In this document: positions 1 to 64,000 of the stretch, in pieces
Numbering within the stretch: position 1 is the first letter of the stretch
How the letters are laid out: each line of letters opens with the position of its first letter
Source of the DNA: a virus
Taxonomy: Duplodnaviria > Caudoviricetes
Strand: one strand, 5' to 3'
Virus record (IMG/VR): IMGVR_UViG_3300028888_000047
Coordinates: 128,001 to 192,000 of that record
Length of the DNA: 64,000 nucleotides
The notes under the pieces: model-generated
Databases searched by the model: none
Told to the model about the DNA's origin: nothing
The model's input: the letters and a program-made list of their open reading frames with translations, nothing else
Position numbers and translations under genes: made by a program

Positions 1-336
1 TTCACTTATAATTTCTTTTTTTGAACAACATGGTCTGTTTTCCAAATATATTTTTTCGTTAAAGCATTTAATTTCCCATAGAATACTAATAATCCACCAG
101 AAACCATCGCCTTCTTTTGTTCTAGACCAAGTGCAGAAAACGGTTGAATTTTGTATCCATTTACAAGGTGAGTCAAGTGTAGAAGTTAAAAGTTCTTTAA
201 ATGTATATTTTTTCCTTTCTTTTTTATGAAACCCATATATAGAATCATACGTAGTGTGTAAAGCAAGCATTCTGCTATAAAGCCCACGCTCTTTCATAAA
301 ACGTTTATATCGTTTTAGTGCTTCATTAAATTTCAT
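1..336 (-). CDS. Small phage protein of the repeated 'KRFLKE..G.Y / W..T.EG..FW' paralog family (runs off window start)
   Basis: Open frame from ATG at 336 (TAATG overlap with the cca stop): MKFNEALKRYKRFMKERGLY...FCTWSRTKEGDGFWW. Absent from the ORF track because it is truncated. Confidence 0.75.
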   Translation of the reverse strand, partial: MKFNEALKRYKRFMKERGLYSRMLALHTTYDSIYGFHKKERKKYTFKELLTSTLDSPCKWIQNSTVFCTWSRTKEGDGFWWIISILWEIKCFNEKIYLENRPCCSKKEIISE

Positions 337-1766
337 TAAACAACTGTTTTTATGTATTCTTCAACACATTTGAATAGTTCTTCTTTTGTTATATCAGGCT
401 TCTCAATAACCTTATTTTTTACCCTATTCATTAATATTCCAATTGCTTTTCCTGGCTTCAAGTTAAATTCTTGCATTATATCATTTCCGGAAATTGGAAT
501 TTTCAACTGCTTTCCGCTTTCTTGTTTACTCTTTTTATCGAGTTCAGCGATTTTTTGTTTAAGTCCAGGAACAAACTTAACCTTTTTGCCATACATTTGT
601 GTTATGTTATTGGCGTGCATAAGGTCCAAAGCCACTTCCAAATCTTTATCGTTACCGTCAAATTTAACAACGAATTTTCTAATCACGGCTGGCCTTGGAA
701 TACTTCCTCCCATATAAGTTGAAAATGATTCGTGCGTCTCAATAGCCTTTTTGACAGTTTCTATTGTGGCGTTGGAATATTTCATTGCTTTCATTATATC
801 CTCTGCCATATCAGCCCCAATTTGCGAATGGAACATAAATCCCTTATCGTATGTTTTGAGTTTTCCAATATCATGGAATAAAGCTGCTAATCTAGTTTCA
901 ATCACCTTTGGCGTTTTGTCAAGTGTTTCAAGAGTGTGCTGATACAAAGTCCTTATTGGTCTTATATCCTGATATACGTGTTTACTCATTGAAATGGATG
1001 GCAGCACAATATGAAGGCAATTACATCTATCCATTTTTTGTATTGCTTCGCTTGGATTATCACACAAGAGCATTTTATTGATTTCGTCAGTAACTCTCTC
1101 TTGCGTCAACTTTTTGATTTCATTGCGATTTGTAATCATTCCAAGCCAAGTTTTTCTTTCAATACCCCAACCTAGTCTTGCAGAAAATCTAATAACACGT
1201 AGGATTCTAAGTGGGTCATCTGAGAAGACAACATCAGGTTCTCCAGTGCATCTGAGTATCTGATTTTTCATATCATCAAGACCCATTTTTGTGATGTCAC
1301 ATATTTCATCGGTACTTATGTTGTAGTACAATGCATTTATTGTGAGGTCACGTCTCATTGCATCTTCTTCAATAGTACCATATGCTGTGGCTGGGTTTCT
1401 TGATTCTTTGTTGTATTTTTCTTTTCTCGTTTGGACGCACTCAATTTCAATATCACTTAGTTCTGTGTCATTAAACAATTGGAATTTAGCGGTTCCATAG
1501 TTAGGAAACACTACAGGATTTTTACTATTAATGTAATTTCCCGTGTGATAAGTTACCCATGTTGCAAATGTTATACCACCATCAGGAGCTTTTACAACAA
1601 TATCAACGTCATGTGGGTCATAGTTTTCTGAAAGAAAAAAGTCCCTTACACAACCGCCAACTAAATAAACATTATTTTCGTAGATTGAACCTTTAATTAG
1701 TTCTTTAAGTCTATCTACAAGTTTTCCAACTTTGGAATTAGGGTGCTTTTCTAATATCTTATTCAT
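336..1766 (-). CDS. cca: Class II CCA-adding tRNA nucleotidyltransferase with HD domain
   Basis: Motifs VGGCVRD, DVDIVV, RRDLTINA, DDPLRILR, ERVTDE; C-terminal HD (H..LFHDIGK). Confidence 0.92.
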   Translation of the reverse strand: MNKILEKHPNSKVGKLVDRLKELIKGSIYENNVYLVGGCVRDFFLSENYDPHDVDIVVKAPDGGITFATWVTYHTGNYINSKNPVVFPNYGTAKFQLFNDTELSDIEIECVQTRKEKYNKESRNPATAYGTIEEDAMRRDLTINALYYNISTDEICDITKMGLDDMKNQILRCTGEPDVVFSDDPLRILRVIRFSARLGWGIERKTWLGMITNRNEIKKLTQERVTDEINKMLLCDNPSEAIQKMDRCNCLHIVLPSISMSKHVYQDIRPIRTLYQHTLETLDKTPKVIETRLAALFHDIGKLKTYDKGFMFHSQIGADMAEDIMKAMKYSNATIETVKKAIETHESFSTYMGGSIPRPAVIRKFVVKFDGNDKDLEVALDLMHANNITQMYGKKVKFVPGLKQKIAELDKKSKQESGKQLKIPISGNDIMQEFNLKPGKAIGILMNRVKNKVIEKPDITKEELFKCVEEYIKTVV

Positions 1767-2761
1767 TTCAAATCAACCATTTCAATTGGGGTGAAAAATT
1801 TTGCCAATTCTGTTCTATCATAATAGAACGCCAAATCATTGTCATTTACTTCAATGCCATTGATAAGCTTGTATGTCTGAGGGAAATAAACCTCATTTGC
1901 GCATTTATATTCGTTTTTGCCTGTATTGTGACGTTTAACAAACACATTCATTATTTTATCAGATGCTTGTGTTTTGAAATGATAGCATACAAGTTCGAAG
2001 AACTCCATTTTAACATCAATTCCTGTTAAACCTTTGATACTATCTTCTGAAACGTATTTGCTACAAGCACTTATAGCGTCTTTGTAATTTAATCCTGATT
2101 TTAGCTTATATATAACCTCATCATTATTTAGAGAAAATAAATCAAACCATTTAATTATAGGGGTCTGCCTTATTGTTTCTTCAACAATACCCATTAATAT
2201 TTTTTCATATTTCGTGGTTCTATTTGGATTCAGTTTACCAAATATAATTTCTCTTGTTTTTTTGGAATTTATGGCAATTTCTATGTCAGTAAACTTACGC
2301 ATAAAATCCTCATAAGTATCACAATCAAAAACAATTGCTGGATTAATCCATTTAAGAGTTTGAAAATTAGCTTTTTTCATATCAAATGATAAGAAATAGT
2401 TACTTCCCTCTTTTACTTGCTCCTGCGTATAAAGATTAATATCGCCTATAACTGGAACATATTCTTTAATTTCTTTCGTTATCTTTTCATCAGATAAAAA
2501 ATCCTTATATGCCTTAGAATTAGAAACGGTCGCTATAATATTGTTTCTGAGAGTATGATAAGCTTCCAAGAATTCTTCAACGCTTTTATAATTTTCTTGT
2601 ACGTATTTAACATATTTTAAATACGAATCCATATAGCCGAATTCATTTAGAATGATTAATCTTTCAGTGAAATATGGCTCCGTTAGTACTTGTACAGGTA
2701 CTCTGTAGTCTTCACAAAATCTGTGTCTTAACAGCTTTAAACTATGTTCATTCATTTCCAT
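1763..2761 (-). CDS. Conserved phage hypothetical protein, possible polymerase-palm-like fold
   Basis: 332-aa ORF overlapping the cca start; SFDMKKANF and NNDEV acidic motifs. Confidence 0.55.
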   Translation of the reverse strand: MEMNEHSLKLLRHRFCEDYRVPVQVLTEPYFTERLIILNEFGYMDSYLKYVKYVQENYKSVEEFLEAYHTLRNNIIATVSNSKAYKDFLSDEKITKEIKEYVPVIGDINLYTQEQVKEGSNYFLSFDMKKANFQTLKWINPAIVFDCDTYEDFMRKFTDIEIAINSKKTREIIFGKLNPNRTTKYEKILMGIVEETIRQTPIIKWFDLFSLNNDEVIYKLKSGLNYKDAISACSKYVSEDSIKGLTGIDVKMEFFELVCYHFKTQASDKIMNVFVKRHNTGKNEYKCANEVYFPQTYKLINGIEVNDNDLAFYYDRTELAKFFTPIEMVDLK

Positions 2762-2780
2762 ACCTTTTTATACTTTTTCA

Positions 2781-2837
2781 GCAAAGATACAAAAAAAACG
2801 CGGAATAAACAAATATTCCACGTTAAATAATGTTAAA
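2781..2837 (-). promoter_or_regulatory. Fused intrinsic terminator / Bacteroidetes sigmaA promoter cassette
   Basis: Minus strand TTTAACATTATTTAAC-GTGGAATA-TTTGTT-TATTCCGCG-T8-G-TATCTTTG; TTTG(-33) to TAnnTTTG(-7) spacer is 20 nt. Confidence 0.75.
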
Positions 2838-3605
2838 TCATCCTTCAGTAATACAATATTCGTATATTGTCACTAAATCATCGTCTTTCAACGGCGCAAT
2901 AAACCTTTCTACGAACTCACTTATCCATTTGTTTTCATCTGATTCATCATCAACATCAACCCATCCCTTGTCGCTTAAAAAAGCGTAGTTCCAATAAGCA
3001 CAATTATGAGAAACAAATTCATCTACATTTTTAAAATTAGATAAATAATTTTTCTTTGTTTTCCAATTGGCTTTTAAGTTTTCTTCTTCCGGCGTTGATG
3101 GAGAATCATCATCAACAACTAAAGCCCATATCTTTTCGAATAATTTAACATATGATTCATTCATATGCATACTATCCCAGTCAACATCTTTGGCTAATGC
3201 TTGATACACTTCTTTACCATTTTTTAATTTCAAAGGATAAGAAAAGTTTTTTCCTAAATTGTATTTATCCCATTTACCATTAGGATTTTCTTCGCTCAAT
3301 GCGTTCCCATCTTCGTCATAATACAATCCTTCAGTAACAGTCCTATAATATTCAAAAGAACTCATTGCATTGATTGCTTTTAACCTTTCCTTGAAATAGT
3401 CAATTTGGAATTTATTTAAAGTGAATTTTTCTGGCTTGCTTGTGATTTCAGTTAGCATCTTGGATGAGTTTTCTTTCATTTTTTCTGCATCCAAGTATTT
3501 GTATTTTATATATGGCTTAACCTTGAGAGCTTTGTCGTATTTCTCCATTAATTTTTCAGGATTATTTCCGACAACCATAACTGATAAAAATTTACTTTTT
3601 GCCAT
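2838..3605 (-). CDS. Hypothetical protein
   Basis: 255-aa ORF in the gene-dense minus-strand array. Confidence 0.7.
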   Translation of the reverse strand: MAKSKFLSVMVVGNNPEKLMEKYDKALKVKPYIKYKYLDAEKMKENSSKMLTEITSKPEKFTLNKFQIDYFKERLKAINAMSSFEYYRTVTEGLYYDEDGNALSEENPNGKWDKYNLGKNFSYPLKLKNGKEVYQALAKDVDWDSMHMNESYVKLFEKIWALVVDDDSPSTPEEENLKANWKTKKNYLSNFKNVDEFVSHNCAYWNYAFLSDKGWVDVDDESDENKWISEFVERFIAPLKDDDLVTIYEYCITEG

Positions 3606-3608
3606 GTA

Positions 3609-5066
3609 TTATATTTCCCTATTTTGCGTTACTGTATTCACCATGTTCGTTGTACTAGCAATAGTATATGGCTCAATTCTAATGCGGTTTGTACCGTATC
3701 TTCTGTCCAATTCTTCCCTTAATTGCGTAACAACGGATGCCGGTATTTGGGCTTGGGCGGTTGCGTCGTTTTGCTGTTCTACAACAGCCCCTACATCTGC
3801 TATCCCATTTCCTTCATTCATAGCGACTTGTTCGAATGCTTCTCCTTCATCTTCGCCAACAGCATTATCGTTTACAAGAAGTGGTTCAGCATCAAAAAGG
3901 TCTACGGCTTCCTCTTCTGCTTCATCTACCAACCCCATAGCGTCGTTAAATCTATATTCAAAAATCGGTCGTTCTGGGGGGTCTAATGGCTGTATTATTT
4001 GCCTACCACCAAGAGCATCCGGCTCTTTTGCTTTTTTATTTTTGAATATGACTTTTTTATGCCCTTCGTTTTGAGTAAAAGAAATAATATCATCATCAAT
4101 AGAAATGGGATTAAAGCCATCGCCTAAAGCTCTAAAAATAGTTCCTGCCCTTTTCTCAATATGGCATAAGTCAAAATGGCCATAAGCCCAATATTTAGGA
4201 CTCATTCCTTTATCTCTTAAATGCTCGAAGATTCTATCAAAAACTTTTCTTTCTTCCCTAATATCATCAGCTAATGAAGCGTCCCTTTCTGTCCATTCAT
4301 CAAAGCCACTATGTGTTTCTGGGTTAACAAACGATGGAGCAGTGTGTGATACAACGCAATCTATTTTAACGTTGTTGGCTATGTCTTCAATAGCATTGTT
4401 GTCGAATATTGGTGCTTCATTTTTCCAATAGATGGTCTTTTTCTTTGTTGTAGAAAACCTATTAATTCTTTCTTCTTGCTTTATTCTCCATGTTCTATCA
4501 AGAGATATTGCTCCGCCAACGCATAATATATTTTTATCCATCGCGCTAACAACAGAATAGTCAGGAATAGCTTTAATATTTGATAAATTAATGGCTTCGC
4601 CATCAAAATATGAAGGGTCGTCATGATTTCCCCTCACAAAAATCAAATATGAATTATTATATGATAAAATTCTATTAAACCTATCAAAAAGGTCTTCATA
4701 ATATTTTGGCTTATTAAAGCCTATTCCGCAATCTCCTGCAATTATAAAAATAGAATCAGAAAAAGCAGATGTCATCATTTTTTTTGCTTTTCTAATAGCA
4801 TCTTCAAATGTTGAATTACTCAAAGTTGTATATCCGCCATCGTAAATCGTAGCAAATGTATGCCTATCGTGATGCAATAGCCTTGCTGCTTGCTCTTTTG
4901 CTGCTTTTCTGGCTTGCCTTTCTAATTCCTTTGGATGAGGCTTGTCTTCATCTTCTGTTTTGACTGAAAGACCATTTTTGATGCCATTAAAGAATGTTTT
5001 AAATTCTCCATGACAATCTCCTAAAACGAAGATATTTTTAATCTTTTCAAATGTATAAGTTCTCAT
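3609..5066 (-). CDS. Calcineurin-like metallophosphoesterase
   Basis: GDCHG, AGDCG, RGNHDD, HTAP, GHF motifs; acidic low-complexity tail. Confidence 0.85.
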   Translation of the reverse strand: MRTYTFEKIKNIFVLGDCHGEFKTFFNGIKNGLSVKTEDEDKPHPKELERQARKAAKEQAARLLHHDRHTFATIYDGGYTTLSNSTFEDAIRKAKKMMTSAFSDSIFIIAGDCGIGFNKPKYYEDLFDRFNRILSYNNSYLIFVRGNHDDPSYFDGEAINLSNIKAIPDYSVVSAMDKNILCVGGAISLDRTWRIKQEERINRFSTTKKKTIYWKNEAPIFDNNAIEDIANNVKIDCVVSHTAPSFVNPETHSGFDEWTERDASLADDIREERKVFDRIFEHLRDKGMSPKYWAYGHFDLCHIEKRAGTIFRALGDGFNPISIDDDIISFTQNEGHKKVIFKNKKAKEPDALGGRQIIQPLDPPERPIFEYRFNDAMGLVDEAEEEAVDLFDAEPLLVNDNAVGEDEGEAFEQVAMNEGNGIADVGAVVEQQNDATAQAQIPASVVTQLREELDRRYGTNRIRIEPYTIASTTNMVNTVTQNREI

Positions 5067-5221
5067 AATTACAAAAAATTAATTCGATTTAAAACAACTT
5101 TTAACTATTTTATACAAATATACAAAAAAAGTTTAATAAAAAGAATTTGTTTACTAAAAAAATAAGCACCATTAACATTAATTAACGATGCTTATTTTTT
5201 TAAAAACTCAAACAATTTCAA

Positions 5222-7327
5222 TTATGCCGAAAACACCTTTTTGAAGATTTCGTTGTATCTGTCAGCATCTGCCACATCTGCCGTAACAGTTTCTCCAACT
5301 TTAACCTCTGTTGCCTCGTTAAATGGCTCTGGTTTTAGGTAATCGTCAAGATTAATACCCTTCTTTTTGGCCATTTCCTTATCCTTGTCGCTTACCTTAA
5401 GGTCAGGGCGTTTGCCAAGCCACTTAAGAGCATCTAAGTTATTGAAGCGAATGGCGTTGCCAAGAGAAGTCCAGCCAATATCGTTAACTTGGTTAACATT
5501 GATGTCTTTACGTGCGGCTAACTTCTTTACAAGCCAAGCCATATTAGAATCCATACAAGCCACATTGATTGCTGTGTCTTCATTGTCATCAATAAAATTT
5601 AAATCGAATTTACCGCTATCAATGATAGTCTCAATCATTTCTTGAACGTTCTTGGAATTCTTAGTAGACAATGTGTTAGTCTTATCCAAGTAGTAATTGA
5701 ACAACAGGTTCTGAATAAGAGACTCCCCATATCCATCGTCCGCGTTGCTATCAAATTTATCATTGATGATGATTTTACCTGCAATCCTGTGCATTTTTGC
5801 GTCAATAGCACTGAAGATAGGTCTTCTATCATTGAATTCGAAATTGACATCAATGTCCTTGGTCTTGTCGATAAGCTCTATTGCGCCATCTTCATCGCCT
5901 TCGTCTATAAGCTTATGGAGCAAAATGCTAGGATTAACCGCCTCACGATTCAGATAATCATCTGTCTTAATTCCAACTTTAGACAAATACTTCTCGTCCT
6001 TGAGGTTTGTGCCATATGCATCCCAAACCTGATTCAGGGTGTCTATTTTGTAATTGTCTTTCTTGTAATAAACAGCTACAACGCTTCTATCGTCGTTAGG
6101 TCCCAAGTTGAAATCAAACAATACATAGCACTTACCATTTTGGTCAATTGGCATTTGACCAATCTTAATGAAAGAATGGCCACAAAGGAAATTCAATCCG
6201 CTGTTGGTTAGTGCATTAATAACTATGCGTTTGTCTTTGTTATATGCAACAGCCAAATCGCTATCGTGCTTTTTAACAAAATCAAGTAGTTCTTTTTCTC
6301 CCCACTTGAAGTTTTTATTTACTTTCAACTTTAAGAACGTACCAAGGTTTACTCCAGCATTAACAAGGGCTTGCTGAATATTCACGTTCTTACCGTGATA
6401 ATTAATACCCATGTTCATCATATTTCCATCGCTTGTAGAATGGGCTGCGTGAAAACCGACAGTGTCGCTTACCGTAAAACCAATGTGAGCCAACTCGTCT
6501 TTTTCTGGCTTAGAAAAGTCGAAGAAGAAGTACTGCTTATTGCTCTTACTTGATACGTAGTTTTTCCACTGACCTTCTGATGATGTAATACACCAAGAGG
6601 TGCGGCCATAACAAAGGGTGTTAGAATCCTTATAGCTTTTCACGTTAAGAATAACAACATCTTTGTCGTTGAATATAACGTCGCAATCTGGCGTGTTATT
6701 TGACACGAAAGAAAGAAGGTCATCCTTATTCCAAGAATATTTTTCTTGCAATGCTTGCTTTAACAGTGTTTTGATTTCCGATGCGTTTCTTACTGCCGAC
6801 ATACGGCCAATAACCTTAGTTTTGGTGTTGGCAGATAGTTTATTAAACTTACTGAAAATATCAAACCACTCGCTGAACGTACCATTTGTATGACACGTGA
6901 GTCCATTGAAAGTATCAGGTTTAATAGCTTCGGTGAGAATTTTACGCTGGTCTGTGTTGAAACGACTTATTATGTTTTTGATAAATGCAATTTTGCAAAG
7001 GCCATCGGTCTCTGAACGTAAATTTGCAAAATCAGTAGCGGAAGAATAACAAATAAGGTTTCCGTTTTTACTAAGCTGTTTAATCAGACTAGGATTTTCA
7101 TCAGCCCATCTTTTGATTGCTTCAAGCTCTTCAATCTTTATTGCCTTGCTAAACACAACCTTTACGCCCCACAACTGATAGTTTGGCTGGCCGTCGAACA
7201 TTTTTATGATTCTTGCGAAAGTGGTGTTAGTCTCAGGATTGATAGCATATTTATCAATCAAAGGCTGAATTTGCTTTTTAGAATAATTTAATTCTGACAT
7301 TTTTTTATAGTTTTGTTTATTTTTCAA
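5222..7327 (-). CDS. Ankyrin-repeat protein with N-terminal 'T(S/N)WCI' domain
   Basis: C-terminal ankyrin-like repeats (DTAINVAC, GWTSLGNAIRFNN); the GRTSWCIT region is paralogous to the next gene. Confidence 0.7.
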   Translation of the reverse strand: MKNKQNYKKMSELNYSKKQIQPLIDKYAINPETNTTFARIIKMFDGQPNYQLWGVKVVFSKAIKIEELEAIKRWADENPSLIKQLSKNGNLICYSSATDFANLRSETDGLCKIAFIKNIISRFNTDQRKILTEAIKPDTFNGLTCHTNGTFSEWFDIFSKFNKLSANTKTKVIGRMSAVRNASEIKTLLKQALQEKYSWNKDDLLSFVSNNTPDCDVIFNDKDVVILNVKSYKDSNTLCYGRTSWCITSSEGQWKNYVSSKSNKQYFFFDFSKPEKDELAHIGFTVSDTVGFHAAHSTSDGNMMNMGINYHGKNVNIQQALVNAGVNLGTFLKLKVNKNFKWGEKELLDFVKKHDSDLAVAYNKDKRIVINALTNSGLNFLCGHSFIKIGQMPIDQNGKCYVLFDFNLGPNDDRSVVAVYYKKDNYKIDTLNQVWDAYGTNLKDEKYLSKVGIKTDDYLNREAVNPSILLHKLIDEGDEDGAIELIDKTKDIDVNFEFNDRRPIFSAIDAKMHRIAGKIIINDKFDSNADDGYGESLIQNLLFNYYLDKTNTLSTKNSKNVQEMIETIIDSGKFDLNFIDDNEDTAINVACMDSNMAWLVKKLAARKDINVNQVNDIGWTSLGNAIRFNNLDALKWLGKRPDLKVSDKDKEMAKKKGINLDDYLKPEPFNEATEVKVGETVTADVADADRYNEIFKKVFSA

Positions 7328-7457
7328 AATTCATAATTCACTTTGCAAATATACAAGAAAAAATACGCATTAAAAAATATTTTAAGTTAAATAAAGTTAA
7401 TATATTTTCTCTTAAAAATATTGCAAGATGTTAAACTCCATCTTGCAATATATACAT

Positions 7458-9929
7458 TTATCTTTTTCTTGGCGCGTGTGCTGCCACCTCTTCATTCACG
7501 CCATCTACCACATATGTTCCATCTTCTGACCTCACCCATATTTCTGTGGTTTTAACTTCGCCTTTCTTGAAACTATCAATCAGTTTTCTAAGACTAGAAT
7601 CAATTTTTTTATTTTTTTCTATGGCGTTTATTACCCTAGGACTATAATATGAATATGCGTAATGTATAATAAGTTTTGACGAATCAAAATTATTTTCAAA
7701 ATCATTAGCCTCAACTAGTCTTGTCATTATAAGGTCGAATAAATCACAAGTTCTACCTCTATCGTGAACAAAAGACGACAATCTGCTAATGAACTCTGGC
7801 GATTTTTCGTTATCCATAACCTTCATCAACATAAGGAAATTTCCAACATATAACGCCACGTTATAATCAGTTATTAGTCCGTTTTTAAAGTGTTCTATAC
7901 CGTTTTTAGAAGGAACAATCAATGGTCTGCCGTGTGTTGCGTCAATCATATTGCTAATCATTCTTCTAGCAATATCACCTATTCTTTTACGACCAATAAT
8001 TTCGCCTAGTTTATATCCATTATCATAGAATAAATTTATATAATCTGATGAATTATAACCAAATGTTACATTTACTATTACGTCAAACAACGTATTCGCT
8101 CTTTCTTGCTGCAACAAACTTTCCCTAACGTCTTTGTTTTTTAACAAGTCCTTAGCCGTAGCAAGTTCTAATGATGTTATAGCATTGTAAAACCTATCAA
8201 CTACATTATCTTTTCTACAAATAATATCATATGGTAGACCATACTCCTCTAGTTTGGAATCGAAAGATTGGTTTATAGGCTCAAATCTGTCATTGAAAAG
8301 CCTTGCACAAGAACTTTCATGTTTTTCAAAATTGTGCGTAATAATACCAAATACAAGCTTTTCTGGGTCGTTAGAATTCTTTGAAAAATCAGCGAATATA
8401 ATATGCAGATTTCCGTATTCTCCCCTATGACCTCGTTGGTCTATATATGCATCGCCTAAGAAATACCTAACATTGTCATTCTCAACAATCAATGCAACCT
8501 TATCGCCGTAATCGCATATAATGTAGTAATCCTCTTCATCAACACACTGGTTAAGGTAATCGAACATGCTTTCCCTATCCCACTTATATTGGTTTGGCTC
8601 ATATGTTACCACATCGGATAATTTGATTCCATATTTATCAAGAATTCCATATATGTTTCTGCAATCTATTTGTTTAGAAACAAATGATTTAATTTCAGAA
8701 ACTACGTCAGTTCTTTTACCTTGCATAAGGTTTGTGTTCTGAAAATCGTGGGCATTTGTGATACCCCTATCGTGTACAGAAGTAAAACCTACTATTGATA
8801 AGTTATCATCTTCTTTCCTTGAAAAATCCATCAGAACATATTGAGTGGCACTGGGATTGTTCTCAACATATTGGTCCCAATATTTCTTATCTTTTGAAAT
8901 ACACCAATTAGTGGTTTTTGCGAGCCTTTTAACTGTTTCGTAGTCTTTGACTTTAAGCAACACCATATCACCTTTATCAATTACTATTTCGCAGTTAAAC
9001 TCCTCTGAATTGTTCAAAAAATCAATCAATGATTGCTTATTCCATTCGAAATGAACATCAGCAAGGAAAGACATCTGCTTTAATATTTCAACAGGGTCTT
9101 CCACCGTTGACATTTTTCTTATGAAATTGTTCTTCTTTTTGTTTGAAAGCTTGCCAAACTTAGATAAGGTATCATAATCCCTATTGCACAACTTATATGC
9201 CCTAAGAGCCTTCTTTTGAGACGTATTAAACATATTAATAACGTCATTTGCTCGTTTTTCTGTTCTTAGTTTAGACATTTCATTAACCAAGCAGAAAAAA
9301 TCTCGCATATTAGTGTAGGCGGTTATTGTGCCTTTAGACAATTTGTTAGCCAACTGGCTATAATTGTCATTCCAAATCATTATTTTTTCTAACAAAAACA
9401 ACGAAACGCCTTGCTTGAAATGCGCATTTGCTGCCCACAAGAAGAAATTCTTAGAGCCATTAGTGATGACATAAAAGTACATAATCAAAGCACTGTATTT
9501 ATCAGCATACTTTGTAACGTTAGCCACCAATTTTTTGTTAAGTTCACAAAACTCATTATATTTTTCTTCAAAATTAGCAGGTACTGCTAATATTTCTGAC
9601 AGCATACGCGAATCTTCAAAAAAGCCAGCTTTTTTCTGAGTGATTACCCAAAGATGGCTATATTTTTTTGAAAGTTCCCTAACTTTTTTGTCTATTTGTT
9701 CTCCGTAATTGTACCCTTCATTGAAAGTAACGTTAGATTGAGAATCATTAAAAATCATAAGATAATCACCAGAGTATGATGAATATGGATTTTTAACTTC
9801 TCCGTCTACGTATACTGCTACTCCATGACCAACACAAAAAATGTTATGCTTGAAGAAAATTTCTACGTTTGATAGGGTTTTTGCCATTCTCATCAAATGA
9901 CGAAAACCCCTTATTTTTGTACCAATCAT
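7458..9929 (-). CDS. Large hypothetical protein with 'TNWCI' domain (paralog of 5222..7327)
   Basis: KTTNWCISKD..YW..YV...QY...DFS..E.D.LS.VGFT aligns with the neighbour. Confidence 0.7.
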   Translation of the reverse strand: MIGTKIRGFRHLMRMAKTLSNVEIFFKHNIFCVGHGVAVYVDGEVKNPYSSYSGDYLMIFNDSQSNVTFNEGYNYGEQIDKKVRELSKKYSHLWVITQKKAGFFEDSRMLSEILAVPANFEEKYNEFCELNKKLVANVTKYADKYSALIMYFYVITNGSKNFFLWAANAHFKQGVSLFLLEKIMIWNDNYSQLANKLSKGTITAYTNMRDFFCLVNEMSKLRTEKRANDVINMFNTSQKKALRAYKLCNRDYDTLSKFGKLSNKKKNNFIRKMSTVEDPVEILKQMSFLADVHFEWNKQSLIDFLNNSEEFNCEIVIDKGDMVLLKVKDYETVKRLAKTTNWCISKDKKYWDQYVENNPSATQYVLMDFSRKEDDNLSIVGFTSVHDRGITNAHDFQNTNLMQGKRTDVVSEIKSFVSKQIDCRNIYGILDKYGIKLSDVVTYEPNQYKWDRESMFDYLNQCVDEEDYYIICDYGDKVALIVENDNVRYFLGDAYIDQRGHRGEYGNLHIIFADFSKNSNDPEKLVFGIITHNFEKHESSCARLFNDRFEPINQSFDSKLEEYGLPYDIICRKDNVVDRFYNAITSLELATAKDLLKNKDVRESLLQQERANTLFDVIVNVTFGYNSSDYINLFYDNGYKLGEIIGRKRIGDIARRMISNMIDATHGRPLIVPSKNGIEHFKNGLITDYNVALYVGNFLMLMKVMDNEKSPEFISRLSSFVHDRGRTCDLFDLIMTRLVEANDFENNFDSSKLIIHYAYSYYSPRVINAIEKNKKIDSSLRKLIDSFKKGEVKTTEIWVRSEDGTYVVDGVNEEVAAHAPRKR

Positions 9930-9941
9930 TATTCAAAAAAA

Positions 9942-11306
9942 TTAGAATTTAATTTCCTTGCTAAAAACATCAGCAAACTCGTTTTTAATATCAATACCAA
10001 GAGTCTTATAATCAACACCCGCTTCGCGGAATTTATCTTTTATAATATCTTCGATAATATTACACTTTTTATCTATTTCGTCTTTTATGCCATTAACATA
10101 TTCATCATATGTATCAATGATATATTTGACTGTTTCATTGTTTACAGCATCTTCATTCTGAACAGAATTCACTTTACCATCAGAACGATTTGTATTGCTA
10201 CTGGTAGAATGTGTATTTGTGTTCGTGTTGGTGTTGGTTGACCAAGTTGAGAAAAGTTTATCACATTCCCTTTCATCCTCATAACCGGATGCAGTAACAT
10301 TATATGATTTGGTAAATTTGAATTGCTCTTTACACCCAATGGTATTGACCAAATCCAAGCCCATACCAAGAGCGTGGTCTACGTGTTCAATAACCAAATA
10401 TTCGTTTATAGAATGGGCGTTATATCCACCATTACCAAAATTCATACACATTACGCCAGTCTTTTCACGAATCTGAATCACATCAGTAAATGGCTCAGAA
10501 TGGAAGCATTTGTCTGTAAAGCCCCACTTAGATGTCACTGGCTTAATATGCTTTTTGTAAAAATCAGCGGTGAATAGTTGTGTGGCGCTACATTTCCAAG
10601 CTGCACGAAGAAGCTCTGGTGAGTCCCAACCAATTACATATGCAACATCGTCAAAGAACTCTTTGTCAAGCTCTTTACTACCCTGCATACCTGTTTCCTC
10701 TTCAACGAAGAATGCAGCCTTACACTTTTCTACGTTCTTTACAATCTGCAAAGAAATGTAAACACCTAACTTATCGTCTGCGCCAATGCCCTGGCCATCA
10801 ATGAAAATCTCATGGCGAACTTCATCGGTTGTGGTTGATTTTACCCTTCTTGTGCGAAGAGGCAATTCTGCTCCTGCTAATGCAAAAGGCTTGGCCTTAT
10901 CTTGGACAGTATCCATATGTGATGTTACGCATGGATAAAATTCTCCCTCTTCAAGCTTACCCTTTGTAAGGTATACGTTTCCTTTCTTATCAAACTTATA
11001 GTCTACTCCATTTCTACGCGCCCATAAGATGATATAAGCAGCCATTCTAAACTCGTAGTTGCTACATGAAGGAACCTGCATCACCTCATATAGTTCTTTC
11101 ACGTCAATGTGCTTATATGGCAGACTTGCAATATATTCACGAGCCTCTGTCTCAGTCATTGGTCTTTTTTCGGTATTCTCCGAAGTTTTTTTATTCTCAG
11201 TGTCTTTTCCAAGAACTTCACCAGTGGCGGTGCTTACTTTTTCACCATTAACTATAGTGGTGTCCTTCTCTTGGCTTTTAGCCTTTTCTTCTTTTGAGTT
11301 ATTCAT
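9942..11306 (-). CDS. M20/M28-family zinc peptidase
   Basis: SHMDTV, GADDKLG, EEETG and C-terminal AH metal ligands. Confidence 0.82.
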   Translation of the reverse strand: MNNSKEEKAKSQEKDTTIVNGEKVSTATGEVLGKDTENKKTSENTEKRPMTETEAREYIASLPYKHIDVKELYEVMQVPSCSNYEFRMAAYIILWARRNGVDYKFDKKGNVYLTKGKLEEGEFYPCVTSHMDTVQDKAKPFALAGAELPLRTRRVKSTTTDEVRHEIFIDGQGIGADDKLGVYISLQIVKNVEKCKAAFFVEEETGMQGSKELDKEFFDDVAYVIGWDSPELLRAAWKCSATQLFTADFYKKHIKPVTSKWGFTDKCFHSEPFTDVIQIREKTGVMCMNFGNGGYNAHSINEYLVIEHVDHALGMGLDLVNTIGCKEQFKFTKSYNVTASGYEDERECDKLFSTWSTNTNTNTNTHSTSSNTNRSDGKVNSVQNEDAVNNETVKYIIDTYDEYVNGIKDEIDKKCNIIEDIIKDKFREAGVDYKTLGIDIKNEFADVFSKEIKF

Positions 11307-11391
11307 TCTATTTATGCTAAATTAATATTTTGCTGCAAACATACAAAAAAATATATGAATAAAAAAATATTTGTTAATTTTTTAACATATT

Positions 11392-11763
11392 TTAATCAAT
11401 TTTTAACTCTCCAATACAATTGGTGTTTTTTTCTCCATTTTTGAATGTGAACCAATTTACTACAAGTTTTGAATACATATCTTTCTTATAAGCCAACATT
11501 TCTAACAAAGTGATTGCTATATTATCACTATTTATCCCATTAAGGATTTCGCAAACAACATCTTCTTTATTATATAACACAAATTCTAAAGAAGCCTTCT
11601 CAGGATTTTTTACCCTATTCAACCAAGTTTCTGTTATAGAAATACAATTTACTGCGATTTCTGTTATTTGCTGTTTTGAATAAACGCATTCATCTTCGTT
11701 ATGCTTACCATCCCAAATTTTGAGTATGTTTTCTAATTTATTTTTCATTCTAAAATTACGCAT
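11392..11763 (-). CDS. Hypothetical protein
   Basis: ORF overlapping its neighbours. Confidence 0.6.
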   Translation of the reverse strand: MRNFRMKNKLENILKIWDGKHNEDECVYSKQQITEIAVNCISITETWLNRVKNPEKASLEFVLYNKEDVVCEILNGINSDNIAITLLEMLAYKKDMYSKLVVNWFTFKNGEKNTNCIGELKID

Positions 11764-11984
11764 TTTGCTAATGGTAGTCCTTTTGGCGCCGGGGCAATTT
11801 GAATTCTTAATTCTCCTCGCTTACCAACTATTACCTTCTTGACCACATCGGTTTCTTTTGTTACAATATCTACTCCTATTTTATACCCCAATTTCTGTAT
11901 AACATCAATCCTTGCATCTATATCATGCACGTGGTCTATAAAATATTCTATGTCATTGAAATCACGGGTATAGTCTTTTTTCAT
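11745..11984 (-). CDS. Hypothetical protein
   Basis: Translationally coupled ORF. Confidence 0.6.
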   Translation of the reverse strand: MKKDYTRDFNDIEYFIDHVHDIDARIDVIQKLGYKIGVDIVTKETDVVKKVIVGKRGELRIQIAPAPKGLPLAKCVILE

Positions 11985-12322
11985 ATTAAAACATAATTAA
12001 GTAGTGCCTTTTTATCTGCTCCTGATAATTTATACCATTTGCTAGAAAATTTTGTCAACCCAAATTCACGCATAATAGACGTTTTTGAGGCGTTAGACAA
12101 AGAATCATAGATTCTTATAAGTTCACCTTTTATTATAACATTTTGTTGGCACTTTGAAAGGTGTTCAAAATCGTTTAACCAATCATTTTCTTTAAGATTA
12201 AACTTTTTGAAAAAGTGCTTGTATTTTAAAGATATTTTACCCCTATTTTCAACATCCTTACTATTCCATTTATTTTTGGCACTCTCTATAATGTTTTTTT
12301 TATCTATAGTAATTTCGTTCAT
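11981..12322 (-). CDS. Hypothetical protein
   Basis: Translationally coupled ORF. Confidence 0.6.
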   Translation of the reverse strand: MNEITIDKKNIIESAKNKWNSKDVENRGKISLKYKHFFKKFNLKENDWLNDFEHLSKCQQNVIIKGELIRIYDSLSNASKTSIMREFGLTKFSSKWYKLSGADKKALLNYVLI

Positions 12323-13067
12323 TATTGGGGCGTGCGCTTACTGTTACACAACGATTTAAATTGTTTGTACTATATGGTTGATTAATACTGCCGTGGCACT
12401 TAACGAATATTCGATTTCTACTAATACCTTCTCTTAGTAATACGTTGATGATTGTATTAGCCCTTGCTTTTGAAATTCTTAAATTAGACTCGTAATCACC
12501 AGTGCCGGCGTCAGCATAAGCATCAATATACAATGATGAACACATATTATTTGCGGCAAAGTCTATTAAATGATAAAGTTCTTCTTTGTTTGTTAGAAAG
12601 CTGGAATTGAATTGAAAATAGAAAAACCATTTTTTACCATTTTCCTCTGATAAACGCGAATATTGGCTTTCTTCATATGTTTCTATCGGTTCATAAGAAT
12701 CGCACCTATTAGGAATTACAACAGCGTTTCTCCTAACATTAGTTCTACATCTTGGTGCATATCTCGCATAGCCTATTTGCCTACCATATGCGTCATAATG
12801 CCTTTCTTCAGTTTGGCCATTAACGTGGTACACGTTTGTTATCTTTTTGTGGATAACAAGTTTATTTGATACCCCATCGTAAACTTCCTCCACTTCATCA
12901 AAATCATTGATGCAATCGGTACTATTATACGTACCATCCATGTAAATTGTTTGTTGCGCTCTCTGAGCATTAGCTACGCAGCAAAAAGAAAGCGCAGCGA
13001 TAAAAAATAAATTTCTCATATAAGTAATAATGTATTGATTGTAAATCACTTTTGGACAAAGATACAA
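12300..13067 (-). CDS. Secreted OmpA C-terminal (peptidoglycan-binding) domain protein; true start probably MRNLFF (~13019)
   Basis: Signal peptide; FQFNSS..., AYADAGTG..NLRISKARA..., NRCV. Confidence 0.8.
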   Translation of the reverse strand: MYLCPKVIYNQYIITYMRNLFFIAALSFCCVANAQRAQQTIYMDGTYNSTDCINDFDEVEEVYDGVSNKLVIHKKITNVYHVNGQTEERHYDAYGRQIGYARYAPRCRTNVRRNAVVIPNRCDSYEPIETYEESQYSRLSEENGKKWFFYFQFNSSFLTNKEELYHLIDFAANNMCSSLYIDAYADAGTGDYESNLRISKARANTIINVLLREGISRNRIFVKCHGSINQPYSTNNLNRCVTVSARPNNERNYYR

Positions 13068-13112
13068 AAAAAACGTGGAATAAACAAATATTCCACGTTA
13101 AATAATGTTAAA
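13056..13112 (-). promoter_or_regulatory. Fused terminator/promoter cassette
   Basis: ACGTGGAATA-TTTGTT-TATTCCACGT hairpin, T-tract, then TATCTTTG. Confidence 0.75.
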
Positions 13113-13174
13113 AAACTAAATCTCTTTAAAACAAAAATGATAGGCTATTGCCTACCATTCATTTTTTACTATGG

Positions 13175-13351
13175 TTACTTAATAGTAATCACAGAATCTG
13201 TGACAGTAGAATCAACAACCTCAACGGTGTCAATTGTGTCAACGGTGTCAGTTGCTGTTGAATCAGCAGCGGCTGTACCAGTGGTGTTGCCACCGCATGC
13301 AGCAAAAGAAAGTGCGACAAATGTCACAAACATGAATACTAATTTTTTCAT
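13175..13351 (-). CDS. 58-aa lipoprotein with multiple Bacteroidetes O-glycosylation sequons
   Basis: MKKLVFMFVTFVALSFAAC lipobox, then DST/DTV/DTI/DTV/DST/DSV; below the ORF-track length cutoff. Confidence 0.75.
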   Translation of the reverse strand: MKKLVFMFVTFVALSFAACGGNTTGTAAADSTATDTVDTIDTVEVVDSTVTDSVITIK

Positions 13352-13479
13352 TTTTTTTCTTAATTTTAATTAAACAATTTATTATTATTTATTGCTTTAA
13401 ATCTATGCAAATATACAAATAAATATTGTAAAACAAAAATAAATATTGTATTTTTTACTATTTTTGGTATGTTTTTGAC

Positions 13480-14046
13480 CTAAATCAATTGCATTTCCCT
13501 TGCAATCTCAATTATTCGTGTTTTATGATTAAACGCCCATTGGTATTTATCAATCTCGTTTACAGGAACCCAAGCAATATGACCCACTTCGTTTTTCTCA
13601 TTGTGCTTTTTGGAAAAATTTGATAGATTTTCAATCGTGTTATTTGGGTCATATGCTCCAAACCTAAAAGTCACATTCTGATGGTTAGCTGTAATCGGGT
13701 CATCTTCATAAGAAATAAATTTTACTATTTCCTCTGATACACCAACACCTGTTTCTTCTTCAAGTTCGCGTATTGCACATTGTTTAGTTGTTTCATTGAA
13801 ATCAAGATAACCACATGGGCAATTCCAATACCCTTGGAAATCAGCAGCGCCGGTACCGCGTTCAGAAGCTAACACATAAAGTCTACCATTCTTATCCTTA
13901 CAGAAAAAAAACATTGCTGTTGCCATAGAACGACTAAACCAACCTAAAAAACGCCCATGTGTGTCAAAGCACGGTTGGTTAATGGTAGAAAAATTTTGTT
14001 TGTTACTTTTAAATAAAAATTTTTTTAATACTTTCAAAAATTTCAT
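13480..14046 (-). CDS. Nudix hydrolase
   Basis: Nudix box GYLDFNETTKQCAIRELEEETG. Confidence 0.9.
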   Translation of the reverse strand: MKFLKVLKKFLFKSNKQNFSTINQPCFDTHGRFLGWFSRSMATAMFFFCKDKNGRLYVLASERGTGAADFQGYWNCPCGYLDFNETTKQCAIRELEEETGVGVSEEIVKFISYEDDPITANHQNVTFRFGAYDPNNTIENLSNFSKKHNEKNEVGHIAWVPVNEIDKYQWAFNHKTRIIEIAREMQLI

Positions 14047-14326
14047 AATTTTTTTTCTTATTAAAACTTACAAAAAACTTATAATATTTGTCGTATTCAT
14101 GAGACCAAAAATTAGAACCCATTTTTGAATCAGCCCACGCTATCAAATCCATAATAGCTTCAGTTGGGAGCGTATATTTACTTATATATTCATTTATGCT
14201 ATAAATTATTCCCTGATAAGTCCTTCTAAATGGAAAATTTTTAGCTTCTTCTAAAAAATGATTATATAATCCTCTTTCTTTTAAGTAACGCTTAAACAGT
14301 TTGTATTCTTCATCCGTCATAAACAA
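14009..14326 (-). CDS. 'KRFLKE' paralog family protein
   Basis: FKRYLKERGLY...AWADSKMGSNFW. Confidence 0.7.
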   Translation of the reverse strand: MFMTDEEYKLFKRYLKERGLYNHFLEEAKNFPFRRTYQGIIYSINEYISKYTLPTEAIMDLIAWADSKMGSNFWSHEYDKYYKFFVSFNKKKNYEIFESIKKIFI

Positions 14327-15077
14327 ATAATTTTTCTATTTTTGCTTTTTGTTTGCAACCGCATTTAGTTGTACCCATTCCATCTTTTTTCTCCATACTC
14401 CAAATACATTTGAAATCATCAGGAGCCTCATATTCTGAAACAAATATTTTATAGCCTAATTTTGCATATTTTCTTATAAAATCCCAGAATTCATCATGGT
14501 CAAATCCTTTATCCTTATAGCCTTTCGTTCCTCTATATGGTGGGTCACAGTAAAACACTACGTTTTTATTTTCACCTAAAGATGTTTCGACATGAAACGC
14601 ATCTTTATAATCCCCAGTTGTAAAGTATGTGTTATGAAGATGTTTAAAGTTCCTAACTTGATTTATAAAGTTATTGAATGCTTCCAATATGTGATTTTCA
14701 CCACGCTTTTCGTTAACTTTAGCATAACCATTAAACCAAGCGGAACCATATGAGCAAGCATTACCTACATAGCCTATCATATATTTTGGGTAAGTGATAG
14801 AGCAACTACCCATTTTGGCAAGTTCTTTCATTTCGTTATATTGGCTTTCTGTGACTTCCTTTGGTATATTAAAAGCTAACCCAAGCCTAATTGCTGCCCA
14901 AAGGCTAATTACATAGCTATTATTATCATAACCTATTTTAATAGGCCAGTCAACCTTGTCGATTACATTACAACCGCCTACAAATGGTTCAACGTATTTA
15001 AAACCCGGTTTTAATTCCTTCATTATAAAAGGAATAATATATTTTGCTATTTTAGCTTTACTACCGCTATATCTCAT
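14310..15077 (-). CDS. Dam-like DNA adenine methyltransferase (likely start MRYSGSK)
   Basis: YSGSK, EPFVGG, DPPY. Confidence 0.88.
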   Translation of the reverse strand: MRYSGSKAKIAKYIIPFIMKELKPGFKYVEPFVGGCNVIDKVDWPIKIGYDNNSYVISLWAAIRLGLAFNIPKEVTESQYNEMKELAKMGSCSITYPKYMIGYVGNACSYGSAWFNGYAKVNEKRGENHILEAFNNFINQVRNFKHLHNTYFTTGDYKDAFHVETSLGENKNVVFYCDPPYRGTKGYKDKGFDHDEFWDFIRKYAKLGYKIFVSEYEAPDDFKCIWSMEKKDGMGTTKCGCKQKAKIEKLFVYDG

Positions 15078-15387
15078 TTGTGTACATGTATATATTCCAT
15101 TCCTTATGAATATCCGCCCAATTAACATCATCAGAATTATATTCATGCCAAACAAAGCAACTTGTCGTCCAATTTCCAGGAAGACTTTCATTAAAGAAAT
15201 ATGCTAAATTACCATTATAATTGCGTTGATATTCACCACGCGGATTAGTTCTCATAATTCTAAAATACTCACTATACAACCCTTTTTCTTTTAGAAAACG
15301 GATGAATTTTTTAAATAATATAGCCTTGTAACGACTGATTATCTTGTTTAATAATGTACTTTCCATATTATATACAATCATCAGCAA
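15067..15387 (-). CDS. 'KRFLKE' paralog family protein
   Basis: FIRFLKEKGLY...FVW...NW. Confidence 0.65.
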   Translation of the reverse strand: MLMIVYNMESTLLNKIISRYKAILFKKFIRFLKEKGLYSEYFRIMRTNPRGEYQRNYNGNLAYFFNESLPGNWTTSCFVWHEYNSDDVNWADIHKEWNIYMYTNEI

Positions 15388-15435
15388 AGATACAAAAAAA
15401 ACACGAAATAAACAAATATTCCGTGTTAAAGTTTG

Positions 15436-16209
15436 TTAAATTGTTATTGTTTCGCTTTCACTATTTTTTGTAAGGTCAACGGTAGGTAAAAGTTTTCCAT
15501 CATTACTACATAGTTCATTTAACGAAAATAAAAAACGATTTTTGTCATCATTATGCACCCATTTCATATCAGTATCGTAATGCGTGTTGTAAATTAAATA
15601 ACAATGAGGAACGCCGTATTTTTTGAATGCTTTTTCTTCCATTCTAAAAAACTTTCTCCTCGTAGCCAATGCCCAATTTGCATTATTTCTAAAAGAAGAT
15701 ATTGGCTTAATTTGTAACGTAAACCTCAATTGATTATCTTTGCTTGCAAACAAATCTATGTTTAATTTAGAATCCTCTTTGTGTTCAGAATGTTTTATTT
15801 CATAGCCAAGGCTTTCAGCAATCTCTCTAATTTCATTTTCACGTTTTCTACCATCCCATGTTTGATATATTGCATGCATCAGAATATCTTTAAAATATGT
15901 CAAAGCTGGAATATCTTTATCACATTTTGATTGATATTCCAAAGTTAAATCGTATAACTCATCTACGCTTCTTCCTCTTTCTGATGGCTTTGCTTTGTCA
16001 TCATATAAGGTATAATCAATCCATTTGTTGTAAAAATCTTCCTCATTTACCGGATGAAACTTATCAAGAATATAATTCATTGAGCCAATTCTATCTTCAT
16101 GGATGATTGACATACACTCATAATTAAAACCTTTTAATTCATTTTTTGCTATTACGCATTCTGCTTTTGGATAAAATTTAATTTCAGCTATTGAAAATGG
16201 CTTACTCAT
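15436..16209 (-). CDS. MjaI-like PD-(D/E)XK restriction-type endonuclease
   Basis: YQTWDG...E...D...IDL...LQIKP pattern recalled for MjaI-family nucleases; coupled to an upstream MTase. Confidence 0.55.
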   Translation of the reverse strand: MSKPFSIAEIKFYPKAECVIAKNELKGFNYECMSIIHEDRIGSMNYILDKFHPVNEEDFYNKWIDYTLYDDKAKPSERGRSVDELYDLTLEYQSKCDKDIPALTYFKDILMHAIYQTWDGRKRENEIREIAESLGYEIKHSEHKEDSKLNIDLFASKDNQLRFTLQIKPISSFRNNANWALATRRKFFRMEEKAFKKYGVPHCYLIYNTHYDTDMKWVHNDDKNRFLFSLNELCSNDGKLLPTVDLTKNSESETITI

Positions 16210-17056
16210 TATAATCTATATTTACGATTGGAGCTTTTATAACAGTCTCCTTATTTTTATTTGACATCCAATTTTTCTTTAATCCATCTATGAAATTATT
16301 AAGTTGTTCTTCAGTCATGAAATCGAAATAATGGATGTTTTTTTTTGGGTTTTTTTTCAATACATAAAAGCAACTATCATATTTTCTTGCGTGTTGTTGC
16401 TTTTTAACCTTTCCAGATATTAATCTTTGTTTAGAAACCAACGTAAATTTATCAAGAACCTCAAATCCCAATGAAGATGCACACAGCCAAACCCATGAAG
16501 TGCTATTAAGTTCCTTTCCGCCTGTCGTAGTGTTTTGACATTTAAATACAATCAGACCATCTTCTTTTAAAACTCTATGTGCTTGTTGTAAATGGTGGTA
16601 ATAACTGCTCAACAACTCAGCCACTGGATAATAAGAACTAAATCTCTTACCAATTATATTGCTATCTTTTCTTCCGTTCGACATAGATGCACAATCGCGA
16701 GGTCCGATTACAAAAGGCGGGTCAAAATTAATATACCTAACGCTTTCGTCTTCCAATGGCCAATTACCCCAGGGGTCTAATTTTTCTACACCTTCTACTT
16801 GTGGGTCTACATCAAATTTATATTTTGGCTGTGGTATCTCAAATTCTTCTTCCCTTTCTACCAATCTACCGTCTTCAGTTTTTTCCTGTATTGTACGCTT
16901 AAATTTACCATAAAAATTTCCAATGCTATATGTTGCATCAACATCAAATGGCTCACCTTTCATGTGTAAATCCATAATATCTCTTAATATTGCGTGCTGA
17001 TTATAATTAACGCTTTTAATAACATTTGTTGAGTCTGCCATAGTATTAATTTTCAA
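16202..17056 (-). CDS. DNA (adenine) methyltransferase-like protein
   Basis: DATYSIGNF SAM-binding variant; FDPPF. Confidence 0.75.
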   Translation of the reverse strand: MKINTMADSTNVIKSVNYNQHAILRDIMDLHMKGEPFDVDATYSIGNFYGKFKRTIQEKTEDGRLVEREEEFEIPQPKYKFDVDPQVEGVEKLDPWGNWPLEDESVRYINFDPPFVIGPRDCASMSNGRKDSNIIGKRFSSYYPVAELLSSYYHHLQQAHRVLKEDGLIVFKCQNTTTGGKELNSTSWVWLCASSLGFEVLDKFTLVSKQRLISGKVKKQQHARKYDSCFYVLKKNPKKNIHYFDFMTEEQLNNFIDGLKKNWMSNKNKETVIKAPIVNIDYNE

Positions 17057-17498
17057 TTTTATTTTTTAATACCTTAGAAACAATCTTACCACTAGCTGTT
17101 GGATATTTCTCTTGAACCATTGAAAGAATTGCTTTCATGTCTCTCATTGAAATCTGATAATCAGAATCATTCTGTTCAATATAATGAGCAATTGAATCTT
17201 CTGTATATTTTTCAATTTCTTCTTCCGTAGGCTGCTCAGGTATGTATTGTTTGATTACATCTATTTCTTTCTGTTCTGCTTCAGCAAGGTCATTTCTACC
17301 TCCTTTTATATACTGAGCAATTGATTCTTTCCTTTGGTCAATCATTTTAAGCAATACGTTTACTTCTTTCGCTTCATCAAGCGTAACGCCAGACTTTTCA
17401 ACCTTCACTAATTCAGTCTTTATCAATTTAAGGGTTTCTAACTTTTCTTTTTCCCTATTTTTCATTGCCTCTGCAATGCACTTGTTAATTTCTATCAT
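17046..17498 (-). CDS. GatB/YqeY domain protein
   Basis: AMK.REK.KL..L..IK, QRKESI.QY..GGR.DLAEAE..EI.VI..Y.P. Confidence 0.9.
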   Translation of the reverse strand: MIEINKCIAEAMKNREKEKLETLKLIKTELVKVEKSGVTLDEAKEVNVLLKMIDQRKESIAQYIKGGRNDLAEAEQKEIDVIKQYIPEQPTEEEIEKYTEDSIAHYIEQNDSDYQISMRDMKAILSMVQEKYPTASGKIVSKVLKNKIEN

Positions 17499-17674
17499 AA
17501 CTTTAATATTTTTTTAGTTTTTTAACAAATATACAAAAAAAAATTAAAAAACAAAAAAAAACGATTACCTTTTTTAAAAGATAATCGTTTGAAATTATAT
17601 CGAGTTGCACTTACTGGAGGCACAACTTTTAAAACTCTGTTTTAATTTAATGCACTTTACTCACTATTTACTTC

Positions 17675-17779
17675 TTAGTACTTATATTGATACTTATAAT
17701 ATGTATCACTATAAACTTTGCTATAACTATTAAAATAAGCTTTAGCTGCTTTTACAATAAAATTTTTAATCTTACTCAT
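17675..17779 (-). CDS. 34-aa Tyr-rich small protein
   Basis: MSKIKNFIVKAAKAYFNSYSKVYSDTYYKYQYKY. Confidence 0.45.
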   Translation of the reverse strand: MSKIKNFIVKAAKAYFNSYSKVYSDTYYKYQYKY

Positions 17780-17800
17780 TACTATAAACTTTTAATTAAC

Positions 17801-18175
17801 TTACTTTTCTATTCTACGATTATTAATTGTTACGTTTAAAACCTTAACATACTTTTTATACTGTTCTTTATTGAGAATATATCTCATGTTCTTCAAGTCA
17901 AAAGAAATTGCATTGTTAACTACACTTTTACGGCTTTCTTTATCCATAACAGCAGCGCTTCTTAAAGACTCAAAGAAAACAGTGTGTATGTTTTCTACAG
18001 ATTCTATTTGGTCCTTAGAAAGTTCCAAATACCTTGCCAAGCTGTTGATATTAACATTAATATCATATGCCTCAACTCGATTAATCTCATTGCTATTGTT
18101 GTCCTCAGCCATCACTGTTAGACTTGTAGCTAGCAATAAAGCTACTGATAAAATTACTTTCTTCATTTTTTGCAC
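17801..18175 (-). CDS. Secreted Bacteroidetes-type helical protein
   Basis: Signal peptide MKKVILSVALLLATSLTVMA; LARYLELSKDQ...LNKEQYKKY. Confidence 0.7.
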   Translation of the reverse strand: MQKMKKVILSVALLLATSLTVMAEDNNSNEINRVEAYDINVNINSLARYLELSKDQIESVENIHTVFFESLRSAAVMDKESRKSVVNNAISFDLKNMRYILNKEQYKKYVKVLNVTINNRRIEK

Positions 18176-18336
18176 TTTTAAATCACTAATTATTTTACTT
18201 ACTTCATTTAATATATATTACTTTTTTTTACATAATATATTATTTTAAATACTATTTTATCTATTTGCTATAATTTTTTGATTTACATCAAATTAACGTG
18301 TGCGCACACAATTTTTTTCTTTAAAAAAACCAAGTT

Positions 18337-18873
18337 TTAATCACTTGGTAATCCTTCTAATATAAGTTTTTTTCTTTTTTCGTCCGGCGTCCCAACATTT
18401 TTTTCAAAGGCGTTAAAAAAATATTCAACGAACTCTTTTTTATTTGTTCTTGCTACAACCTTTTTCCAATTTTCGAACCAAGGATATTGTTGTTGTCGTG
18501 CTAATTTTAAATTATACCTTTGTAATGTATCAGTCATTACTAATATGTAATCTTTTGCGTTCAAAAGACCATTATCAATTAATGATTTTAATATATTAAA
18601 TTGGAGTTTTAGAAATTTTATTTCATATTCTACCCCCATTCCTGAATAATTTCCTCCATCAAATCCATAAAATACATAACTGTTGTTTTCTTTTATGAAA
18701 TTAATAATATTAATATAATATTTGCTAGGAAAAATACCTGCTTCTTTACAATATCTTGTAACTATTTTAATATCGTATGTCATTGTTTCACGCTGCAAAG
18801 ATACAAAAAAATAATGTAATAAACAAAATAATACGGAAAATAGTGCGTTTTTTATGCTTATTCTTGATTTCAA
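18337..18873 (-). CDS. Hypothetical protein (likely start MTYDIK ~18783)
   Basis: Promoter at ~18794 lies inside the extended ORF. Confidence 0.6.
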   Translation of the reverse strand: MKSRISIKNALFSVLFCLLHYFFVSLQRETMTYDIKIVTRYCKEAGIFPSKYYINIINFIKENNSYVFYGFDGGNYSGMGVEYEIKFLKLQFNILKSLIDNGLLNAKDYILVMTDTLQRYNLKLARQQQYPWFENWKKVVARTNKKEFVEYFFNAFEKNVGTPDEKRKKLILEGLPSD

Positions 18874-19317
18874 TCAAGCATATGCTGTCGCTGTGGTGGT
18901 TATTGAAGATAAAAATGGCTTAATCTCAGTTTCTTCCTTTGGAGAAAGCTTATCATATAATTCTTTTGCGTTTTTATATGCTTCTATTTTCATCAATTCT
19001 TCTTCTTTAGAATTCTCCAAACAATAAAACAGAATTAGTTCATTTAATCCATCTTTTATTGTGTCTGTTGTTATACAATATTGTTCTTTGTCTTCAGCAT
19101 CTACATTATCAAGATTTTCATATAAATACATCACCCATTCTATGGATTTTGAATACCAATAATTATGACCTTCATTGGTTGTATCCCATCTGAATGAATT
19201 AAAAGGCATCATAGCCTCTTCATAATCAATAGAAAATTCTAATGTGTCTTTTGAAACTTTAGAACCATATATACTGTTTTCTTTCAAAAACCTTTTAAGC
19301 AACTTTTCAATCTTCAT
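18874..19317 (-). CDS. 'KRFLKE' paralog family protein
   Basis: LKRFLKENSIY...FRWDTTNEGHNYW. Confidence 0.7.
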   Translation of the reverse strand: MKIEKLLKRFLKENSIYGSKVSKDTLEFSIDYEEAMMPFNSFRWDTTNEGHNYWYSKSIEWVMYLYENLDNVDAEDKEQYCITTDTIKDGLNELILFYCLENSKEEELMKIEAYKNAKELYDKLSPKEETEIKPFLSSITTTATAYA

Positions 19318-19445
19318 AGTTAAAACATTTTATATTACTATACAAATATACAAAAAAATGTTAAAACAAAGAAATATTAAATGTTAATATTTGTTAAAAC
19401 AAAAAGCAGCATGCTGTTATTAGCACACTGCTGATTTTTTCATAA

Positions 19446-19540
19446 TTAGGGAACATATACGCCTGATTCGAACAGGATAAATCAATTTACAGTTGATTGA
19501 GTAAACCATTCCTCTACTTAAACTTGCTGTGAGTTCCCTT
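19446..19540 (-). ncRNA. ACAGCAA-stem (Y-RNA-like) RNA #1 carrying an acceptor-less tRNA-Tyr mimic
   Basis: AAGGGAAC-TCACAGCAA...GTTCCCTA enclosing a D-arm, ATCAA-CTGTAAA-TTGAT and CCTG-TTCGAAT-CAGG. Confidence 0.8.
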
Positions 19541-19543
19541 GCG

Positions 19544-19632
19544 TTGTGATGGCTGGATTTGAACCAGCGACAGGATTTCACATCCAAACTTCCTTATGAG
19601 AGAAGCGCAATAGACCACTCTGCCACATCACA
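19544..19632 (-). tRNA. tRNA with CAU anticodon and long variable arm
   Basis: TGTGATG/CATCACA acceptor, CTTCT-CTCATAA-GGAAG, V-arm GGAT-GTGAA-ATCC; 5' end overlaps the coaD stop codon. Confidence 0.85.
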
Positions 19633-20101
19633 TTAATTCATTTGCTTTTAATCTTGCATTTTCTCTTTGCTCTCCAGTAACACTTAATAATGACCTCACC
19701 AAAGTGCTACTAATATGAGAATATTCTTTATCGCAAGGAATAAGCACGGTTTGAAGCCCACCAAGCCATTTGTTTGCGTCTGCTTGGGATAATTCATAAT
19801 CCGCATCTGTAGCGTTTCTGATGCCCTTTACAATGTATTTTGCACCACATTTTCTTGCCACATCAGCCACCAATGTATTAGGCGTTGTACAAACGTGTAT
19901 TCTGCCTTGCATTTCAAGTTCATGATACTTGGATTCCAATGTTGCACCAATAGCACGAACTTCAAACATCCTTTTTTTATTTGGGTTAGGTGCAACAAAT
20001 ATCACTACTTCATCAAATAAGTCTAATGCTTTTTCTACAACATGAGCGTGACCTTTTGTAAATGGGTCAAAACTACCCGGAAATATTGCTACTTTTTTCA
20101 T
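19628..20101 (-). CDS. coaD: Phosphopantetheine adenylyltransferase
   Basis: FPGSFDPFTKGH, KGIRNATDADYE, ISSTLVR. Confidence 0.92.
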   Translation of the reverse strand: MKKVAIFPGSFDPFTKGHAHVVEKALDLFDEVVIFVAPNPNKKRMFEVRAIGATLESKYHELEMQGRIHVCTTPNTLVADVARKCGAKYIVKGIRNATDADYELSQADANKWLGGLQTVLIPCDKEYSHISSTLVRSLLSVTGEQRENARLKANELM

Positions 20102-20102
20102 A

Positions 20103-20315
20103 CTATTTCTTCAAAAAATTATATACAACAGCAAAAGGCCAAAAAATCATCAAAAATAAAATCAACATACGAGCCATACCTTCTTCAACACCTTCTTCTG
20201 ATGCTTTGGCTTCTTCGTATTTCTTTGAATAATTTTTCTTCCATAGCCACGTTGCTACAATAACGCCAATAATGAAATAAATCATTATAACTACTGATAT
20301 TACGCTAAAACTCAT
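20103..20315 (-). CDS. Small two-TM membrane protein
   Basis: Two hydrophobic segments. Confidence 0.65.
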   Translation of the reverse strand: MSFSVISVVIMIYFIIGVIVATWLWKKNYSKKYEEAKASEEGVEEGMARMLILFLMIFWPFAVVYNFLKK

Positions 20316-20502
20316 ATAGTATGTTTTTTTATATTAATTTAAAATTGGCTGACTAGTCTTTTCACAGCCAAGTAGCATATACATACTGCCCAAAGCATTT
20401 GCTTTGTTTGGTTCTTCCAAGCAGTTTCTGCCTTTATAGCCTCCCGTTCGCCTAAAGTCGTTATGCCATAGGTTTATCTACTTTGCAGTAGGGCTATATG
20501 AG

Positions 20503-20587
20503 CTCGCCGGGTGCGATTCGAACACACGGTGTCAAAAGACACGGTAGTTTTGGAGACTACTGGGTTAAACCACTCCCCCACCGGCGA
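20503..20587 (-). tRNA. tRNA-Trp(CCA) with long variable arm
   Basis: TCGCCGG/CCGGCGA-G73, GTAGT-CTCCAAA-ACTAC, V-arm GTGTC-TTTT-GACAC. Confidence 0.88.
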
Positions 20588-20841
20588 ATTTTACATTTCC
20601 AAATATTTTTTTAAATCTTGCTTTTTTAAAATTCCAAGGCAACCTTCTCTCATATCGAATCCTTGGCATGTGGTTACAGACCCATCACGTTCAGTTCGCC
20701 AGTTCCCTGATTAAACAGAAATTGCTCTGCAACACTAGTGCTTAACTTCACTGACTCTCGTATGCGTCGCAGAATTGCACTACTCTACACGTGTATGAAG
20801 AACCGACTTTAACAGAACCTTACCTGTGTCATGGTAACGCA

Positions 20842-21321
20842 TTATTTTATAAGTCTATCTACCCTTCTACAAAACATTATTCCTCCAATATAGTTTCCTT
20901 TGAATTTGTATAATCGCTTCAAATCAAATTCTCTATACCCGCCGAAAAAATGTATGTTTTTGTAAACGGACTCTATTATTTGGCAATAATTAATAAAACG
21001 AATTTTTAACGTTTCCCTACAATCTTTTGCCATATGTTCCCCCAAGTCTTCTAACACAATTCTAACATAAACGTTTTGCTTGCTATTCAAATAATTCAGT
21101 ATTTCAAATACAGAAAAAGTTTCATATTCTGTATTACCACATTTGAAAATAGCTTTTCCATTTTTGTTTAAAAAATATAAATGTATGTCAAAAGCCCTGA
21201 TACCGCATTTTTCGTATTGTTCGAATATGCTTACTGTTTGAGCGCGTTTAAGCCAATTAATAATTCTGTCTTTTAGCCTATGCGGTCTCAAATAACTCAT
21301 TGAATGTAATGAACCTACCAT
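20842..21321 (-). CDS. PI-PLC X-domain-like phosphodiesterase
   Basis: GSLHSMSY...AQTVSI.EQY..GIRAFD pattern. Confidence 0.55.
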   Translation of the reverse strand: MVGSLHSMSYLRPHRLKDRIINWLKRAQTVSIFEQYEKCGIRAFDIHLYFLNKNGKAIFKCGNTEYETFSVFEILNYLNSKQNVYVRIVLEDLGEHMAKDCRETLKIRFINYCQIIESVYKNIHFFGGYREFDLKRLYKFKGNYIGGIMFCRRVDRLIK

Positions 21322-21382
21322 AGTCTATCACTTATAAAAGCCTTATTTAAATAAATATTAGACTATGGCAGGAAAATTACGT

Positions 21383-22765
21383 TTATTCCCACCAAGTAAT
21401 AGATGGGTCTTTAATCCAATCCACAAACTCAGGATAAGAGTCTTGAATTGGTACTCTTTCATCAGACCAATCTACAGTCGTCGGAACTGCAATCATTTCA
21501 GCAGGGCTACCTGGGTCTACCGTCAACTGAATTACTTGATTATTAACTTGCACTACAACAGGCAATGCGTTAATGGCATCCCAAGCGGTTTCATATTCTC
21601 CTTCTGGCAATGTAACAGAAAAACTTACCGGGTCTTCGTCTGTGTGCCTATTTGGCTGTGTGTTTACCATTGTAGTTGTTGATACACCAAATAGTCCGTG
21701 CACTTCTTGTCCTCCAATTGTTAAAGGTAACGTACCACCAGCGGCTCTCAAAATAATGTCAGCTGTGTATTCATCACCATTCTTGGTAAATTTAATATCA
21801 AACACAACATCATTATAATCAAAATCTGATGTGGCTGCGCCAAGGTCTTCACACATTACTCTTACGTAATCTACAGGGGTTGGTATAACTTCTCCTTCAC
21901 CTGGAATAATCTTTATAATCCAATCATTATATACGTAATCCCTAACATCTAACTCGTTCTCGTTAGCATCAGAACCTTGCTTGGCTGATTCGTGGTCAAA
22001 ACCAACATAGTAATTTCCATTGATTTTTTCCATTCTCCAATGCTTATACCAACGCTGTCCGCCGCCTTGTGATGTTTTGAAACTAAAGTCCTCAGTGGCA
22101 GAATTCCACATAAGCATACATCCATCCCAAGCAGTACAAGTTCCTGCGTTGAAATTGTTAATAATGTCGTCAAATGGAGTTACCTGTGAAACCGTTGTCT
22201 CAGCTTCATACGGCCACCAACTAATAACATTTGTAGTAACTTCATAATCAACAGTTGTAGCAAGTTCATTCATCTTACTTCCATTAGGGCCAGTGTAAAC
22301 CTGTTGCACAAAGAAGTTCTTCACGTGAATTAATGGCACATAACTGGTGTCACCTTTTTCGTTAAATACAGCCAACACTTCTGCCAATTCGTCATCGGTT
22401 ATTGGGTCTGGCTGAGGCCAATCAAGATACTTGTCATTATCATCATGAGTACCCCACTGATTTCCATTAGGCTGTGCTGCACGAGTTAAAGCTTTATTAG
22501 TTACGTCAACCAATGGTACATAATTCATACCCCATTTATGCCCAGCATAATCTTTTGGAGAAACATTAAAAGTACTATTAAAGTCATAAGAATAGACTTC
22601 TTTCTTGCTGTCCTGATAATTGCCAAAATCATGCTTTGAACATGAGGCAAAGGCTACTAACATTGTAGCGAAAATAATAAAAATCTTTTTATCCATATAT
22701 TTAATTTTATCATAAATATTTTCCTTAAAATAAAAAATGAGGGCATCATATAACATTACTGTCAT
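21383..22765 (-). CDS. Bacteroidetes lipoprotein with DUF4842/LruC-like C-terminal domain (likely start MDKK ~22696)
   Basis: Lipobox FASC; CEDLG..DFDYNDVVFD, AAGGTLP, W..ER..I...YP.F..W. Confidence 0.7.
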   Translation of the reverse strand: MTVMLYDALIFYFKENIYDKIKYMDKKIFIIFATMLVAFASCSKHDFGNYQDSKKEVYSYDFNSTFNVSPKDYAGHKWGMNYVPLVDVTNKALTRAAQPNGNQWGTHDDNDKYLDWPQPDPITDDELAEVLAVFNEKGDTSYVPLIHVKNFFVQQVYTGPNGSKMNELATTVDYEVTTNVISWWPYEAETTVSQVTPFDDIINNFNAGTCTAWDGCMLMWNSATEDFSFKTSQGGGQRWYKHWRMEKINGNYYVGFDHESAKQGSDANENELDVRDYVYNDWIIKIIPGEGEVIPTPVDYVRVMCEDLGAATSDFDYNDVVFDIKFTKNGDEYTADIILRAAGGTLPLTIGGQEVHGLFGVSTTTMVNTQPNRHTDEDPVSFSVTLPEGEYETAWDAINALPVVVQVNNQVIQLTVDPGSPAEMIAVPTTVDWSDERVPIQDSYPEFVDWIKDPSITWWE

Positions 22766-23020
22766 TGCGCCCTCGTAACATTTCTCATAAAAGGGCTGTA
22801 CATCACCTAATATGAAACGAGACTAACGTAAATCTCAACCGACACCATTAAGCTACCCATAAACGCTTTCGCGCACTTTCGCACTCAATCAGGTGTTTTC
22901 CGCCCCTATCCATCGGCACGGGATTTTCCACGCATTACCTTTTTCCGAAACTATTTCTTTACGTGGCAGCCATACGTCAACTTGGACTGCATATGACATA
23001 CAGCGATGGCTTAATTAAAC
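22735..23020 (-). ncRNA. Unidentified structured ncRNA (~280 nt)
   Basis: GC-elevated non-coding stretch after a promoter (~23061); GNRA-capped hairpins (GCGAAAGT, GCGCGAAAGCG); ends in a GAGGGC...GCCCTC hairpin plus T-tract. Confidence 0.5.
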
Positions 23021-23092
23021 CATAATATATCAATTTCTTAATATATCCTCATTTACAGTACAAATTTACAAAAAATAATTTAAAAACAAAAA

Positions 23093-23695
23093 TTATTTGA
23101 AATATTTTTTAGTTTCAGTATCAACTTCTTTTATAATTGTTGGTATTCTATAGCAACCTGACATTCTTTTTATTGCTCTAATTAATCCAAAACTACATAA
23201 CAATTTACCATATTTCCCAAAATAAAGGTTAAAACTTGTTATATACAATGGCTTTTTGCTTTCTCCCCTATAACATATGCCATACTCGCTATCGTCACCA
23301 TATAGAGTTTTAGCTATTCCAACAATATTTAATCGTTTTTTTGCCTTTCTTTCAAGATAATGTTTAGCCAATGCCATTCTTAAATGGCACCCCAAACCTC
23401 TTTTTATTGGTCCGGAAACAAATTCGTTTCTTGCTGAAATATATCCCAATTCTTTCAAATAAACATATCCATCAATTATAATGGTGTCAAATTCATTCAA
23501 ATCTATTTGCTTAAGTAGTTCTACTATTCCCGGTAATTCCCTCTTGTAAAATTCACCAGGTATATATTCTGAACCTATTTTTACATCAGCGTATATAAAC
23601 TTTGATGCGTGTTCATCAACCCACTTATTAAATATACCTCCAACAACGTGGCAGATGTTATCCTTATAATATGCATCAATGGCAATTTTCTTCAT
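23093..23695 (-). CDS. nfi: Endonuclease V-like protein
   Basis: AIDAYY, YIPGEFYKRELP, IIDGY, GLG, VGIAK. Confidence 0.8.
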   Translation of the reverse strand: MKKIAIDAYYKDNICHVVGGIFNKWVDEHASKFIYADVKIGSEYIPGEFYKRELPGIVELLKQIDLNEFDTIIIDGYVYLKELGYISARNEFVSGPIKRGLGCHLRMALAKHYLERKAKKRLNIVGIAKTLYGDDSEYGICYRGESKKPLYITSFNLYFGKYGKLLCSFGLIRAIKRMSGCYRIPTIIKEVDTETKKYFK

Positions 23696-23801
23696 AATAT
23701 AGAAGTTAAAAAACGCATTAGTAAGTTTTTCTTAAACTACCGCTTCGCTCTTTTTCCGCTTATCGTCCTCCACCATGAATGGGGATTTACTAATGCATAT
23801 G

Positions 23802-23894
23802 CGGAGGATGAGAGGCTCGAACTCCCGCGCCGAAGGGTCTCTTCGACCTAACACGTTAGCAATGTGTCCCCGTCACCAACTTGGGTAATCCTCC
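23802..23894 (-). tRNA. tRNA-Ser(GCT)
   Basis: GGAGGAT/ATCCTCC-G, loop TTGCTAA, long V-arm. Confidence 0.92.
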
Positions 23895-24170
23895 TTAAAT
23901 ATAATACTTACATTCCACCATCCCGTACAACTGTAATGCTTGCCTTGATGTAAGATACTTACATTCGTTGCCTACGGTAACTTCTCTGAGTTTTGACCTC
24001 AGTATGTCCTTCTGTATGCTATTTTAAAAAAATCATTTCTACACACTAGCAGCCTCGCGTCGTTTACTCTAGTACCTTCCAAATGCATCTACACACCTAA
24101 ATCAACACATATAGTATTTCATTAGCAATGCAGTCTACAGCAAATGGCTCCAGTCCCACCCTCGAAATGA

Positions 24171-24467
24171 TTATTTTTTGAATTCTATACAAGCAATTTC
24201 ATCACGATGCAGCGTTTTATATTCATTTTCAACATGTTGTTTTAATGAACGTGTATTCCCGTCAAAAATTTGTTTATGGCGTTCAATCACTAAATCAACA
24301 GCATTACCATGAAATGTTGCATTTAGTAAAACATCGCCATTACGTTTGCTTATTTCGCCGCCATTAAATGATTTTCTTTTGCTGCCATTTTCGTAAAACC
24401 AGAACTTATATATATTCTCGGTTTCTCCAATTCTTTTTTGCCAATCTTTCCAATATTTCTTTGTCAT
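24171..24467 (-). CDS. Hypothetical protein
   Basis: ORF track. Confidence 0.55.
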   Translation of the reverse strand: MTKKYWKDWQKRIGETENIYKFWFYENGSKRKSFNGGEISKRNGDVLLNATFHGNAVDLVIERHKQIFDGNTRSLKQHVENEYKTLHRDEIACIEFKK

Positions 24468-24518
24468 AAATTAGCCGCCACCCATTGATATTGTCTCCCC
24501 CAACTGAGAAGGGTATTG

Positions 24519-24593
24519 TACTCCATACAGGATTCCAACCTGTGACCCAGGGTTTAGGAAACCCTTGCTCTAATGCTGCTGAGCTAATGGAGC
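24519..24593 (-). tRNA. tRNA-Arg(CCT), C19-G56 elbow variant
   Basis: AGGGT-TTCCTAA-ACCCT; D-loop ..GC.., T-loop TTGGAAT. Confidence 0.88.
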
Positions 24594-24703
24594 AAAAAAA
24601 ACATATTCACTGGGCTTAGCTTCCCGAAGAAGAAATGCGCGTAAAACCCATTGGACGGAACGTTACTCATCCTTTTCCGCATTTTTAAGTGGAATATGCT
24701 TTG

Positions 24704-24777
24704 AGCCTCCAGAGGGATTCGAACCCACGACCCCGAGATTACAAATCACGTGCTCTAGCCAACTGAGCTATGGAGGC
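24704..24777 (-). tRNA. tRNA-Thr(TGT)
   Basis: Canonical cloverleaf, loop TTTGTAA. Confidence 0.93.
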
Positions 24778-25088
24778 AAAATTATCTATTGTTTCACTAG
24801 TGGCGTACAACAGACAAAACGCCACTCTTCTCGTGAGTTACTCGGAGGATTTAATCAGACGCACCACCAATTTCCTCGAACCCGTGTTCATCTTTCTGGT
24901 AAGTGACCAACCCATCAAGCCTACAGGCAGTACTTGAGAAAATGCCCGCCCCTCAAGCAAAAATTCGAAGCGCTATGCATAATTGCGAGAGACTGTTATA
25001 CGTTTGCCTTCAATGGCTATGTTCGTCTTGTATGCTACAAATATACAAAAAATAGATATAAAAAAGAAATTTAAAATGTTAAATTTTG

Positions 25089-25220
25089 TTAAATATAATC
25101 TTCATTTCCACAACTATTACATATGGCTCTATCTGTCATCATCCCTGCTCTAACAGATACATTTCTACTGCCACATCTTTTGCAGATAAGTTCTCCATTT
25201 TTATAATCAAAGCCTTCCAT
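25089..25220 (-). CDS. 43-aa zinc-ribbon protein
   Basis: CKRCGS...CNSCG. Confidence 0.6.
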   Translation of the reverse strand: MEGFDYKNGELICKRCGSRNVSVRAGMMTDRAICNSCGNEDYI

Positions 25221-25434
25221 AAATATTTTTCTTTTAAAAAGGTAGGTACTTTATATAAAAAGATTAGTAAGTTGCATGATTTGCTAATCGACCATGTTCT
25301 AAACCTGGCTTCGCATGCATCACTTCAGCAATTCAGTTTAGACATATACGTTTTATATAGTTGCCTACCGGCAAAACCTACATACTTTGAGTGACGCTTG
25401 GCGACTCTCAGGGAATAGTAGGACTCAAATATGA

Positions 25435-25770
25435 CTATTCTAATATCTCAACAACTTTTCCAAATATATTATCCTTTGATATTGTACCATTTATACCACC
25501 ACGGTTATTGCCAATGAGATACCTATCACCACTTTTAACTGCTTGTATAAGGTGCAAGTAATAATGACCTTTAACTTTGCATAATACAATATTCTTTTTT
25601 TCAAGAACAGTTTCCTCATTAACGGGTTCACATATGACAGATTGACCGCTTTTTAAAATTGGAAGCATGCTGTTGCCATAGCCTGTTATTTTTCCATATA
25701 AACCATTTTTAAGATTTTCTGCACTTATTTTATTTTCTTTACCTTCAAAATCATATGAATATTCTGCCAT
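25435..25770 (-). CDS. S24/S26 peptidase-like protein
   Basis: GNSMLPILKSG...YYLHLI...GNN. Confidence 0.6.
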   Translation of the reverse strand: MAEYSYDFEGKENKISAENLKNGLYGKITGYGNSMLPILKSGQSVICEPVNEETVLEKKNIVLCKVKGHYYLHLIQAVKSGDRYLIGNNRGGINGTISKDNIFGKVVEILE

Positions 25771-25777
25771 ATTAAAT

Positions 25778-26026
25778 TTACCCTTTTATCTTAATAAGCG
25801 TATCATCCTCGTTGGCCTTTCTAATCCACCTCATAAGTAGCAGAGCCTTTTCTGTTACATTGAATGAAGCAGATTCGCCAACATCAGATTTGTTACTCAC
25901 ATCTATCTCTAATTGGTATTCAGTATTATCAACTGCAATTATTTTGTATACAGCAATGCCTCCTGCTAAAACAGATTGCAATTGAGCAATACCTTTTACC
26001 AATGGTTTAATGTCCTGCACTATCAT
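25778..26026 (-). CDS. Hypothetical protein
   Basis: ORF track. Confidence 0.6.
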   Translation of the reverse strand: MIVQDIKPLVKGIAQLQSVLAGGIAVYKIIAVDNTEYQLEIDVSNKSDVGESASFNVTEKALLLMRWIRKANEDDTLIKIKG

Positions 26027-26831
26027 TTGTTTCTTTTATTAATGTATTAGCAATATCAATATAATCCTTATTTATTTCAATGCCTATGAAATTTCTATTT
26101 GTCTTAATGGCTGCGATTGCTGTTGTTCCACCTCCCATAAATGGGTCTAACACTATATCACCTTCATTTGACCAAGATAATATATGCCTCAGTGGAAGTT
26201 CAAGAGGAAATACAGCTGGATGCTTTATTTGTTTTTCATTTACCTCAAATAATCTCTTGTTTCGAGCAACTGCCATATCCCATATCTGGTAATCTATCAT
26301 TTTATTACTGACGTGGTAGTTTATCTCTTTTCTACCTTTCTCGCCTCCCATTATCTTAACTGTAGAGGCATATAGTTTACCAGCTGATTTACAAGGTATC
26401 ATTATAGGATTGAATGTCTTAGGCCTCTTACCTTTAACAAAACAAAACATAAACTCAACACATCTTGTATATCTGGGCTGCCTTACCTGTGGCATAGGAT
26501 TCTTCTTCCTCCAAAACATATAATCGTTAAGGCTAAAACCGCATACATCCATAAAGTAAATCGCTTGTCTCATTGATGTACCACTTCTGCTACCGTTTTC
26601 AGTCTTATCGTCAACGTTCCATATAAGAACACCACCATCTTTCAAAACCCTGTATAATTCTCTTGCTATTGCTTCGAATTTATCCTTGCTCCAACAATCT
26701 GTACATACTCCATTGTACGTGCGTAGATTGTCATATGGTGGTGACGTAACGATTAAATCAATTGAGTTATCATCAATTTGTTTCAGCAACTCCTCTGAAT
26801 CGCCACAATAAATATTGTTTAAATCTAACAT
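26007..26831 (-). CDS. N4/N6 DNA methyltransferase (beta class)
   Basis: TSPPY, HPAVFP, DPFMGGGTT. Confidence 0.92.
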   Translation of the reverse strand: MLDLNNIYCGDSEELLKQIDDNSIDLIVTSPPYDNLRTYNGVCTDCWSKDKFEAIARELYRVLKDGGVLIWNVDDKTENGSRSGTSMRQAIYFMDVCGFSLNDYMFWRKKNPMPQVRQPRYTRCVEFMFCFVKGKRPKTFNPIMIPCKSAGKLYASTVKIMGGEKGRKEINYHVSNKMIDYQIWDMAVARNKRLFEVNEKQIKHPAVFPLELPLRHILSWSNEGDIVLDPFMGGGTTAIAAIKTNRNFIGIEINKDYIDIANTLIKETNDSAGH

Positions 26832-26846
26832 AAAATTGTCTTTTTG

Positions 26847-26923
26847 TGACCCTAGTAGGATTCGAACCCACGATGAAAAATCGGTTTAGAAGCGACCGCA
26901 TTCGACCACTCTGCCATAGGGCC
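26847..26923 (-). tRNA. Amber suppressor tRNA (anticodon CUA)
   Basis: GGCCCTA/TAGGGTC-A73; anticodon arm GTCGC-TTCTAAA-CCGAT (CTA at 26889-26887); T-arm GTGGG-TTCGAAT-CCTAC. Confidence 0.75.
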
Positions 26924-26950
26924 AATTGGCTGCATTTTTACAGCCATATA

Positions 26951-27241
26951 TTATTTTGAACCGACAAGTTTTAATTTCTTAAATAACCTATCATGTCCTA
27001 AAATAGCTAAAGATGTGGTTTTATTACCAAGGTCTGGTTCTTTAAATTCAGTATAACTTACCCCAAGAACAGATAACTTGTTTTTCCACTTGTTAACATC
27101 AGCACTCAAATAAATCAAGTACTCATTTTCCCATCCACTATTATGTTCAAGTAACCATTGTGCCACTGCGTGACCGCCTTGAACACAACCATATACCGCA
27201 TCAAGCGATTTATCAATCAATACGTATAACTTATTTTTCAT
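26951..27241 (-). CDS. Peptidyl-tRNA hydrolase II (Pth2)-like protein
   Basis: KLYVLI...L......VQGGHAVA...LIYL...F.EPDLGN.TT.LA. Confidence 0.7.
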   Translation of the reverse strand: MKNKLYVLIDKSLDAVYGCVQGGHAVAQWLLEHNSGWENEYLIYLSADVNKWKNKLSVLGVSYTEFKEPDLGNKTTSLAILGHDRLFKKLKLVGSK

Positions 27242-27539
27242 CTGAATCAGCGTATAAGTTATAGTATTTAATAACCTGGTTCTTGAAATAAGGAATAGCC
27301 TCAGATTCAGTTAAATCTCCTCCGGTATAAACAATTCTACCGTGATAAAGACCTTTCCAACAACGTTTTCTTACTTCGTCCTCAAGATATTTATCACGTT
27401 CTTCTCCAACTATTCTGTGTTTGAAGAGATAATATGCAACATAGAAATAATGTGCATGATAAGGTTTTTTAACTTCTTCTTTAAACTTTAAATACTGTTC
27501 CTTTGTGGTTGCTTTATTTGTAAATTGTAATTTTTCCAT
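27231..27539 (-). CDS. Hypothetical protein coupled to the Pth2-like gene
   Basis: Overlaps the Pth2-like start; its initiation region is sequestered by a 15-bp inverted repeat. Confidence 0.65.
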   Translation of the reverse strand: MEKLQFTNKATTKEQYLKFKEEVKKPYHAHYFYVAYYLFKHRIVGEERDKYLEDEVRKRCWKGLYHGRIVYTGGDLTESEAIPYFKNQVIKYYNLYADSDEK

Positions 27540-27547
27540 AATATAAA

Positions 27548-27744
27548 AAATTCTAGTATAATTATTTTTTTTGGCTTGGTTTTCGCCAGTGTTTTAAGCA
27601 ATTTATGTAAACTAAACATGTTGATGCACTTTCAGCACCATCATACCCACTTGCCTATGGGCGTATTATACTAGAATTTATATTTGGACTACGTATCCTC
27701 TTCAGCTACCAATGTTGGTCAGTAATCTACCAAAAACTATTCAT
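27548..27744 (-). promoter_or_regulatory. Amber-containing leader uORF plus sequestering hairpin (putative translational attenuator)
   Basis: ATG 27744: MNSFW*ITDQHW*LKRIRSPNINSSIIRP* (all three stops TAG); perfect IR 27665-27679 / 27548-27562. Confidence 0.6.
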
Positions 27745-27767
27745 AACTAATAAATATTAAATTATTA

Positions 27768-27843
27768 TGGGGGCAGTGAGGGAATCAAACCCACGTAAAC
27801 AAGTGCCACAAACTTGCGCCTAAGTCTCTCGGCCAACTGTCCC
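27768..27843 (-). tRNA. tRNA-His(GTG), A19-U56 variant
   Basis: G-1 present; CAAGT-TTGTGGC-ACTTG; T-loop TTTGATT. Confidence 0.88.
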
Positions 27844-27847
27844 ATAT

Positions 27848-27890
27848 TTAGGAAACATTTTTTTTCATATCTATTTTTGGCTGTTTCCTT
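27848..27890 (-). ncRNA. ACAGCAA-stem RNA #2 (minimal/degenerate)
   Basis: AAGGAAACAGCC...GTTTCCTA. Confidence 0.5.
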
Positions 27891-27899
27891 GTATTTCAG

Positions 27900-27973
27900 C
27901 GGTCCGTACGGGTAACAATCCCGTCATTTCCGCCGTGACAGGGCGGCGTCTTCATCGTGCAGACCCACGGACC
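27900..27973 (-). tRNA. tRNA-Asp(GTC), non-canonical elbow
   Basis: CCGCC-CTGTCAC-GGCGG; T-loop ATTGTTA. Confidence 0.85.
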
Positions 27974-27980
27974 ATTTTTT

Positions 27981-28028
27981 TTAGGTAACCGTTTGTATAA
28001 CCTTACATTGTTTGCTGTTAGTTACCTT
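27981..28028 (-). ncRNA. ACAGCAA-stem RNA #3
   Basis: AAGGTAAC-TAACAGCAA...GTTACCTAA (compensatory T-A pair). Confidence 0.75.
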
Positions 28029-28032
28029 GTTG

Positions 28033-28105
28033 AGCAGGTTTCTCGATTCGAACGAGTCTTTGATACAGGATTGTATCACGTGCTAAGCCATTACACCAGA
28101 ACCGC
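28033..28105 (-). ncRNA. tRNA-like RNA lacking a normal anticodon loop (Gly-like body)
   Basis: D-arm and T-arm intact; anticodon arm TGATACA-ATCC-TGTATCA (7 bp, 4-nt loop); U73. Confidence 0.65.
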
Positions 28106-28113
28106 AAAAAAAA

Positions 28114-28172
28114 TTAGGAAGCATTTTATATATTACCACAAACCATTAAAAAAACTTGCTGTTAGCTTCCTT
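28114..28172 (-). ncRNA. ACAGCAA-stem RNA #4
   Basis: AAGGAAGC-TAACAGCAA...GCTTCCTAA; cargo contains TTGTGGT (His-loop-like). Confidence 0.75.
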
Positions 28173-28184
28173 GCTTTTTTATAA

Positions 28185-28362
28185 GCGTAGCAGGGTTATC
28201 ACTTTTCACCCAATAGCGACGATTCACACGTTAAACGTATCTGCATACACTAGGACACAGCATTTAGTCCTATCTGCGCACTGAGGCTTTAAGTCCACTC
28301 CGTTTTTGGGGCTTCCTACTAAACAGCAACAAGTGCTGCGTAGAGGAATGACACTTTCTGCT
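28185..28362 (-). ncRNA. Unidentified structured ncRNA
   Basis: Closed by GCAG..GTGTCA / TGATAAC..CTGC; internal TAGGAC...GTCCTA hairpin. Confidence 0.45.
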
Positions 28363-28365
28363 TTG

Positions 28366-28447
28366 TTGCGGGGGTGAGATTTGCACTCACGAACCACATG
28401 GGACCGGCTTATGAGACCGGCGAATTTGACTACTTTTCTACCCCGCT
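28366..28447 (-). tRNA. tRNA-Met(CAT), initiator-like (1:72 mismatch), extended variable region
   Basis: AGCGGGG/CCCCGCA; CCGGT-CTCATAA-GCCGG; T-loop TGCAAAT. Confidence 0.82.
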
Positions 28448-28450
28448 ATA

Positions 28451-28738
28451 TTATTTCAATAATTCTTTTAACTTTTTCAGTTCCTCAATTTTCTTATTGA
28501 TTGATTCGCAATCAAATGTATTTTCAAAATCTTCTTTTACAAGGTTATTTAACAAAACATCAACCTCATGCTTAACATCTTCATACAGTTCAACATAATA
28601 TTTTTGTCCAATAATCTTTTGTGCTTCAACTTTTTCATATCCTGCCTCTACAAGATTTTTATAAAGCTCTTTTCTAAAATCAGCGTCTAAAATTTTTCCC
28701 ATAACTTGTATTTTTAATAAACTAACGCAAATATACAA
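28451..28738 (-). CDS. Hypothetical protein (likely start MGKIL ~28702)
   Basis: Promoter at ~28727 lies within the extended ORF. Confidence 0.6.
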   Translation of the reverse strand: MYICVSLLKIQVMGKILDADFRKELYKNLVEAGYEKVEAQKIIGQKYYVELYEDVKHEVDVLLNNLVKEDFENTFDCESINKKIEELKKLKELLK

Positions 28739-28892
28739 AAAATATTTGTAAAAAAGAAATTTTTAATGAAAAAAAATCCTAAACTCTTCCCCATAGCTTT
28801 CGAACATAGTTAAACTAACTGACCGGCGACACAAAACTTGGAGGCCATCCCAATGAGGTCACGTTGCTTTCAGTGTTAGGGTTTTTTTATTG

Positions 28893-29262
28893 TGGACCTA
28901 GGCGGAGTCGAACCGCCGTCTTGCTCTGCGTTCCATAGAAATTTATACAAGCTTTTAGAGAATTTGGTGAGTGGTTTGCGCCACCCGTCCTCTCTGCCAC
29001 CCTATTTTGAGAAAATAGGGAAAACATGGGGGATGACCGGAATCATCAGTTCCACCATCTTAACGTACAACGTTAAGAAAAAATTACTAGGATGTTCTGT
29101 TCCTAAGAGCCTAGTCTCTCGGCCTATCGCTTACGCAGCCATTGCATAAGCATAAGCAGGAGAATCTACATTCTCGCCGTTTATGTTTTTTTTGCTATTT
29201 CTAGTGTATGCCCACTGCTTGATTTCTACCAAACTACAGCCAATCTATACCATTTTAGGCCC
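28893..29262 (-). ncRNA. ssrA: tmRNA; tag peptide (A)GENVDSPAYAYAMAA
   Basis: GGGCCTA/TAGGTCC-A acceptor with G3.U70; T-arm GGCGG-TTCGACT-CCGCC; resume context ATAAAC-GGC GAG AAT...GCT GCG TAA. Confidence 0.93.
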
Positions 29263-29275
29263 GTTTAATATAAAA

Positions 29276-29354
29276 TAGGGAACTATCTGTTCAACGTTTT
29301 CAAATTTCAAGTCTGATGTTTTAACATAAATAATAACTTGCTGTGAGTTCCCTT
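29276..29354 (-). ncRNA. ACAGCAA-stem RNA #5 carrying a Ser(UGA) anticodon stem-loop
   Basis: AAGGGAAC-TCACAGCAA...TCAGA-CTTGAAA-TTTGA...GTTCCCTA. Confidence 0.78.
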
Positions 29355-29360
29355 GTTTAG

Positions 29361-29435
29361 TGGAGCCAGTGGGGCTCGAACCCACGACCCTCTGAATGCA
29401 AATCAGATGCTCTAGCCAAACTGAGCTATGGCCCC
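29361..29435 (-). tRNA. tRNA-Ala(TGC)
   Basis: G3.U70, loop TTTGCAT. Confidence 0.95.
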
Positions 29436-29485
29436 TTGGAGTGAGGTTTTTAACGGTGGCCTCACGGCGCCGGTATTAAAATACG

Positions 29486-29559
29486 TGGTGCTAGTAGGAC
29501 TCGGACCTACGACCGCTTGAATATCAGTCAAGAACTCTAACCAACTGAGCTATAGCACC
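29486..29559 (-). tRNA. tRNA-Ile(GAT)
   Basis: CTTGA-CTGATAT-TCAAG. Confidence 0.9.
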
Positions 29560-29563
29560 ATTG

Positions 29564-29592
29564 TTAGGAAACCATTTAAATACGTTGCTCTA
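29564..29592 (-). pseudogene. 3' remnant of an ACAGCAA-stem permuted-tRNA RNA (#6)
   Basis: TAGAGCAACG...GTTTCCTAA, matching the 3' end of RNA #7. Confidence 0.45.
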
Positions 29593-29605
29593 TAATATTA
29601 ATTTG

Positions 29606-29679
29606 TGTTGATGGAGGGACTTGAACCCCCGGTCTCAACGGTATCAGCGTTGCGCTTTAACCAACTAAGCTACACCAAC
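29606..29679 (-). tRNA. tRNA-Ile(GAT)
   Basis: CAACG-CTGATAC-CGTTG. Confidence 0.9.
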
Positions 29680-29682
29680 ATT

Positions 29683-29808
29683 TTAGGAAACATTTTATTA
29701 ACGTTGCTCTACCATCTGAGCTAAATGGAAATTTTACTTCCCACTACCGGATTCGAACCGGCGACCCACGGATTACAAATCATTTTCAACTTTGCTGTTA
29801 GTTTCCTT
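29683..29808 (-). ncRNA. ACAGCAA-stem RNA #7: circularly permuted tRNA mimic (YrlA-like architecture, Thr-derived)
   Basis: Order: stem5', TTTGTAA, T-arm (GCCGG-TTCGAAT-CCGGT), acceptor closed by a loop (AGTGGGA..TTCCATT), D-arm (GCTC-AGATGGTA-GAGC), stem3'. Confidence 0.85.
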
Positions 29809-29815
29809 GCTTGTG

Positions 29816-29891
29816 TAGGATATGAGGGATTCGAACCCACGAACCTTCTGGGTGTAAACCAGACGCTCTAAACCAGCTGAGCTAATATCCT
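29816..29891 (-). tRNA. tRNA-Val(TAC)
   Basis: TCTGG-TTTACAC-CCAGA. Confidence 0.92.
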
Positions 29892-30246
29892 ATGCCTCCT
29901 AATGTCCTATTTTATAATCTCCCTAGGAAAAGAGATAACCGTATCAAGGAACGGTGTGCTACTTGTACTTGGCAGTGGCGACATTATAAACCTTATAGTT
30001 TGTCACAGGACCTTTCAAGTTAATACGTAAGTTAAATAAAGTCTTTTTCCTCCCTACTAACAGATGTTCGAATTAACTACTTGGCCGACGTTCGTTAAGA
30101 AAAAGCAAACCTCACTACAAGCAGAGCAATAGCGTATGTAATCATTTCCACGTTTTGAAATCATCTGACGTTTCAATTCTTACCCCTATGATACCTAATG
30201 ACCGATACATTAAATAACCGTTCTAAGTCTGACTCTCTGTGACTTG

Positions 30247-30322
30247 TGGTGGGTAGGACCGGAGTTGAACCAGTTTAGCCGGATTTTCAGTCCGGTGCAT
30301 ACACCACGTCTGCCACCTACCC
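30247..30322 (-). tRNA. tRNA-Phe(GAA), encoded CCA
   Basis: CCGGA-CTGAAAA-TCCGG. Confidence 0.92.
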
Positions 30323-30482
30323 ATTGTTTGTGACGTTTTAATTGGCGGAGTGCGCCACCTTACTCTCCATTTTAGACCAGCTTATCGCTTTGTCCACCAG
30401 CTATAGGCTACTGCGCCTACTGCTGCACCAAAAATAAATGTCAACATAATTTTAAAATACTTTGAATTAAACATATAGTTAA

Positions 30483-30906
30483 CTATAACAATTCATTACC
30501 ACATTTTCTACATTTTTCCATTAGGTCATTAACAAACGTTTTTAACTCTTCATCCGTATCAAACCTATGGAGTTCAGCATCTTTTTGATTTAAAAAGCAT
30601 ATTTTCACTTCGCCTGGGAAATAGAAAAAATCTTTTTCTTCATTGTATCTAGTCCCATGAAAATGATACCTTGCCAAATTTTTAGCAGAACATGGAGAAT
30701 AATCACTGAACTTATATAAATCCTCTGTAACTGTTGTTACCTTTGGTTTTCTAAAGAGCCTTCTTTTAACAATTGTATCTCCTTTTTTATGAACAAGATA
30801 ATTAGAACAATCTCGTATTTTTACAGGAGTCACATCTATCGATGTTATATTCTTATAATATTCCTTGCTTTTGCAAGATAAAGATTCTAAATTTTCTTTT
30901 ATCATA
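30483..30906 (-). CDS. Hypothetical protein (start MIKENL; the track ORF extends into a tRNA)
   Basis: ORF track, trimmed. Confidence 0.6.
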
Positions 30907-30919
30907 ACAATGTATTTTG

Positions 30920-30992
30920 TGCGCCCACTGGGATTCGAACCCAGGACCCCAAGATTAAAAGTCATGTACTCTGCCTGCTGAGCTATAGGCGC
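30920..30992 (-). tRNA. tRNA-Lys(TTT)
   Basis: Loop CTTTTAA. Confidence 0.92.
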
Positions 30993-31011
30993 ATTTTTAG
31001 TAAAAAAATAG

Positions 31012-31083
31012 TGCGCCCGGAGAATTTCGAAATCTCGACCCCATGTTTAAGAGACACGTGCTCTGCCTCTGAGCTACGAGCGC
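31012..31083 (-). tRNA. tRNA-Lys(CTT)
   Basis: Loop CTCTTAA. Confidence 0.9.
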
Positions 31084-31090
31084 AATATTG

Positions 31091-31163
31091 TGCGCCCACT
31101 GGGACTCGAACCCAGGACTCCCACATTAAAAGTGTGGTGCTCTACCAACTGAGCTATGGGTGC
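31091..31163 (-). tRNA. tRNA-Lys(TTT)
   Basis: Loop CTTTTAA. Confidence 0.93.
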
Positions 31164-31266
31164 ATATTTCTACCTTGCTGCACCATAACTCTTCGTAGGT
31201 ACAGCCTAGACCTGTTTATATGACTTTTGTTTTCGTTTCATGACTTTTATATTTTTTAAATTGTTT

Positions 31267-31617
31267 TTAATTCTTTAATATCATTGTTGTTAAGCAAGGG
31301 TCATCAGTACGAACAAACCCAAACTTTTTGTAAAATTCTACAAGACCTTTTGTAGTCCTATATTTTATATTCTCTCCAGTACGAGGCATTGGCTTTACTA
31401 ATAAACTAATCTCATATCCTTTGAACATTTCGATAGCCTTGTTTAGCATCATAGTCGCAATGCCTTTGCTTGTATAGTTTATGTTGGTTACAACATAATT
31501 GATGTTAACCTTATTATTTCCTTTTTTCTCAATACCTAGTTTCCCTACTCTAACACAACCACTATAAGCGTTTATGTAGTGACATTCACTAGTACTAAAT
31601 GTTTCAAGTCTTATCAT
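31267..31617 (-). CDS. GNAT-family acetyltransferase (start MIRLE)
   Basis: V.....SKGIATMML motif A; L..FYKKFGF. Confidence 0.8.
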   Translation of the reverse strand: MIRLETFSTSECHYINAYSGCVRVGKLGIEKKGNNKVNINYVVTNINYTSKGIATMMLNKAIEMFKGYEISLLVKPMPRTGENIKYRTTKGLVEFYKKFGFVRTDDPCLTTMILKN

Positions 31618-31620
31618 ATG

Positions 31621-31705
31621 CGGTGGGAGAGGGATTCGAACCCCCGGACCCCAAAGGGCCAACAGTTTTCAAGACTGCCTCCTTAAACCACTCGGACATC
31701 CCACC
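31621..31705 (-). tRNA. tRNA-Ser(TGA)
   Basis: GCAGT-CTTGAAA-ACTGT, long V-arm, G73. Confidence 0.93.
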
Positions 31706-31892
31706 AAGCGATGCACAGCAGCAGTATCGTTGGCTTAGTGCTTCCTTACGGCTAGGTAAAATGACTGCTACCTTGAACGGACGTATGGCTAACGTTGTGG
31801 GTTACTTCGTCCCACTTCACAGTCTAACAACCCTAGTCACTCATATGTACATCTTTGAGTGTTGTTCTTGAGACCCACGTCTGGGTGCAAGT

Positions 31893-32657
31893 TTATATTT
31901 TATCTATGTATTCAACTAATTCTTTTTTCCTCCAAGGTAAATTATTCCTTTCACACCATTTTTGAATCGATTTATCAGACACTCCGTATTTTTTTCCTAC
32001 TTTACCGAATGTTTTTAACTCTTTAAAACTGTCAATAAACTCGTCTTTATTAAGGTTTTCTAATTTTCCTCCTTTACTTTCTACGTATTCTATTCCATTT
32101 TTTTTCAAAAATCTTTTAAGTGTTGTCAGCCCTACTTTATATTTTTTGGATATTTCCTTTTTTGATAGTTTGTTATTTATGTCTTCTTTAATATCTTCTA
32201 CATTTAATTTATTCTTTATTATGAATTTACTTTGTTTTTTTTCTTTTACATTTTTATTTTCGAAATAAACTATACTTCTTTCAATTTCTTCTTGTTCTTT
32301 TTTTGCCCTAACATCTTCTCGTTCTTTAGCATGTAATTCTCTATGGCAATTGGCGCATATTAAAACGCATTTATCTGCTTCCTTTTTTAATTTTTCTAAA
32401 CTTCTTGTATCACCAGCAATACCAAATTCTTTTTCATTAGGGTCAAGATGATGAAATTCCAGTGCGTCAATACACTTGTCATACCCGCATATTTCGCATT
32501 TTCCTCCCTTGTATTCTACAAGCCTAATTTTATTTCTTCTTCTAATGTCTAATACTGCTTCTTTTCTACATTCTTTGCACTTATAACTTCCGTTTTGAAG
32601 TAAAACGTGCTCAGTAACACCATGCCTAGGGCATTCTCTCATTATTGTTCTACTCAT
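31893..32657 (-). CDS. HNH homing-type endonuclease with C-terminal HTH repeats
   Basis: CEICGY...LEFHH...ICANCHRELH; inserted in the tRNA array. Confidence 0.85.
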   Translation of the reverse strand: MSRTIMRECPRHGVTEHVLLQNGSYKCKECRKEAVLDIRRRNKIRLVEYKGGKCEICGYDKCIDALEFHHLDPNEKEFGIAGDTRSLEKLKKEADKCVLICANCHRELHAKEREDVRAKKEQEEIERSIVYFENKNVKEKKQSKFIIKNKLNVEDIKEDINNKLSKKEISKKYKVGLTTLKRFLKKNGIEYVESKGGKLENLNKDEFIDSFKELKTFGKVGKKYGVSDKSIQKWCERNNLPWRKKELVEYIDKI

Positions 32658-32722
32658 AATAATTAATCTTTTATTATAAATATAGCAATAAGTCCAAAAA
32701 ATTAAATAATTTTGTTAATTTG

Positions 32723-32794
32723 CGCCTGGTGAGAATTTCGAAATCCCGACCCGCATGTTAACAGCATGCCGCTCTGCCTCTGAGCTAACCAGAC
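32723..32794 (-). tRNA. tRNA-Asn(GTT)
   Basis: GCATG-CTGTTAA-CATGC. Confidence 0.9.
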
Positions 32795-32798
32795 TTTA

Positions 32799-32825
32799 TG
32801 CTCTAACCAACTGAGCTACGTTCCA
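32799..32825 (-). pseudogene. Orphan tRNA 5' half
   Basis: GGAACGTAGCTCAGTTGGTTAGAGCAT with no continuation. Confidence 0.6.
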
Positions 32826-32884
32826 ATTATTCATATTCTTGTGCAAAGATACAAAAAATATTTTTAAAAAACAAATTTTTTTAG

Positions 32885-33172
32885 TTAAAAATTGTTAACC
32901 CATCTGTTACTTATTTCTGCCCAAAAGTTATAACCTTGTGGCGTTTCAGCCCACTCAAAAGAATACTTAAGTATACATCTTTTGTCTTTTATTCTTTCGC
33001 ACAAATCTTGTAAACTATTACCTACATATTTATTGAATTTATTAACATAAGTTTGATTACACCAACCTTTTCTTAATTTGGATTGTATATAAAAGTTTTT
33101 TCTGAACTGCGAATAAACGCCACTTTCTTTTAAAAACCTTTTAAGGCTTTTACAAATTAAATTTTCTTTCAT
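32885..33172 (-). CDS. 'KRFLKE' paralog family protein
   Basis: LKRFLKESGVY...FEWAETPQGYNFW. Confidence 0.7.
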   Translation of the reverse strand: MKENLICKSLKRFLKESGVYSQFRKNFYIQSKLRKGWCNQTYVNKFNKYVGNSLQDLCERIKDKRCILKYSFEWAETPQGYNFWAEISNRWVNNF

Positions 33173-33275
33173 ACAGCAAGTCCAGTACCTTCAATGTTAG
33201 TAATTTCCACTTTTGTTCCATCTGCTGATGATGTAATGATTTTTTTATCTTTCTTTTTCATAGCTTATAGGAATT

Positions 33276-33497
33276 AAAAAAAGCTGCTGAAAACTTTTTT
33301 AGGAGTTCATCAACAGCTTGGCGTTTATAGTGAAGTAAGTGCATTTATTATATTCATATACTTACAAATTCCCAATGCTGTTTTTGAACGTTATTATTAA
33401 AATCTACGGCTGATACAGACATAATATCACTGTTGCATTTACTTGTAGCAAACGCAGCATTAATAATGGATGTGATATGTTTAAAATTCTGTGCCAT
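33276..33497 (-). promoter_or_regulatory. Leader-peptide attenuator A (47-aa uORF 33497-33354, antiterminator, terminator)
   Basis: Terminator AAGCTGTTGATGAACT...AGTTTTCAGCAGCTT-T5; the uORF 3' end GTTCA..AACAGC.TTGG pairs with the terminator 5' arm. Confidence 0.72.
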
Positions 33498-33587
33498 AAT
33501 TTTTTATAAAAAAATTTTATTTGTTTATAATTATTAATTAATTTTCAAAAAACAGTATTTTTCAATAAAAAAATACAAAAAATATTT

Positions 33588-34511
33588 TTATTTTCCAACA
33601 ATCAACAACTCATGTGAAGTCTTGATATTGTCTTTATCGTAATCTCTTTCTGTTCTTGTTTTGCCTATTCTTGTTTCTCCTTGACCCATTGTATATTGCC
33701 AATGAACCTCGTGTATCTCAAAATCCTTATAAGCCTCTCTTACCATTGAACAATCATTATATGAAAGAATGAAACCACCTTTATGTTCGTGCAATAATTT
33801 GCAAAGTAACTCGTGGTTAAATCCATTGTGATGAATTGGAAAGTTCCTCATGGGATATATTCCCTTAAACATCTTGCTGTCTGCACATTCATCCAACACA
33901 TAAGGAGGGTCAAGATAAAGAAATTCTCCTTGATTCTCAGGTATACTTTCCTCAAATCCTTTGCAATATACTCTTAGATTTGGTAAATGGAAATTTTTAA
34001 CCTTTTCAATAGTTGAGTTATATTTCTTCTCTGATTGATATATTGATGACATCCATCCCAAAAAACCCGGTCCATATGACAATTGCATATTGTAATAGTA
34101 ATAAACAGCAGCGTCTATTGGGTCTAATTTACCATCATATCCATCAGTTTTATTCCAATGTTCTTTCAGTATGTTTTTAACCCTCTCATATTCTTCTTTG
34201 GTTGGAGGCATCGCTGACAGACGTTTGTATAACTCTTCGCCATTAACTGTTTGCTGCTGCCAATAGTTAACCAACAAATCAAAAACATCATACGCAACAA
34301 CCTCAAGCCCCAACTCTTTTGCCAATGCAATTTCAACTGAACCGCCTCCTATAAAAGGGCTTACAACCTTTTTTACGTCTTTAGGTAAATGTTCTGTTAT
34401 TAATCCGACTGCAAGTGATTTACCCCCTGCATATCTTAATGGACTGCCATTATATCTTTTATAATTACCATTCTTTCCCTTTAACAGTTTCTGTAACTCT
34501 TCAATTTGCAT
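33588..34511 (-). CDS. Dam-like DNA adenine methyltransferase
   Basis: YAGGKS, SPFIGGG, DPPY. Confidence 0.92.
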   Translation of the reverse strand: MQIEELQKLLKGKNGNYKRYNGSPLRYAGGKSLAVGLITEHLPKDVKKVVSPFIGGGSVEIALAKELGLEVVAYDVFDLLVNYWQQQTVNGEELYKRLSAMPPTKEEYERVKNILKEHWNKTDGYDGKLDPIDAAVYYYYNMQLSYGPGFLGWMSSIYQSEKKYNSTIEKVKNFHLPNLRVYCKGFEESIPENQGEFLYLDPPYVLDECADSKMFKGIYPMRNFPIHHNGFNHELLCKLLHEHKGGFILSYNDCSMVREAYKDFEIHEVHWQYTMGQGETRIGKTRTERDYDKDNIKTSHELLIVGK

Positions 34512-34555
34512 AACTCATTCATTCATACTTTCGATTTAAGTTGTTTCTTTTGTTT

Positions 34556-34882
34556 TCAATCAGCAAAAGAAACTTGCGCTACAACGGCATTATCATCTGT
34601 GTAATCGACTATTTTCACAATGTGTTCCACTTCATACGCTTTAGGTGCGTTATATGGTAAAACAACACCCATTAAATATATCTTACCGTTGTATGTGTAT
34701 TTATCAACATTACCTGAAGTTATTACTTTATGGCCACTATTTAACATTGTGGTAAACGATATTCTATCGCCTTCAATAGCTTCAAATAACTTTGTTGATT
34801 TATTGTATAATTTGTTGTCCTTAACAACCAAATCTTTTTCAAGAATCTCTAATTCTTTACCTGTGTTTGTTTTTATTATCAT
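34556..34882 (-). CDS. Hypothetical protein
   Basis: ORF track. Confidence 0.6.
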   Translation of the reverse strand: MIIKTNTGKELEILEKDLVVKDNKLYNKSTKLFEAIEGDRISFTTMLNSGHKVITSGNVDKYTYNGKIYLMGVVLPYNAPKAYEVEHIVKIVDYTDDNAVVAQVSFAD

Positions 34883-34912
34883 CTGTTTTAACTCGATTGG
34901 TTAAACATATAG

Positions 34913-34987
34913 TACTTCCGGCAAGACTCAAACTTGCGACTTCCAGATTCGTATTCTGGCGTTCTAATTCAACTGAACTACGGAAGC
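34913..34987 (-). tRNA. tRNA-Arg(ACG), A19-U56 variant
   Basis: CCAGA-ATACGAA-TCTGG; T-loop TTTGAGT. Confidence 0.88.
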
Positions 34988-34993
34988 AAATTT

Positions 34994-35170
34994 AAAGGAA
35001 CGCCCTTTAAGGTCTTGGGAATGACCGTTACAAGTCAGTTACTTGTTCTTCGCTGCTTGCCTTAATAAGAACGGTGCTTCACGCTCCTTGCGGATTTAAC
35101 GCTTCTCCGTTCTCTCTCCAGTCTGATTAATACGAAATTTATGCTTTATTAATCTTGCTGTACGTTCCTG
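34994..35170 (-). ncRNA. ACAGCAA-stem RNA #8 with long (~145 nt) cargo
   Basis: CAGGAACG-TACAGCAA...CGTTCCTTT. Confidence 0.65.
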
Positions 35171-35176
35171 TGATTG

Positions 35177-35213
35177 TACACCCGGCAGGATTCGAACCTG
35201 CGACCCACTGCTT
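35177..35213 (-). pseudogene. 3' exon of a split tRNA-Arg(UCU)-type gene
   Basis: AA-GCAGT-GGGTC-GCAGG-TTCGAAT-CCTGC-CGGGTGT-A. Confidence 0.75.
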
Positions 35214-35935
35214 CATGCTACTCTATGTTACCATAGCTAAAATTATCTTTTCCGCGAGCCTTGATTATATGCACGCGACCGAATTCCACAGTTATTTACT
35301 TCTTGAATCTGATAATTTTATTGTAGTCTGGAGCATATCATTACCATATTGAAATTCTTGCAAGTAATCAACCTCTATTCTGCTATACATCAATGTCATT
35401 CAGCCATAGATTATGATAATTTCAACTTAGGCATTCTTATCAGACACGTCTGAATGGAATGTGAGGGTATTCAATGTATTTCCCTCATTTCTCCTCTATA
35501 CTCTCTACACATTTATGAAAATAAATTGAAAATTGACTATGTTATACCATCGTCTTTTTACATACTTTTGGATATTCTGTATGTTTTTTCAACTTATAAA
35601 TGAGTTAGTAGCGTTTGCATCTACTCTCGCCTGATGCTCATATTTATGCTAAGTGTTTCAACTTAGCGGCTGTCTACTATATAAGAATATAACTCATTTA
35701 CAATGCGAACTAAAATTTTGCGCAAATACCATATTTAGTTTCCTCAATTTGTTATCTCATATATGATAAATTTTAGAAGCATTAATTTCAATTTAGCACG
35801 GTATAATCCTTACACATTATTGGTTAGTGTATCACGCCATTCAGTGCCTTGACTAAATCGTAATCTTCTTCAGGTAGGATTTCCACCGTTTTATGGAGAT
35901 TCTACTATGGGATTTCTCGCCATAGCATCCAATTT
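35214..35935 (-). mobile_element. Group I intron (tRNA anticodon type) that has lost its contiguous 5' exon
   Basis: 5' AAATTGGA (IGS); P AAAACGGTGGAAAT; Q ATACCGTGCTAA; R GTGTAGAGAGTATA; S GATATGCTCCAG; terminal G before the tRNA 3' exon. Confidence 0.75.
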
Positions 35936-35967
35936 AGGTTTTACCATCTACAGGTGTTTTTTTATTG

Positions 35968-36017
35968 TGATGGGACTGGGACTCGAACCCAGATGGACTT
36001 ATTAGGTCCGTCAGTTT
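35968..36017 (-). pseudogene. Orphan 3' half of a long-variable-arm tRNA
   Basis: ACTGA, V-arm (GGAC..GTCC), CTGGG-TTCGAGT-CCCAG, TCCCATC-A; no 5' half upstream. Confidence 0.6.
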
Positions 36018-36032
36018 ATTTTCCTATTTTTG

Positions 36033-36106
36033 TGGTTCCAGTGGGACTCCAACCCACAACCGCAGTCTTAGAAGGGCCGTGCTCTATGCTGTTGAGCTAT
36101 GGAACC
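36033..36106 (-). tRNA. tRNA-Arg(TCT), C19-G56 variant
   Basis: Loop CTTCTAA; T-loop TTGGAGT. Confidence 0.87.
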
Positions 36107-36114
36107 GATTGGTA

Positions 36115-36912
36115 TTAAACCATATAGAATTTATCTATTTTTTCATTATACCTATAAAACTTACACCCTAGTTCTTCTATTATTTCTTGTTGCCTTATGA
36201 TGTCTCTGTCGCATAAAATATTGTTGTAGACATCAATATAATGCCTTGGTTCATCATATTCAAACGCAATATTTAATTTTTCATCGTATCCATCTAAAAA
36301 ATATCCACGTACTTGTTTTTCTCCGCCATTTTTAGCATGTACAAGATGCCAACCATTCTTTTCATTTAAGAAATCAATGTATTTGCACCCTTTTTCAGAA
36401 AAATGCTCCCCAAATTTTCCGTTTCCAATACTTTTGATGTAATCTATCATTTTTTCCCTTAGAACCTTCTTTGTGGCATTAGTGTGAGGCTTGCCAATAA
36501 CCGTAAATTTGCCATTTTCTAAAGATTTTCTACGAGCATTTGCTTGTTTAAGAATCCGTTCATCGTCCAACATCGTTTTACCTTTGTTCCATACATTGTG
36601 TCCATTACTTTTACCTCCGTTTCCTTTACGATTTGGGCATTTTACTTTGTTTGGATTTAGTTCGCATGCTTTTTCGTGAATACTTAAACACCCAGCATTA
36701 GAAACTACTTTTCCGCAAAATTTACATGTATAAGTATTATCAATACTTGGGTCGTGCTGTTTTACGTTTTTTCTGGCATTTTCTAAATTCTCTAAATGCT
36801 CTTTAATTTTTGGATTATTAGGACAATATGTTACGTGTCCAGCTAATTTACGTTTATCGTTAAACTCTTTTCCACAATGTCTGCAATAATATATTTTTTC
36901 ATTCTCAGCCAT
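36115..36912 (-). CDS. Homing-type endonuclease: zinc fingers, NUMOD3-like motif and Vsr/DUF559-like nuclease domain
   Basis: CRHCGK..H...C, CKFCGK..H...C, GKPHT, YFLDGYD...IAFEYDE..H. Confidence 0.75.
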   Translation of the reverse strand: MAENEKIYYCRHCGKEFNDKRKLAGHVTYCPNNPKIKEHLENLENARKNVKQHDPSIDNTYTCKFCGKVVSNAGCLSIHEKACELNPNKVKCPNRKGNGGKSNGHNVWNKGKTMLDDERILKQANARRKSLENGKFTVIGKPHTNATKKVLREKMIDYIKSIGNGKFGEHFSEKGCKYIDFLNEKNGWHLVHAKNGGEKQVRGYFLDGYDEKLNIAFEYDEPRHYIDVYNNILCDRDIIRQQEIIEELGCKFYRYNEKIDKFYMV

Positions 36913-36978
36913 ATCTATAATGTATTTTATAATAAATATCAGCCAAGTTTGAATAGTTCAGCGGATAGAGCAAAAAAA

Positions 36979-36999
36979 TATCCCCTGAGCTACGGGTGC
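36979..36999 (-). pseudogene. 5' fragment of the split tRNA-Arg
   Basis: GCACCCG-TAGCTCAG-GGGATA; GCACCCG pairs with CGGGTGT at 35178-35184. Confidence 0.65.
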
Positions 37000-37229
37000 A
37001 TCATATATTTTATTGTTTTATTGTTGAGTCTTTCTTAGTGCCATAATCATCATGTAAGAATGGCTCTTTAGGGTCCACCATCTTAGCAATTCTAATTTCA
37101 TGAAAGAAAATCACAAGTGCAACAAAAATAATTATTGCAGAAAAGACCAACAGAAAATTTCCCATATCTATTCTTTATTTATCATTAAACAATACAAATA
37201 TACAAAAAAATATTTAAAAAAAGAAATGT

Positions 37230-37526
37230 TTAACGTAATTTAACACCATAAAATTTCCAACAATAATCAGCGTAATTCATAAGATTGGAATATAGAGTTT
37301 TCCATTCTTCATATGATGGTCTGCCAAAATCTCCATTAGAAGGTATGCTCTTTGCGCGAGCAGCATTACCCGGTTGCATTCTCATTGCTTTTCCTTGTTC
37401 TGGCGTTAAGCCATTAGCTGCATCAGTTTCTTCCCAAGAATGCCATCCATTAGGCGCATTATCTATTTCACAAACTTCTCTTATTACCTTGTTTATTGAT
37501 TCTGTAATGATTTTATTGATATTCAT
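37230..37526 (-). CDS. Hypothetical protein with MNI.KIITE.IN N-terminal motif
   Basis: Shares its N-terminus with 58302..58775. Confidence 0.65.
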   Translation of the reverse strand: MNINKIITESINKVIREVCEIDNAPNGWHSWEETDAANGLTPEQGKAMRMQPGNAARAKSIPSNGDFGRPSYEEWKTLYSNLMNYADYCWKFYGVKLR

Positions 37527-37553
37527 AATGTTTACTTTTTTTCATTATAAATA

Positions 37554-38330
37554 TCATGGATTTATCGTTTCATTTATTCTTTTCAATGAATATTTAACTT
37601 GTTCTTCAGATATTTCACTTCCAACATATATCGGACATTTTTCAGAAAGAATGCATCCTACCGCTGTTGTACCAGTTCCCATAAATGGGTCGTATACGAT
37701 AAAGTCTTTCGAACCAGCATATAGATTTAGTAATTTTACTACTAATTCACTACTGAATGTGGCTTGATTTAACTTATTGGTTTTTTCATCGTTATTTTTA
37801 GCTTCAACAAAGTTATAGAAAACATTGTAATATGTCTGCTTTGTTTTTTCACTAACTGATGCAACTCCTTTATCTATGAAAAAATCGTTAGTCATTCCAT
37901 CCTTTGCAAATACAAACACATATTCCCAAGTTCTACTAAGTCTACATTTGTTTGCCGGAAACGGTAAGCCACTACTTTTTTTCCAACATATAGTATCAAC
38001 CAATCTCCAATTGGTCTTTTCAACTATCTCAGTTACTAACTTATATGGAAGTGCTGGGTTTTCAATGCTATACCCAAAGTTATATAACACAACCCCATTA
38101 TCAACAACAATCCTATTAAATTCATCGAAAACGTTTTTTGTAAATTCTAGGTATTCTTCCTCTGTCTTCCAATCCTTATAGACATCATATCTACCACTAT
38201 CAGCATAACCGCCTTTACGCTTTGTCATATTGTAAGGAGGACTGGTCAATATAAGATTTATAGACTTGTCCTCCATACGTTTCATAGTGTCGAAACAATC
38301 CTCATTGTATATTGCGTTGAACTCAATCAT
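37554..38330 (-). CDS. N4/N6 DNA methyltransferase
   Basis: TSPPY, DPFMGTGTT. Confidence 0.92.
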   Translation of the reverse strand: MIEFNAIYNEDCFDTMKRMEDKSINLILTSPPYNMTKRKGGYADSGRYDVYKDWKTEEEYLEFTKNVFDEFNRIVVDNGVVLYNFGYSIENPALPYKLVTEIVEKTNWRLVDTICWKKSSGLPFPANKCRLSRTWEYVFVFAKDGMTNDFFIDKGVASVSEKTKQTYYNVFYNFVEAKNNDEKTNKLNQATFSSELVVKLLNLYAGSKDFIVYDPFMGTGTTAVGCILSEKCPIYVGSEISEEQVKYSLKRINETINP

Positions 38331-38446
38331 AAGTTACTTTGGCTCTTATTATTTATATAAACAAAATTGTCATATGAATATTTATCGCCATGTATTTTTT
38401 TAGCGTTTTCAACAAAGTCTTTTTTAGTTTTTCTTGGTTGCCACAT
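38327..38446 (-). pseudogene. Truncated homing-endonuclease DNA-binding repeat remnant
   Basis: 39 aa, KTKKDFVENAKKIHGDKYSY...YINN, typical of phage HEG repeats. Confidence 0.5.
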
Positions 38447-38451
38447 ATATT

Positions 38452-39003
38452 TTATTCAATTTTTTCATCCACAACTGCTATGGTATCATTATGCATTGAA
38501 CCATGAGCAACAAGAAGAATCTCCTTAATCTCACATCCGTATTTCTTGCCAATGCCATTTGTATTCCATCCAAATGTGAGACATACACCACCAGGTTTAA
38601 GTATTCTACTAATTTCTTTCTTTATATCAGTCCAAAACGCTATTGATGTTGACTGATAATCAACTGTCTTACCCAACTTCTTATAACACACCTTAACCTG
38701 GGTAGGAGAGAATGGCGCATCGAAGAGAACCATATCTACAGAATTGTCATCAAACATCTTTAAAAAGTCCTTTGCGTCCAAATGATAATCAGTATCATAT
38801 TGTGGGTCAATATCATTTGTTATCGTTCCATTTTTATTGGAGTTTGCAAATGGGTCTAAAATGATAGCATTTTCTGGTAATTTAGCTTTGTATTTATCGA
38901 TTAGTTCTTTAAATGGCTTTATTGAAAATGTGTTTTTATTGGGCATTGCCCATGTTCTCCTAAGTATTACTCCATCTTCATCGATTGTTTTAAATTCAGG
39001 CAT
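38452..39003 (-). CDS. Adenine-specific DNA methyltransferase-like protein
   Basis: ILDPFAN, VLFDAPFS, RILKPGG. Confidence 0.75.
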   Translation of the reverse strand: MPEFKTIDEDGVILRRTWAMPNKNTFSIKPFKELIDKYKAKLPENAIILDPFANSNKNGTITNDIDPQYDTDYHLDAKDFLKMFDDNSVDMVLFDAPFSPTQVKVCYKKLGKTVDYQSTSIAFWTDIKKEISRILKPGGVCLTFGWNTNGIGKKYGCEIKEILLVAHGSMHNDTIAVVDEKIE

Positions 39004-39034
39004 TAAATTTAATAATTTACATATATTATTTTAG

Positions 39035-39116
39035 TACACCCGGTGAGACTCGAACTCACACGCCTCGCGACACTACATCCTTAGTGTAGCCTGTCTACCA
39101 ATTCCAGCACGGGTGC
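39035..39116 (-). tRNA. tRNA-Leu(AAG)
   Basis: CTACA-CTAAGGA-TGTAG, V-arm, A73. Confidence 0.88.
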
Positions 39117-39155
39117 TTTTATATAATATAGTAAATTAAAAGATGGAGTCAATAA

Positions 39156-39584
39156 TTAGCAGCCTCCTCCTCCACATCTTCCACGAGAAAAAATTCCGCC
39201 ACAGCCTCCTCCGGTGCCACAAGATGCGCTTCTATTTCCGCTTCCACCACATCCGCCATATGACTGACGAGTATCAAAAAAACTTCCTCCCCCACAATCG
39301 CCATACGAAGGTGCTACACGTTGTCCGCAGCTACCGTATGTTTTTCCGCCGCAACTACCTAAAATTGGACTTCCATATACAGGTCTATATTCGTCTCTAT
39401 GGTTTCCGTGTGGCATTACTCCTAAATATGGGTCAATATCAGGTTCTTCATTATCATCTGTTGGATAATCAAATTCTCCTGAATTGTCTCTTCTAAATAC
39501 TATACCACGTCTTTCCAATGCTTCTCTTAAAGCTTCTGACAAACCATTGATGTCATCTGAATCAATAAATAGTAACTTACTCAT
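39156..39584 (-). CDS. Gly/Cys-repeat protein, candidate radical-SAM RiPP precursor
   Basis: Acidic N-terminal half, then seven xCG repeats (mostly GxCGG) and a terminal Cys. Confidence 0.6.
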   Translation of the reverse strand: MSKLLFIDSDDINGLSEALREALERRGIVFRRDNSGEFDYPTDDNEEPDIDPYLGVMPHGNHRDEYRPVYGSPILGSCGGKTYGSCGQRVAPSYGDCGGGSFFDTRQSYGGCGGSGNRSASCGTGGGCGGIFSRGRCGGGGC

Positions 39585-39590
39585 AGTTAT

Positions 39591-40643
39591 TTAAATTGTT
39601 GTTATTTTAACTAAATTTTCTTTAAGTTGTTTTTTAAGTGTTTCTTTTATTTCTTCCAACTGTGATTCATTATTTATTATTTTTGAAAATTCTGTATGTT
39701 CTGTAAGGTTTATTCTATCAGTATGTATGTCTGCACAATAATATTTTATTACATTACCATCCTTATTCCAATCAACATAAACCTCTATTTCTGTATCTTC
39801 AATATCAGGAGTTTTGAATATCCAATTATTGAATTCATCGTCATTATTGAAATCCCAATCCTTGTATACATTTCCATCAGGGGTAATTATAACATCATTG
39901 ATATATGTTTTATTACCCATTTTAACAGATGAAAACATCAATCCTCTATGATATGAAATAATACAATTATCTGCCTCAAAAGTTGAAGAGTGACATACTA
40001 AACAGCCTCCACTTCCACTATACATATATTCTTCGCTGAGAAGAGTTTCAATCTCGTCACGGGCCTTTAATGTTGTTGTATCAAGCTTTGTATAATCAGC
40101 CCTTAGATTTATAAGCCTCTTTTCGCTTCCCCATTTCTTAACAAACTCTTTAAACTCATCAAATGAGAAATTTTTATTGATAACCGTATTAATTCTTATC
40201 GGCTTTTCAATTCTGTCTATTAACTTCAAATCAGCCACGCCACTAAATTCGTGACCAATATGTCTTGATATATTAATACCGTGTATCTTTGGCTCAGAAT
40301 TGATATAATCAATTATTTCATCAATGTTCTTAACCAATGGCAATGTTGTGTTAATAAAACACCTTTTATTCATCGCCGATATAATCCTTTTTGTTTCATC
40401 AAGATTAGCAAAAGGCTCGCCACCGGTTAATACATATTCTACCACATCGTAGTTATTGTTTATTTTATTGATTTGTTCTATAATTTTATTCGGATTTAAT
40501 TTGATGTTCTTATACATCTTCTTTGATGTACAAAAAGGACAATTGTTGTCGCAATCAAATGGAACAAATATAGTACAAGCCAAGTTTCTTCTTCCAACTA
40601 AGTATTTCATATTTAAAAAATTAATATTTGTCCAAAGATACAC
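39591..40643 (-). CDS. Radical SAM enzyme
   Basis: CDNNCPFC, TGGEP, additional GGCLVC. Confidence 0.88.
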   Translation of the reverse strand: MYLWTNINFLNMKYLVGRRNLACTIFVPFDCDNNCPFCTSKKMYKNIKLNPNKIIEQINKINNNYDVVEYVLTGGEPFANLDETKRIISAMNKRCFINTTLPLVKNIDEIIDYINSEPKIHGINISRHIGHEFSGVADLKLIDRIEKPIRINTVINKNFSFDEFKEFVKKWGSEKRLINLRADYTKLDTTTLKARDEIETLLSEEYMYSGSGGCLVCHSSTFEADNCIISYHRGLMFSSVKMGNKTYINDVIITPDGNVYKDWDFNNDDEFNNWIFKTPDIEDTEIEVYVDWNKDGNVIKYYCADIHTDRINLTEHTEFSKIINNESQLEEIKETLKKQLKENLVKITTI

Positions 40644-40692
40644 AAAAAAATCAATATGAACAAATATTTTTAGTTAAAAAAAGTTAAATGAA

Positions 40693-41091
40693 TTAAGGCT
40701 TTTTAAACACTTCAGCCCCATCGAATAAATCTCCAACATATAGTTTATTAACATCAATACTTTGCTTGATGCCATCATATTTAAACATTATGTTGAGATT
40801 ATCATCCTTTACATTAACAGTAACTTCTGACCAATCGTCTGCTGCAAGGTCATCTTGCTGCGGGGACCATCCAGTCATTACATTTTTTTGGAGTTTATCG
40901 TATTTGCATAAAACCTGTTCGGCCTTTACTTCTCCACCATTTACATCAGCGAGCATTTTTAATATTGGGTCTTTACACCATTCTGATTTAACGCTTGCCT
41001 TTGGCTTGAGCCAAATGAATATTCCACTCCAAGATATTCTTGAAACAAAACCACCTTCCTCCAAAATCTTGTAACATTCTCCAAATTTCAT
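40693..41091 (-). CDS. DUF2829 / Tad2-like anti-defence nucleotide sponge
   Basis: MKFG.....L..G..V.R..W...FI...W.P.Q.DL.A.DW. Confidence 0.75.
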   Translation of the reverse strand: MKFGECYKILEEGGFVSRISWSGIFIWLKPKASVKSEWCKDPILKMLADVNGGEVKAEQVLCKYDKLQKNVMTGWSPQQDDLAADDWSEVTVNVKDDNLNIMFKYDGIKQSIDVNKLYVGDLFDGAEVFKKP

Positions 41092-41494
41092 ATCTTTTTT
41101 GCTTTAATGAATAATTCTTTTCATATTACAAATATACAAAAAAAAGTTAAAAAAAAGAAATAATAAAAACAAAAAAATTGCACCATTTCTGATGCAATTA
41201 ACGCCCTAACAACGCTCCTATGGAATTACCCAATGGTCTGTCACCTTCTTCTTTGCATAAAGCAGTCGAAGCATTTACAAGGTTCAAGGGCTTTGGTTTG
41301 GCGTTAACCTACTGTAGCCCCTTTTTCGGTTTTATCATTTAATTTGAGTGTGTTGCTACACCAAAGAAACATATTGATTACCCTCTGCATGCTAGAGGTA
41401 GGCTATTAACTCCTACGTGGCTTCCGTTTATGAAGAATTGTTTCACTCTTTGAAAGATGGACACTTCCAATCCTACTTCCTCAAATTAATGTTG

Positions 41495-41567
41495 AGCGGA
41501 TGACCAGGTACCATCTGGCAACCTTTGCCTTGGCAAGGCAACGCTCTAGCAATTGAGCTACACCCGC
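41495..41567 (-). tRNA. tRNA-Gly(GCC), rewired elbow
   Basis: TTGCC-TTGCCAA-GGCAA; D-loop AATTGCTA; T-loop ATGGTAC. Confidence 0.85.
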
Positions 41568-41616
41568 GTGGAGCCGGCACTGTGATGCAACAGCGGTTCA
41601 CCCGGCATGTTATTAG

Positions 41617-41689
41617 AGCAGATGACCGGGTACCATCCGGCAACCTATGCCTTGGAAGGGCATCGCTCTAGCAATTGAGCTACATCTGC
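41617..41689 (-). tRNA. tRNA-Gly(TCC), rewired elbow
   Basis: ATGCC-CTTCCAA-GGCAT; same D- and T-loops as the GCC copy. Confidence 0.85.
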
Positions 41690-41961
41690 AAGATTGGGCA
41701 ATTAAGGTTTGCCCAGTACCTTTTTATTTGCGATAACAAATAAGATTATGCGCTTATTGAAAGTTGTTATCCTTTCTCGTTTGGTACGCACCGTGAGCTG
41801 TTTACGTGTTTCAGCAACCACCTTATTTGCTCTACTCCTTAACCTCGCTCGGTTAAGTAAATATATGATGTATGAAGAACCTATCAACAAATTTGTTTGT
41901 TTTCGCAGAGCATAAGACTTGTAGTTTATCACGCAGGAAACTACCAAAACTGTTATTTTCG

Positions 41962-42984
41962 TTACTGCAAAGTCTTGACAATAGCTGAACGTCCGGTCTC
42001 AGGATTGACTCCCTTACCCTCAAAGCTATTTACCTTCACGCCACGATTTGTCAAATAATCAGCAACTGCCTTTGCTCTCTTCTCAGACAACTTCTGATTA
42101 AATGCAGCAGTACCTTCCTTAGATGCTGTAGCTGTTACATCAACAATTGCATCGTTTCCAATCTGATTAAGAATGTACTTAGCCTCAGGAGAAAGAACTG
42201 CACTACCTGTGGTAAATGTAACCATCCAAACCTCATTTGCCGTTGCAACTGTTGCAGTTTCAACCGTCTTAACTTCAACAACCTTTTCGATTACCTTTGG
42301 CTTACGGCTCTCACACTCTGAAAGTGCGCCATTCAAGCGGTCAATCTCACTAATCATAGCGCCTATGTCATAAGTCTTGAAGTGGTGTGTTCCATTGCTT
42401 GTCTTGAAGTGGTACACATAAGAAACATTCAATGCAAACTGTGCGTTGTGCTTATTGAACTGCAACGCACCAAAATTGCGCAAGTTCCAATAAATAGCGG
42501 GAGTAAAAACAATTGAATGAGCCTTTTTCTTACCAAGATTAAACGCAAGGTCAAGACCAGTTTTACCCGTCAAACTATTGGATGATGTGTTCCACGTATG
42601 AAGCCAACCAATACCACCAATTGCGCTAACCTCAAACACGCGAGGGAAACCCTTATAGCCCCACAAGGCATTAGAAATGTTAAATACGCCATTAGCGCCA
42701 ACATTAGTTGCCTTTACGGCCGTTTTAATGTCTGAGAAATGGTTGTCATTAAGAACAACTAAGCCCTCTAACTGAGCGCCAAAAACAGGGGTGAAATCCT
42801 TCTGCAACTTAATACCTACATTTGTGTTCAAAGGGAACACACTGTTAAAATCAAGAGGAGTAGAAACACCTGCTGTGATTCCGAAGCTAATGTTGTCAAG
42901 CGCATTACTATTCTCAGTAGCAATCTGCGCATTAGCACTTACTACGCCCAACATAAGGGCAAAAATAAACATTAATTTCTTCAT
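41962..42984 (-). CDS. Bacteroidetes OmpA-family outer-membrane protein
   Basis: Signal peptide, beta-barrel region, coiled coil, then NQKLSEKRAKAVADYL. Confidence 0.88.
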   Translation of the reverse strand: MKKLMFIFALMLGVVSANAQIATENSNALDNISFGITAGVSTPLDFNSVFPLNTNVGIKLQKDFTPVFGAQLEGLVVLNDNHFSDIKTAVKATNVGANGVFNISNALWGYKGFPRVFEVSAIGGIGWLHTWNTSSNSLTGKTGLDLAFNLGKKKAHSIVFTPAIYWNLRNFGALQFNKHNAQFALNVSYVYHFKTSNGTHHFKTYDIGAMISEIDRLNGALSECESRKPKVIEKVVEVKTVETATVATANEVWMVTFTTGSAVLSPEAKYILNQIGNDAIVDVTATASKEGTAAFNQKLSEKRAKAVADYLTNRGVKVNSFEGKGVNPETGRSAIVKTLQ

Positions 42985-43052
42985 TTTTTTTTCTAATTTT
43001 TTAATTACAATTTTTATTTTATTATAATTTAAAACAATAAATACTACTTTAA

Positions 43053-43121
43053 AAGGGAACGCCTATTGAAGTTATCGCAATCAGAAATATGTTACAAATG
43101 TAAAATTTGCTGTACGTTCCC
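43053..43121 (-). ncRNA. ACAGCAA-stem RNA #9
   Basis: GGGAACG-TACAGCAA...CGTTCCC; cargo contains TTTGTAA. Confidence 0.72.
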
Positions 43122-43130
43122 ATATATTAA

Positions 43131-43466
43131 TTATGCCTTTGAAATCTTATATTCGTAGGAATAACCTTTAGATTTAGTACCATCTTTTTCGTCGATGTCT
43201 ACAATCTTGTAATGTTCCATCTTACAGTTAAAGCCTCTACGTTTAATGGTTTTTTCTATAAGTTCAATTCCATCATAGCAATATTGAAATTTTCTACTTA
43301 CAATAGGAATTACCAATGTGCTTGGTGGGTCCGTATCAAGTTTTCCCTTCTTTCCGTCTATAAGCCCATAGAATTCAAGCTTATTCATTATAATACCCAA
43401 AAAACATAAGGTATAAGCAGGAAAATCTACCGTTTCCTTTGTGTTCTTTTCATAAACATGTGCCAT
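43131..43466 (-). CDS. Hypothetical protein
   Basis: ORF track. Confidence 0.6.
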   Translation of the reverse strand: MAHVYEKNTKETVDFPAYTLCFLGIIMNKLEFYGLIDGKKGKLDTDPPSTLVIPIVSRKFQYCYDGIELIEKTIKRRGFNCKMEHYKIVDIDEKDGTKSKGYSYEYKISKA

Positions 43467-43505
43467 ATAAACACTATTTTTAAAATTAATACTTTCGTTA
43501 AAAAT

Positions 43506-43620
43506 AAGGAGTCATTTTAAACCCGATAGTGTTAGATTCGAACCAACGACCTCTTGGTAAAATCCAAGGCTCTAACCAACTGAGCTAACTCCCGCAGTAA
43601 ATTTTGCTGTTAGACTCCTT
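43506..43620 (-). ncRNA. ACAGCAA-stem RNA #10 enclosing a whole tRNA-like cloverleaf with a 6-nt anticodon loop
   Basis: AAGGAGTC-TAACAGCAA...GACTCCTT; D-arm, CTTGG-ATTTTA-CCAAG, T-arm GTTGG-TTCGAAT-CTAAC. Confidence 0.82.
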
Positions 43621-43784
43621 GTATATATAACCTGACTGCGTGAAGGGATTATAGGATTAGTTCTACCCTCAGATAGGGGAGGCTTCTTATGTGGGTTTTC
43701 AAATCAATCAGATGTCCCACAGCCGTTCTATACATTTACTATCAAACCACTTGCTATTACTTACACGCCTCAGCGGTTAAATTG

Positions 43785-43857
43785 TCGGGGTGACAGGACT
43801 CGAACCTGCGACCACATCATCCCAAATGACGCATTCTACCGACTGAACTACACCCCG
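43785..43857 (-). tRNA. tRNA-Pro(TGG)
   Basis: CGGGGTG acceptor, loop TTTGGGA. Confidence 0.93.
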
Positions 43858-43861
43858 AAAA

Positions 43862-43988
43862 TTAGGAAACATTTAAAAATTAGCTGGCGCTCTAAACCTA
43901 CTGAGCTATATGCCGTAGCATAAGTGGATTCGAACCACTGGCCTCCTGCTTGGAACAATTTTTTTAGTTCTTTGCTGTGAGTTTCCTT
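43862..43988 (-). ncRNA. ACAGCAA-stem RNA #11: circularly permuted tRNA mimic (Gly-derived)
   Basis: T-arm AGTGG-TTCGAAT-CCACT, acceptor TATGC-TACG-GCATA (UNCG cap), D-arm GCTC-AGTAGGTTTA-GAGC. Confidence 0.85.
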
Positions 43989-44068
43989 GTTAATATCTAT
44001 GCAAATATACAAAAAAACATTTTAATAACAAAATAATATATGTTAAAAAATGTTAAATTATATCTTAA

Positions 44069-44154
44069 TGGTTGGCGTTGGTGGACTCGAACCACCCGTG
44101 GAATTAACCAGAAGATTTACAGTCTTCCCCGATGCCATCTCCGGTCACACGCCA
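44069..44154 (-). tRNA. tRNA-Tyr(GTA), U1-A72, encoded CCA
   Basis: GAAGA-CTGTAAA-TCTTC, V-arm. Confidence 0.87.
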
Positions 44155-44158
44155 ATGT

Positions 44159-44434
44159 TTATTTTTCTTTTTTAAATCTTTCTATATCATCATTCAGAAT
44201 ACCTTTTCCTCTTTTAAGATAGCTTTCAATTTCAGTTTTTTCTTCAGGAGATATTGTAGCATCTTTAAGCGCCTTTTCAAATGAATCGATGTATGATAGG
44301 CTTTTTTCCGCATCTTCTATTGTCCTTATATTGTCAGAACTAATTAAAGATACAAGGAACATATATTTTACCTGTCTATTTTCACATATCTTATCAATAT
44401 CCTCTCCTGTAATGGTAAATTTTTTCTCTTCCAT
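44159..44434 (-). CDS. Hypothetical protein
   Basis: ORF track. Confidence 0.6.
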   Translation of the reverse strand: MEEKKFTITGEDIDKICENRQVKYMFLVSLISSDNIRTIEDAEKSLSYIDSFEKALKDATISPEEKTEIESYLKRGKGILNDDIERFKKEK

Positions 44435-44460
44435 AACTTGTTTTTTTTTATTTCAAAAAT

Positions 44461-44506
44461 AAGGGAACATTTTTTAAACGTTGTTCTACCAACTGAACTA
44501 CCCCTA
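44461..44506 (-). pseudogene. 3' remnant of a permuted ACAGCAA-stem RNA (#12)
   Basis: D-arm TAGTTCAGTTGGTAGAAC-AACG...GTTCCCTT with no 5' stem. Confidence 0.55.
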
Positions 44507-44511
44507 CATCT

Positions 44512-44982
44512 TTATACTTTCATTTCAACTTCTTCCCACTCTTCTTTTTCTTGCTTATGAATTGGAAAAAGTGTTCTCATTCTTATTAACAATGATAGCC
44601 AATCTCCATTATCTGCGTCAAAGCCAAACTTATCATCAATGCCTATATTGAAATAGAGTTTACCATCATAATTGCCCAATTTATCATTTTGTACCTCCGG
44701 ATTTTCGTTGATATAATCAAACTTAATACCGTTAGCTTTAAACACTTCTATGTATTTGTCTATTTTATCTTTATAAGAAGAAGTCCACAGTATAAGTGAA
44801 ATTTTTTTGTTATTGGTCATAAACTGTAATGCTTCTTTTGCTCCAATAAGCCACTCATATTTTTCTTCTTTTTCGTAACTGGGTCTAAATATTGTGTTAT
44901 GAATATCAACCAACACATATATCTTTTCCCATTTCTTTTCTTTCATACGTTTGTATGCAAAATCTAATGATGTTTCAATCAT
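44512..44982 (-). CDS. HAD-superfamily phosphatase-like protein
   Basis: VDIHNTI, LWTS, IDDK. Confidence 0.7.
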   Translation of the reverse strand: MIETSLDFAYKRMKEKKWEKIYVLVDIHNTIFRPSYEKEEKYEWLIGAKEALQFMTNNKKISLILWTSSYKDKIDKYIEVFKANGIKFDYINENPEVQNDKLGNYDGKLYFNIGIDDKFGFDADNGDWLSLLIRMRTLFPIHKQEKEEWEEVEMKV

Positions 44983-45229
44983 GAATTGTCCAAAGTCTAT
45001 TTGTTAATGGATGCCAATCATCTTTTTCAGTTTGGAAATAATAATAACTTCCATTCACTTCAGATGTATATTCTCCAACATCTACTAATATAGTTTCGCC
45101 ACTATAATTAAAATAACATCCTTTTGAGTTGTCTAATTTCAAAAGTTTAACTGTTGGAAAATCTCTCATATGCAACATTGTGCCACTCTTAAGAGATGGC
45201 CAATCAACTGCTGTAACTTTTGCTGACAT
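44975..45229 (-). CDS. Hypothetical protein
   Basis: ORF track. Confidence 0.55.
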   Translation of the reverse strand: MSAKVTAVDWPSLKSGTMLHMRDFPTVKLLKLDNSKGCYFNYSGETILVDVGEYTSEVNGSYYYFQTEKDDWHPLTNRLWTIHD

Positions 45230-45246
45230 AATAAAAATTAATTTTG

Positions 45247-45318
45247 TAGTCGGTACGAGATTCGAACTCGTATGGCAAGAATGAAAATCTTGAATCCTAG
45301 CCCTTAGATGAACCGACC
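45247..45318 (-). tRNA. tRNA-Glu(TTC)
   Basis: CAAGA-TTTTCAT-TCTTG. Confidence 0.9.
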
Positions 45319-45322
45319 ATTT

Positions 45323-45384
45323 TTAGGAAACTCTTTTTTGGTACGGAATTTGCAGTTCTGTGAAAATTTGCTGTAAGTTTCCTT
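45323..45384 (-). ncRNA. ACAGCAA-stem RNA #13 carrying a Cys(GCA) anticodon stem-loop
   Basis: AAGGAAAC-TTACAGCAA...ACAGAA-CTGCAAA-TTCCGT...GTTTCCTAA. Confidence 0.78.
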
Positions 45385-45467
45385 GTTCATATATAAGCCT
45401 ATGAAAAACACTATACAAATATACAAAAAATATTTGATAAACAAAAATTATTATTGTTAAAAAATGT

Positions 45468-45655
45468 AAAAAGGTGAATAATCGCGTAGATTATCCACCT
45501 TCATTGTTCTAATATCATGAAAACACACTTAGTATGAGATACATATCAGGATAATCTACTTAAAATGAACAGTATGGTTCTTCTCCGAAAGCATATTCGC
45601 CCTCGTAGCCGCCGTAAACCGGTTCATAAGTATAATTAAATGATATGTTTTGCAT
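45468..45655 (-). promoter_or_regulatory. Leader-peptide attenuator B (31-aa uORF 45655-45560, antiterminator, terminator)
   Basis: GTAGATTATCC right after the stop is the perfect complement of GGATAATCTAC in the terminator AAGGTGGATAATC-TACGC-GATTATTCACCTT-TTT. Confidence 0.75.
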
Positions 45656-45696
45656 TTTTTCTATTTTTATAATAAATATAACAATTTTTTTAAAAG

Positions 45697-46158
45697 TCAA
45701 GATTTTTTAGTAAAACTGGTGGATAATATATCAAAACATTCTTTTTTCTTTGCTTTTAATTCTTTTATTTTTTCATTTATCTTCTTTTTTTCAGCCTCAA
45801 ATTGCTTTAATTCCCTGTCAATAGATTCTGTTAATTTATATGCATATTGTTTTCCAAAATCTTCAAGTGCTTTTTCTGCCTCTTCTTTAACAGTAAAGAA
45901 CCTAAATCGTTTATCTACTACTGAGTCGTCATTTACTTCGCCTCTGTGATAGCATCTTATTGGATTATCCCAAGAAACTCCTGCCGAAGAACATGGTACA
46001 CAATAAAATGTACCAAAAAAAGTCAAACCTGTGGCTTTCTCTTTTTGCACAAAAGTTTTAACTTTATTTCTTACTATTTTTCCTTCTCTGATTTCTGGAA
46101 AAATATAGTAGAGCCTGCCTTTATAATTATTTACGTCTTTTACCTTTATTAATTCCAT
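45697..46158 (-). CDS. Hypothetical protein
   Basis: ORF track. Confidence 0.6.
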   Translation of the reverse strand: MELIKVKDVNNYKGRLYYIFPEIREGKIVRNKVKTFVQKEKATGLTFFGTFYCVPCSSAGVSWDNPIRCYHRGEVNDDSVVDKRFRFFTVKEEAEKALEDFGKQYAYKLTESIDRELKQFEAEKKKINEKIKELKAKKKECFDILSTSFTKKS

Positions 46159-46610
46159 AATAATACAGATTCATCTTGAAAAATTCCTGTGCTTTCTGCT
46201 ATTCCGTAGACATCTTTTGTCCATCCAAAACAATTTCCGTCTGTGCTATCAATACGGAAGTATAGTTCTTCATCACGCTCTATAACTTCAGTGCAGCGAT
46301 GAACCATATAGAAATCGCCATATCCGCCTTCTTTCAATGGGTATACAAAATGACAAAATACAGGCTTCCCAACGAAAAATTCCTTATCGACAATTTCTCC
46401 AATAGGAGTAATTTTACAATATTCCATATGAGATATAATAGGATGCATTGAATATCCGCTTTCCCAATGCATAACAGTTTCTCCGTTTTTCAAAGCATCA
46501 AGAATTTCTTTTCCATCTTGTACTACTCTATATCCTTTAACCTCTTTTGGCTCGTTTACAATTTCCTTTTTCATTTTATTTAATATTCTAATATTTGTAA
46601 CCCATTCCAT
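46149..46610 (-). CDS. S24/S26 peptidase-like protein (paralog of 25435..25770)
   Basis: SGYSMHPII...YMVHR. Confidence 0.55.
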   Translation of the reverse strand: MEWVTNIRILNKMKKEIVNEPKEVKGYRVVQDGKEILDALKNGETVMHWESGYSMHPIISHMEYCKITPIGEIVDKEFFVGKPVFCHFVYPLKEGGYGDFYMVHRCTEVIERDEELYFRIDSTDGNCFGWTKDVYGIAESTGIFQDESVLLWN

Positions 46611-47692
46611 TCTCCAACACGTGGACCAAATATTTTGTCCATTCTAGAAAAATGCTTATCAAGTGATTTAAACACTCTATCTATGTCATCTGAAGACATT
46701 TCTTTTTTCTTTGGCTTAGGTTGATTTTCATCATTTGATTCATCCCATTTCACACCAATGACATCATCAACGTCTTTACCATCCAATGCAGTATGAGCCA
46801 CGCCTACAATTCCATCAGGCGTGTTTGCATTAAGGGATTGTTTTGTAAGGTCAACTTCAACATAGATGTTATGTTTATCATCGCAAATAGAAAAAACCTT
46901 ACTACCGTTATCTCTACCAACTATTTTGAATGGTAATTGCTCTCCTATTCTAAATCCTGCACATCCATTATCTGTTGATATGTTTTGTCTTGCAAATATT
47001 GTAAGGGATGAAATGAAATCGTTTGTAGGAATCATTGCCCCAGTAGGGGTTATAATATGGGAATTATTATATGGAGAAAAGCCGTGCAATTCCAATATAA
47101 TTTTCCTTATAGTTCCATCTATTTCAGATGTAGGATATGTTGACATATTACAATAATCAATCCACATTTTTTCGTCAACAATATCATCAACATCTACCCT
47201 TTCAAAACCACTGTTTATTGGCCAAAGTTCAAAACCAGGACTATATTTCAACCCCATCATTTTACACATTGATGGTGATATTGAAAATGTGCGTCTTCCT
47301 GTTGTATTTACTCCTTCTATAAGATTTCCATTTTCATCAATACTAACTTCTCTCAGTATTAACGAATCTAGATTAACGCCTTTATATTCTCTTATTACTC
47401 CATATAGCTTAAAATACAAACGGCCAAATTCAACCCCTTCAACAGATTCTTTTCCCAATGAATATATAGCGCCAGGAACAAATTCGTTTCCATTTGCGTC
47501 ATCAGCTTTTTCTCCCCTTAACATTTCAACATCTACATCAAGTAGTTGCATAAGGGAAAGTGATTCATTAGAAAGAGTAACCCATTTAGGCTTATTTGAA
47601 GTATAATCTATCAAATCATTTTGAAACACAACGTCACTTTCAAGTTTAAATCCTAAAGGTCTTCCTATTTTTGGGTGTATTATTTTTGCCAT
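46580..47692 (-). CDS. Hypothetical protein
   Basis: 370-aa ORF. Confidence 0.7.
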   Translation of the reverse strand: MAKIIHPKIGRPLGFKLESDVVFQNDLIDYTSNKPKWVTLSNESLSLMQLLDVDVEMLRGEKADDANGNEFVPGAIYSLGKESVEGVEFGRLYFKLYGVIREYKGVNLDSLILREVSIDENGNLIEGVNTTGRRTFSISPSMCKMMGLKYSPGFELWPINSGFERVDVDDIVDEKMWIDYCNMSTYPTSEIDGTIRKIILELHGFSPYNNSHIITPTGAMIPTNDFISSLTIFARQNISTDNGCAGFRIGEQLPFKIVGRDNGSKVFSICDDKHNIYVEVDLTKQSLNANTPDGIVGVAHTALDGKDVDDVIGVKWDESNDENQPKPKKKEMSSDDIDRVFKSLDKHFSRMDKIFGPRVGEWNGLQILEY

Positions 47693-47750
47693 ATTTATTT
47701 TAGCATTTAAAAATCCCTCACATTTTGCAAGGGATTTATTGTTTTATTTT

Positions 47751-49169
47751 TTATCGTGGTCCTCCATCTGAAGTACCATCAACAGAATATTTAGCTTCAA
47801 TTGCAGCAGCACTTGTCGCTTTACTATCAATTGCCACACCTGACATCATAGAATCAAGTTCGGCTCTCATCTTAGCCATTTCACGCTCATTATTCAAACG
47901 CTCCTTTGCTGCTTCGTCAATAATGCGCAAACAATCGCTAGTGGTTTGTTTAATTTTCTCTTGATTATGCTTAAGAGTTTCAAGCTTAATTGATGGGCTT
48001 TCAGTCATCTTAGTAACACGAACCTTAAGGTCGTGCGTAGCATCTGCATTGTGCGTAAGAATTTCATTAAAGCCATCAATCATAACCTCATGTGCTTTAA
48101 GACCTTGTTCAAGATTGTATAGATATACTGCTTGCTGCAACTGGTCGCGAAGCATTGGCATCATATTATCAATATCCTGAGAAATTGAATTACTATGAGC
48201 AATGTTCGCGTCTTGTATGTCACGAATACGGAACAATGATTGATTGAATGACAAATGCCACGTTAGCATTGCTTCAACTCTTTTATCAAGTTCGTGCTTA
48301 AAGTTTCTTGTATCATGAATATCGATTGCTGAATACTTGTCTGGCTGTGACTCCATTACTTCAAGGGCTTTTCCATATTCCTCAGATTTTAGTTTTGCTG
48401 CGATAATCAACTTTTCCAAAACCTCAATATATGAAATTGTTTCTTGGAATCTCTGCTCCAATTCAGTATTATCACGAAGTGCAATTGCCTGTGCAGCGTG
48501 AAGTTTCTCTTGCATCATTTCGACATCCTTTTCCAAATTCTCACATTTGGTTATGAACTTCTGAATTGAGAAAAACATCTTATTGAGCAAAGGAATTTCA
48601 CGAATAGTTCTAACAAACCAATTTGGCTTCTTAATTTCATCCAAATCAATTGTTACAAGCTTCGCACTGATGGCTTTCATAATAGATTGCGTTTCTTCTC
48701 CAAGCTTCGCAGAAGAACCACGTTTCATCAAATCCTTAGTGCTTCTATTCAATTGCTCGCTAAGTTCGGCTCCATAGTTGGAAATTGACATCTTATCATG
48801 AACGTCAAGCTTCTTACCAATGTTGTGATATTCCTCTAATTCACTGGGAGTGAACTCAGACATGTTAACAACGCCGTCGTCGTTAATTCGTCTAAAAGTG
48901 GTTACTTTCTTTTCCTTGGAATCGAGTATTTTAGCGACTGCTTTAGTTGTATCGCCAACAGTGCTTTTCTTTTCTGTTATTTCGCTAATAACAGCAGAAA
49001 CCTCACGTGTATTGGTTGCTGACTTTTTTCGTGTTCTTTTAGGCTTTTCAGCCACCTGAGTAGATGCCACTGTTACCTCTACAACAGGAGTTTCGGTCTT
49101 TTTCTTACTTGCCATATTATATCTAATCAATATTAAACGATTTATGCAAATATACAAAAAAAATACCAA
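47751..49169 (-). CDS. TelA/KlaA toxic-anion resistance family protein (likely start MASKK ~49115)
   Basis: ISNYGAEL..., helical coiled-coil pattern, IR.IQ.AN, P.L.DQL..A. Confidence 0.72.
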   Translation of the reverse strand: MVFFLYICINRLILIRYNMASKKKTETPVVEVTVASTQVAEKPKRTRKKSATNTREVSAVISEITEKKSTVGDTTKAVAKILDSKEKKVTTFRRINDDGVVNMSEFTPSELEEYHNIGKKLDVHDKMSISNYGAELSEQLNRSTKDLMKRGSSAKLGEETQSIMKAISAKLVTIDLDEIKKPNWFVRTIREIPLLNKMFFSIQKFITKCENLEKDVEMMQEKLHAAQAIALRDNTELEQRFQETISYIEVLEKLIIAAKLKSEEYGKALEVMESQPDKYSAIDIHDTRNFKHELDKRVEAMLTWHLSFNQSLFRIRDIQDANIAHSNSISQDIDNMMPMLRDQLQQAVYLYNLEQGLKAHEVMIDGFNEILTHNADATHDLKVRVTKMTESPSIKLETLKHNQEKIKQTTSDCLRIIDEAAKERLNNEREMAKMRAELDSMMSGVAIDSKATSAAAIEAKYSVDGTSDGGPR

Positions 49170-49197
49170 GAAAAAAAATCTTTGGCGTTAAATATTG

Positions 49198-49551
49198 TTA
49201 AATAGTTGGCTTAAATTTGTAAAACAAATCATAGTAAAACGAAGTTGTTTTATCAAAGTTGATATAATGCCCACTTTGACCGCCCCACATATTCCAACCG
49301 CTGTTTTCAAAATGCCCAATTAAATAAAAAATATCAGTATTTGATTTGATAATATTTATTGCCCCTTGAATTCCTGTATGATGCTTTTTCATCACTAATG
49401 AAATAAAACGTTTAAATTCACCAGATTCTTTTAAACACCTTAAAAGCTTTCTATGTGGTGGCAATGTCATATATTCTTTTTTAGCAATAAGCTCTTTATT
49501 TAGGCTTCTTAAAGCCTTTTCTTTTTTTCTTTTTTTGCTGCTTTTACTCAT
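49198..49551 (-). CDS. Hypothetical protein, weak 'KRFLKE' family similarity
   Basis: LLRCLKESGEF. Confidence 0.55.
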   Translation of the reverse strand: MSKSSKKRKKEKALRSLNKELIAKKEYMTLPPHRKLLRCLKESGEFKRFISLVMKKHHTGIQGAINIIKSNTDIFYLIGHFENSGWNMWGGQSGHYINFDKTTSFYYDLFYKFKPTI

Positions 49552-49656
49552 ACTAATTAATCAATATGATATACTCAATCAAAGATACAAAAAAAACACG
49601 AAATAACCAAATATTTCGTGTTAAATAATGTTAAAAATTATTATATTACGCATTTA

Positions 49657-50085
49657 TTAGAATGGTAAATCATCTTCAGGCTCCTTAGCTATTGTTGTTT
49701 CTGCAACGACAGGCTCTTTCAACTTACCGGTACTAACTGTGGTTTCTGTTGTGGTTGTAGCGCCATCAGTACCATTGCTACTTTTGCCACCAACGTAGTT
49801 AATGCTATCAGCAAACACATCTATTGATATTGCAGTTTCACCTGCCTTAGTTGTGTAGGTGCTTGCTTTTAGCGTGCCGGTTATAAACACATGACTTCCC
49901 TTCAATAACTTCTTATTACCTACCAACGATTGACTTGCAGTAACCTTAACCCATGTTGTTGTTTCCTGCTGAGTTTTCTTGTCATAATCGTTTGTTGCTA
50001 CTCTAAACGACACAAATTGTCCGTTCTGCGTTTCAAATGTTTCAGCATCTGCGCCCAAATGCCCAGTAAATGTTGTTTTAATCAT
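49657..50085 (-). CDS. ssb: Single-stranded DNA-binding protein
   Basis: GHLGADAE, FRVATN, TTWV, KGS.V.ITG.L; acidic DDLPF tail. Confidence 0.93.
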   Translation of the reverse strand: MIKTTFTGHLGADAETFETQNGQFVSFRVATNDYDKKTQQETTTWVKVTASQSLVGNKKLLKGSHVFITGTLKASTYTTKAGETAISIDVFADSINYVGGKSSNGTDGATTTTETTVSTGKLKEPVVAETTIAKEPEDDLPF

Positions 50086-50105
50086 ATCTGTAAAATATTT
50101 TTTAG

Positions 50106-50417
50106 TTAAGTAAATAAATAAATTTCTTCCCCGTTATCAGATAATTCCCATTTATTATCTGTTAATAACTCTTGTTTAAATTCCTTATCAACTAAATCAT
50201 TTAAGTTTACTTTGTAAAAATAATCATTAGTTTCCCTGTTAATTTCAAATGTAACATCTGCAACTTTTTTTAGTTGTTCCAATTGTATTAATGGTAATGT
50301 TGCATTTGTCTTTTTTCCATTTTTTATTAATTCTTTTAATTCATCTATTTTCATTTTACTTTTTTTAACACAATACAAATATACAAAAAAAAATTGAAGA
50401 ACAAAATTATTCTCCAA
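50106..50417 (-). CDS. Hypothetical protein (likely start MKIDE ~50354)
   Basis: Promoter lies within the extended ORF. Confidence 0.55.
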   Translation of the reverse strand: MENNFVLQFFFVYLYCVKKSKMKIDELKELIKNGKKTNATLPLIQLEQLKKVADVTFEINRETNDYFYKVNLNDLVDKEFKQELLTDNKWELSDNGEEIYLFT

Positions 50418-50431
50418 CTTTTTTTTAATTT

Positions 50432-51352
50432 TTATTCTATGGTGTACTTTTTTACAATTTCACCTCTGAATATGTCAATGGGAATTGGGTGTGGCAATCT
50501 TTTAAATTCAGAATTAACCGAACGCATAATAACACGTTTTACATTATCTTCTCCATATTTCTCAACCAATGTTTTAAAAATAGTTCCTTTCTGATTAAAC
50601 CCATCCTTTAAATATGACTCTTTAATTCTGTTATCAAGAGTTACCCAAGGCATAAGAATTGCATCAACATCGTTATATGTAAAACCAGGCATAATTTGGT
50701 CTAAATCAGAATTTGATACACCATTGCCATCAGTAGGTGTAATCTCAATAGCAACCTTTAAAGCCTCAGAACCTTTATAAACCTCTTTATAAAGGTAATT
50801 AGCCAAGCCATATACTTCGGTCTTCCAAAGGTTTCCAATTGGGTTTAAATCGCCAACATCACCATTTACTGTAAAGAACCCCAAATAATGTTCAGTTAAA
50901 TTATCAGTATCAATTACAATACCCCCATGTTTACTTGCAATGTCATAGAGTGTAATCATTCTAAGACGAGCCTTTATATTACCCTGAGAAATATTTGTAC
51001 TTTTAACCCCTGAAGCCTTTTCACACATTCTCTCAACGCATTCAAATCCTTCTTGAATGTTGAATTCAGAAAACTCATTGCAAAATTCCTTACCCGCCAA
51101 TGCAGCAGAAGAAACTTCATCACCTTTATTTGTTGAACATGGTAAACTAATTCCGACCAAAGGAATGCCTATCTTTTCATTTACCTTTTTACAAATAGCC
51201 GCGCACACAGTTGAATCAAGTCCGCCACTCAGTCCTAATACCATTGCCTTAATACCATTATCGGTTAAATACTTTGCTGTGGTGTTAACAATTGTTTCAA
51301 ACACACTCTTGTAATCAAGAGGCTCACTTCTACCTATTATCATAACTTTCAA
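50432..51352 (-). CDS. nadE: NH3-dependent NAD+ synthetase
   Basis: LGLSGGLDS, GNIKARLRM, GFFT..GD, PIG.L.KTEVY. Confidence 0.92.
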   Translation of the reverse strand: MKVMIIGRSEPLDYKSVFETIVNTTAKYLTDNGIKAMVLGLSGGLDSTVCAAICKKVNEKIGIPLVGISLPCSTNKGDEVSSAALAGKEFCNEFSEFNIQEGFECVERMCEKASGVKSTNISQGNIKARLRMITLYDIASKHGGIVIDTDNLTEHYLGFFTVNGDVGDLNPIGNLWKTEVYGLANYLYKEVYKGSEALKVAIEITPTDGNGVSNSDLDQIMPGFTYNDVDAILMPWVTLDNRIKESYLKDGFNQKGTIFKTLVEKYGEDNVKRVIMRSVNSEFKRLPHPIPIDIFRGEIVKKYTIE

Positions 51353-52013
51353 TTAATAATTTATTTCTTTCTTTATCTTTTTTTTCTTTATTTACATATG
51401 CCAAAAATTCCCTAGATATAAAGTTCGTATGTACTTTTTTCTCATCATAGAATTTAGCATCTTTAATAAGAGGTATCATTGCTAAGAAGTTTTTCTCCAT
51501 GATTTTCAAAGAGAACATTCCTTCCTTATCAAACTGAATTTCTTCAGGCTTATCTCCGTATATTTCGTTAACATATGAGCCGCCAACCATTATTGCATTG
51601 TGCATTTGAAAAACCTTCATCATTTGGTCAAAACAATTGGTATTTCCCGTTCTTCTACTCACACTAAAGAATGAACATAACTTATGTTCTATTAATTTAG
51701 GCCTTGAATAAAACAGCCTTGTGATAAACGCTTGCAACTGTGACGTGATGGAATAATAGTATACAGGGCTTCCTATTATAATCCCATCTGAATGCTCAAT
51801 AACTTCTTCTACAAGAGGTAGGAATGTGTCTACCTTACATACAGTGTTATTATCCTTACATTTCCTACAATTAACACAATGTTTTATATCAGAAGGAATA
51901 TCTATTGTGACTACTTCTACGCAATCATGCTTAAACAAGTCAGATAGATAGTCAACGCAAGCCCTTGTACAACCGTTAGCGGAAGGAGAACCGTTTATAA
52001 TAGTTACCCTCAT
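51330..52013 (-). CDS. Iron-sulfur flavoprotein / flavodoxin family
   Basis: INGSP..NG.T, CVNCRKC.....C, GSPVYY. Confidence 0.88.
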   Translation of the reverse strand: MRVTIINGSPSANGCTRACVDYLSDLFKHDCVEVVTIDIPSDIKHCVNCRKCKDNNTVCKVDTFLPLVEEVIEHSDGIIIGSPVYYYSITSQLQAFITRLFYSRPKLIEHKLCSFFSVSRRTGNTNCFDQMMKVFQMHNAIMVGGSYVNEIYGDKPEEIQFDKEGMFSLKIMEKNFLAMIPLIKDAKFYDEKKVHTNFISREFLAYVNKEKKDKERNKLLIESYDNR

Positions 52014-52984
52014 TGTTTTTCCATACTAAGAAGTGCATTACCACAAGTAATTCTATCTTCATCCTCTTCCTTAGAAGGGATAAATACAATTACATCCCAT
52101 CCTGCCTCAATTAATGGCTGCTCAAACTGCTTATAGACATCATACTTATAATATCCTTCAGGAGTGTTAATACCATTCTCATTTGCTTCATTTGTCTCAT
52201 GAATGGGAGTAATCTTAACAATAAACTTATTCTTGTCGAATAACTCATCAAGAGTCTTTGGGTCAAGAATTGTTTTATCTGTTACAGGAAAATTAAGTGT
52301 ATACTTACGCCCAACCGGCATCGGAAGTTCTTTGGCAATATCAGAAATTTCCTTTAGCGACAAAGACCTATTTCTAAACAATTCATTACGCTGAGTTTCA
52401 TCAGTAGAATTGATAGATAATTGTAATCCTGCTTCTCCCTTATAATCTTCGTTCTTAATTGAACAGAACTCAAGAAGAATATCCTTAAGTTTATCTTTGC
52501 CAACTCCTTTTGGACACATCGTTGTGAATACAGGATGAATCGCATCTGCCTTCATTTTTGAATTGACCAAATTCCTCAAGTCCTCTCTCATAAAATCAAA
52601 TACGTTCCTTGCGTTGAATGCAGGTTCTCCCATACGAGCAAAGTGTAGATTAAATCGTGCTGTATAATTACACTTTGACGCATTTATAGACCTTTCAACT
52701 TGCTCGTAAAGTTCTTCCCTTGATGCATTACCACCAAACTTAACCTTTGGGCAGTCACAAAACATACAAGCCATAGGACAGCCCTTCTGTGTTGAAATTG
52801 TTACAACCAACTTATAACCGAGGTCTACTTCATGGTGTTTAACTTGATTAATCTCTTTTGTAAGACCAAGGAAATTTGCCTTAATGTTATTTTCCTTACC
52901 GTAATCTCCTACATATAGGTATTCCAACTTTTTCTCTGTGTCGCAAAAAATTGCTCCAGTACGTGTTTTAAATTCTTTAATCAT
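52010..52984 (-). CDS. RlmN/Cfr-family radical SAM RNA methyltransferase-like protein (N-terminal domain absent)
   Basis: ISTQKGCPMACMFC, MGEP, C-terminal TCGN Cys. Confidence 0.75.
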   Translation of the reverse strand: MIKEFKTRTGAIFCDTEKKLEYLYVGDYGKENNIKANFLGLTKEINQVKHHEVDLGYKLVVTISTQKGCPMACMFCDCPKVKFGGNASREELYEQVERSINASKCNYTARFNLHFARMGEPAFNARNVFDFMREDLRNLVNSKMKADAIHPVFTTMCPKGVGKDKLKDILLEFCSIKNEDYKGEAGLQLSINSTDETQRNELFRNRSLSLKEISDIAKELPMPVGRKYTLNFPVTDKTILDPKTLDELFDKNKFIVKITPIHETNEANENGINTPEGYYKYDVYKQFEQPLIEAGWDVIVFIPSKEEDEDRITCGNALLSMEKQ

Positions 52985-52985
52985 A

Positions 52986-53225
52986 TTATTCAGTTTCAGT
53001 TATTTCTTCAATAATTTCTTCTTGTGCTTTTTCCTTTCGTTTTTTAAGAAAATCCCTGAGCCACAAAATGCCAAATACAGCAGCAGCCCACATTAATACC
53101 TTCTTCCAAGAGAAACCAAGCATTCCACCTATAATGCTCATAATTGCATCAATAATAAGTAGTATAATTGCAAGTTCTCCTAATAGAAGTATTAAATACC
53201 AACCTTTCTCAAGTAATTCTTCCAT
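52986..53225 (-). CDS. Small membrane protein
   Basis: Two TM segments. Confidence 0.65.
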   Translation of the reverse strand: MEELLEKGWYLILLLGELAIILLIIDAIMSIIGGMLGFSWKKVLMWAAAVFGILWLRDFLKKRKEKAQEEIIEEITETE

Positions 53226-53227
53226 AT

Positions 53228-54262
53228 TTATTGCGTTTTAACAAATGAATATCCACTGTTAACATTTACTTTTGCTTCTTCTATCAAAATTAAACAACAA
53301 CTTAACACGCTGTGTTTTCTACCTTTTGTGTACAAATCATCAACATTAACTCTTGTCTTTGTTTCTCCTGTTATTTTACCTAATGAAATAAATGGACTGC
53401 CACTGCCACCTGATACTGCATATGCTACCGTATCTCCATAATGAAGCTGTTTTTCTCTTTTATCTGTGAATGAAATTGGTTTTCCATCGTGGTTAGACAT
53501 TGCTTTAATGTATTTATCTGTGGCGCTTTTCTGCTTTCTATTTTTACGTTCAGAAATCGCTTTTATTGCGTCCTTTTCATCAATGAAAAATCTCTTGCAT
53601 CCTTTATCTCCTTTAAAAGGATAGTCATAGAAATAATTATCAATTTGTTCTGATAGTTTATCTTCCCATATACTTTCTCCAACTATTATAAAGCCATTAT
53701 CTCCAAAGCAAATTTCATATTCGTTTTCCCCATCTTCGTGATTTTTTATTTCTGTAAACGTGATAGCGATAGGTTTATCTTGTGTTTCTGACGAAATATA
53801 ATAAACAACAGTTCCTGGCTTTAATAGCTTGAAGCACTTACCTTCTCTAAGTTTTGCTTGCCATTCTTTTGCCTCATCTTCAGTGGTGAAAAAACGCCCA
53901 ATGTGGCTTCTATTCCCTTTATATTTAAAATTCTTTATTTTATTGATTACTTTTTCATTATTTTTTGCAAGTTCAGCATTTCTATATGCACCAGGAACAA
54001 AAGTTTTAGTTCCTTCTATGTCTTTTGAATATCTAATACTTCTAGTGCTCCAACTTTTATATCTTTCCTTAACTATAATAGGAATAATTTCAAAATTATT
54101 GGTATCATCTAACATATAGATTATATCTCCTTCATAATCTATACTAATTACTTCATCGTTATTAGATGTTATTTTTTGCGTTTTATACACTTGTTCTGGA
54201 TGATACCTGTTCTCAACAGAAAATTCAACACCGTTTAAATCGTTAAAAGTTTTTTTTGCCAT
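53228..54262 (-). CDS. Hypothetical protein
   Basis: 344-aa ORF. Confidence 0.7.
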   Translation of the reverse strand: MAKKTFNDLNGVEFSVENRYHPEQVYKTQKITSNNDEVISIDYEGDIIYMLDDTNNFEIIPIIVKERYKSWSTRSIRYSKDIEGTKTFVPGAYRNAELAKNNEKVINKIKNFKYKGNRSHIGRFFTTEDEAKEWQAKLREGKCFKLLKPGTVVYYISSETQDKPIAITFTEIKNHEDGENEYEICFGDNGFIIVGESIWEDKLSEQIDNYFYDYPFKGDKGCKRFFIDEKDAIKAISERKNRKQKSATDKYIKAMSNHDGKPISFTDKREKQLHYGDTVAYAVSGGSGSPFISLGKITGETKTRVNVDDLYTKGRKHSVLSCCLILIEEAKVNVNSGYSFVKTQ

Positions 54263-54263
54263 G

Positions 54264-54644
54264 TTATTCTTTATATAATATTTTTTTTAAACCATCTATA
54301 TATTCTTTTTCTTCATGAGTAGTCATTTCTCCATAAACTATTTTTTCACCAATTGTTTTCATCTTTTTACTGAGCATAGACCAAAAATCGAACTTTTCTT
54401 TAGTTTTTTCCCAATCAAAAGAATCATTTATGAAAAGATAAAACGTATTTATTAATTTTTCTTCTTCAGACAAAAAATTTCCGCTAAATCTTATTTGTAC
54501 ATAATTCTCTACAAATTTATTAAAACTTAAACCGCTATAACAATGTGACACTCCATATCTTTCCAACTTTTCAAAATTGGCGAAATATGCTCTATAAACT
54601 CCGTTATCCTTTAATATTCTAACGAAAACATCTTTAAAATTCAT
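54264..54644 (-). CDS. 'KRFLKE' paralog family protein
   Basis: FVRILKDNGVY...FDWEKTKEKFDFW. Confidence 0.7.
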   Translation of the reverse strand: MNFKDVFVRILKDNGVYRAYFANFEKLERYGVSHCYSGLSFNKFVENYVQIRFSGNFLSEEEKLINTFYLFINDSFDWEKTKEKFDFWSMLSKKMKTIGEKIVYGEMTTHEEKEYIDGLKKILYKE

Positions 54645-54708
54645 AACACAAAGATAACAAAAAAACGTGGAATAACCAAATATTCCACGTTAAATTATGT
54701 TAAAAACA

Positions 54709-54945
54709 CTAATTTTCTTCCTTTTCAAGAGTTTTTGGGTGGAAAATAAGTTGCCTAAGTTCAGGAGATTTTTCAAGTACATCAAGTCTGCGTAGCTCAA
54801 TTATTTTTTTGTTGTCAGACACATACTTTCTTGTTTCACACCACGTCTTTAGATTCGTAGTAACCGGTGATATTGCTCCAAAGAAAACAGCAGCAACAAA
54901 ACAAATAACAAATACTGTTGCCCAAATCAAATTTATCATAACCAT
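54709..54945 (-). CDS. Small membrane protein
   Basis: N-terminal TM segment. Confidence 0.6.
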   Translation of the reverse strand: MVMINLIWATVFVICFVAAVFFGAISPVTTNLKTWCETRKYVSDNKKIIELRRLDVLEKSPELRQLIFHPKTLEKEEN

Positions 54946-54958
54946 AAATCCAACAATT

Positions 54959-56245
54959 TTAACAACAAGTGATTAACGTATAATCTTTCTTACCCTTTTG
55001 CAACAGCAAATACTTACCATTGATAAGATTTGCATCAGTTACAAGTTCCTTCTCATTAACCTGCTTTGTCTTGTTAATGGAGAAACCATTGCTCTTGATT
55101 AGTTTTCTTGCCTCAGACTTTGAAGGAACTTTATCGTGCATTGCTGCAAGGTCAATAACAGTAACACCACTTGTGAACTGCTCCTTATTAACCTCGACGG
55201 TTGGAACACCATTCATTGCTGCCAAGAATGTCTTTTCATCCAACTTTTCAATGTCAGCCATTGTTCCCTTCCCAAAAAGAATTTCAGAAGTTTCAACAGC
55301 CTTGTTGTATTCTTCCTCAGAGTGAACAAGACAAGTCATATATTTCGCAAGAGTAGACTGCAATAAACGCTTCTCAGGTACTTCCCTGTGTTGCTCAATT
55401 AGTTTGTTAATTTCATCAATATCAATCAACGTGAACAGTTTTATGAAACGTTCAGAATCAGCGTCGCTTTGATTAAGCCAAAACTGATAGAACTCATAAG
55501 GGGTGGTTTTTTTAGCATCCAACCAAATATTACCCTTTTCCGACTTGCCAAATTTAGAGCCATCAGCTTTAGTTACAAGTGGCCAAGTAAGAACGCATGC
55601 ATCGTCCTTTTTCAGCATCTTATGAATAAGTTCAATACCTGTTGTTCCATTTCCGTACTGGTCACTTCCTCCAATTTGAAGTTTACAATTGTATTTTCTG
55701 TAAAGTTCAACAAAATCATTGCCTTGAATGAGCTGATATGTAAATTCTGTAAAAGACATTCCGCTGCCCTCGCGTTCCAAACGCTTTTTCACAGAATCCT
55801 TTGCCATCATATAATTCACAGTAATACATTTACCAACCTCACGGGCGAAATCAATGAAAGACATATTTTTCATCCAATCATAATTGTTGACCATAATTGC
55901 AGCGTTTGGCGCTGTAGAATTAAAATCTAACAACTTGGAAACTTGCGAACGAATTCCTTCGACATTATGAGCAACCGTTTCTGGGCTTAAAAGTTTACGC
56001 TCTTCAGATTTGAATGAAGGGTCGCCAATAAAGGCTGTGGCTCCGCCAAGCAAAACAATAGGCTTATGACCATGTTTTTGTAAAAGTTTTGCTGTTGTAA
56101 AGGCCAACAAGTGTCCTAAATGAAGGCTATCCGCCGTTGGGTCTGTTCCAACGTAGAAAGTTGTTGGTTTACTAAGCAACTCAACGAGGTTGCCTGATTT
56201 GCTTGCGATAAGCCCTCTAAATTCAAGTTCTTCTAATAGTGTCAT
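54959..56245 (-). CDS. tyrS: Tyrosyl-tRNA synthetase
   Basis: DPTADSLHLGH, GGSDQ.GN, KFGKS, C-terminal S4 domain. Confidence 0.96.
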   Translation of the reverse strand: MTLLEELEFRGLIASKSGNLVELLSKPTTFYVGTDPTADSLHLGHLLAFTTAKLLQKHGHKPIVLLGGATAFIGDPSFKSEERKLLSPETVAHNVEGIRSQVSKLLDFNSTAPNAAIMVNNYDWMKNMSFIDFAREVGKCITVNYMMAKDSVKKRLEREGSGMSFTEFTYQLIQGNDFVELYRKYNCKLQIGGSDQYGNGTTGIELIHKMLKKDDACVLTWPLVTKADGSKFGKSEKGNIWLDAKKTTPYEFYQFWLNQSDADSERFIKLFTLIDIDEINKLIEQHREVPEKRLLQSTLAKYMTCLVHSEEEYNKAVETSEILFGKGTMADIEKLDEKTFLAAMNGVPTVEVNKEQFTSGVTVIDLAAMHDKVPSKSEARKLIKSNGFSINKTKQVNEKELVTDANLINGKYLLLQKGKKDYTLITCC

Positions 56246-56573
56246 TTTTTATGCTAATTTAATTTACAGATTCAATTGGTATTTTAGGTTTGCAAATCAT
56301 TTGCAGCACAAGATTATCCATTTCAACGCTTGTTAATCCAAAACGCTTTTTCTCCTTCATACAGCCACTCTTATTGCAGCATTTTCCTTTGTTCTTGTGC
56401 TTTTTATGCCTTTTCTTGTAGAAAAACATCATGTCAACTTCTTTTAATCAATGTATAGTGCAAAGATACAAAAAAAATAGCAAAAAAAGAATTTTTTTAT
56501 GTTAATTAAACTTAAAAATGAGCAGCACCTCACGATGCTGCTCATTTATTTTCAGTACACTATGGCATCATTC

Positions 56574-58178
56574 TTATACCGTAATATAAGAAAGAATTTC
56601 TTGTCCAAGGGCAGTATTAATCATTTCCTCCATAGTAGGCTGCTTCTTTTCAACAGCTTCCTTTTCAGCCATTTCTCCACCAAGAAGTAGAGAAACAATA
56701 CTTCCATCAAAGCCACTAAAGAAATAACACCCGCTATTTTCAATTGTTGCAGGAACGTCTTGCGTTCTGCCTGTCACCTGCCACCAAATGAACTTCATAT
56801 CATCAACAAACTCCTTCGGAAACACCTCGTAAAATTCAGCCTTCATCCTCTCGTAGTTTGTCTCAGCATTACCATTCACAGGGTTAAATTGCATGTCTGA
56901 CACCACCAACAAGGTTTGTGGAAAATCTTTCAACGGAATTTCGGGATGTTCTTTTCTAATCCTAACAATTTCTTGAACAATGCTTTGGAAGTTGGTTCCG
57001 CCCCAGGCAGTTTTTGTGTTCACAATATCCGAAATCATATCACAGAATCCGCCTTCAAGCTGTTTAACACGTGATATATTATCGAACATAATGACATTCT
57101 TGTGGAATGCACCAGTATTGATTGTTGAGAAAAATACGCCAAGTGATATACAAATATCATAAGCTGTAATGTTTCCAACAACACTTGTGGTCATTGAACT
57201 GCTGGTGTCTAGAGCGCACCACACATTTCCAAGGATATTGCCATCTTCAACAGCCTTCTTAACAAGTTCGTCGAACTGCTTATCAATGGTGATTTTCTTG
57301 AACAATGGAAGATTGTTTGCCCTAGGGCTCCAACCACCTGACATAACCTCTTTTGCCAACTCATACACATAGCCTGTATACTTAACAGTTGGCTGTGCCA
57401 ATACCCATTCAGTATAACCCTTTTCAAGCTCATGCTTTGACAAGAACTTCTGCGAAGCAATCTTGCTAAGAGCACGTCCTGGAATAAGATTCCAATTAAT
57501 GTCCTTATAACGGCCACTACAAATAAGCTTTTGGAAATCGTGTGCTGTACCACTTGTCTTCAGCTTATTATAGTCCTTATAAGCCATACCGTTATAATTG
57601 GCATACTCACGCGCAAGTGAATTGGTAATTTGTGTCCAATCAGTTGTACACTTCGTATTGGTCTTAATACGAGGCATAAACTTCTTGATGAGCTCCATAT
57701 GAGCGCCACACTTCAGACCCTGATTAATAAGGTCAAAGATAACCTCATGATTGATGGCGTTTGTCTTAAATGTGATGTCATAGAACATCAATGTCCACAG
57801 GTCTTTCCATGAGCCTACCAATGGCAGAGCCCAAATATTCTTATAGAAAGAATCGGGCTGATTTACAGCAATCCACAATAGGCGCTTAAAGGCTTCATCA
57901 CGAACGCCTTGTCCTTTTTGTACCTTCTCGGTAACGTTGTCGTTATTGACCTTAACCTTACGTGTTACCATACGAAGGTAGAATGGGAAACGAAGAGCTT
58001 GTTCTGGATTCTCAATCCACAAAGCCTCTTGCTCCTTAAATACGGCGTTTATATCACGGCCTCGATAGTTTGCAGCCTTACCAAATTGGTCTACCAATAC
58101 GCTACCTGTACTCTTGTAACTTACAGCTCCATTCTCGGTTAGCGCAAAGTTGTTAAAATCGTACTTAAACTTTTCCAT
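56574..58178 (-). CDS. DUF2828-type helical plus vWA protein (Ro60/TROVE-like architecture)
   Basis: TENGA N-terminus, GQG.RD, G.WKDL, MIDAS DTSSSM, TNF, SDMQF, WW.V, SGF. Confidence 0.8.
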   Translation of the reverse strand: MEKFKYDFNNFALTENGAVSYKSTGSVLVDQFGKAANYRGRDINAVFKEQEALWIENPEQALRFPFYLRMVTRKVKVNNDNVTEKVQKGQGVRDEAFKRLLWIAVNQPDSFYKNIWALPLVGSWKDLWTLMFYDITFKTNAINHEVIFDLINQGLKCGAHMELIKKFMPRIKTNTKCTTDWTQITNSLAREYANYNGMAYKDYNKLKTSGTAHDFQKLICSGRYKDINWNLIPGRALSKIASQKFLSKHELEKGYTEWVLAQPTVKYTGYVYELAKEVMSGGWSPRANNLPLFKKITIDKQFDELVKKAVEDGNILGNVWCALDTSSSMTTSVVGNITAYDICISLGVFFSTINTGAFHKNVIMFDNISRVKQLEGGFCDMISDIVNTKTAWGGTNFQSIVQEIVRIRKEHPEIPLKDFPQTLLVVSDMQFNPVNGNAETNYERMKAEFYEVFPKEFVDDMKFIWWQVTGRTQDVPATIENSGCYFFSGFDGSIVSLLLGGEMAEKEAVEKKQPTMEEMINTALGQEILSYITV

Positions 58179-58301
58179 ATGCTTTTTCTTAATCGTTATT
58201 TTTGCAAAGATACAAAAAATATTATTAAAAACAAAATTTTTTATGCAAAAAAGTGTTAATTTAAGGTAAAAAGATATTTATATATAAAATATTGTGATAT
58301 T

Positions 58302-58775
58302 ATGAATATTGATAAGATTATTACAGAAGAGATAAATAGATTTATAGATGAAGAAGTTCTTGTCGAAAAAAATAAGCACCATAAAAGCGAAAAAAATAAA
58401 GCAATTAGTGATATTTTGACGGGTAAAAAAGAACTAAAAAAGGGAAAGGTTAAGAAAAAAGATTTAGCTTCAACAAAGAAGAACGCTAAAAAATTAAAAA
58501 ATGGCCTTCGTACAGATTTTGATGCTAAGAAAGATAAAGAAACAAATCCAAACTTGAACAATCAAGATAGTGAGGATATTGCTAATGTAATTGACAGCCC
58601 ATTGGTTAATACTGCTGCTGTTGCTCATGAACTTCGCCCTGATTTAACTCCCGAAGGCGCTCAATCAGAATTGAGGAAGAAGGTTAAGGGTTTAAAGAGT
58701 GACAGTGGTTCTACTTATAAGCTTAAGAAAAAAGAAGCATTTAAATTGAATAGAATTTTATCAAAATATATGTAA
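58302..58775 (+). CDS. Basic hypothetical protein with MNI.KIITE.IN motif (only credible plus-strand gene)
   Basis: Preceded by ATATTTAT (58274); followed by a bidirectional terminator GGTGGA-TATTTG-TCCACC. Confidence 0.72.
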   Translation: MNIDKIITEEINRFIDEEVLVEKNKHHKSEKNKAISDILTGKKELKKGKVKKKDLASTKKNAKKLKNGLRTDFDAKKDKETNPNLNNQDSEDIANVIDSPLVNTAAVAHELRPDLTPEGAQSELRKKVKGLKSDSGSTYKLKKKEAFKLNRILSKYM

Positions 58776-58777
58776 TA

Positions 58778-58808
58778 AAAAAGGTGGATATTTGTCCACC
58801 TTTATTTT
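58778..58808. terminator. Bidirectional intrinsic terminator
   Basis: A-tract, AAGGTGGA-TATTTG-TCCACCTT, T-tract, between convergent genes. Confidence 0.75.
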
Positions 58809-59032
58809 TATCTTTCCTTATAATTTTCTTCTAAGGTATACTCATTACTTTTTGAAAAAGGAAGCCCCCAATATCTAGATGGGGTGTTGGCAAACATACC
58901 CTCAACTTCATAAATTGTATAACCTTTATTCACTTCATCAACTTCAATAACTTTTGAAATGCATTTTTCTCCACGGACTATTTGAGAAATATAATCTCCT
59001 ACATTAAATTTCTGAATTTTATTTTTCGACAT
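58808..59032 (-). CDS. Hypothetical protein
   Basis: ORF track. Confidence 0.55.
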   Translation of the reverse strand: MSKNKIQKFNVGDYISQIVRGEKCISKVIEVDEVNKGYTIYEVEGMFANTPSRYWGLPFSKSNEYTLEENYKER

Positions 59033-59038
59033 AGTTTG

Positions 59039-60004
59039 TTAATTATTTAAAATATAGTTAATATTTTTCTTATATACTTCCCTCATACATTCTTTAGAAT
59101 CAGTTATAATTTGCCTAACTCTTTCCTTTGTAAGTTTTGTCCTATCTGCAATTTCAGAAACCGGGCATGGAGCATTATGTCTTTCTCCAATGCCAAAATA
59201 CATTTTGATAATGCTTTTATCTCTTTCTGAAAGTTCTCTCATAAGAGTATTAACAAGTGCTCCTAGATGTTCAAGTTCTGCTTTTGATTCATACTCATTA
59301 CTTGATGAGCTGTACGAATTAAACAATGACAAATGCCCTGCATTTGCGCCATCATTATCGCCGTCTCCATCAATAGGTTCATCTATCGATGATACTCTTA
59401 CGGTTAGAACATCAGCAGAATCTTTAATTTTAGCATTTGGGTAATGCTTATTAATGAACTCCATAAGTTCCTCGCTTGTTGGCTCTCTTTGAAATTCTTG
59501 AACAAACTTATTTGTCATGTTTGATATGACGTGGTAAGTTTTTGATTCATTGTTCTTTCTGATGAGCAGACCATCGTTTTGCCTAAACAGGTTAATTTTC
59601 TGTCTAATAAGATAGATTGCGTGAGTTTGAAATCTATTTCCAAGAGTGACATCAAACGTGTCTACGGCTTCAATAAGGCCAATATTTCCTTCATCAATTA
59701 GGTCAAGAAAATTGTTATTGGTAGCATATATTCTTGCCACAGAGATAACAAAGCGAAGATTGGAATTTATGATAAAATTCCTCAATGATTCAACTTCCTT
59801 TCTATATTTTGCAGACAGTTTAATATCTTTTTTTGCCATTGCCTTTTTAAGACATTCTTTCCCTTCATTGAGGGTCATAAAAAGTTCTTTCTCCCTATCT
59901 GCATCTATTACGTCATAATCACGTACTTCATTAAGATATTTCGTTAGTGTTTCAGTTCTTTCGAAATAGTTGTTTGTTGTTTTAAAATTAGGCGTTGTTG
60001 CCAT
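59039..60004 (-). CDS. Sigma-70 family RNA polymerase sigma factor
   Basis: NLRFVISVAR, DLIDEGNIGL..AV..FD, RF.T.A...IRQ, region 4 TKERVRQI. Confidence 0.92.
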   Translation of the reverse strand: MATTPNFKTTNNYFERTETLTKYLNEVRDYDVIDADREKELFMTLNEGKECLKKAMAKKDIKLSAKYRKEVESLRNFIINSNLRFVISVARIYATNNNFLDLIDEGNIGLIEAVDTFDVTLGNRFQTHAIYLIRQKINLFRQNDGLLIRKNNESKTYHVISNMTNKFVQEFQREPTSEELMEFINKHYPNAKIKDSADVLTVRVSSIDEPIDGDGDNDGANAGHLSLFNSYSSSSNEYESKAELEHLGALVNTLMRELSERDKSIIKMYFGIGERHNAPCPVSEIADRTKLTKERVRQIITDSKECMREVYKKNINYILNN

Positions 60005-60009
60005 ATAAA

Positions 60010-60537
60010 TTATCCTTTCTTTTTAAGTATAACAATTGTTTTATTTCCATCGTCTCTTGGCTGAGATTCAGGTGTTGCAACATCTTCCAATAGCACGATG
60101 AATTCAAGTATTGAGCGTTTATTGTCGTCTCGCCTCATCAATTCTCTTCCCTTCATTGTCAAGGTAACTTTAACCTTATTACCATTTTCAATGAATTTTT
60201 TTGCATTATTGGCTTTTGTCTGCAAATCGTGTTCAGTAATATTAACTGACAGTTGTATTTCTTTTAAAGGCTTTGCTGATTGTTTGTTTTTCTTTGCGGC
60301 CTTTTTAAGTTCATACATCATTTTTTCATAAGATGCGATTTTAATTATAGCCGGGCTTGCTGATGGATTGATTTCAATTAAATCAAGTTGCATATCTTCA
60401 GCAATCCTTTTTGCTTCTGATAATGAAACAACTCTACTTTCAATTCCCTCACCAACTATGCGCACATCTTTATGCCCATATATTTCGTCATTAACACGAA
60501 ACTTTGGCGCATTAAAAACATTTTTGTTTTTTGCCAT
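60010..60537 (-). CDS. infC: Translation initiation factor IF-3
   Basis: VNDEI...VRIV, LDLIEI.P.A.P.I.KI..Y.K..YE, KEIQL, HDL.TK, KVKV...KGRE. Confidence 0.95.
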   Translation of the reverse strand: MAKNKNVFNAPKFRVNDEIYGHKDVRIVGEGIESRVVSLSEAKRIAEDMQLDLIEINPSASPAIIKIASYEKMMYELKKAAKKNKQSAKPLKEIQLSVNITEHDLQTKANNAKKFIENGNKVKVTLTMKGRELMRRDDNKRSILEFIVLLEDVATPESQPRDDGNKTIVILKKKG

Positions 60538-60842
60538 TAATTGTTTTGATTAATAATGTATTCTAATTTTTCTATTCTGCTTTTTATTTCCTTTAACTCA
60601 TCTTCTTTCAATGAAAGAAACATTTTCTCATAAGAAAGCTGTTGCTTAGCCTCTTCTACAGACATTGGCTTCTTCGCTTGTTCATCAGCTTTTATTTCGT
60701 TTTCTTCCATTTTACGAATAAACCTTTCAGCAACCTCTCCTTCAAGAATTGGCATTGGCTTAGAAAAGTCAGTATAAGCTAATGCTGTTGGTTCATCGTC
60801 ATAATCAGCAGCAAAGATACACTTTTTATTTGACATACACAA
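60537..60842 (-). CDS. Hypothetical coiled-coil protein
   Basis: ORF track. Confidence 0.55.
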   Translation of the reverse strand: MCMSNKKCIFAADYDDEPTALAYTDFSKPMPILEGEVAERFIRKMEENEIKADEQAKKPMSVEEAKQQLSYEKMFLSLKEDELKEIKSRIEKLEYIINQNN

Positions 60843-60867
60843 ATATTTTTAGTTAAATGATGTTAAA

Positions 60868-61245
60868 TCATGATTCTTTCTCAAAAATCAACTCGTTGTC
60901 TTTAGCTTTATACACGCCTACCTCTAACCCACCTTTAACAACATATTGATGTATAAGAGCCTCTATATAATAGAGATTGTCAACAATGTATTTATGCAAT
61001 GATAGAATACGATTTGTATCTTCTTCGCTAAAGGCTTTTCCTTCCGGGTCATCTTCGGTGCCTTTGATTGCTCTATCATATATTCCCAAAGCCATTGCCA
61101 AATCTTCCATTAGCCCAAAGCCAATAGAATACATATGCGATGAGTCTATTGTTATTGTTTTATTATCAAACCCATTTTTTTCTTGTAGAAATATAATAGG
61201 TATAACTTTCAATAAATCTTCTGTAACTTCAATTCTTTTTATCAT
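60868..61245 (-). CDS. Hypothetical protein
   Basis: ORF track. Confidence 0.6.
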   Translation of the reverse strand: MIKRIEVTEDLLKVIPIIFLQEKNGFDNKTITIDSSHMYSIGFGLMEDLAMALGIYDRAIKGTEDDPEGKAFSEEDTNRILSLHKYIVDNLYYIEALIHQYVVKGGLEVGVYKAKDNELIFEKES

Positions 61246-61256
61246 ACTTGTAAAAA

Positions 61257-61862
61257 TTAATATCTAGCATGTCCATTATTTTTTATTCTTTCGTCCGCTT
61301 CTTCTTTTCTTTTTTTAACAGCTTCATAGTAAGCTTCCAAATCAATTTCTTTTAATTTCAATTCAGATATTCTTACTTTTTTCAATTCTTCAGAACGGCT
61401 TAACTGTACATAATCATATATGGTTAAATCAACATCTTTGATGGTATTCATAAAAATACCTATTATTTTATTTTTATCGCCATTTCCATCAAAATTACTG
61501 CCTCCTAATAATGTACAAGCAACTTTTTTCCCTTTATATAATATATTAACTAATTTAAGACATTTTTCAAGGGATTCATATTCCAAATAATCTTTTTTTA
61601 AATCCGGCCTAAAATTTCCTTTATTGATATATAATAGAGCGAATTTAGGTTTTCCTTCTTTTTCGCACTCAAGTATTGTTCCAAGTTTTGCCTCATCGCC
61701 ATATTTGGTTGACATGTTTTTATCCTGTACATATGGATAATTAAGCATTACTTTTCTTTGAAACCCTTGAGATAGATTACAATATATATTAGTTCCTACC
61801 AATATAACGTCATACTTATCTATGTCTTCGTATAAGTCAGTTCCTGTTGTTATTTTAACCAT
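61257..61862 (-). CDS. Macro-domain-like (ADP-ribose-binding) protein
   Basis: TGTDL..., DVILVGTN...SQGF, LG.I, Y..LE.CL, LLGG. Confidence 0.5.
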   Translation of the reverse strand: MVKITTGTDLYEDIDKYDVILVGTNIYCNLSQGFQRKVMLNYPYVQDKNMSTKYGDEAKLGTILECEKEGKPKFALLYINKGNFRPDLKKDYLEYESLEKCLKLVNILYKGKKVACTLLGGSNFDGNGDKNKIIGIFMNTIKDVDLTIYDYVQLSRSEELKKVRISELKLKEIDLEAYYEAVKKRKEEADERIKNNGHARY

Positions 61863-61864
61863 AA

Positions 61865-62989
61865 TTATTCGTGTAATGGCTTAATAGTTTTCTTCACAAC
61901 CTTATTATAAACAGGTTCATCTGGTAATCCAGGTTCATTATATCCCGGTATTGCATTATCATTTTCGTAGCCTTCATCTTCCTCAACCTCTAATGGGTCT
62001 TCCTCATATATAGGATTACAAGCAGATTCTTCATCACATTTAGATTGTTTATCATAGCTATCCTTAAAACCTATTTTTCTTCCGTCATCCTCAGTAACTT
62101 TATAATGACCATTATGCTTTCTTGCTTTTTCTATTCTTTCGAACACAACATCTTCAGGTATATCATCAACATATATTCCTTGTATTGCTTCTTTAACAAA
62201 GTCAAAAGTAAAACCTTCTGTCTTTTCGACATACCTTTTTATGTCTTCTTTAACTTTGTCAGAATCCACATTAACGCCACCATCTTTAAGTTTATTGTAG
62301 ATATAATATTCCCTCACCTTTGCGTCTGGTTTCTTATATTCAAGAACAAGATTGAATCTACTTGGTCTACAAGTCCAACGCTTTTCAAGATTCTCCGGGT
62401 AATTGGTTGTGGCGATAGTTACAATACTATCAAGTTGTTCATTTCCATCCAACAATTGTAGTAAAAGGGCTGAATAGTATTCGTCTTTAGCCAGCCTTTC
62501 GAAATCTTCGATAATAGTTATTATCTTTCTATTAGGTTCTACTTGTCTAAACTTGCCCATTATCTTTGTATAATAGTCAAGTTCCCTTTGTGTATCAATG
62601 CAAACAATAATACCATTATATTTCTTAATTAACTCTTGGCACATTATGTTTATAAGACAAGTCTTGCCATTACCAGGAATTGAATATAACAATATATTTC
62701 TTTTATATACGCTTTGGAATTTTCTATATCTATCTTCAGATTTCCAAAAACGTTGTATGTCATCTACAATTACGTCTTTGGCTTCGTTTGGCAGTAAATA
62801 CAACTTTGGGGTTATAATTTTCTTTGGCTCAAGATAAAATTCGCCACTATATGAATCATGAGCCGGTTTATAAAATCCTGCAGGTATTGTTTTCACGGTG
62901 GCTTGCATTGGATAATATCCATCGCCTTTTAACTTGTATTGGCAATATGTGTTTTTGCCGTCGTTTTTTTTGTTATTAGAAATTTTCAT
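61865..62989 (-). CDS. AAA+ ATPase
   Basis: Walker A variant SIPGNGKT, Walker B IIEDFE, ATTNYPE, RPSRF. Confidence 0.88.
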   Translation of the reverse strand: MKISNNKKNDGKNTYCQYKLKGDGYYPMQATVKTIPAGFYKPAHDSYSGEFYLEPKKIITPKLYLLPNEAKDVIVDDIQRFWKSEDRYRKFQSVYKRNILLYSIPGNGKTCLINIMCQELIKKYNGIIVCIDTQRELDYYTKIMGKFRQVEPNRKIITIIEDFERLAKDEYYSALLLQLLDGNEQLDSIVTIATTNYPENLEKRWTCRPSRFNLVLEYKKPDAKVREYYIYNKLKDGGVNVDSDKVKEDIKRYVEKTEGFTFDFVKEAIQGIYVDDIPEDVVFERIEKARKHNGHYKVTEDDGRKIGFKDSYDKQSKCDEESACNPIYEEDPLEVEEDEGYENDNAIPGYNEPGLPDEPVYNKVVKKTIKPLHE

Positions 62990-63013
62990 ACTTGTATTTT
63001 TTAAAATGTAACA

Positions 63014-64000
63014 TTAACTAAAATTTTCTTCCTTCTTCAATTCTTCCAATAACTTCCTTTCATTATCGTTAATTTTCTTTGGCATTATAATTCTCACCTC
63101 ACCAAACATATCACCATATTCATTACTTCCATATTTAGGCATTCCATATCCGCCAAATCTCATTATATACCCATCTGACGTTCCACTTGGTATTTTCGCT
63201 TTAAGCTTTTTACCATTAATTGTTTCGACGGTTACTTCACAACCAAGTAAAGCATCAACCACAGGAACATCTATATATGTTTCAAGATTATTACCATCCC
63301 TTGTGAACTTTTCGTTTTCATTCTTGTCAAACAAATCTATCACAAGATTTCCAAATTGGCCTTTCATCTTGGATGGCGCATGACCAAATCCATGCACGGT
63401 TAACTGCATCCCTTGAAATGCTCCTTTTGGTATGTCAATTTCAACTTCTTGTACCGTATCACAAACACCATTTCCGCCACATTTTGGACATGGATTTGTT
63501 GTTACCTTTCCTGAGCCACCGCAATAATGACACGTTGTTATCTGTTGAAAAAAACCATTGTTTGAATATAACTTACCTGTACCGCCACAATGTTTACATC
63601 TTTCTACTTTACTATCTTTTGTTGTTCCATTTCCGCCACAAACTTCACACTTGTTATTTCTGTGATATTTGATTTTCTTCTTAATGCCATAATACATTTC
63701 TTTCAATGAAAGCCGCATCTTAAGCCTTATATTAGCTCCTCGTTGAACTATATTAACGTTATGGCTAAAACCTCCCATTCCGCCAAATCCAAAACTGTTT
63801 AAAATTTCATCAATGTTGAAATTGTTAAAATCAAAACCGGAGTTAAAGTTAACTCCTCCAGTCATTGGGTTGTCATATTCTTGCCTTTTTTTCTCATCAC
63901 TAAGAACTGAGTACGCTTCTGCTGCATCTTTGAATTTTTCCTCAGCTTGTTTATTACCCGGGTTTTTATCCGGGTGGTTCTCAAGGCAAATTTTCCTATA
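63014..64000 (-). CDS. dnaJ: Chaperone DnaJ (5' end beyond window)
   Basis: HPDKNPG J-domain in frame near 63970, G/F region, four CxxCxGxG repeats. Confidence 0.93.

What the first reader, a model, noticed from the sequence alone, without database searches (positions are those of the whole stretch)
19446..45384. Anticodon-loop payloads: possible decoy panel against host anticodon nucleases
Seen: several ACAGCAA RNAs carry only, or mainly, an anticodon loop. These are Tyr CTGTAAA (#1, with D and T arms but no acceptor), Ser CTTGAAA (#5), Cys CTGCAAA (#13), Thr TTTGTAA (#7, #9), His-like TTGTGGT (#4, weak stem), Gly TTCCAA (#11) and a 6-nt broken loop (#10). Known: PrrC, RloC, VapC, PARIS AriB and retron PtuAB abort infection by cutting tRNAs. 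Inference: these are non-translating decoys or baits that titrate such nucleases or recruit repair enzymes.
Basis: inference. Interest (0 to 1): 0.72.

Follow-up and report, generated by a model that had tools for sequence, protein, structure and literature searches.

The report
Anticodon-displaying handle RNAs in phage
A 317-kb rumen phage hides among its tRNA genes about ten small RNAs that share one clamp-like "handle" and mostly display faithful copies of tRNA anticodon loops that cannot be used for translation. They probably ride on the phage's Ro60-like protein and act in the phage-host fight over tRNAs, but the proposed decoy role is still untested.

Summary
The family is real. Ten RNAs in the window, and one more elsewhere in the genome, are built as a 6-7-bp covarying stem, 2 nt, ACAGCAA, a cargo of 22-153 nt, then the 3' strand of the stem. 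Three of the 13 minus-strand ACAGCAA hits lie in ORFs and are chance.

The anticodon-loop reading holds for:
- Tyr and Ser, with perfect stems;
- Cys, with 4 of 5 pairs, conserved in relatives;
- Thr and Gly, in permuted tRNA bodies with composite stems;
- the conserved 6-nt loop.

It is weak for His and fails for the element at 43107.

The window alone is marginal (P about 0.05). Across phages the signal is strong. 45 of 118 short cargos carry a 5-bp stem with a 7-nt YU-NNN-R loop, against 5.0 expected, and 35 of 42 comparable loops match a real tRNA loop. Near-identical orthologs differ only in the anticodon.

The DUF2828 protein folds like Ro60 and co-occurs with the handle. So these are Y-RNA-like RNAs that display anticodons.

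The decoy function is plausible but not shown. The phage also has RtcB, Rnl ligases and a CCA enzyme.

This scan already noted the same handle system in at least 70 other genomes. I found no paper or Rfam family for it.

The parts
19449..19538 (-). Handle RNA E1. The handle is GGGAAC-TC-ACAGCAA ... GTTCCC. The cargo (69 nt) is an acceptor-less tRNA body with D arm, T arm and a perfect Tyr anticodon arm (ATCAA/CTGTAAA/TTGAT). It is the last gene before an intrinsic terminator.
   Evidence: Rfam tRNA 41.9 bits; orthologs keep the body but carry AAA, TAA, GCA or TGA anticodons
27851..27888 (-). Handle-like variant E2. It has a GGAAAC ... GTTTCC stem and the same CAAGG/TAA flanks but no ACAGCAA. 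The cargo is short and A-rich.
27984..28026 (-). Handle RNA E3 (stem GGTAAC). The 22-nt cargo has no anticodon-like hairpin.
28117..28170 (-). Handle RNA E4 (stem GGAAGC). The 33-nt cargo has a His-like loop TTGTGGT on a weak 4-of-5 stem.
29278..29352 (-). Handle RNA E5 (stem GGGAAC). The 54-nt cargo has a perfect Ser(UGA) anticodon arm, TCAGA/CTTGAAA/TTTGA. Orthologs carry GCA or TGG in the same stem.
29686..29806 (-). Handle RNA E6 (stem GGAAAC). The cargo is a circularly permuted tRNA-Thr-like body with a capped acceptor. Its TTTGTAA loop is closed by a composite anticodon stem. It matches the tRNA-like core of Rfam YrlA.
   Evidence: (YrlA 38.2 bits, below the gathering score of 69)
34996..35169 (-). 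Handle RNA E7 (7-8-bp stem AGGAACG). The 153-nt structured cargo is of unknown kind: no Rfam match and no anticodon arm found.
43055..43121 (-). Handle RNA E8 (stem GGGAACG). The 46-nt cargo contains TTTGTAA, but not in a hairpin loop. The 3' part of the cargo is conserved in orthologs.
43508..43618 (-). Handle RNA E9 (stem GGAGTC). The cargo is a near-complete tRNA in normal order with a conserved 6-nt anticodon loop, ATTTTA.
   Evidence: (Rfam tRNA 41 bits)
43865..43986 (-). Handle RNA E10 (stem GGAAAC). The cargo is a permuted, capped tRNA-Gly-like body with GTTCCAA at loop positions 32-38.
   Evidence: (YrlA 25.8 bits)
45326..45382 (-). Handle RNA E11 (stem GGAAAC). The 36-nt cargo is a Cys anticodon arm, CAGAA/CTGCAAA/TTCCG, with a conserved A.C mismatch. 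A Bacteroidota-type promoter lies upstream.
56574..58178 (-). DUF2828 + DUF7788 protein (534 aa). It is predicted to fold like Ro60 (TROVE ring plus vWA domain) and is the presumed protein partner of the handle.
44073..44154 (-). Genuine class II tRNA-Tyr(GUA) with a CCA end, given for comparison. ARAGORN missed it.
   Evidence: (tRNA-Sec model 32 bits)

Best explanation
The ACAGCAA RNAs are a Y-RNA-like family of handle-tagged, non-translating tRNA mimics, made from inside the phage's tRNA operons.

The handle is a short helix whose sequence is free but always pairs. It is followed by an invariant single-stranded ACAGCAA and faces an A-rich 3' linker. It is most likely the docking site of the phage's Ro60-like DUF2828 protein (inferred).

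The cargo is a tRNA-derived module of graded completeness: a bare anticodon stem-loop, an acceptor-less tRNA body, or a permuted body with a capped acceptor. Nearly all cargos keep a faithful 7-nt anticodon loop (shown). The anticodon triplet is the exchangeable specificity element (shown by switches between near-identical orthologs).

The particle therefore presents anticodon loops that cannot enter translation. Most likely they serve as baits for proteins that recognise anticodon loops. I rank first the tRNA-targeting toxins and defence nucleases of the host or of competitors. The baits would either soak these up or couple the damage to the phage's own RNA-repair enzymes (inferred, untested).
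For: Handle is real:
- 54 of 63 GG-N6-ACAGCAA sites in ten phage genomes are closed by a perfect 6-bp complement downstream. Controls give 12-13.
- 22 stem sequences occur. The motif is strand-biased and far above its reversed control.

Protein partner:
- The AF2 model (pLDDT 77) has Ro60/TROVE structures as its top 12 listed Foldseek hits over the full length, including the Thermus phage Ro60.
- A homolog is present in 9 of 10 large contigs that bear the handle, at 32-80% identity. It is absent from 4 of 4 contigs that were chance hits.
- Handles beside 80 DUF2828 loci number 16, all on the gene's strand, against 0-4 for scrambled motifs. Loci with homologs at 23-45% identity show further same-strand ACAGCAA hits closed by unrelated stems, under a looser criterion with a high background.

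Anticodon display:
- 45 of 118 distinct short cargos have a perfect 5-bp stem with a YU-NNN-R loop, against 5.0 +/- 2.2 in shuffles.
- After clustering, 33 of 96 do, against 3.0.
- Only 7-nt loops are enriched.
- 35 of 42 loops are identical to a genuine tRNA loop of the same anticodon, including G37 for Pro.
- Permuted bodies keep the loop at positions 32-38, closed by a covarying composite stem (99.6% of cells paired, 0 of 500 shuffles as good).

Anticodon switching: L013/L099, L124/L126 and window/L008 differ by 2-3 nt, and 2 of these lie in the triplet each time. The E1 class carries five different anticodons on one body.

Context: the phage encodes RtcB, two Rnl-family ligases, a CCA-adding enzyme and TyrRS. 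Ro60/Y RNA sits in the Salmonella RtcB repair operon (PMC7790460, PMC4201824).
Against: - No binding, cleavage or expression data exist. The only hint of expression is a sheep-gut metatranscriptome run that holds 99% of the sampled words of a 3.5-kb stretch, and this could be carried-over DNA.
- Single-sequence folding gives no support. Z-scores run from -0.2 to -1.9, and the Ser and Cys hairpins are not in the minimum-energy fold.
- About 60% of short cargos have no perfect anticodon-type hairpin. In the window, E3, E7 and E8 have none.
- The DUF2828 gene lies 11-37 kb from the RNAs here, not beside them. The co-occurrence test is confounded by phage relatedness and genome size.
- The anticodon set includes Lys, Tyr, Asp and His, which from my own knowledge are targets of PrrC, PARIS, PtuAB and colicin E5 (no paper read for this). 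It also includes Ser, Cys, Pro, Thr, Gly and Ile, and lacks Glu, Gln and Arg, which are classic targets. The match to known nucleases is therefore partial.
- Most near-identical ortholog pairs (7 of 11) keep their anticodon.
Confidence: 0.45

Rival explanations
1. Adaptor or repair platform, not a decoy. As Y RNA tethers Ro60 to PNPase, the tRNA-like or anticodon cargo recruits tRNA-handling enzymes to the Ro60-like ring. These could be RtcB or Rnl ligases, the CCA enzyme, or modification enzymes. Alternatively the cargo gates the ring, so that damaged tRNAs are repaired or degraded.
For: The Ro60 fold of the partner. The known tether and gate roles of Y RNAs, and the RYPER-like complex of a phage Ro60 with host PNPase (PMC12135203, PMC4201824). 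RtcB, Rnl and CCA enzyme genes in the same genome region. Jumbo-phage TROVE proteins have already been proposed as a repair platform with a tRNA-like partner (PMC7824862).
Against: A general adaptor does not obviously need many different anticodons, nor anticodon switches between close relatives. Bare anticodon arms lack the elbow that most tRNA-handling enzymes grip.
Confidence: 0.25
2. Sponges or substrates for enzymes that modify the anticodon loop, or for the anticodon-binding domains of aminoacyl-tRNA synthetases. Examples are MiaA at A36-A37-A38, TrmD at G37, Tgt at G34, and the t6A enzymes. The effect would be to reshape host tRNA modification or charging during infection.
For: The loops copy identity-specific positions 32, 37 and 38 exactly. 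Many carry A36-A37-A38 (Cys, Tyr, Ser) or G36-G37 (Pro), which from my own knowledge are the determinants of MiaA and TrmD. Bacterial YrlA is itself modified by tRNA enzymes (PMC4201824).
Against: No such phage strategy is known. SerRS ignores the anticodon, yet Ser arms are common. The link to a Ro60-like protein is left unexplained.
Confidence: 0.1
3. Precursors of working tRNAs. The handle would be a processing signal that is cut out, the ends would be ligated (RtcB), and the acceptor cap would be opened, as happens with permuted tRNA genes of red algae.
For: Permuted order of E6 and E10. The phage encodes RtcB and a CCA-adding enzyme.
Against: The flank entering the loop pairs with positions 39-40 and covaries (GA/TC, GG/CC, GC/GC). 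The transcribed chain is therefore part of the final fold. The acceptor stems covary freely, are rich in G.U pairs and show no conserved identity elements. Bare anticodon arms and acceptor-less bodies can never become tRNAs. A normal tRNA gene exists for every anticodon concerned.
Confidence: 0.05
4. Codon- or anticodon-specific regulators. The displayed loop would pair with codons on mRNA or the ribosomal decoding site, or kiss complementary anticodons, to tune translation of particular codons.
For: Selection acts on the triplet itself. The phage has leader-peptide attenuators in front of its tRNA operons (an earlier scan note, not tested here).
Against: No complementary target was found or sought systematically. 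A 60-kDa ring on the stem would hinder entry to the ribosome.
Confidence: 0.05
5. Decayed tRNA fragments or recombination scars with no function of their own.
For: Two truncated copies of handle 3' ends lie in the array. Homing endonuclease and methylase genes are interspersed.
Against: Conservation across phages whose partner protein has diverged to 32% identity or less. Covariation, an invariant ACAGCAA, strand bias, and exact loop mimicry.
Confidence: 0.03

Closest known systems
YrlA-type bacterial and mycobacteriophage Y RNAs with Ro60/Rsr (Rfam RF02553; Chen et al. 2014, PMC4201824)
   Same: The 5' and 3' ends pair into a stem that carries the protein site. The module is tRNA-like, with a T arm, a D arm and an acceptor closed by a loop, in permuted order. 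The partner is a ring protein of the Ro60 fold with a vWA domain. Several RNAs occur per genome, and there is a link to RtcB repair genes. E6 and E10 hit the YrlA model core.
   Different: The scores (38 and 26 bits) are far below the gathering score of 69. The protein-binding helix is replaced by a different handle (free helix plus ACAGCAA). The partner is DUF2828, which has no sequence match to solved Ro60 structures. The anticodon loop is retained, whereas the YrlA model used here has none. There are also bare anticodon-arm and acceptor-less versions, up to 11 genes per genome, inside tRNA operons and not beside the protein gene.
Deinococcus radiodurans Yrn1 Y RNA
   Same: Chen et al. model it with T- and D-like arms and an 'anticodon arm' of 5 bp with a 6-nt loop, with the Ro stem at the acceptor position (PMC4201824). 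This is the topology of E1 and E9, and E9 has a conserved 6-nt loop.
   Different: Different handle and protein family. In Yrn1 there is no panel of anticodons.
Thermus phage phiLo Ro60 with Yrl1/Yrl2 (PMC12135203; PDB 9KOP, 9L5Y)
   Same: A phage-encoded Ro60-fold protein with phage-encoded Y-like RNAs, proposed to subvert host RNA machinery. It is the best structural match of the DUF2828 model.
   Different: Its RNAs have the canonical stem-bulge with a CGAA motif and no anticodon mimicry. It has two RNAs next to the gene.
Phage answers to tRNA-targeting defence: extra or variant phage tRNAs, and T4 Pnk/Rnl1 repair of PrrC cuts (from my own knowledge and an earlier scan note)
   Same: The same conflict is presumed. 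This phage also carries a full tRNA set and repair enzymes.
   Different: Those answers replace or mend tRNA. A non-translating anticodon bait on a protein handle has not been described in the papers I could search.

Membership tests
Y RNA / YrlA (RF02553) | Match to the family covariance model at or above its gathering score (69 bits) | tested here: not met
   E6 scores 38.2 bits and E10 25.8 bits. The other eight elements give no match.
Y RNA / YrlA (RF02553) | The 5' and 3' ends form a closing stem | tested here: met
   All ten elements have it. 54 of 63 sites in ten genomes close, against 12-13 in controls. 22 stem sequences occur.
Y RNA / YrlA (RF02553) | tRNA-like domain with T arm, D arm and capped acceptor | tested here: met
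   Met for E6 and E10 only, with covariation in the T and acceptor helices. E1 and E9 have the Yrn1-like topology. The other six elements lack it.
Y RNA / YrlA (RF02553) | Canonical Ro-binding bulged helix or conserved motif | tested here: not met
   The handle is a sequence-free helix plus ACAGCAA. It does not align to the outer helices of the YrlA model.
Y RNA / YrlA (RF02553) | Bound by a Ro60-family protein | not testable with these tools
   Indirect evidence only: the Ro60 fold of DUF2828 and co-occurrence.
Ro60 / TROVE protein family (for the DUF2828 ORF) | HEAT-repeat ring plus C-terminal vWA domain | tested here: met
   The top 12 listed Foldseek hits are Ro60/TROVE chains over 500-600 columns, with TM 0.36-0.57 and E from 7e-6 to 2e-3. 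vWA-only hits follow. There is no sequence-level match to the PDB. Pfam gives DUF7788 and a weak DUF2828 hit.
tRNA (RF00005) | Cloverleaf above the gathering score, with a free acceptor end and a 7-nt anticodon loop | tested here: not met
   E1 (41.9 bits) and E9 (41 bits) pass the score. But E1's acceptor pairs only 5 of 7, E9 has a 6-nt loop, and both are locked inside the handle with no exposed 3' end.
   45 of 118 against 5.0 +/- 2.2. After clustering, 33 of 96 against 3.0.
   Needs experiments.

The most novel reading that the evidence does not exclude
Phages carry a programmable anti-defence particle. A Ro60-like ring is loaded with interchangeable anticodon-loop baits. Their triplets are swapped during evolution to match whichever tRNA-targeting nuclease or toxin the current host or competitors deploy. 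This would be an RNA-based, anticodon-specific counter-defence with no described precedent.
Probability: 0.3. Interest if true: 0.88.

Novelty: new variant of a known kind. Interest (0 to 1): 0.72.

Why it matters
Cutting or modifying tRNA anticodon loops is a widespread way for bacteria to stop phages and rivals. The known phage answers are spare tRNAs and repair enzymes. A family of abundant, uncatalogued RNAs would add a third kind of answer. These RNAs display exact anticodon loops on a protein handle, and the anticodon itself is the part that changes between close relatives. The family would also extend the Ro60/Y-RNA world to a second protein family (DUF2828) found in many large phages. 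It gives a concrete, testable function for Y-RNA-like tRNA mimicry, which has been an open question since 2014. It also warns annotators: ARAGORN and Rfam call two of these RNAs tRNAs.

Tried and rejected
- A profile search of the DUF2828 alignment against PDB sequences found nothing. Only the fold comparison shows Ro60.
- Single-sequence folding is not informative for these AU-rich RNAs.
- The scan of bacterial genomes with the GGAAAC handle pattern returned 120 loci, but about 130 are expected by chance at that pattern length. Only one locus, L329 from a cyanobacterial MAG, has four tandem handles. No host or bacterial distribution can be claimed from this scan.
- By my own estimate of collection size, roughly ten of the 51 viral matches may also be chance. 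This only dilutes the enrichment.
- Single-linkage clustering at 60% identity lumped 100 AT-rich cargos together and was discarded. Thresholds of 80% and 70% were used instead.
- An anticodon tally that counted T loops as Ser(CGA) was wrong and was redone.
- RNAalifold pairs GCAA of the handle with UUGU of the Thr loop. All columns are invariant and the pairing cannot hold for other anticodons, so I did not adopt it.
- The reading of E6 and E10 as permuted genes for working tRNAs was considered and ranked low. See the rival explanations.
- Paper searches for DUF2828, ACAGCAA, phage Y RNAs, anticodon decoys and tRNA mimics found no description of this family.

Full report
WHAT IS THERE

The window is bases 128001-192000 of a 317-kb phage record. 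It is AT-rich, and all genes run on the minus strand. It holds a large tRNA array, a tmRNA and an amber-suppressor tRNA.

ACAGCAA occurs 27 times against 11.4 expected. Reading the minus strand at each hit shows one fixed architecture at ten places. A helix of 6-7 bp is usually preceded by CAA. Then come 2 nt, ACAGCAA and a cargo of 22-153 nt. The complementary strand follows, then TAA or T. The helix sequence differs between copies but always pairs: GGGAAC, GGTAAC, GGAAGC, GGAAAC, GGAGTC.

One further copy lies elsewhere in the genome. One look-alike at 27851-27888 has the stem and flanks but no ACAGCAA.

The elements follow tRNA genes by 6-8 nt. E1 is followed by a terminator, and E10 and E11 have Bacteroidota-type promoters upstream. 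They are therefore made as parts of tRNA operons. This last point is read from the sequence and not measured.

IS THE HANDLE REAL BEYOND THIS WINDOW

A pattern scan of viral contigs brought many phages with several copies each. I then ran a test that does not presuppose pairing. Of 63 distinct GG-N6-ACAGCAA sites in ten large phage genomes, 54 are closed by a perfect 6-bp complement within 260 nt downstream. With the stem reversed the count is 12. Looking upstream instead gives 13. With stems swapped among sites, 25% close.

The motif is strongly strand-biased and far above its reversed control. Across 194 distinct elements there are more than 20 stem sequences. A-A precedes the stem, and an A-rich run precedes its 3' strand.

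THE PROTEIN

The ORF at 56574-58178 matches Pfam DUF7788 and, weakly, DUF2828. It has more than 1,400 relatives. A profile search finds no solved relative by sequence. Its AlphaFold model has mean pLDDT 77, and its top 12 listed Foldseek matches are Ro60/TROVE structures over the full length. They include frog and human Ro60, Deinococcus Rsr and the Ro60 of Thermus phage phiLo. vWA-only proteins come after these.

Nine of ten large contigs that carry the handle encode a homolog, at 32-80% identity. The exception is only 37% complete. None of four complete contigs of about 100 kb that matched the pattern by chance encode one.

I also started from the protein. Within 10 kb of 80 homologs there are 16 GG-type handles, all on the gene's strand, against 0-4 for scrambled motifs. 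Loci whose protein is only 23-45% identical show further same-strand ACAGCAA hits closed by quite different stems, such as GACTTC, GAACGC and AGGCCA. That looser criterion has a high background (80 hits against 21-50 for scrambled motifs), and a few listed hits sit in coding-like sequence.

This supports a cognate protein-RNA pair. It does not prove one: relatedness and genome size confound the tally, and in this phage the gene is 11-37 kb from the RNAs.

THE CARGOS

Two elements, E6 and E10, match the tRNA-like core of the Rfam Y-RNA family YrlA at 38 and 26 bits, below the gathering score of 69. The order is T arm, loop-capped acceptor, D arm.

Unlike YrlA they keep an anticodon loop. Counting back from the T arm, TTTGTAA (Thr) and GTTCCAA (Gly) occupy exactly positions 32-38. 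In the Thr type the anticodon stem is composite. Two pairs are made by the strand coming from the handle, and three by the strand after the D arm. On ten phages this structure is 99.6% paired. Both sub-helices are 100% paired with compensatory changes (A-U, C-G and G-C in one; C-G and A-U in the other). No shuffle of 500 and no slid register comes close.

E1 and E9 have the other topology, with the handle in place of the acceptor. E1 has D and T arms and a perfect Tyr arm. E9 is a near-complete tRNA whose 6-nt loop ATTTTA is identical in a relative.

E5 carries a perfect Ser(UGA) arm. E11 carries a Cys arm with one A.C mismatch, and three other phages keep both the mismatch and GCA. E4 has a His-like loop on a weak stem. 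E3, E7 and E8 have no anticodon arm. The TTTGTAA of E8 is drawn into a different small hairpin and is not conserved.

MORE THAN CHANCE?

In the window alone the answer is only marginal. Two of ten cargos have a perfect anticodon-type hairpin (P=0.049). Five heptamers equal anticodon loops of the phage's own tRNAs, against 1.9 expected (P=0.045). Single-sequence folding gives no support.

The comparative data decide it:
- Of 118 distinct short cargos (70 nt or less), 45 have a perfect 5-bp stem closing a 7-nt loop of the form Y-U-NNN-R-N. Dinucleotide shuffles give 5.0 +/- 2.2, with a maximum of 11 in 300.
- With one representative per 80% cluster the count is 33 of 96 against 3.0. At 70% it is 15 of 64 against 1.7.
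- Hairpins with loops of 3-6 or 8-10 nt are not enriched.
- 35 of 42 comparable loops are heptamer-identical to the loop of a genuine tRNA gene with the same anticodon in these loci. This includes G37 in Pro loops.
- In this phage, four of six handle-RNA loops equal the loop of its own tRNA, and two match at 6 of 7 positions, while the stems differ.

THE ANTICODON IS THE VARIABLE PART

Three pairs of near-identical orthologs differ by two or three bases, two of which lie in the triplet:
- TAT against TGA (L013/L099);
- GCT against GTA (L124/L126);
- TGA against GCA (window E5/L008).

The first two have hypergeometric P of about 0.003 each; for the third I computed about 0.006 by hand from the and sequences, because the script picked a different loop for that pair. 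Seven other near-identical pairs keep their anticodon. A third ortholog of E5 has TGG in the same stem.

The acceptor-less E1 class keeps one body but carries GTA, AAA, TAA, GCA or TGA.

The displayed identities are a restricted set: Thr, Lys, Ile, Ser, Gly, Cys, Pro, Tyr and Asp. Leu, Met, Arg, Glu, Gln and Ala are nearly absent, although they dominate the ordinary tRNA genes of the same loci. These counts are not phylogenetically independent.

FUNCTION

Shown:
- The RNAs are conserved, structured and non-chargeable.
- They display faithful anticodon loops on a common handle.
- The handle travels with a Ro60-fold protein.

Inferred: the handle binds that protein, and the loop is offered to something that reads anticodon loops.

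The phage also encodes RtcB, two Rnl-family ligases, a CCA-adding enzyme and TyrRS. It has a normal tRNA gene for every displayed anticodon. It therefore invests heavily in keeping tRNAs working.

In bacteria Ro60 and Y RNAs sit with RtcB in an operon switched on by damaged tRNAs (PMC7790460). A phage Ro60 with its own Y-like RNAs binds host PNPase (PMC12135203). Jumbo-phage TROVE proteins were proposed as a repair platform with a tRNA-like partner (PMC7824862).

I rank the bait or decoy reading first, because switching of the triplet is what an arms race over a sequence-specific enemy predicts. An adaptor or repair role is nearly as good. Nothing here shows that the partner is a nuclease.

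KNOWN OR NEW

Rfam has no family for the handle. My paper searches found nothing on it. Earlier agents of this scan reported the same handle with a DUF2828 gene in at least 70 other genomes, and one member elsewhere in this genome. Those notes agree with my independent tests.

What this report adds:
- a test of the anticodon-loop claim itself;
- exact mimicry of real tRNA loops;
- the composite stem of the permuted type;
- the anticodon switches.

I class the family as a new variant of the Ro60/Y-RNA kind.

Noticed in passing
window 44073-44154 (-): A genuine class II tRNA-Tyr(GUA) with a long variable arm and an encoded CCA end. ARAGORN does not call it, and Rfam reports it only as a weak tRNA-Sec hit (32 bits). 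ARAGORN's 'tRNA-Tyr' at 19454-19523 is in fact the handle RNA E1.
   Followed up: partly
window 29562-29600 (-) and 44465-44510 (-): Two orphan copies of the 3' end of a permuted handle RNA: D-arm 3' half, ACG, A-rich linker, then GTTTCC or GTTCCC and TAA. One follows tRNA-Ile and duplicates the end of E6. The other abuts the stop codon of an ORF. They may be recombination scars or alternative closing strands.
   Followed up: no
window 28170-28345 (-): The roughly 190-nt spacer between tRNA-Met and E4 contains TTGCTGT, the exact complement of ACAGCAA. Six bases later comes a second GGAAGC that could pair with E4's closing strand. This may be an alternative structure or a larger RNA.
   Followed up: no
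alignment A2 (E6 orthologs), columns 12-15 with 41-44: RNAalifold pairs GCAA of the handle with UUGU of the Thr loop in all ten sequences. More generally, ACAG and CAA within the handle are complementary to the CUGU and UUG starts of many anticodon loops. All columns are invariant, so the pairing is untestable here.
   Followed up: no
L329 (Chroococcidiopsis MAG contig, genome contigs): Four tandem closed ACAGCAA handles on one strand in a cyanobacterial assembly: GGAAAC, GGAAGC, GGAAAC, GGAACC. The system may reach beyond phages of Bacteroidota, or this may be a prophage.
   Followed up: no
window 23093-23695 (-), 39591-40643 (-), 336-1766 (-), 3609-5066 (-): An Endonuclease V-like ORF, a radical-SAM ORF, a CCA-adding enzyme and a metallophosphoesterase lie around the array. 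DNA methylases (26007-26831, 33588-34511, 37554-38330) and an HNH ORF (31893-32657) sit between tRNA genes.
   Followed up: partly
window 27700-31200: Two sheep-gut metatranscriptome runs of one sample hold 99% and 57% of the sampled words of this stretch, and one DNA run holds 97%. This is consistent with a rumen phage and possibly with transcription.
   Followed up: partly
L281 and L282 (viral contigs, near distant DUF2828 homologs): Two close relatives carry the same handle RNA, with the loop CTGTAAA in one and CTGTTAA in the other. This is a Tyr to Asn change by one base in the triplet, a further possible anticodon switch.
   Followed up: no

What the first reader, a model, noticed from the sequence alone, without database searches (positions are those of the whole stretch)
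24519..41689. Systematic compensatory rewiring of the tRNA elbow (G19-C56 and U54-A58)
Seen: Arg(CCU), Arg(UCU), Gly(GCC) and Gly(UCC) have D-loop GC and T-loop G56 (C19-G56). Arg(ACG), His and Asp have D-loop GA and U56 (A19-U56). Both Gly tRNAs and Asp also swap U54/A58 to A54/U58 (T-loops AUGGUAC, AUUGUUA), and the initiator-like Met has UGCAAAU. Paired changes in seven tRNAs argue for function, not decay. Inference: escape from elbow- or T-loop-recognising host nucleases or modification enzymes, or self/non-self marking that spares phage tRNAs from a phage-encoded tRNase.
Basis: partly seen in the sequence, partly recalled or inferred. Interest (0 to 1): 0.72.

Follow-up and report, generated by a model that had tools for sequence, protein, structure and literature searches.

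The report
Phage tRNAs with swapped elbow pairs
Eight of this rumen-type jumbo phage's 36 tRNA genes replace the almost universal G19-C56 "elbow" base pair with another Watson-Crick pair through matched changes in two loops; this shape-preserving rewiring was absent from a bacterial control sample, recurs in phages, and is partly shared with the arginine tRNAs of the likely Bacteroidales hosts.

Summary
Seven window tRNAs, plus Leu(CAA) elsewhere in the 317-kb phage, carry C19-G56 (4) or A19-U56 (4). Both Gly tRNAs and Asp also invert U54/A58. One Met-like tRNA has A18/G55.

Position 19, assigned without looking at the T-loop, was the Watson-Crick partner of every non-C56 base: 44 of 44 tRNAs across this phage, 17 related jumbo phages and unrelated viral contigs. 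No G-U wobbles were seen.

Orthologs prove compensation. Two His tRNAs differ only at positions 19 and 56. Arg(CCU) occurs as C-G, U-A, G-C and A-U in the clade.

Frequency of non-C56 elbows:
- this phage: 22%
- relatives: 5.8%
- viral background: 1.6%
- bacterial control: 0 of 292

The trait is not purely viral. Chromosomal A19-U56 tRNA-Arg (ACG, CCG, UCG) occurs in 104 of 201 Bacteroidales genomes. Phage T5 tRNA-Ile also has A19-U56 and is annotated as functional.

The nuclease-escape idea is untested. It now has a concrete candidate: published Schlafen/Cash antiviral tRNases that cut at the T-loop UUC motif.

This scan has found related rewired elbows, mostly A18/G55, on other DNA before.

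The parts
24518..24593 (-). tRNA-Arg(CCU), elbow pair C19-G56 (D-loop AGCAGCAUUA, T-loop UUGGAAU), A20 kept
   Evidence: ARAGORN. Rfam RF00005 57.7 bits. The 91%-identical ortholog in relative G001 has U19-A56, and G016 has G19-C56.
27769..27843 (-). tRNA-His(GUG) with encoded G-1 (27843) opposite C73, elbow pair A19-U56 (T-loop UUUGAUU)
   Evidence: (41.7 bits). Orthologs in G011, G012 and G018 are A-U; those in G006, G007 and G014 are G-C. G012 and G006 differ only at positions 19 and 56.
27899..27973 (-). tRNA-Asp(GUC): A19-U56, A54/U58, also C15/G48 and G8/G14. All stems are perfect and the Asp identity set is present (G73, G10, GUC, C38).
   Evidence: ARAGORN. No Rfam match up to E = 0.01. 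No close homolog in the relatives (best 68%).
28365..28447 (-). Met(CAU) tRNA-like gene, 83 nt, 12-nt variable region, A18/G55 in place of G18/U55 (D-loop AAGUAGUCAAA, T-loop UGCAAAU), G19-C56 kept
   Evidence: 45.7 bits. Conserved at 76-82% identity, with the same loops, in G002, G008, G011, G012 and G013.
29485..29559 (-). tRNA-Ile(GAU) with C55 (T-loop UCCGAGU) and a normal GG D-loop
   Evidence: G004 has the same variant. C55 is also native to Bacteroidales tRNA-Gly(GCC).
34912..34987 (-). tRNA-Arg(ACG), elbow pair A19-U56 (D-loop AGUUGAAUUA, T-loop UUUGAGU), the host-like state
   Evidence: 58.2 bits. Same loops in G012. Chromosomal Bacteroidales tRNA-Arg (ACG, CCG, UCG) carry A19-U56 in 104 of 201 genomes.
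36032..36106 (-). tRNA-Arg(UCU), elbow pair C19-G56 (D-loop AACAGCAUA, T-loop UUGGAGU)
   Evidence: 54.7 bits. G004 Arg(UCU) is also C-G, G016 and G017 are A-U, and others are G-C.
41494..41567 (-). tRNA-Gly(GCC), C19-G56 plus A54/U58 (D-loop AAUUGCUA, T-loop AUGGUAC)
   Evidence: 54.9 bits; the Rfam consensus GGU aligns to GCU. G004 and G018 Gly(GCC) have A54/U58 with G19-C56.
41616..41689 (-). tRNA-Gly(UCC), C19-G56 plus A54/U58, paralog of the previous gene
   Evidence: 58.9 bits. G001 Gly(UCC) has A19-U56.
336..1766 (-). Context: phage-encoded tRNA nucleotidyltransferase (CCA-adding enzyme), an elbow-docking maturation enzyme
   Evidence: phrog_2244, E = 1e-63.
54959..56245 (-). Context: phage tyrosyl-tRNA synthetase, used here to find the related jumbo phages
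   Evidence: phrog_9270, E = 6e-141. 18 related viral contigs at 41-88% identity.

Best explanation
These are working phage tRNA genes whose elbow was rebuilt by compensatory double substitutions.

Shown:
- Whenever T-loop position 56 is not C, D-loop position 19 is its Watson-Crick partner.
- The same holds in orthologs that differ at nothing else.
- Three tRNAs also invert the U54/A58 pair.
- Non-G-C elbows almost always keep G57, the base that stacks on the pair.
- Selection therefore acts on elbow geometry, not on the letters.

Established knowledge:
- The main elbow readers dock on the flat outer face of the 19-56 pair by stacking and shape. These are the RNase P S-domain, the 23S L1 stalk and A-site finger, and the CCA enzymes. 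Any Watson-Crick pair should fit.

Shown for tolerance:
- The probable host order uses A19-U56 in its own chromosomal tRNA-Arg(CGN).
- T5 tRNA-Ile (A19-U56) is annotated as an active suppressor in E. coli.

Inferred driver, my best guess:
- Base identity at the elbow is only weakly constrained for phage tRNAs.
- Large phage populations, with host tRNAs as back-up, let them cross the deleterious single-mutant valley that bacterial tRNA genes rarely cross.
- Tolerance differs by tRNA. Arg, His and Gly are the most permissive.
- This phage lineage has accumulated an unusually large number of such swaps.
For: - 44 of 44 non-C56 tRNAs are complementary at position 19, assigned blind to the T-loop, with zero G19-U56 wobbles.
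- MI(19,56) = 0.232 bit against at most 0.038 bit for other loop pairs.
- G012 and G006 His differ only at positions 19 and 56.
- Arg(CCU) of this phage and of G001 are 91% identical but C-G versus U-A.
- The 19-56 pair is polymorphic in 7 of 54 ortholog clusters. Helical pairs vary in 15-36 clusters and G53-C61 in 4. So the pair is constrained but not fixed, as a relaxed rather than a diversifying regime predicts.
- A-U, reachable by transitions, makes up 35 of the 44 swaps.
- G57 is present in 43 of 44 swapped elbows against 79% otherwise (p = 9e-4).
- Native A19-U56 tRNA-Arg occurs in 104 of 201 Bacteroidales genomes, often in tandem copies on megabase contigs.
- T5 tRNA-Ile1 has A19-U56 and is annotated as convertible to an amber suppressor.
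- An A19-U56 double mutant was processed normally by a protein-only RNase P (PMC4797305).
- Function is likely. Stems are intact. G-1:C73 is present in His. Identity sets are present in Asp, Gly and Arg.
- These genes are the only phage copies of their anticodons. They read about one fifth of the phage's codons, including AGA and AGG, which make up 78% of Arg codons.
- Elbow readers dock by stacking (PMC4810234).
Against:
- Pure drift does not predict the strong amino-acid bias: Arg 15/88, His 5/29 and Gly 5/60, against 0/305 for Lys, Ser, Tyr, Phe, Asn and Cys.
- Pure drift also does not predict the excess of transversion-type C-G swaps in this phage (4 of 8, against 2 of 36 elsewhere).
- In the closest ortholog pair, 5 of 7 differences lie in the two elbow loops.
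- The phage invests heavily in tRNA repair, with RtcB, two RNA ligases and a CCA enzyme. That fits an active conflict over tRNA.
- The host assignment to Bacteroidales is probable, not proven. Best tRNA identities are only 81-85%.
Confidence: 0.5

Rival explanations
1. Counter-defence. The swaps are selected because they erase the U54-U55-C56 sequence that base-specific T-loop readers need. Candidates are antiviral T-loop tRNases of the Schlafen/Cash type, and possibly TrmA or TruB. The matching D-loop change is the structural repair. The Arg/His/Gly bias would mark the tRNAs that the host nuclease depletes.
For: - A published antiviral tRNase class cuts mainly in the T-loop, 5' of U55, at a UUC motif. 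Single U54 or U55 substitutions abolish cleavage (PMC13462974).
- 11 of this phage's 36 tRNAs lack UUC, through five different routes (A54, G55, C55, U56, G56). The fraction is 9.1% of viral, 0.7% of bacterial and 4.8% of Bacteroidales tRNAs.
- SLFN_AlbA_2 domains occur in 52 of 61 Bacteroidales genomes, up to 22 per genome, against 4 of 14 control genomes.
- The phage carries RtcB, two ligases, a CCA enzyme and TyrRS.
- There is precedent for loop changes that evade anticodon nucleases (PMC10264068).
- The hard-to-reach C-G and U-A states exist, and elbow states turn over between close relatives.
Against: - No nuclease is linked to this host or to these tRNAs. The Bacteroidales Schlafen-domain proteins are uncharacterised, and their catalytic residues were not checked.
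- Cash acts broadly on tRNAs, yet 25 of the 36 phage tRNAs keep UUC.
- The importance of C56 itself for cleavage was not reported.
- The host's own tRNA-Arg carries UUU.
- G-C remains the commonest state, and the pair varies less than ordinary helix pairs.
Confidence: 0.3
2. Host-matching or synthetase tuning. The elbow state is set by compatibility with host enzymes that touch the D-loop side of the elbow. ArgRS reading A20 is the main candidate. Phage Arg tRNAs follow or explore what the Bacteroidales ArgRS accepts, and other tRNAs follow their own enzymes.
For: - tRNA-Arg is the most affected family (15/88, odds ratio 7.5, p = 1.6e-7).
- All three Arg tRNAs of this phage are swapped, and all keep A20 directly after position 19.
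- Host CGN-reading tRNA-Arg natively has G18-A19-A20 with U56.
- ArgRS recognition of A20 in the D-loop is established knowledge.
Against: - In the two host genomes examined, Arg(CCU) and Arg(UCU) are canonical, while the phage versions are C-G.
- His, Gly, Asp and Leu synthetases are not known to read positions 19 or 56.
- Phage Arg(ACG) is only about 74% identical to host tRNA-Arg, so it is not a recent capture.
Confidence: 0.12
3. The swapped genes are decaying tRNAs, or non-decoding decoys, that are not used in translation.
For: - Asp has no Rfam match up to E = 0.01, and His scores only 41.7 bits.
- Arg(UCU) has a C-A mismatch in its anticodon stem.
- The genome holds other tRNA-like RNAs that earlier notes read as mimics.
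Against: - Compensation is perfect at positions 19-56.
- The genes are conserved over relatives whose TyrRS is only 67-82% identical.
- Helices show compensatory changes.
- Anticodon loops and identity elements are intact.
- No canonical duplicate of these anticodons exists in the phage.
Confidence: 0.05

Closest known systems
Canonical bacterial and phage elongator tRNA (Rfam RF00005) with the G18-Psi55, G19-C56 and T54-A58 elbow
   Same: Cloverleaf, 7-nt loops, identity elements and an L-shape locked by a Watson-Crick pair between the D-loop and the T-loop. Seven of the eight swapped genes pass the Rfam gathering score.
   Different: The "virtually universally conserved" G19 and C56 (PMC4117946; PMC4810234) are replaced by C-G or A-U. 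Three tRNAs invert U54/A58. One Met-like tRNA has A18/G55.
Phage T5 tRNA-Ile1(GAU), record AY543070 28210-28286
   Same: A phage tRNA with A19-U56 (D-loop AGCGAUCUA, T-loop UUUAAAU), annotated as active: it works as an amber suppressor after an anticodon change.
   Different: T5 has one such gene among the 23 detected. This phage has 8 of 36, including C-G pairs and 54/58 inversions. T5 infects E. coli.
Chromosomal tRNA-Arg (ACG, CCG, UCG) of Bacteroidales with A19-U56
   Same: The same G18-A19-A20 D-loop and UUUGA T-loop as the phage Arg(ACG).
   Different: These are cellular genes. In the two genomes examined the variant is restricted to CGN-reading Arg tRNAs, and only the A-U form was seen. 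Identity to the phage gene is only about 74%.
Phage tRNAs that evade tRNA-targeting defences through anticodon-loop changes (van den Berg et al., eLife 2023, PMC10264068)
   Same: Phage-encoded tRNAs that differ from host tRNAs at a conserved, nuclease-readable loop, in a phage that also carries tRNA-repair enzymes.
   Different: That work concerns the anticodon loop and does not mention the T-loop, D-loop or elbow. Resistance of the tRNAs studied here has not been tested.
T-loop-cutting prokaryotic Schlafen (Cash) tRNases (Nat Commun 2026, PMC13462974)
   Same: A defence enzyme whose target, the UUC motif at positions 54-56, is exactly the motif altered here.
   Different: It was characterised from a Chloroflexi type III CRISPR locus. 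No link to this host or phage is shown, and phage tRNA escape is not discussed in the paper.
A18/G55 and C19-G56 "alternative elbow" tRNAs noted earlier in this scan (CPR bacteria, other jumbo phages, tRNA arrays)
   Same: Strict D-loop/T-loop covariation in intact tRNA genes. The A18/G55 class is present here too, in the Met-like gene at 28365-28447 and in 15 unique tRNAs among the relatives.
   Different: Here the dominant swap is at the 19-56 pair. All four Watson-Crick states occur within one phage clade, and one state is also found in chromosomal tRNA-Arg of the probable host order.

Membership tests
tRNA (Rfam RF00005) | Cloverleaf fold scoring above the family gathering threshold (29 bits) | tested here: met
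   Bit scores: Gly(UCC) 58.9, Arg(ACG) 58.2, Arg(CCU) 57.7, Gly(GCC) 54.9, Arg(UCU) 54.7, Leu(CAA) 48.5, His 41.7, Met-like 45.7. The exception is Asp, which has no match up to E = 0.01 although ARAGORN folds it with perfect stems.
tRNA (Rfam RF00005) | Conserved G18-G19 in the D-loop and U54-U55-C56 in the T-loop | tested here: not met
   Position 19 is C or A, and position 56 is G or U, in 8 tRNAs. A54 occurs in 3, G55 in 1 and C55 in 2. This departure is the finding itself. The tertiary pair is kept as a Watson-Crick pair.
tRNA (Rfam RF00005) | Amino-acid identity elements that fit the anticodon | tested here: met
   His has G-1 opposite C73. Asp has G73, G10, GUC and C38. Gly has U73, G1-C72 and C2-G71. 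Arg has A20 and C35. The identity rules are taken from E. coli (established knowledge).
tRNA (Rfam RF00005) | Maturation, CCA addition and aminoacylation in vivo | not testable with these tools
Compensatory (covarying) tertiary pair 19-56 | Changes on both sides that keep Watson-Crick pairing across homologs, beyond controls | tested here: met
   44 of 44 non-C56 tRNAs are complementary at position 19. His alignment A2 has AU:4 and GC:3, 100% paired. Arg alignment A1 has CG:3, UA:2, AU:1 and GC:1, plus 2 rows mis-aligned by MAFFT. MI is 0.232 bit against at most 0.038 bit.
Phage tRNAs that evade tRNA-targeting host nucleases | The phage tRNA differs from host tRNAs at the nuclease's recognition site | tested here: inconclusive
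   The UUC motif is lost in 11 of 36 phage tRNAs, against 4 of 83 in two Bacteroidales genomes. However, Arg(ACG) matches the host state, and the relevant nuclease is unknown.
Phage tRNAs that evade tRNA-targeting host nucleases | The host encodes a nuclease that cuts the canonical site, and the phage tRNA resists it | not testable with these tools
   The only evidence is domain presence: SLFN_AlbA_2 in 52 of 61 Bacteroidales genomes. Activity and specificity are unknown.
Self-marking against a phage-encoded tRNase | The phage encodes a tRNase that reads the elbow or T-loop | tested here: not met
   No SLFN_AlbA_2 domain was found in the phage. Other nuclease families were not searched.

The most novel reading that the evidence does not exclude
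T-loop and elbow rewiring is a general phage counter-defence. Phage tRNAs shed the U54-U55-C56 signature through five routes (A54, G55, C55, U56, G56) to resist T-loop-cutting antiviral tRNases such as the Schlafen/Cash class. Schlafen-type domains are widespread in Bacteroidales. Matched D-loop changes keep the shape that RNase P and the ribosome read. The Arg/His/Gly bias would then reveal which tRNAs such nucleases deplete. The A19-U56 arginine tRNAs of Bacteroidales could be the cellular side of the same conflict.
Probability: 0.3. Interest if true: 0.8.

Novelty: new variant of a known kind. Interest (0 to 1): 0.55.

Why it matters
G19-C56 is treated as a near-invariant of tRNA.

This case shows that the pair behaves as an ordinary covarying Watson-Crick pair once selection on its letters is lifted or reversed:
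- All four Watson-Crick states occur within one phage clade.
- One pair of orthologs differs at these two bases only.
- A whole bacterial order uses A19-U56 in its arginine tRNAs.

That has three consequences:
1. It separates what the elbow's readers need (shape) from what is merely frozen (sequence).
2. It warns that covariance models under-score such tRNAs. Asp is missed entirely by the Rfam model.
3. It gives natural matched pairs of tRNAs for testing T-loop-specific enzymes. These include TruB, m5U54 methyltransferases, CCA enzymes and the newly described T-loop-cutting antiviral nucleases.

If the swaps prove protective, they would be a second route of tRNA-based counter-defence, alongside anticodon-loop changes.

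Tried and rejected
- Megablast of 20 kb of the tRNA island against cultured phages gave no match.
- The radical-SAM protein inside the island found no relatives in viral contigs. TyrRS was used instead.
No read-laying run was made.
- The Rfam model alignment could not place position 19 in the GG-less Arg D-loops (posterior about 0.5). Ortholog comparison was used instead.
- MAFFT mis-aligned two shorter D-loops in A1, producing two false "unpaired" cells at 19-56.
- Literature searches for G19-C56 or A19-U56 together with phage found no prior description of phage elbow covariation.
- The phage has no TruB, TrmA-type or Schlafen-domain gene. A phage-encoded T-loop enzyme as the reason for the swaps was therefore dropped.
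- Recent capture of host tRNA-Arg was rejected. Best identity is about 74%.
- T5 tRNA-Asp shares G8/G14 with this phage's Asp but not the C15-G48 or elbow changes. The fourth row of alignment A3 was a wrongly chosen region and is ignored.
- The 8-14 statistics were too noisy to use.

Full report
**What the window is.** The window is bases 128001-192000 of a 317-kb IMG/VR virus record, CheckV completeness about 95%. Its G+C content is 34%. ARAGORN finds 28 tRNA genes and a tmRNA in the window, all on the minus strand, and 36 tRNAs in the whole genome. The phage also encodes:
- a CCA-adding enzyme (336-1766)
- a TyrRS (54959-56245)
- a metallophosphoesterase
- RtcB
- two Rnl-type RNA ligases

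No TruB, TrmA-type or Schlafen-domain gene was found.

- Arg(CCU), Arg(UCU), Gly(GCC) and Gly(UCC) have G18-C19 in the D-loop and G56 in the T-loop.
- Arg(ACG), His and Asp have G18-A19 and U56.
- Both Gly tRNAs and Asp have A54 and U58.
- The Met-like gene at 28365-28447 has T-loop UGCAAAU together with an A18 D-loop.
- An eighth swapped tRNA, Leu(CAA) with A19-U56, lies outside the window at genome 231389-231473.

The Rfam tRNA model fixes the T-loop numbering. For the Gly genes it aligns consensus GGU to GCU. For the Arg genes the model cannot place the GG-less D-loop, so position 19 rests on length-matched orthologs.

**It is true covariation.** I assigned position 19 by a rule that ignores the T-loop: the base after the first G at D-loop index 3 or later. 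I then tabulated position 19 against position 56 in four sets.

| Set | Non-C56 tRNAs | Watson-Crick at 19-56 |
|---|---|---|
| This phage | 8 of 36 | all |
| 17 related jumbo phages found through TyrRS | 24 of 412 unique | all |
| Unrelated viral contigs fetched with a canonical D-arm pattern | 12 of 771 | all |
| Bacterial contigs fetched with the same pattern | 0 of 292 | none to test |

- No G19-U56 wobble appears anywhere.
- Mutual information between positions 19 and 56 is 0.232 bit, against at most 0.038 bit for any other D-loop x T-loop pair tested.
- The enrichment in this phage is significant against every set: p = 6e-7 against the viral set and p = 1e-8 against the bacterial set.

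**Orthologs show the compensation directly.**
- The His tRNAs of relatives G012 and G006 differ at exactly two bases, positions 19 and 56: A-U versus G-C.
- This phage's His is 99% identical to that of G011. Both are A-U.
- This phage's Arg(CCU), C-G, is 91% identical to that of G001, U-A. Five of the seven differences lie in the two elbow loops, and the other two form a compensatory acceptor pair.
- Across the clade, Arg(CCU) occurs as C-G, U-A, G-C and A-U. Arg(UCU) occurs as C-G, A-U and G-C.

**How labile is the pair?** In 54 ortholog clusters of the clade:
- 19-56 is polymorphic in 7
- ordinary helix pairs are polymorphic in 15-36
- G53-C61 is polymorphic in 4

G-C remains preferred, but the pair is not frozen. 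Swapped elbows keep G57 in 43 of 44 cases, against 79% otherwise. The swaps are strongly biased by amino acid: Arg 15/88, His 5/29 and Gly 5/60, against none in 305 Lys, Ser, Tyr, Phe, Asn and Cys tRNAs.

**The trait is not purely viral.**
- Two Bacteroidales genomes gave 83 unique tRNAs. Two of them, Arg(ACG) and Arg(CCG), have A19-U56.
- A specific pattern (TGAATAGARY, a gap, then GTTTGARTC) hits 104 of 201 Bacteroidales genomes, with only one hit to the reversed control. The hits are always Arg(ACG), Arg(CCG) or Arg(UCG), often in tandem copies on megabase contigs.
- The A19-U56 state of the phage Arg(ACG) is therefore host-like, not a non-self mark.
- A pattern for C19-G56 hit only 1 of 201 genomes. 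That hit lies in a dense six-tRNA array that looks phage-derived and also holds a Thr tRNA with A19-U56.
- The cultured phage T5 has one A19-U56 tRNA, Ile1. Its record annotates it as active after anticodon replacement.
- Host assignment to Bacteroidales is probable, based on earlier notes, shared traits and best tRNA identities of 81-85%. It is not proven.

**Function.**
- The swapped genes have intact stems and identity elements. His has an encoded G-1 opposite C73.
- They are the only phage copies of their anticodons.
- They read about a fifth of phage codons, including AGA and AGG, which make up 78% of Arg codons.
- Asp is the extreme case. It has A19-U56, A54-U58, C15-G48 and G8/G14 together, perfect stems and no Rfam match up to E = 0.01.

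**Mechanism.** The outer face of the 19-56 pair is read by stacking and shape. The readers are the RNase P S-domain, the L1 stalk, L5, the A-site finger and the CCA enzymes (PMC4810234). An A19-U56 double mutant is processed normally by a protein-only RNase P (PMC4797305). Any Watson-Crick pair should therefore serve, which explains why only compensated states are seen. What drives the excess in phages is inferred, not shown.

- **Best guess (0.5): relaxed identity constraint.** Large phage populations, with host tRNAs as back-up, let phage tRNAs cross the deleterious single-mutant valley. Tolerance differs by tRNA.
It now has a concrete candidate. Prokaryotic Schlafen/Cash tRNases cut mainly in the T-loop at a UUC motif, and single U54 or U55 substitutions abolish cleavage (PMC13462974). 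Supporting points:
  - Eleven of the 36 phage tRNAs lack UUC, against 9.1% of viral, 0.7% of bacterial and 4.8% of Bacteroidales tRNAs.
  - Schlafen-type domains occur in 52 of 61 Bacteroidales genomes.
  - The phage carries a tRNA-repair kit.
- **Against the rival:**
  - No nuclease is linked to this system.
  - 25 of the 36 tRNAs keep UUC.
  - The host's own Arg tRNAs carry UUU.
- **A third reading (0.12): synthetase tuning.** It is prompted by the Arg bias and by A20 lying next to position 19.

**Novelty.** The searchable literature describes neither elbow covariation in phage tRNAs nor the Bacteroidales tRNA-Arg variant. This scan has reported related rewired elbows on other DNA: A18/G55 in jumbo phages and CPR bacteria, C19-G56 in a CPR bacterium, and T5 tRNA-Ile. 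New in this window:
- the high density of 19-56 swaps
- all four Watson-Crick states within one clade
- the two-base ortholog pair
- the A19-U56 state in chromosomal tRNA-Arg of the probable host order

I rate it a new variant of a known kind, of moderate to good interest.

Noticed in passing
L370-L381, L348, L359 (Bacteroidales genomes G020-G220): Chromosomal tRNA-Arg(ACG), Arg(CCG) and Arg(UCG) with A19-U56 (D-loop ..CUGAAUA, T-loop UUUGARU) occur in 104 of 201 Bacteroidales genomes sampled. They are often in tandem copies. One genome holds a canonical Arg(CCG) beside an A-U Arg(UCG).
   Followed up: partly
Host loci from G019 and G020; relative G001 L139:1160-1233: Bacteroidales tRNA-Gly(GCC) natively has C55 (T-loop UCCGAGU), so it cannot carry pseudouridine 55. 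The phage relative G001 has the same variant, as do this phage's Ile(GAU) at 29485-29559 and Leu(UAG) at genome 230521-230605.
   Followed up: no
L382 (G043:C48:55267-58316): A dense six-tRNA array (Thr, Ile, Asn, Glu, Gly, Met in 1.6 kb) inside a Bacteroidales MAG. Thr has A19-U56 and Gly(UCC) has C19-G56. It looks like a prophage or a binned phage fragment.
   Followed up: partly
window 26846-26923 (-): A tRNA with anticodon CUA (amber suppressor type, canonical elbow, 50.4 bits) lies in the tRNA island. Whether TAG is read through or recoded in this phage was not examined.
   Followed up: no
window 28892-29262 (-): A phage-encoded tmRNA (Rfam RF00023, 47.9 bits; tag peptide GENVDSPAYAYAMAA) sits among the tRNA genes.
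   Followed up: no
window 19543-19632, 20502-20587, 43523-43594 (-): Odd tRNA-like genes: a 90-nt Met(CAU) and an 86-nt Trp(CCA), both with long variable arms, and a 72-nt gene with a 6-nt anticodon loop.
   Followed up: no
window 27899-27973 (-); L292:18578-18654 (T5): The Asp tRNA has G8 and G14 in place of U8/A14, and C15/G48 in place of G15/C48. T5 tRNA-Asp shares G8/G14 but not the other changes.
   Followed up: partly
window 27769-27842 (-) and alignment A2: An A3/C70 mismatch in the His acceptor stem is conserved in this phage, G011 and G018, while the neighbouring 4-69 pair covaries (C-G to U-A). The mismatch appears to be selected.
   Followed up: no
Bacteroidales genomes G020-G080: SLFN_AlbA_2 (Schlafen-type) domains occur in 52 of 61 genomes, up to 22 copies per genome, against 4 of 14 control genomes. 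Their functions are unknown.
   Followed up: partly
L178 (Acidobacteriota MAG contig, bacterial control set): A dense array of more than ten tRNAs, all with G8 instead of U8. It is probably a mobile or phage-like tRNA array inside the "bacterial" control.
   Followed up: no
relatives L140-L168: The A18/G55 class (D-loop ..UAGU.., T-loop UGCAA) occurs in 15 unique tRNAs of the clade (Met, Leu(UAG), Tyr, Arg, Lys). It occurs in 11 of 771 viral and 1 of 292 bacterial tRNAs.
   Followed up: partly

What the first reader, a model, noticed from the sequence alone, without database searches (positions are those of the whole stretch)
29683..43988. Two circularly permuted tRNA mimics with capped acceptor stems (YrlA-type topology)
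Seen: RNA #7 (29683-29808) and RNA #11 (43862-43988) read T-arm, then an acceptor stem closed by a loop, then D-arm. The tRNA is opened at the anticodon arm and the ACAGCAA stem replaces it. #11 caps the acceptor with a UACG (UNCG) tetraloop, which suggests selection for a stable, non-chargeable elbow mimic. Remnant anticodon loops (TTTGTAA Thr; TTCCAA Gly) sit at the junction, implying independent origins from different tRNAs. tRNA finders would miss or mis-call these.
Basis: partly seen in the sequence, partly recalled or inferred. Interest (0 to 1): 0.8.

Follow-up and report, generated by a model that had tools for sequence, protein, structure and literature searches.

The report
Phage tRNA-shaped Y-like RNAs
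Two small RNA genes in the tRNA island of a 317-kb sheep-gut phage fold like tRNAs written in rotated order with the acceptor end sealed; they belong to a widespread, uncatalogued RNA family whose shared "handle" travels with a hidden Ro60-shaped protein that this phage also encodes, so they are most likely a new variety of Y RNA.

Summary
Both elements are real. On the minus strand, 29807-29685 and 43987-43864 each read: 7-bp closing stem, unpaired UNACAGCAA box, anticodon-loop remnant, variable loop, T-arm, hairpin-capped acceptor stem, D-arm, closing stem. A covariance model built from 37 unrelated phage RNAs, without these two, finds them at 91 and 65 bits. Across 65 such RNAs the capped stem pairs 93% in exact tRNA register (controls about 45%).

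They are two of ten "ACAGCAA-handle" cassettes in this genome; the other payloads are unrelated or partial tRNA shapes.

They are not members of Rfam YrlA: scores are 38 and 26 bits against a threshold of 69, the GNCGAA Ro-binding motif is absent, and there is no TROVE gene. But the window encodes a DUF2828/DUF7788 protein (56574-58178) whose model matches Ro60 over its full length (Z 13-18). This family co-occurs with the handle in 20 of 21 near-complete phage records against 0 of 15 controls.

The same handle marks Dictyostelium Class I RNAs. The UACG loop is not conserved in relatives, and a tRNA-Gly origin for the second RNA is unsupported beyond its anticodon. Binding and function are inferred, not shown.

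This scan has met the same system before on other DNA, and a third copy in this genome.

The parts
29685..29807 (-). RNA #7, 123 nt: handle plus permuted tRNA-Thr(UGU)-like body
   Evidence: R1 91.3 bits. YrlA 38.2 bits, below threshold. 89% identical to the phage tRNA-Thr when re-permuted.
29801..29807 (-). #7 5' arm of closing stem (AGGAAAC)
   Evidence: Pairs with 29685-29691 in the MFE and centroid folds. The arm covaries among the genome's ten cassettes.
29792..29798 (-). #7 invariant ACAGCAA box, unpaired
   Evidence: Invariant in all 54 aligned RNAs, though the search patterns required it.
29768..29781 (-). #7 GA + UUUGUAA + UCCGU: cis part of the nicked anticodon stem with a whole Thr(UGU) loop
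   Evidence: 3 bp in trans plus 2 bp in cis. L064 shows a compensatory GA/UC to GG/CC change.
29746..29762 (-). #7 T-arm (GCCGG UUCGAAU CCGGU)
   Evidence: T stem 99% paired across 65 RNAs.
29724..29745 (-). #7 acceptor stem, 8 bp, capped by GUAAAA
29706..29721 (-). #7 D-arm (GCUC AGAUGGUA GAGC)
29685..29691 (-). #7 3' arm of closing stem (GUUUCCU); tRNA-Ile starts 5 nt downstream
43864..43987 (-). RNA #11, 124 nt: handle plus permuted tRNA-like body with a UCC anticodon remnant
   Evidence: R1 64.8 bits. YrlA 25.8 bits, partial match.
43972..43978 (-). #11 ACAGCAA box
43945..43956 (-). #11 GUUCCAA loop remnant + GCAGG (3' strand of anticodon stem)
   Evidence: Conserved in L060, L146 and L064, with a central mismatch.
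43923..43939 (-). #11 T-arm (AGUGG UUCGAAU CCACU)
43909..43922 (-). #11 short acceptor-like stem (5 bp) capped by UACG
   Evidence: Atypical for the family.
43889..43906 (-). #11 D-arm
56574..58178 (-). 534-aa DUF2828/DUF7788 protein with the Ro60 fold (helical ring + vWA with DxSxS MIDAS); candidate protein partner
   Evidence: Co-occurrence. Adjacency elsewhere.
19449..19538 (-). Handle cassette: payload is a GUA anticodon-like hairpin plus a T-arm (ARAGORN calls part of it tRNA-Tyr)
27984..28026 (-). Handle cassette, 43 nt, short payload
28117..28170 (-). Handle cassette, 54 nt
29278..29352 (-). Handle cassette, 75 nt, between tRNA-Ala and the tmRNA gene
43055..43121 (-). Handle cassette, 67 nt
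43508..43618 (-). Handle cassette enclosing a normal-order tRNA-like RNA with a 6-nt anticodon loop
45326..45382 (-). Handle cassette, 57 nt, just upstream of tRNA-Glu

Best explanation
Both elements are genes for small non-coding RNAs of a modular phage family. The module they all share is a 'handle': a 6-7 bp helix that joins the RNA's two ends, followed on the 5' side by an unpaired UNACAGCAA box. The variable module here is a tRNA body written in rotated order, with an intact D/T elbow and the acceptor end sealed by a hairpin. The anticodon arm is opened where the handle enters, so #7 still shows a whole Thr(UGU) anticodon hairpin. The RNAs lie 5-7 nt from flanking tRNA genes and are probably released from the tRNA transcripts by RNase P and 3'-end processing of those neighbours (inferred). 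The handle most likely docks the phage's own Ro60-shaped protein (window 56574-58178), which would make a Y-RNA-like particle: ring protein on the handle, tRNA mimic as the effector module that recruits or titrates tRNA-binding factors. This phage also carries RtcB, a CCA-adding-type enzyme and TyrRS, which points to the phage-host conflict over tRNA. Shown here: RNA structure, conservation and covariation, family membership, the Ro60 fold of the protein, and co-occurrence and adjacency. Inferred: expression and processing, protein-RNA binding, and biological role.
For: Structure: (93.9% of cells paired against 63% in shuffles, 0 of 500 reaching the observed value; covariation score 0.82 against 0.11-0.20; all 7 cap pairs change on both sides). 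Independent model R1 finds #7 and #11 at 91.3 and 64.8 bits. Family: ten cassettes in this genome with covarying arms; 79 of 89 pattern hits in other phages have the closing arm; Felix O1 has four cassettes directly after ORF86. Protein: tblastn of ORF86 gives E 9e-32 to window 56574-58178; Pfam DUF7788 2.9e-19 (above the cut-off) and DUF2828 7e-6 (25.6 bits, below its 29-bit cut-off); AF2 model pLDDT 77.7; Foldseek's top 12 hits are all Ro60 over the full length; VIA Z 13.3-17.8 over 383-429 residues against 9.7 or less for vWA-only hits; MIDAS DxSxS invariant. Linkage: DUF7788 is present in 38 of 48 handle-bearing records, 20 of 21 near-complete ones, against 0 of 47 and 0 of 15 controls. 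Where the gene lies in the fetched locus, it is a median 370 nt from the RNA and on the same strand in 24 of 24 cases. Published hint: Bas63 gp130 is Ro60-like by structure, lies upstream of the tRNAs and 'some tRNA genes are possibly Y RNAs' (PMC11482910). RtcB and a CCA-adding-type gene are present.
Against: In this genome the protein gene is 11 kb from the nearest cassette, not adjacent. The handle lacks the published Ro60-binding signature GNCGAAN0-1G / CGAA. The control records are smaller and tRNA-poorer than many positives, so part of the co-occurrence could reflect a shared 'large phage with tRNA island' background. The protein-anchored reciprocal test is only moderately positive: 37% of same-strand boxes close against 18-21% by chance. 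Ten of 48 handle-bearing records show no DUF7788 (nine are under 90% complete; one is rated 100%).
Confidence: 0.6

Rival explanations
1. They are tRNA-shaped decoys or baits that act without the Ro60-like protein. For example, they might soak up host tRNA-targeting nucleases or tRNA-modifying enzymes, with the handle serving only to clamp and stabilise the RNA.
For: The anticodon-loop remnants fit the YU-NNN-R-N consensus in 29 of 65 RNAs and show at least 15 anticodons. The phage already has decoding tRNA-Thr(UGU) and tRNA-Gly(UCC), so the mimics are not needed for decoding. RtcB, a CCA-adding-type enzyme and TyrRS point to a conflict over tRNA.
Against: It does not explain an invariant unpaired 7-nt box shared with non-tRNA payloads, nor the tight same-strand linkage to one protein family.
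Confidence: 0.15
2. They are ordinary YrlA RNAs that serve a canonical TROVE-type Ro60/Rsr, here supplied by the Bacteroidota host.
For: They have the same V-T-acceptor-D order as YrlA. RF02553 aligns #7 over its full length at 38.2 bits. Bacteroides thetaiotaomicron carries a TROVE gene (control line).
Against: Scores are far below the gathering score of 69, and #11's 25.8 bits equals a tandem-tRNA artefact at 25.4. GNCGAA is absent. There is no TROVE gene in this phage or in five other handle-bearing records. The handle tracks DUF7788 instead.
Confidence: 0.1
3. They are permuted or split tRNA precursors that mature into tRNA-like molecules with a free acceptor end. RNase P would cut in the cap loop and CCA would be added, possibly with removal of the handle and ligation by RtcB.
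For: #7 has an 8-bp cap, an intact anticodon loop and 89% identity to tRNA-Thr. M. smegmatis YrlA is cut by RNase P and receives CCA in vivo. The phage encodes RtcB and a CCA-adding-type enzyme.
Against: #11 has only a 5-bp cap. The handle also sits on payloads with no tRNA features. Canonical isoacceptors already exist. I saw no bulge-helix-bulge-like junction. The handle is conserved as if it were functional, not spliced out.
Confidence: 0.08
4. The handle is transcript punctuation (a processing, stability or promoter-proximal signal of the tRNA operons), and the tRNA-like pieces are debris of tRNA gene rearrangements.
For: The cassettes abut tRNA genes with 5-7 nt gaps. Some payloads are very short.
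Against: Covariation that preserves a capped acceptor stem in tRNA register across about 60 phage contigs is not expected for debris. The same two RNAs are conserved in related phages. The link to one protein family would be unexplained.
Confidence: 0.07

Closest known systems
YrlA, the tRNA-like Y RNA of bacterial and mycobacteriophage Ro60/Rsr (Rfam RF02553; Chen et al. 2014, PMC4201824)
   Same: A modular RNA closed by a terminal stem. The tRNA-like module has the order variable region, T-arm, acceptor-like stem-loop, D-arm. The elbow nucleotides are conserved. The gene lies in a genome that encodes a Ro60-fold protein.
   Different: It fails the Rfam threshold (38 and 26 bits against 69). 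It has no GNCGAAN0-1G motif and carries an unpaired ACAGCAA box instead. The partner family is DUF2828/DUF7788, which the Pfam TROVE model does not see. The anticodon-loop remnants are retained. The same handle also carries non-tRNA payloads.
Class I RNAs of dictyostelid social amoebae (Rfam RF01414; Kjellin et al. 2021, PMC7919456; search pattern GTTGRC-CTTACAGCAA...GTCAAC in PMC5054030)
   Same: The same handle design and the same box: a 6-bp covarying stem joining the 5' and 3' ends, immediately followed by an unpaired conserved motif ending in UNACAGCAA, with the rest variable.
   Different: Class I RNAs are 42-65 nt, eukaryotic, reported as unique to Dictyostelia, and have an RRM protein (Rnp1A/Cibp) as the only shown direct binder. 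The RF01414 model hits none of the ten cassettes here. No tRNA-like payloads are described for them.
Thermus phage phiLo Ro60 with Yrl1/Yrl2 (PMC12135203; PDB 9KOP, 9L5Y)
   Same: A phage-encoded Ro60-fold ring with phage-encoded partner RNAs. Its structure is among the top fold matches of the window protein.
   Different: The phiLo protein is a recognisable Ro60 homologue. Its Yrl RNAs were found by the CGAA motif next to the gene and are not described as tRNA-shaped.
Bas63 gp130 / Felix O1 ORF86 (PhageMaP preprint, PMC11482910)
   Same: The same protein family (tblastn E 9e-32). The gene lies directly upstream of the tRNA block, which in Felix O1 holds four ACAGCAA cassettes, one of them permuted-tRNA-like. 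The authors speculated that some 'tRNA genes' are Y RNAs.
   Different: The preprint gives no RNA family, motif or structure. It reports gp130 as a counter to the Ppl defence system.
Circularly permuted tRNA genes of the red alga Cyanidioschyzon merolae (from my own knowledge: Soma et al. 2007)
   Same: The 3' half of the tRNA is encoded upstream of the 5' half, joined through the acceptor end.
   Different: Those mature into normal tRNAs through a circular intermediate and bulge-helix-bulge processing. Here the junction carries a conserved handle that also occurs on non-tRNA RNAs, and #11 cannot form a 7-bp acceptor stem.

Membership tests
YrlA (Rfam RF02553) | Order: variable region, T-arm, acceptor-like stem-loop, D-arm, inside a terminal stem | tested here: met
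YrlA (Rfam RF02553) | Score at or above the curated gathering score (69 bits) | tested here: not met
   38.2 bits (#7) and 25.8 bits (#11, partial). A tandem tRNA-Lys junction scores 25.4.
YrlA (Rfam RF02553) | GNCGAAN0-1G Ro60-binding motif on the 5' strand of the stem module | tested here: not met
   The motif definition is. #7 has only GUUGAAAAUG at the aligned place, and #11 has nothing comparable.
YrlA (Rfam RF02553) | Encoded beside a TROVE-domain Ro60/Rsr gene | tested here: not met
   No PF05731 match in this genome or in five other handle-bearing records. A Ro60-fold protein of another Pfam family lies 11 kb away.
YrlA (Rfam RF02553) | tRNA-type modifications (D, pseudouridine), binding by Ro60 | not testable with these tools
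   Needs RNA from infected cells.
ACAGCAA-handle RNAs (uncatalogued; phages) | 6-7 bp covarying stem joining the two ends, 2-3 nt spacer, invariant unpaired ACAGCAA | tested here: met
   The arms covary among the ten copies in this genome.
ACAGCAA-handle RNAs (uncatalogued; phages) | Recognised by a model built from other phages' permuted-tRNA members | tested here: met
   R1: 91.3 and 64.8 bits, both full length.
ACAGCAA-handle RNAs (uncatalogued; phages) | Genome also encodes a DUF2828/DUF7788 Ro60-fold protein | tested here: met
Dictyostelium Class I RNA (Rfam RF01414) | Short terminal stem plus an adjacent conserved motif (C)UUACAGCAA | tested here: met
   The printed pattern GTTGRC-CTTACAGCAA...GTCAAC and conserved positions T3, C6, C9, A10, A11 fit ACUAACAGCAA here.
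Dictyostelium Class I RNA (Rfam RF01414) | Match to the family's covariance model; length 42-65 nt | tested here: not met
   None of the ten cassettes is hit (best E 0.7, elsewhere). #7 and #11 are 123-124 nt.
Ro60 / TROVE proteins | HEAT-repeat ring plus C-terminal vWA domain with MIDAS | tested here: met
   Model pLDDT 77.7. Ro60 chains are the top hits over the full length. DxSxS, T and D are invariant.
Ro60 / TROVE proteins | Sequence match to Pfam TROVE (PF05731) or to solved Ro60 chains | tested here: not met
Permuted tRNA genes that mature into tRNAs | 7-bp acceptor stem with processable ends, and a junction that restores a normal anticodon arm | tested here: inconclusive
   #7: 8-bp cap, and the stem is restorable as 3+2 bp. 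#11: 5-bp cap only. Processing cannot be tested here.

The most novel reading that the evidence does not exclude
The stem-plus-ACAGCAA handle is the universal docking site of a hidden Ro60 branch (DUF2828/DUF7788) that spans phages of many hosts and reaches the 'amoeba-only' Class I RNAs of Dictyostelia. In phages, the ring uses interchangeable tRNA-shaped payloads that still display specific anticodon loops (Thr UGU, Gly UCC here) as baits. The baits would bring anticodon nucleases, or the phage's RtcB / CCA-adding repair enzymes, to the particle. That would be a programmable tRNA-defence or repair RNP.
Probability: 0.2. Interest if true: 0.85.

Novelty: new variant of a known kind. Interest (0 to 1): 0.6.

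Why it matters
Ro60-Y RNA particles are known from animals, some bacteria and a few phages, always with a recognisable TROVE protein and a CGAA-type binding helix. Here the same two-module logic (protein-docking handle plus tRNA mimic) appears with a different handle and a protein family still listed as 'domain of unknown function'. It occurs in dozens of unrelated phages, including culturable Felix O1-type phages. That gives DUF2828/DUF7788 a testable function. It explains many 'spacers' and odd tRNA calls in phage tRNA islands. It offers a tractable model (Bas63/Felix O1) for what tRNA-shaped Y RNAs do. It also raises a testable link to the unexplained Class I RNAs of social amoebae. For annotation, tandem tRNAs score up to 50 bits on such models, so the handle and closing stem must be required.

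Tried and rejected
1. Expression: sheep-gut metatranscriptome runs hold the stretch (X1 with 0.99 and X3 with 0.61 of the sampled words). They are kept as contigs and may carry DNA.
2. Canonical Ro60: no Pfam TROVE match in this genome or in five handle-bearing records.
3. The only vWA hit outside the window (genome 235401-236099) is a 232-aa stand-alone phage vWA protein between a weak, below-cut-off metallopeptidase-like match and a DNA methylase, not a Ro60.
4. Sequence searches of the window protein and of Felix O1 ORF86 against PDB chains found nothing. Only fold comparison shows the Ro60 likeness.
5. RF01414 (Class I RNA) does not hit the cassettes.
6. tRNA-Gly origin of #11: not supported by body similarity.
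7. UNCG cap as a family trait: rejected.
8. My first genome scan for cassettes was too loose (379 hits) and was replaced by a strict one. Variant boxes with one mismatch gave only chance-like hits in coding DNA.
9. The MAFFT alignment of all 54 units scrambled the cap and the 3' arm, so helices were measured from anchors and on a cleaner 37-sequence alignment. The closing stem itself could not be put into model R1.
10. The protein-anchored reciprocal test gave only a moderate excess.
11. The other genes interleaved with the RNA island showed nothing RNA-specific: DNA methylases, TelA-like, radical SAM, endonuclease V-like, cytidylyltransferase.

Full report
SOURCE AND SETTING. The window is bases 128001-192000 of a 317-kb IMG/VR virus record, 34% G+C, with CheckV completeness about 95%. 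Sequencing runs that hold it are sheep-gut samples. Window 19-46 kb is an RNA island on the minus strand, with 28 tRNA calls and a tmRNA. Both elements of the finding lie in it.

THE OBSERVATION. Read on the minus strand, 29807-29685 (#7) and 43987-43864 (#11) have the same plan:
- a 5' arm AGGAAAC, two bases, then ACAGCAA;
- an A/U-rich linker;
- a 7-nt piece that looks like an anticodon loop (UUUGUAA in #7, GUUCCAA in #11), then the 3' strand of an anticodon stem;
- a 5-nt variable loop;
- a textbook T-arm with UUCGAAU;
- a stem closed by a short loop, lying exactly where the acceptor stem belongs;
- U8-A9 and a textbook D-arm with the G18-G19 pair;
- a few bases of anticodon-stem 5' strand and an A-rich linker;
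- the 3' arm GUUUCCU.

G15 and C48, G46 and the D/T elbow bases are all in place (read from the sequence with standard tRNA numbering). ARAGORN and the Rfam tRNA model do not call either RNA. Single-sequence folding recovers the closing stem, T-arm, cap and D-arm, with modest z-scores of -2.0 and -1.9. The case for structure therefore rests on comparison with relatives.

THEY BELONG TO A LARGER FAMILY. The motif GGNNNN-(2-3 nt)-ACAGCAA with a perfectly complementary arm downstream occurs ten times in the genome. All ten are on the minus strand, nine in this window. The arms covary (GGAAAC, GGGAAC, GGTAAC, GGAAGC, GGAGTC, GGAAAG, each with its complement), while ACAGCAA never changes. Payloads range from 19 nt to about 130 nt. 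Three are permuted tRNA-like: #7, #11 and one at genome 231045-231197. One is a whole normal-order tRNA-like RNA (43508-43618). One is an anticodon-like hairpin plus T-arm (19449-19538). Five are short.

The same handle occurs in other phages:
- Closed cassettes were found in 11 loci from a loose pattern scan, including 35-nt bare hairpins.
- A pattern demanding box, T-loop and D-arm in that order gave 89 matches. Of these, 79 also have the closing arm, giving 65 distinct RNAs from about 60 contigs.
- Direct relatives of #7 are in L060, L064 and L152.
- Direct relatives of #11 are in L060, L146 and L064.

STRUCTURE TESTS. Using the invariant T-loop and D-arm as anchors across 65 RNAs:
- The T stem pairs in 99% of cells.
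- The 7 bp immediately after the T stem pair with the 7 bp immediately before U8 in 93% of cells. Controls give 44-45% when the partner strand is slid by 1-3 nt, and a mean of 46% (maximum 54%) when partners are swapped between RNAs. There are 55 distinct strand sequences.

On a 37-sequence alignment that excludes my RNAs and their relatives:
- 93.9% of cells pair against 63% in shuffles (0 of 500 reach the observed value).
- The covariation score is 0.82 against 0.20 shuffled and 0.11-0.17 slid.
- All seven cap pairs change on both sides.

A covariance model from that alignment (R1) finds #7 at 91.3 bits (E 1e-15), #11 at 64.8 bits (E 2e-10) and the Felix O1 copy at 33.5 bits. A tandem tRNA-Lys junction at 31038-31152 scores 50.7 bits, and 25.4 bits on YrlA. 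That is the artefact level, and both RNAs exceed it.

WHERE THE tRNA IS OPENED. The anticodon stem is usually kept for only 2-3 bp next to the core. In 43 of 65 RNAs the bases just 5' of the loop remnant complete a 5-bp stem; swap controls give a mean of 16 and a maximum of 23. In #7 and its relatives the split is 3 bp in trans plus 2 bp in cis, with a compensatory change in L064 (GA/UC to GG/CC). So the handle enters as a nick in the 5' strand, and a whole Thr(UGU) hairpin can still form. In #11 and its relatives the whole 5' strand is in trans, with a conserved central mismatch, and the loop is open at its 5' edge. Twenty-nine of the 65 loop pieces fit YU-NNN-R-N, with at least 15 different anticodons.

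ORIGINS. Re-permuted #7 is 89% identical (59 of 66 aligned positions) to the phage's own tRNA-Thr(UGU). #11 is 75-78% identical to several tRNAs and no closer to tRNA-Gly. Caps are mostly 7-8 bp with loops of many lengths. The tetraloops I tallied were mostly GNRA, and none was UNCG. The 5-bp stem with a UACG loop of #11 is therefore a local feature.

COMPARISON WITH YrlA. Chen et al. 2014 define YrlA by the order V, T, acceptor-like stem-loop, D, inside a stem module marked by GNCGAAN0-1G. It is encoded next to a TROVE Ro60 gene. The topology is met. The Rfam model gives 38.2 bits (full length) and 25.8 bits (partial) against a threshold of 69. The motif is absent, and no TROVE gene exists in this genome or in five other handle-bearing records, two of them rated complete.

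THE PROTEIN PARTNER. The preprint says Bas63 gp130 is Ro60-like by structure, lies upstream of the tRNAs, and that some tRNA genes may be Y RNAs (PMC11482910).
- In Felix O1, ORF86 (Pfam DUF2828 + DUF7788) is followed at once by four ACAGCAA cassettes, one with a T/cap/D body.
- tblastn of ORF86 against my genome gives E 9e-32 over about 510 residues, at window 56574-58178 on the minus strand. This is a 534-aa protein with DUF7788 (2.9e-19, above the cut-off) and a weak DUF2828 match (7e-6, 25.6 bits, just below its 29-bit cut-off).
- It has 1,489 relatives at E of 1e-5 or better.
- An AlphaFold model made from a 30-sequence alignment has pLDDT 77.7 and pTM 0.75.
- Foldseek's first 12 PDB matches are all Ro60 (Xenopus, Deinococcus, Thermus phage phiLo, human), aligned over the full length. 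The next hits are vWA domains only, at E above 0.03.
- VIA-align gives Ro60 chains Z 13.3-17.8 over 383-429 residues, against 9.7 or less over about 165 residues for vWA-only chains.
- The MIDAS residues (D324-x-S326-x-S328, T395, D428) are invariant.

LINKAGE OF RNA AND PROTEIN.
- DUF7788 is found in 38 of 48 handle-bearing records and in 20 of 21 that are at least 90% complete. These include complete phages of 42-87 kb. It is found in 0 of 47 control records (0 of 15 near-complete).
- In 24 of 62 loci the gene lies within the fetched stretch, at a median of about 370 nt from the tRNA-like RNA and on the same strand in 24 of 24.
- Starting from the protein (78 loci, plus or minus 10 kb), ACAGCAA is 2.7 times commoner on the protein's strand (237 against 87). 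37% of those boxes close into cassettes, against 18-21% for the opposite strand and for shuffles. This is a weaker but consistent signal.
- In my genome the gene is on the same strand, 11 kb upstream of the nearest cassette. A TyrRS gene lies directly downstream of it.
- The genome also has RtcB and a CCA-adding-type nucleotidyltransferase.

THE HANDLE IN THE LITERATURE. Kjellin et al. 2021 describe a 6-bp covarying stem joining the ends and an unpaired 11-nt motif next to the 5' arm, with T, C, C, A, A conserved at positions 3, 6, 9, 10 and 11. The pattern printed in the Fragrep paper is GTTGRC-CTTACAGCAA...GTCAAC. This is the same handle. However, the RF01414 model hits none of my cassettes, and the sizes and taxa differ. 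I found no paper that describes the phage RNA family or assigns a function to DUF2828.

VERDICT. The YrlA-type topology is right, but membership of YrlA is not met. The best reading (about 0.6) is a Y-RNA-like particle with a different handle and a divergent Ro60-fold partner, in which these two RNAs are tRNA-mimic members of a ten-member family. Their position 5-7 nt from flanking tRNA genes suggests release by tRNA processing enzymes. Binding, processing and function are inferred. The rivals are a protein-independent decoy, host-Rsr YrlA, maturation to a CCA-bearing tRNA-like molecule, and transcript punctuation; they are listed with their tests. The scan has met this system before on other DNA, and a third copy in this genome. 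My scores rest on the tests run here.

Noticed in passing
window 43508-43618 (-): A handle cassette encloses a complete normal-order tRNA-like RNA. ARAGORN calls it 'tRNA-???' with anticodon 'tt'; Rfam tRNA scores it 41 bits. Its anticodon loop has only 6 nt and its acceptor stem has one mismatch. So the same handle is used on both permuted and unpermuted tRNA bodies.
   Followed up: partly
window 19449-19538 (-): ARAGORN's 70-nt 'tRNA-Tyr' (19454-19523) is really the payload of a handle cassette: a GUA anticodon-like hairpin plus a T-arm, with no D-arm. It is likely a mis-call.
   Followed up: partly
window 31038-31152 (-): The junction of two tandem tRNA-Lys genes scores 25.4 bits on Rfam YrlA and 50.7 bits on my model R1. 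The acceptor strands of the paralogous neighbours mimic a capped stem. This is a general false-positive trap for permuted-tRNA searches.
   Followed up: yes
window 28892-29262 (-) and 29278-29352 (-): The phage tmRNA gene (Rfam 47.9 bits against a threshold of 47; tag GENVDSPAYAYAMAA) lies 16 nt downstream of a handle cassette. The permuted-tmRNA model also gives a sub-threshold hit at 29131-29416.
   Followed up: no
window 26846-26923 (-): There is a tRNA with a CUA anticodon (ARAGORN 'tRNA-Pyl'), that is, an amber suppressor. This may point to stop-codon reassignment late in infection.
   Followed up: no
window 44073-44154 (-): A sub-threshold tRNA-Sec-like hit (32.4 bits against 47) lies about 90 nt upstream of #11. 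No tRNA finder calls it.
   Followed up: no
window 54959-56245 (-), 59039-60004 (-), 336-1766 (-); genome 103617-104807 (-): A tyrosyl-tRNA synthetase gene lies directly downstream of the Ro60-like gene, and a sigma-70-like factor lies upstream of it. A CCA-adding-type nucleotidyltransferase is at the window's start, and RtcB is elsewhere in the genome.
   Followed up: partly
record G047 (contig of locus L188), 12519-13070: In a complete 42-kb phage the DUF7788 match is interrupted by four in-frame TGA codons. This may be TGA recoding rather than a broken gene.
   Followed up: no
genome 235401-236571 (-), outside the window: A stand-alone vWA protein (phrog_7371) is paired with a weak, below-cut-off match to a phage metallopeptidase family, next to a DNA methylase. 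It is unrelated to the Ro60-like gene.
   Followed up: yes
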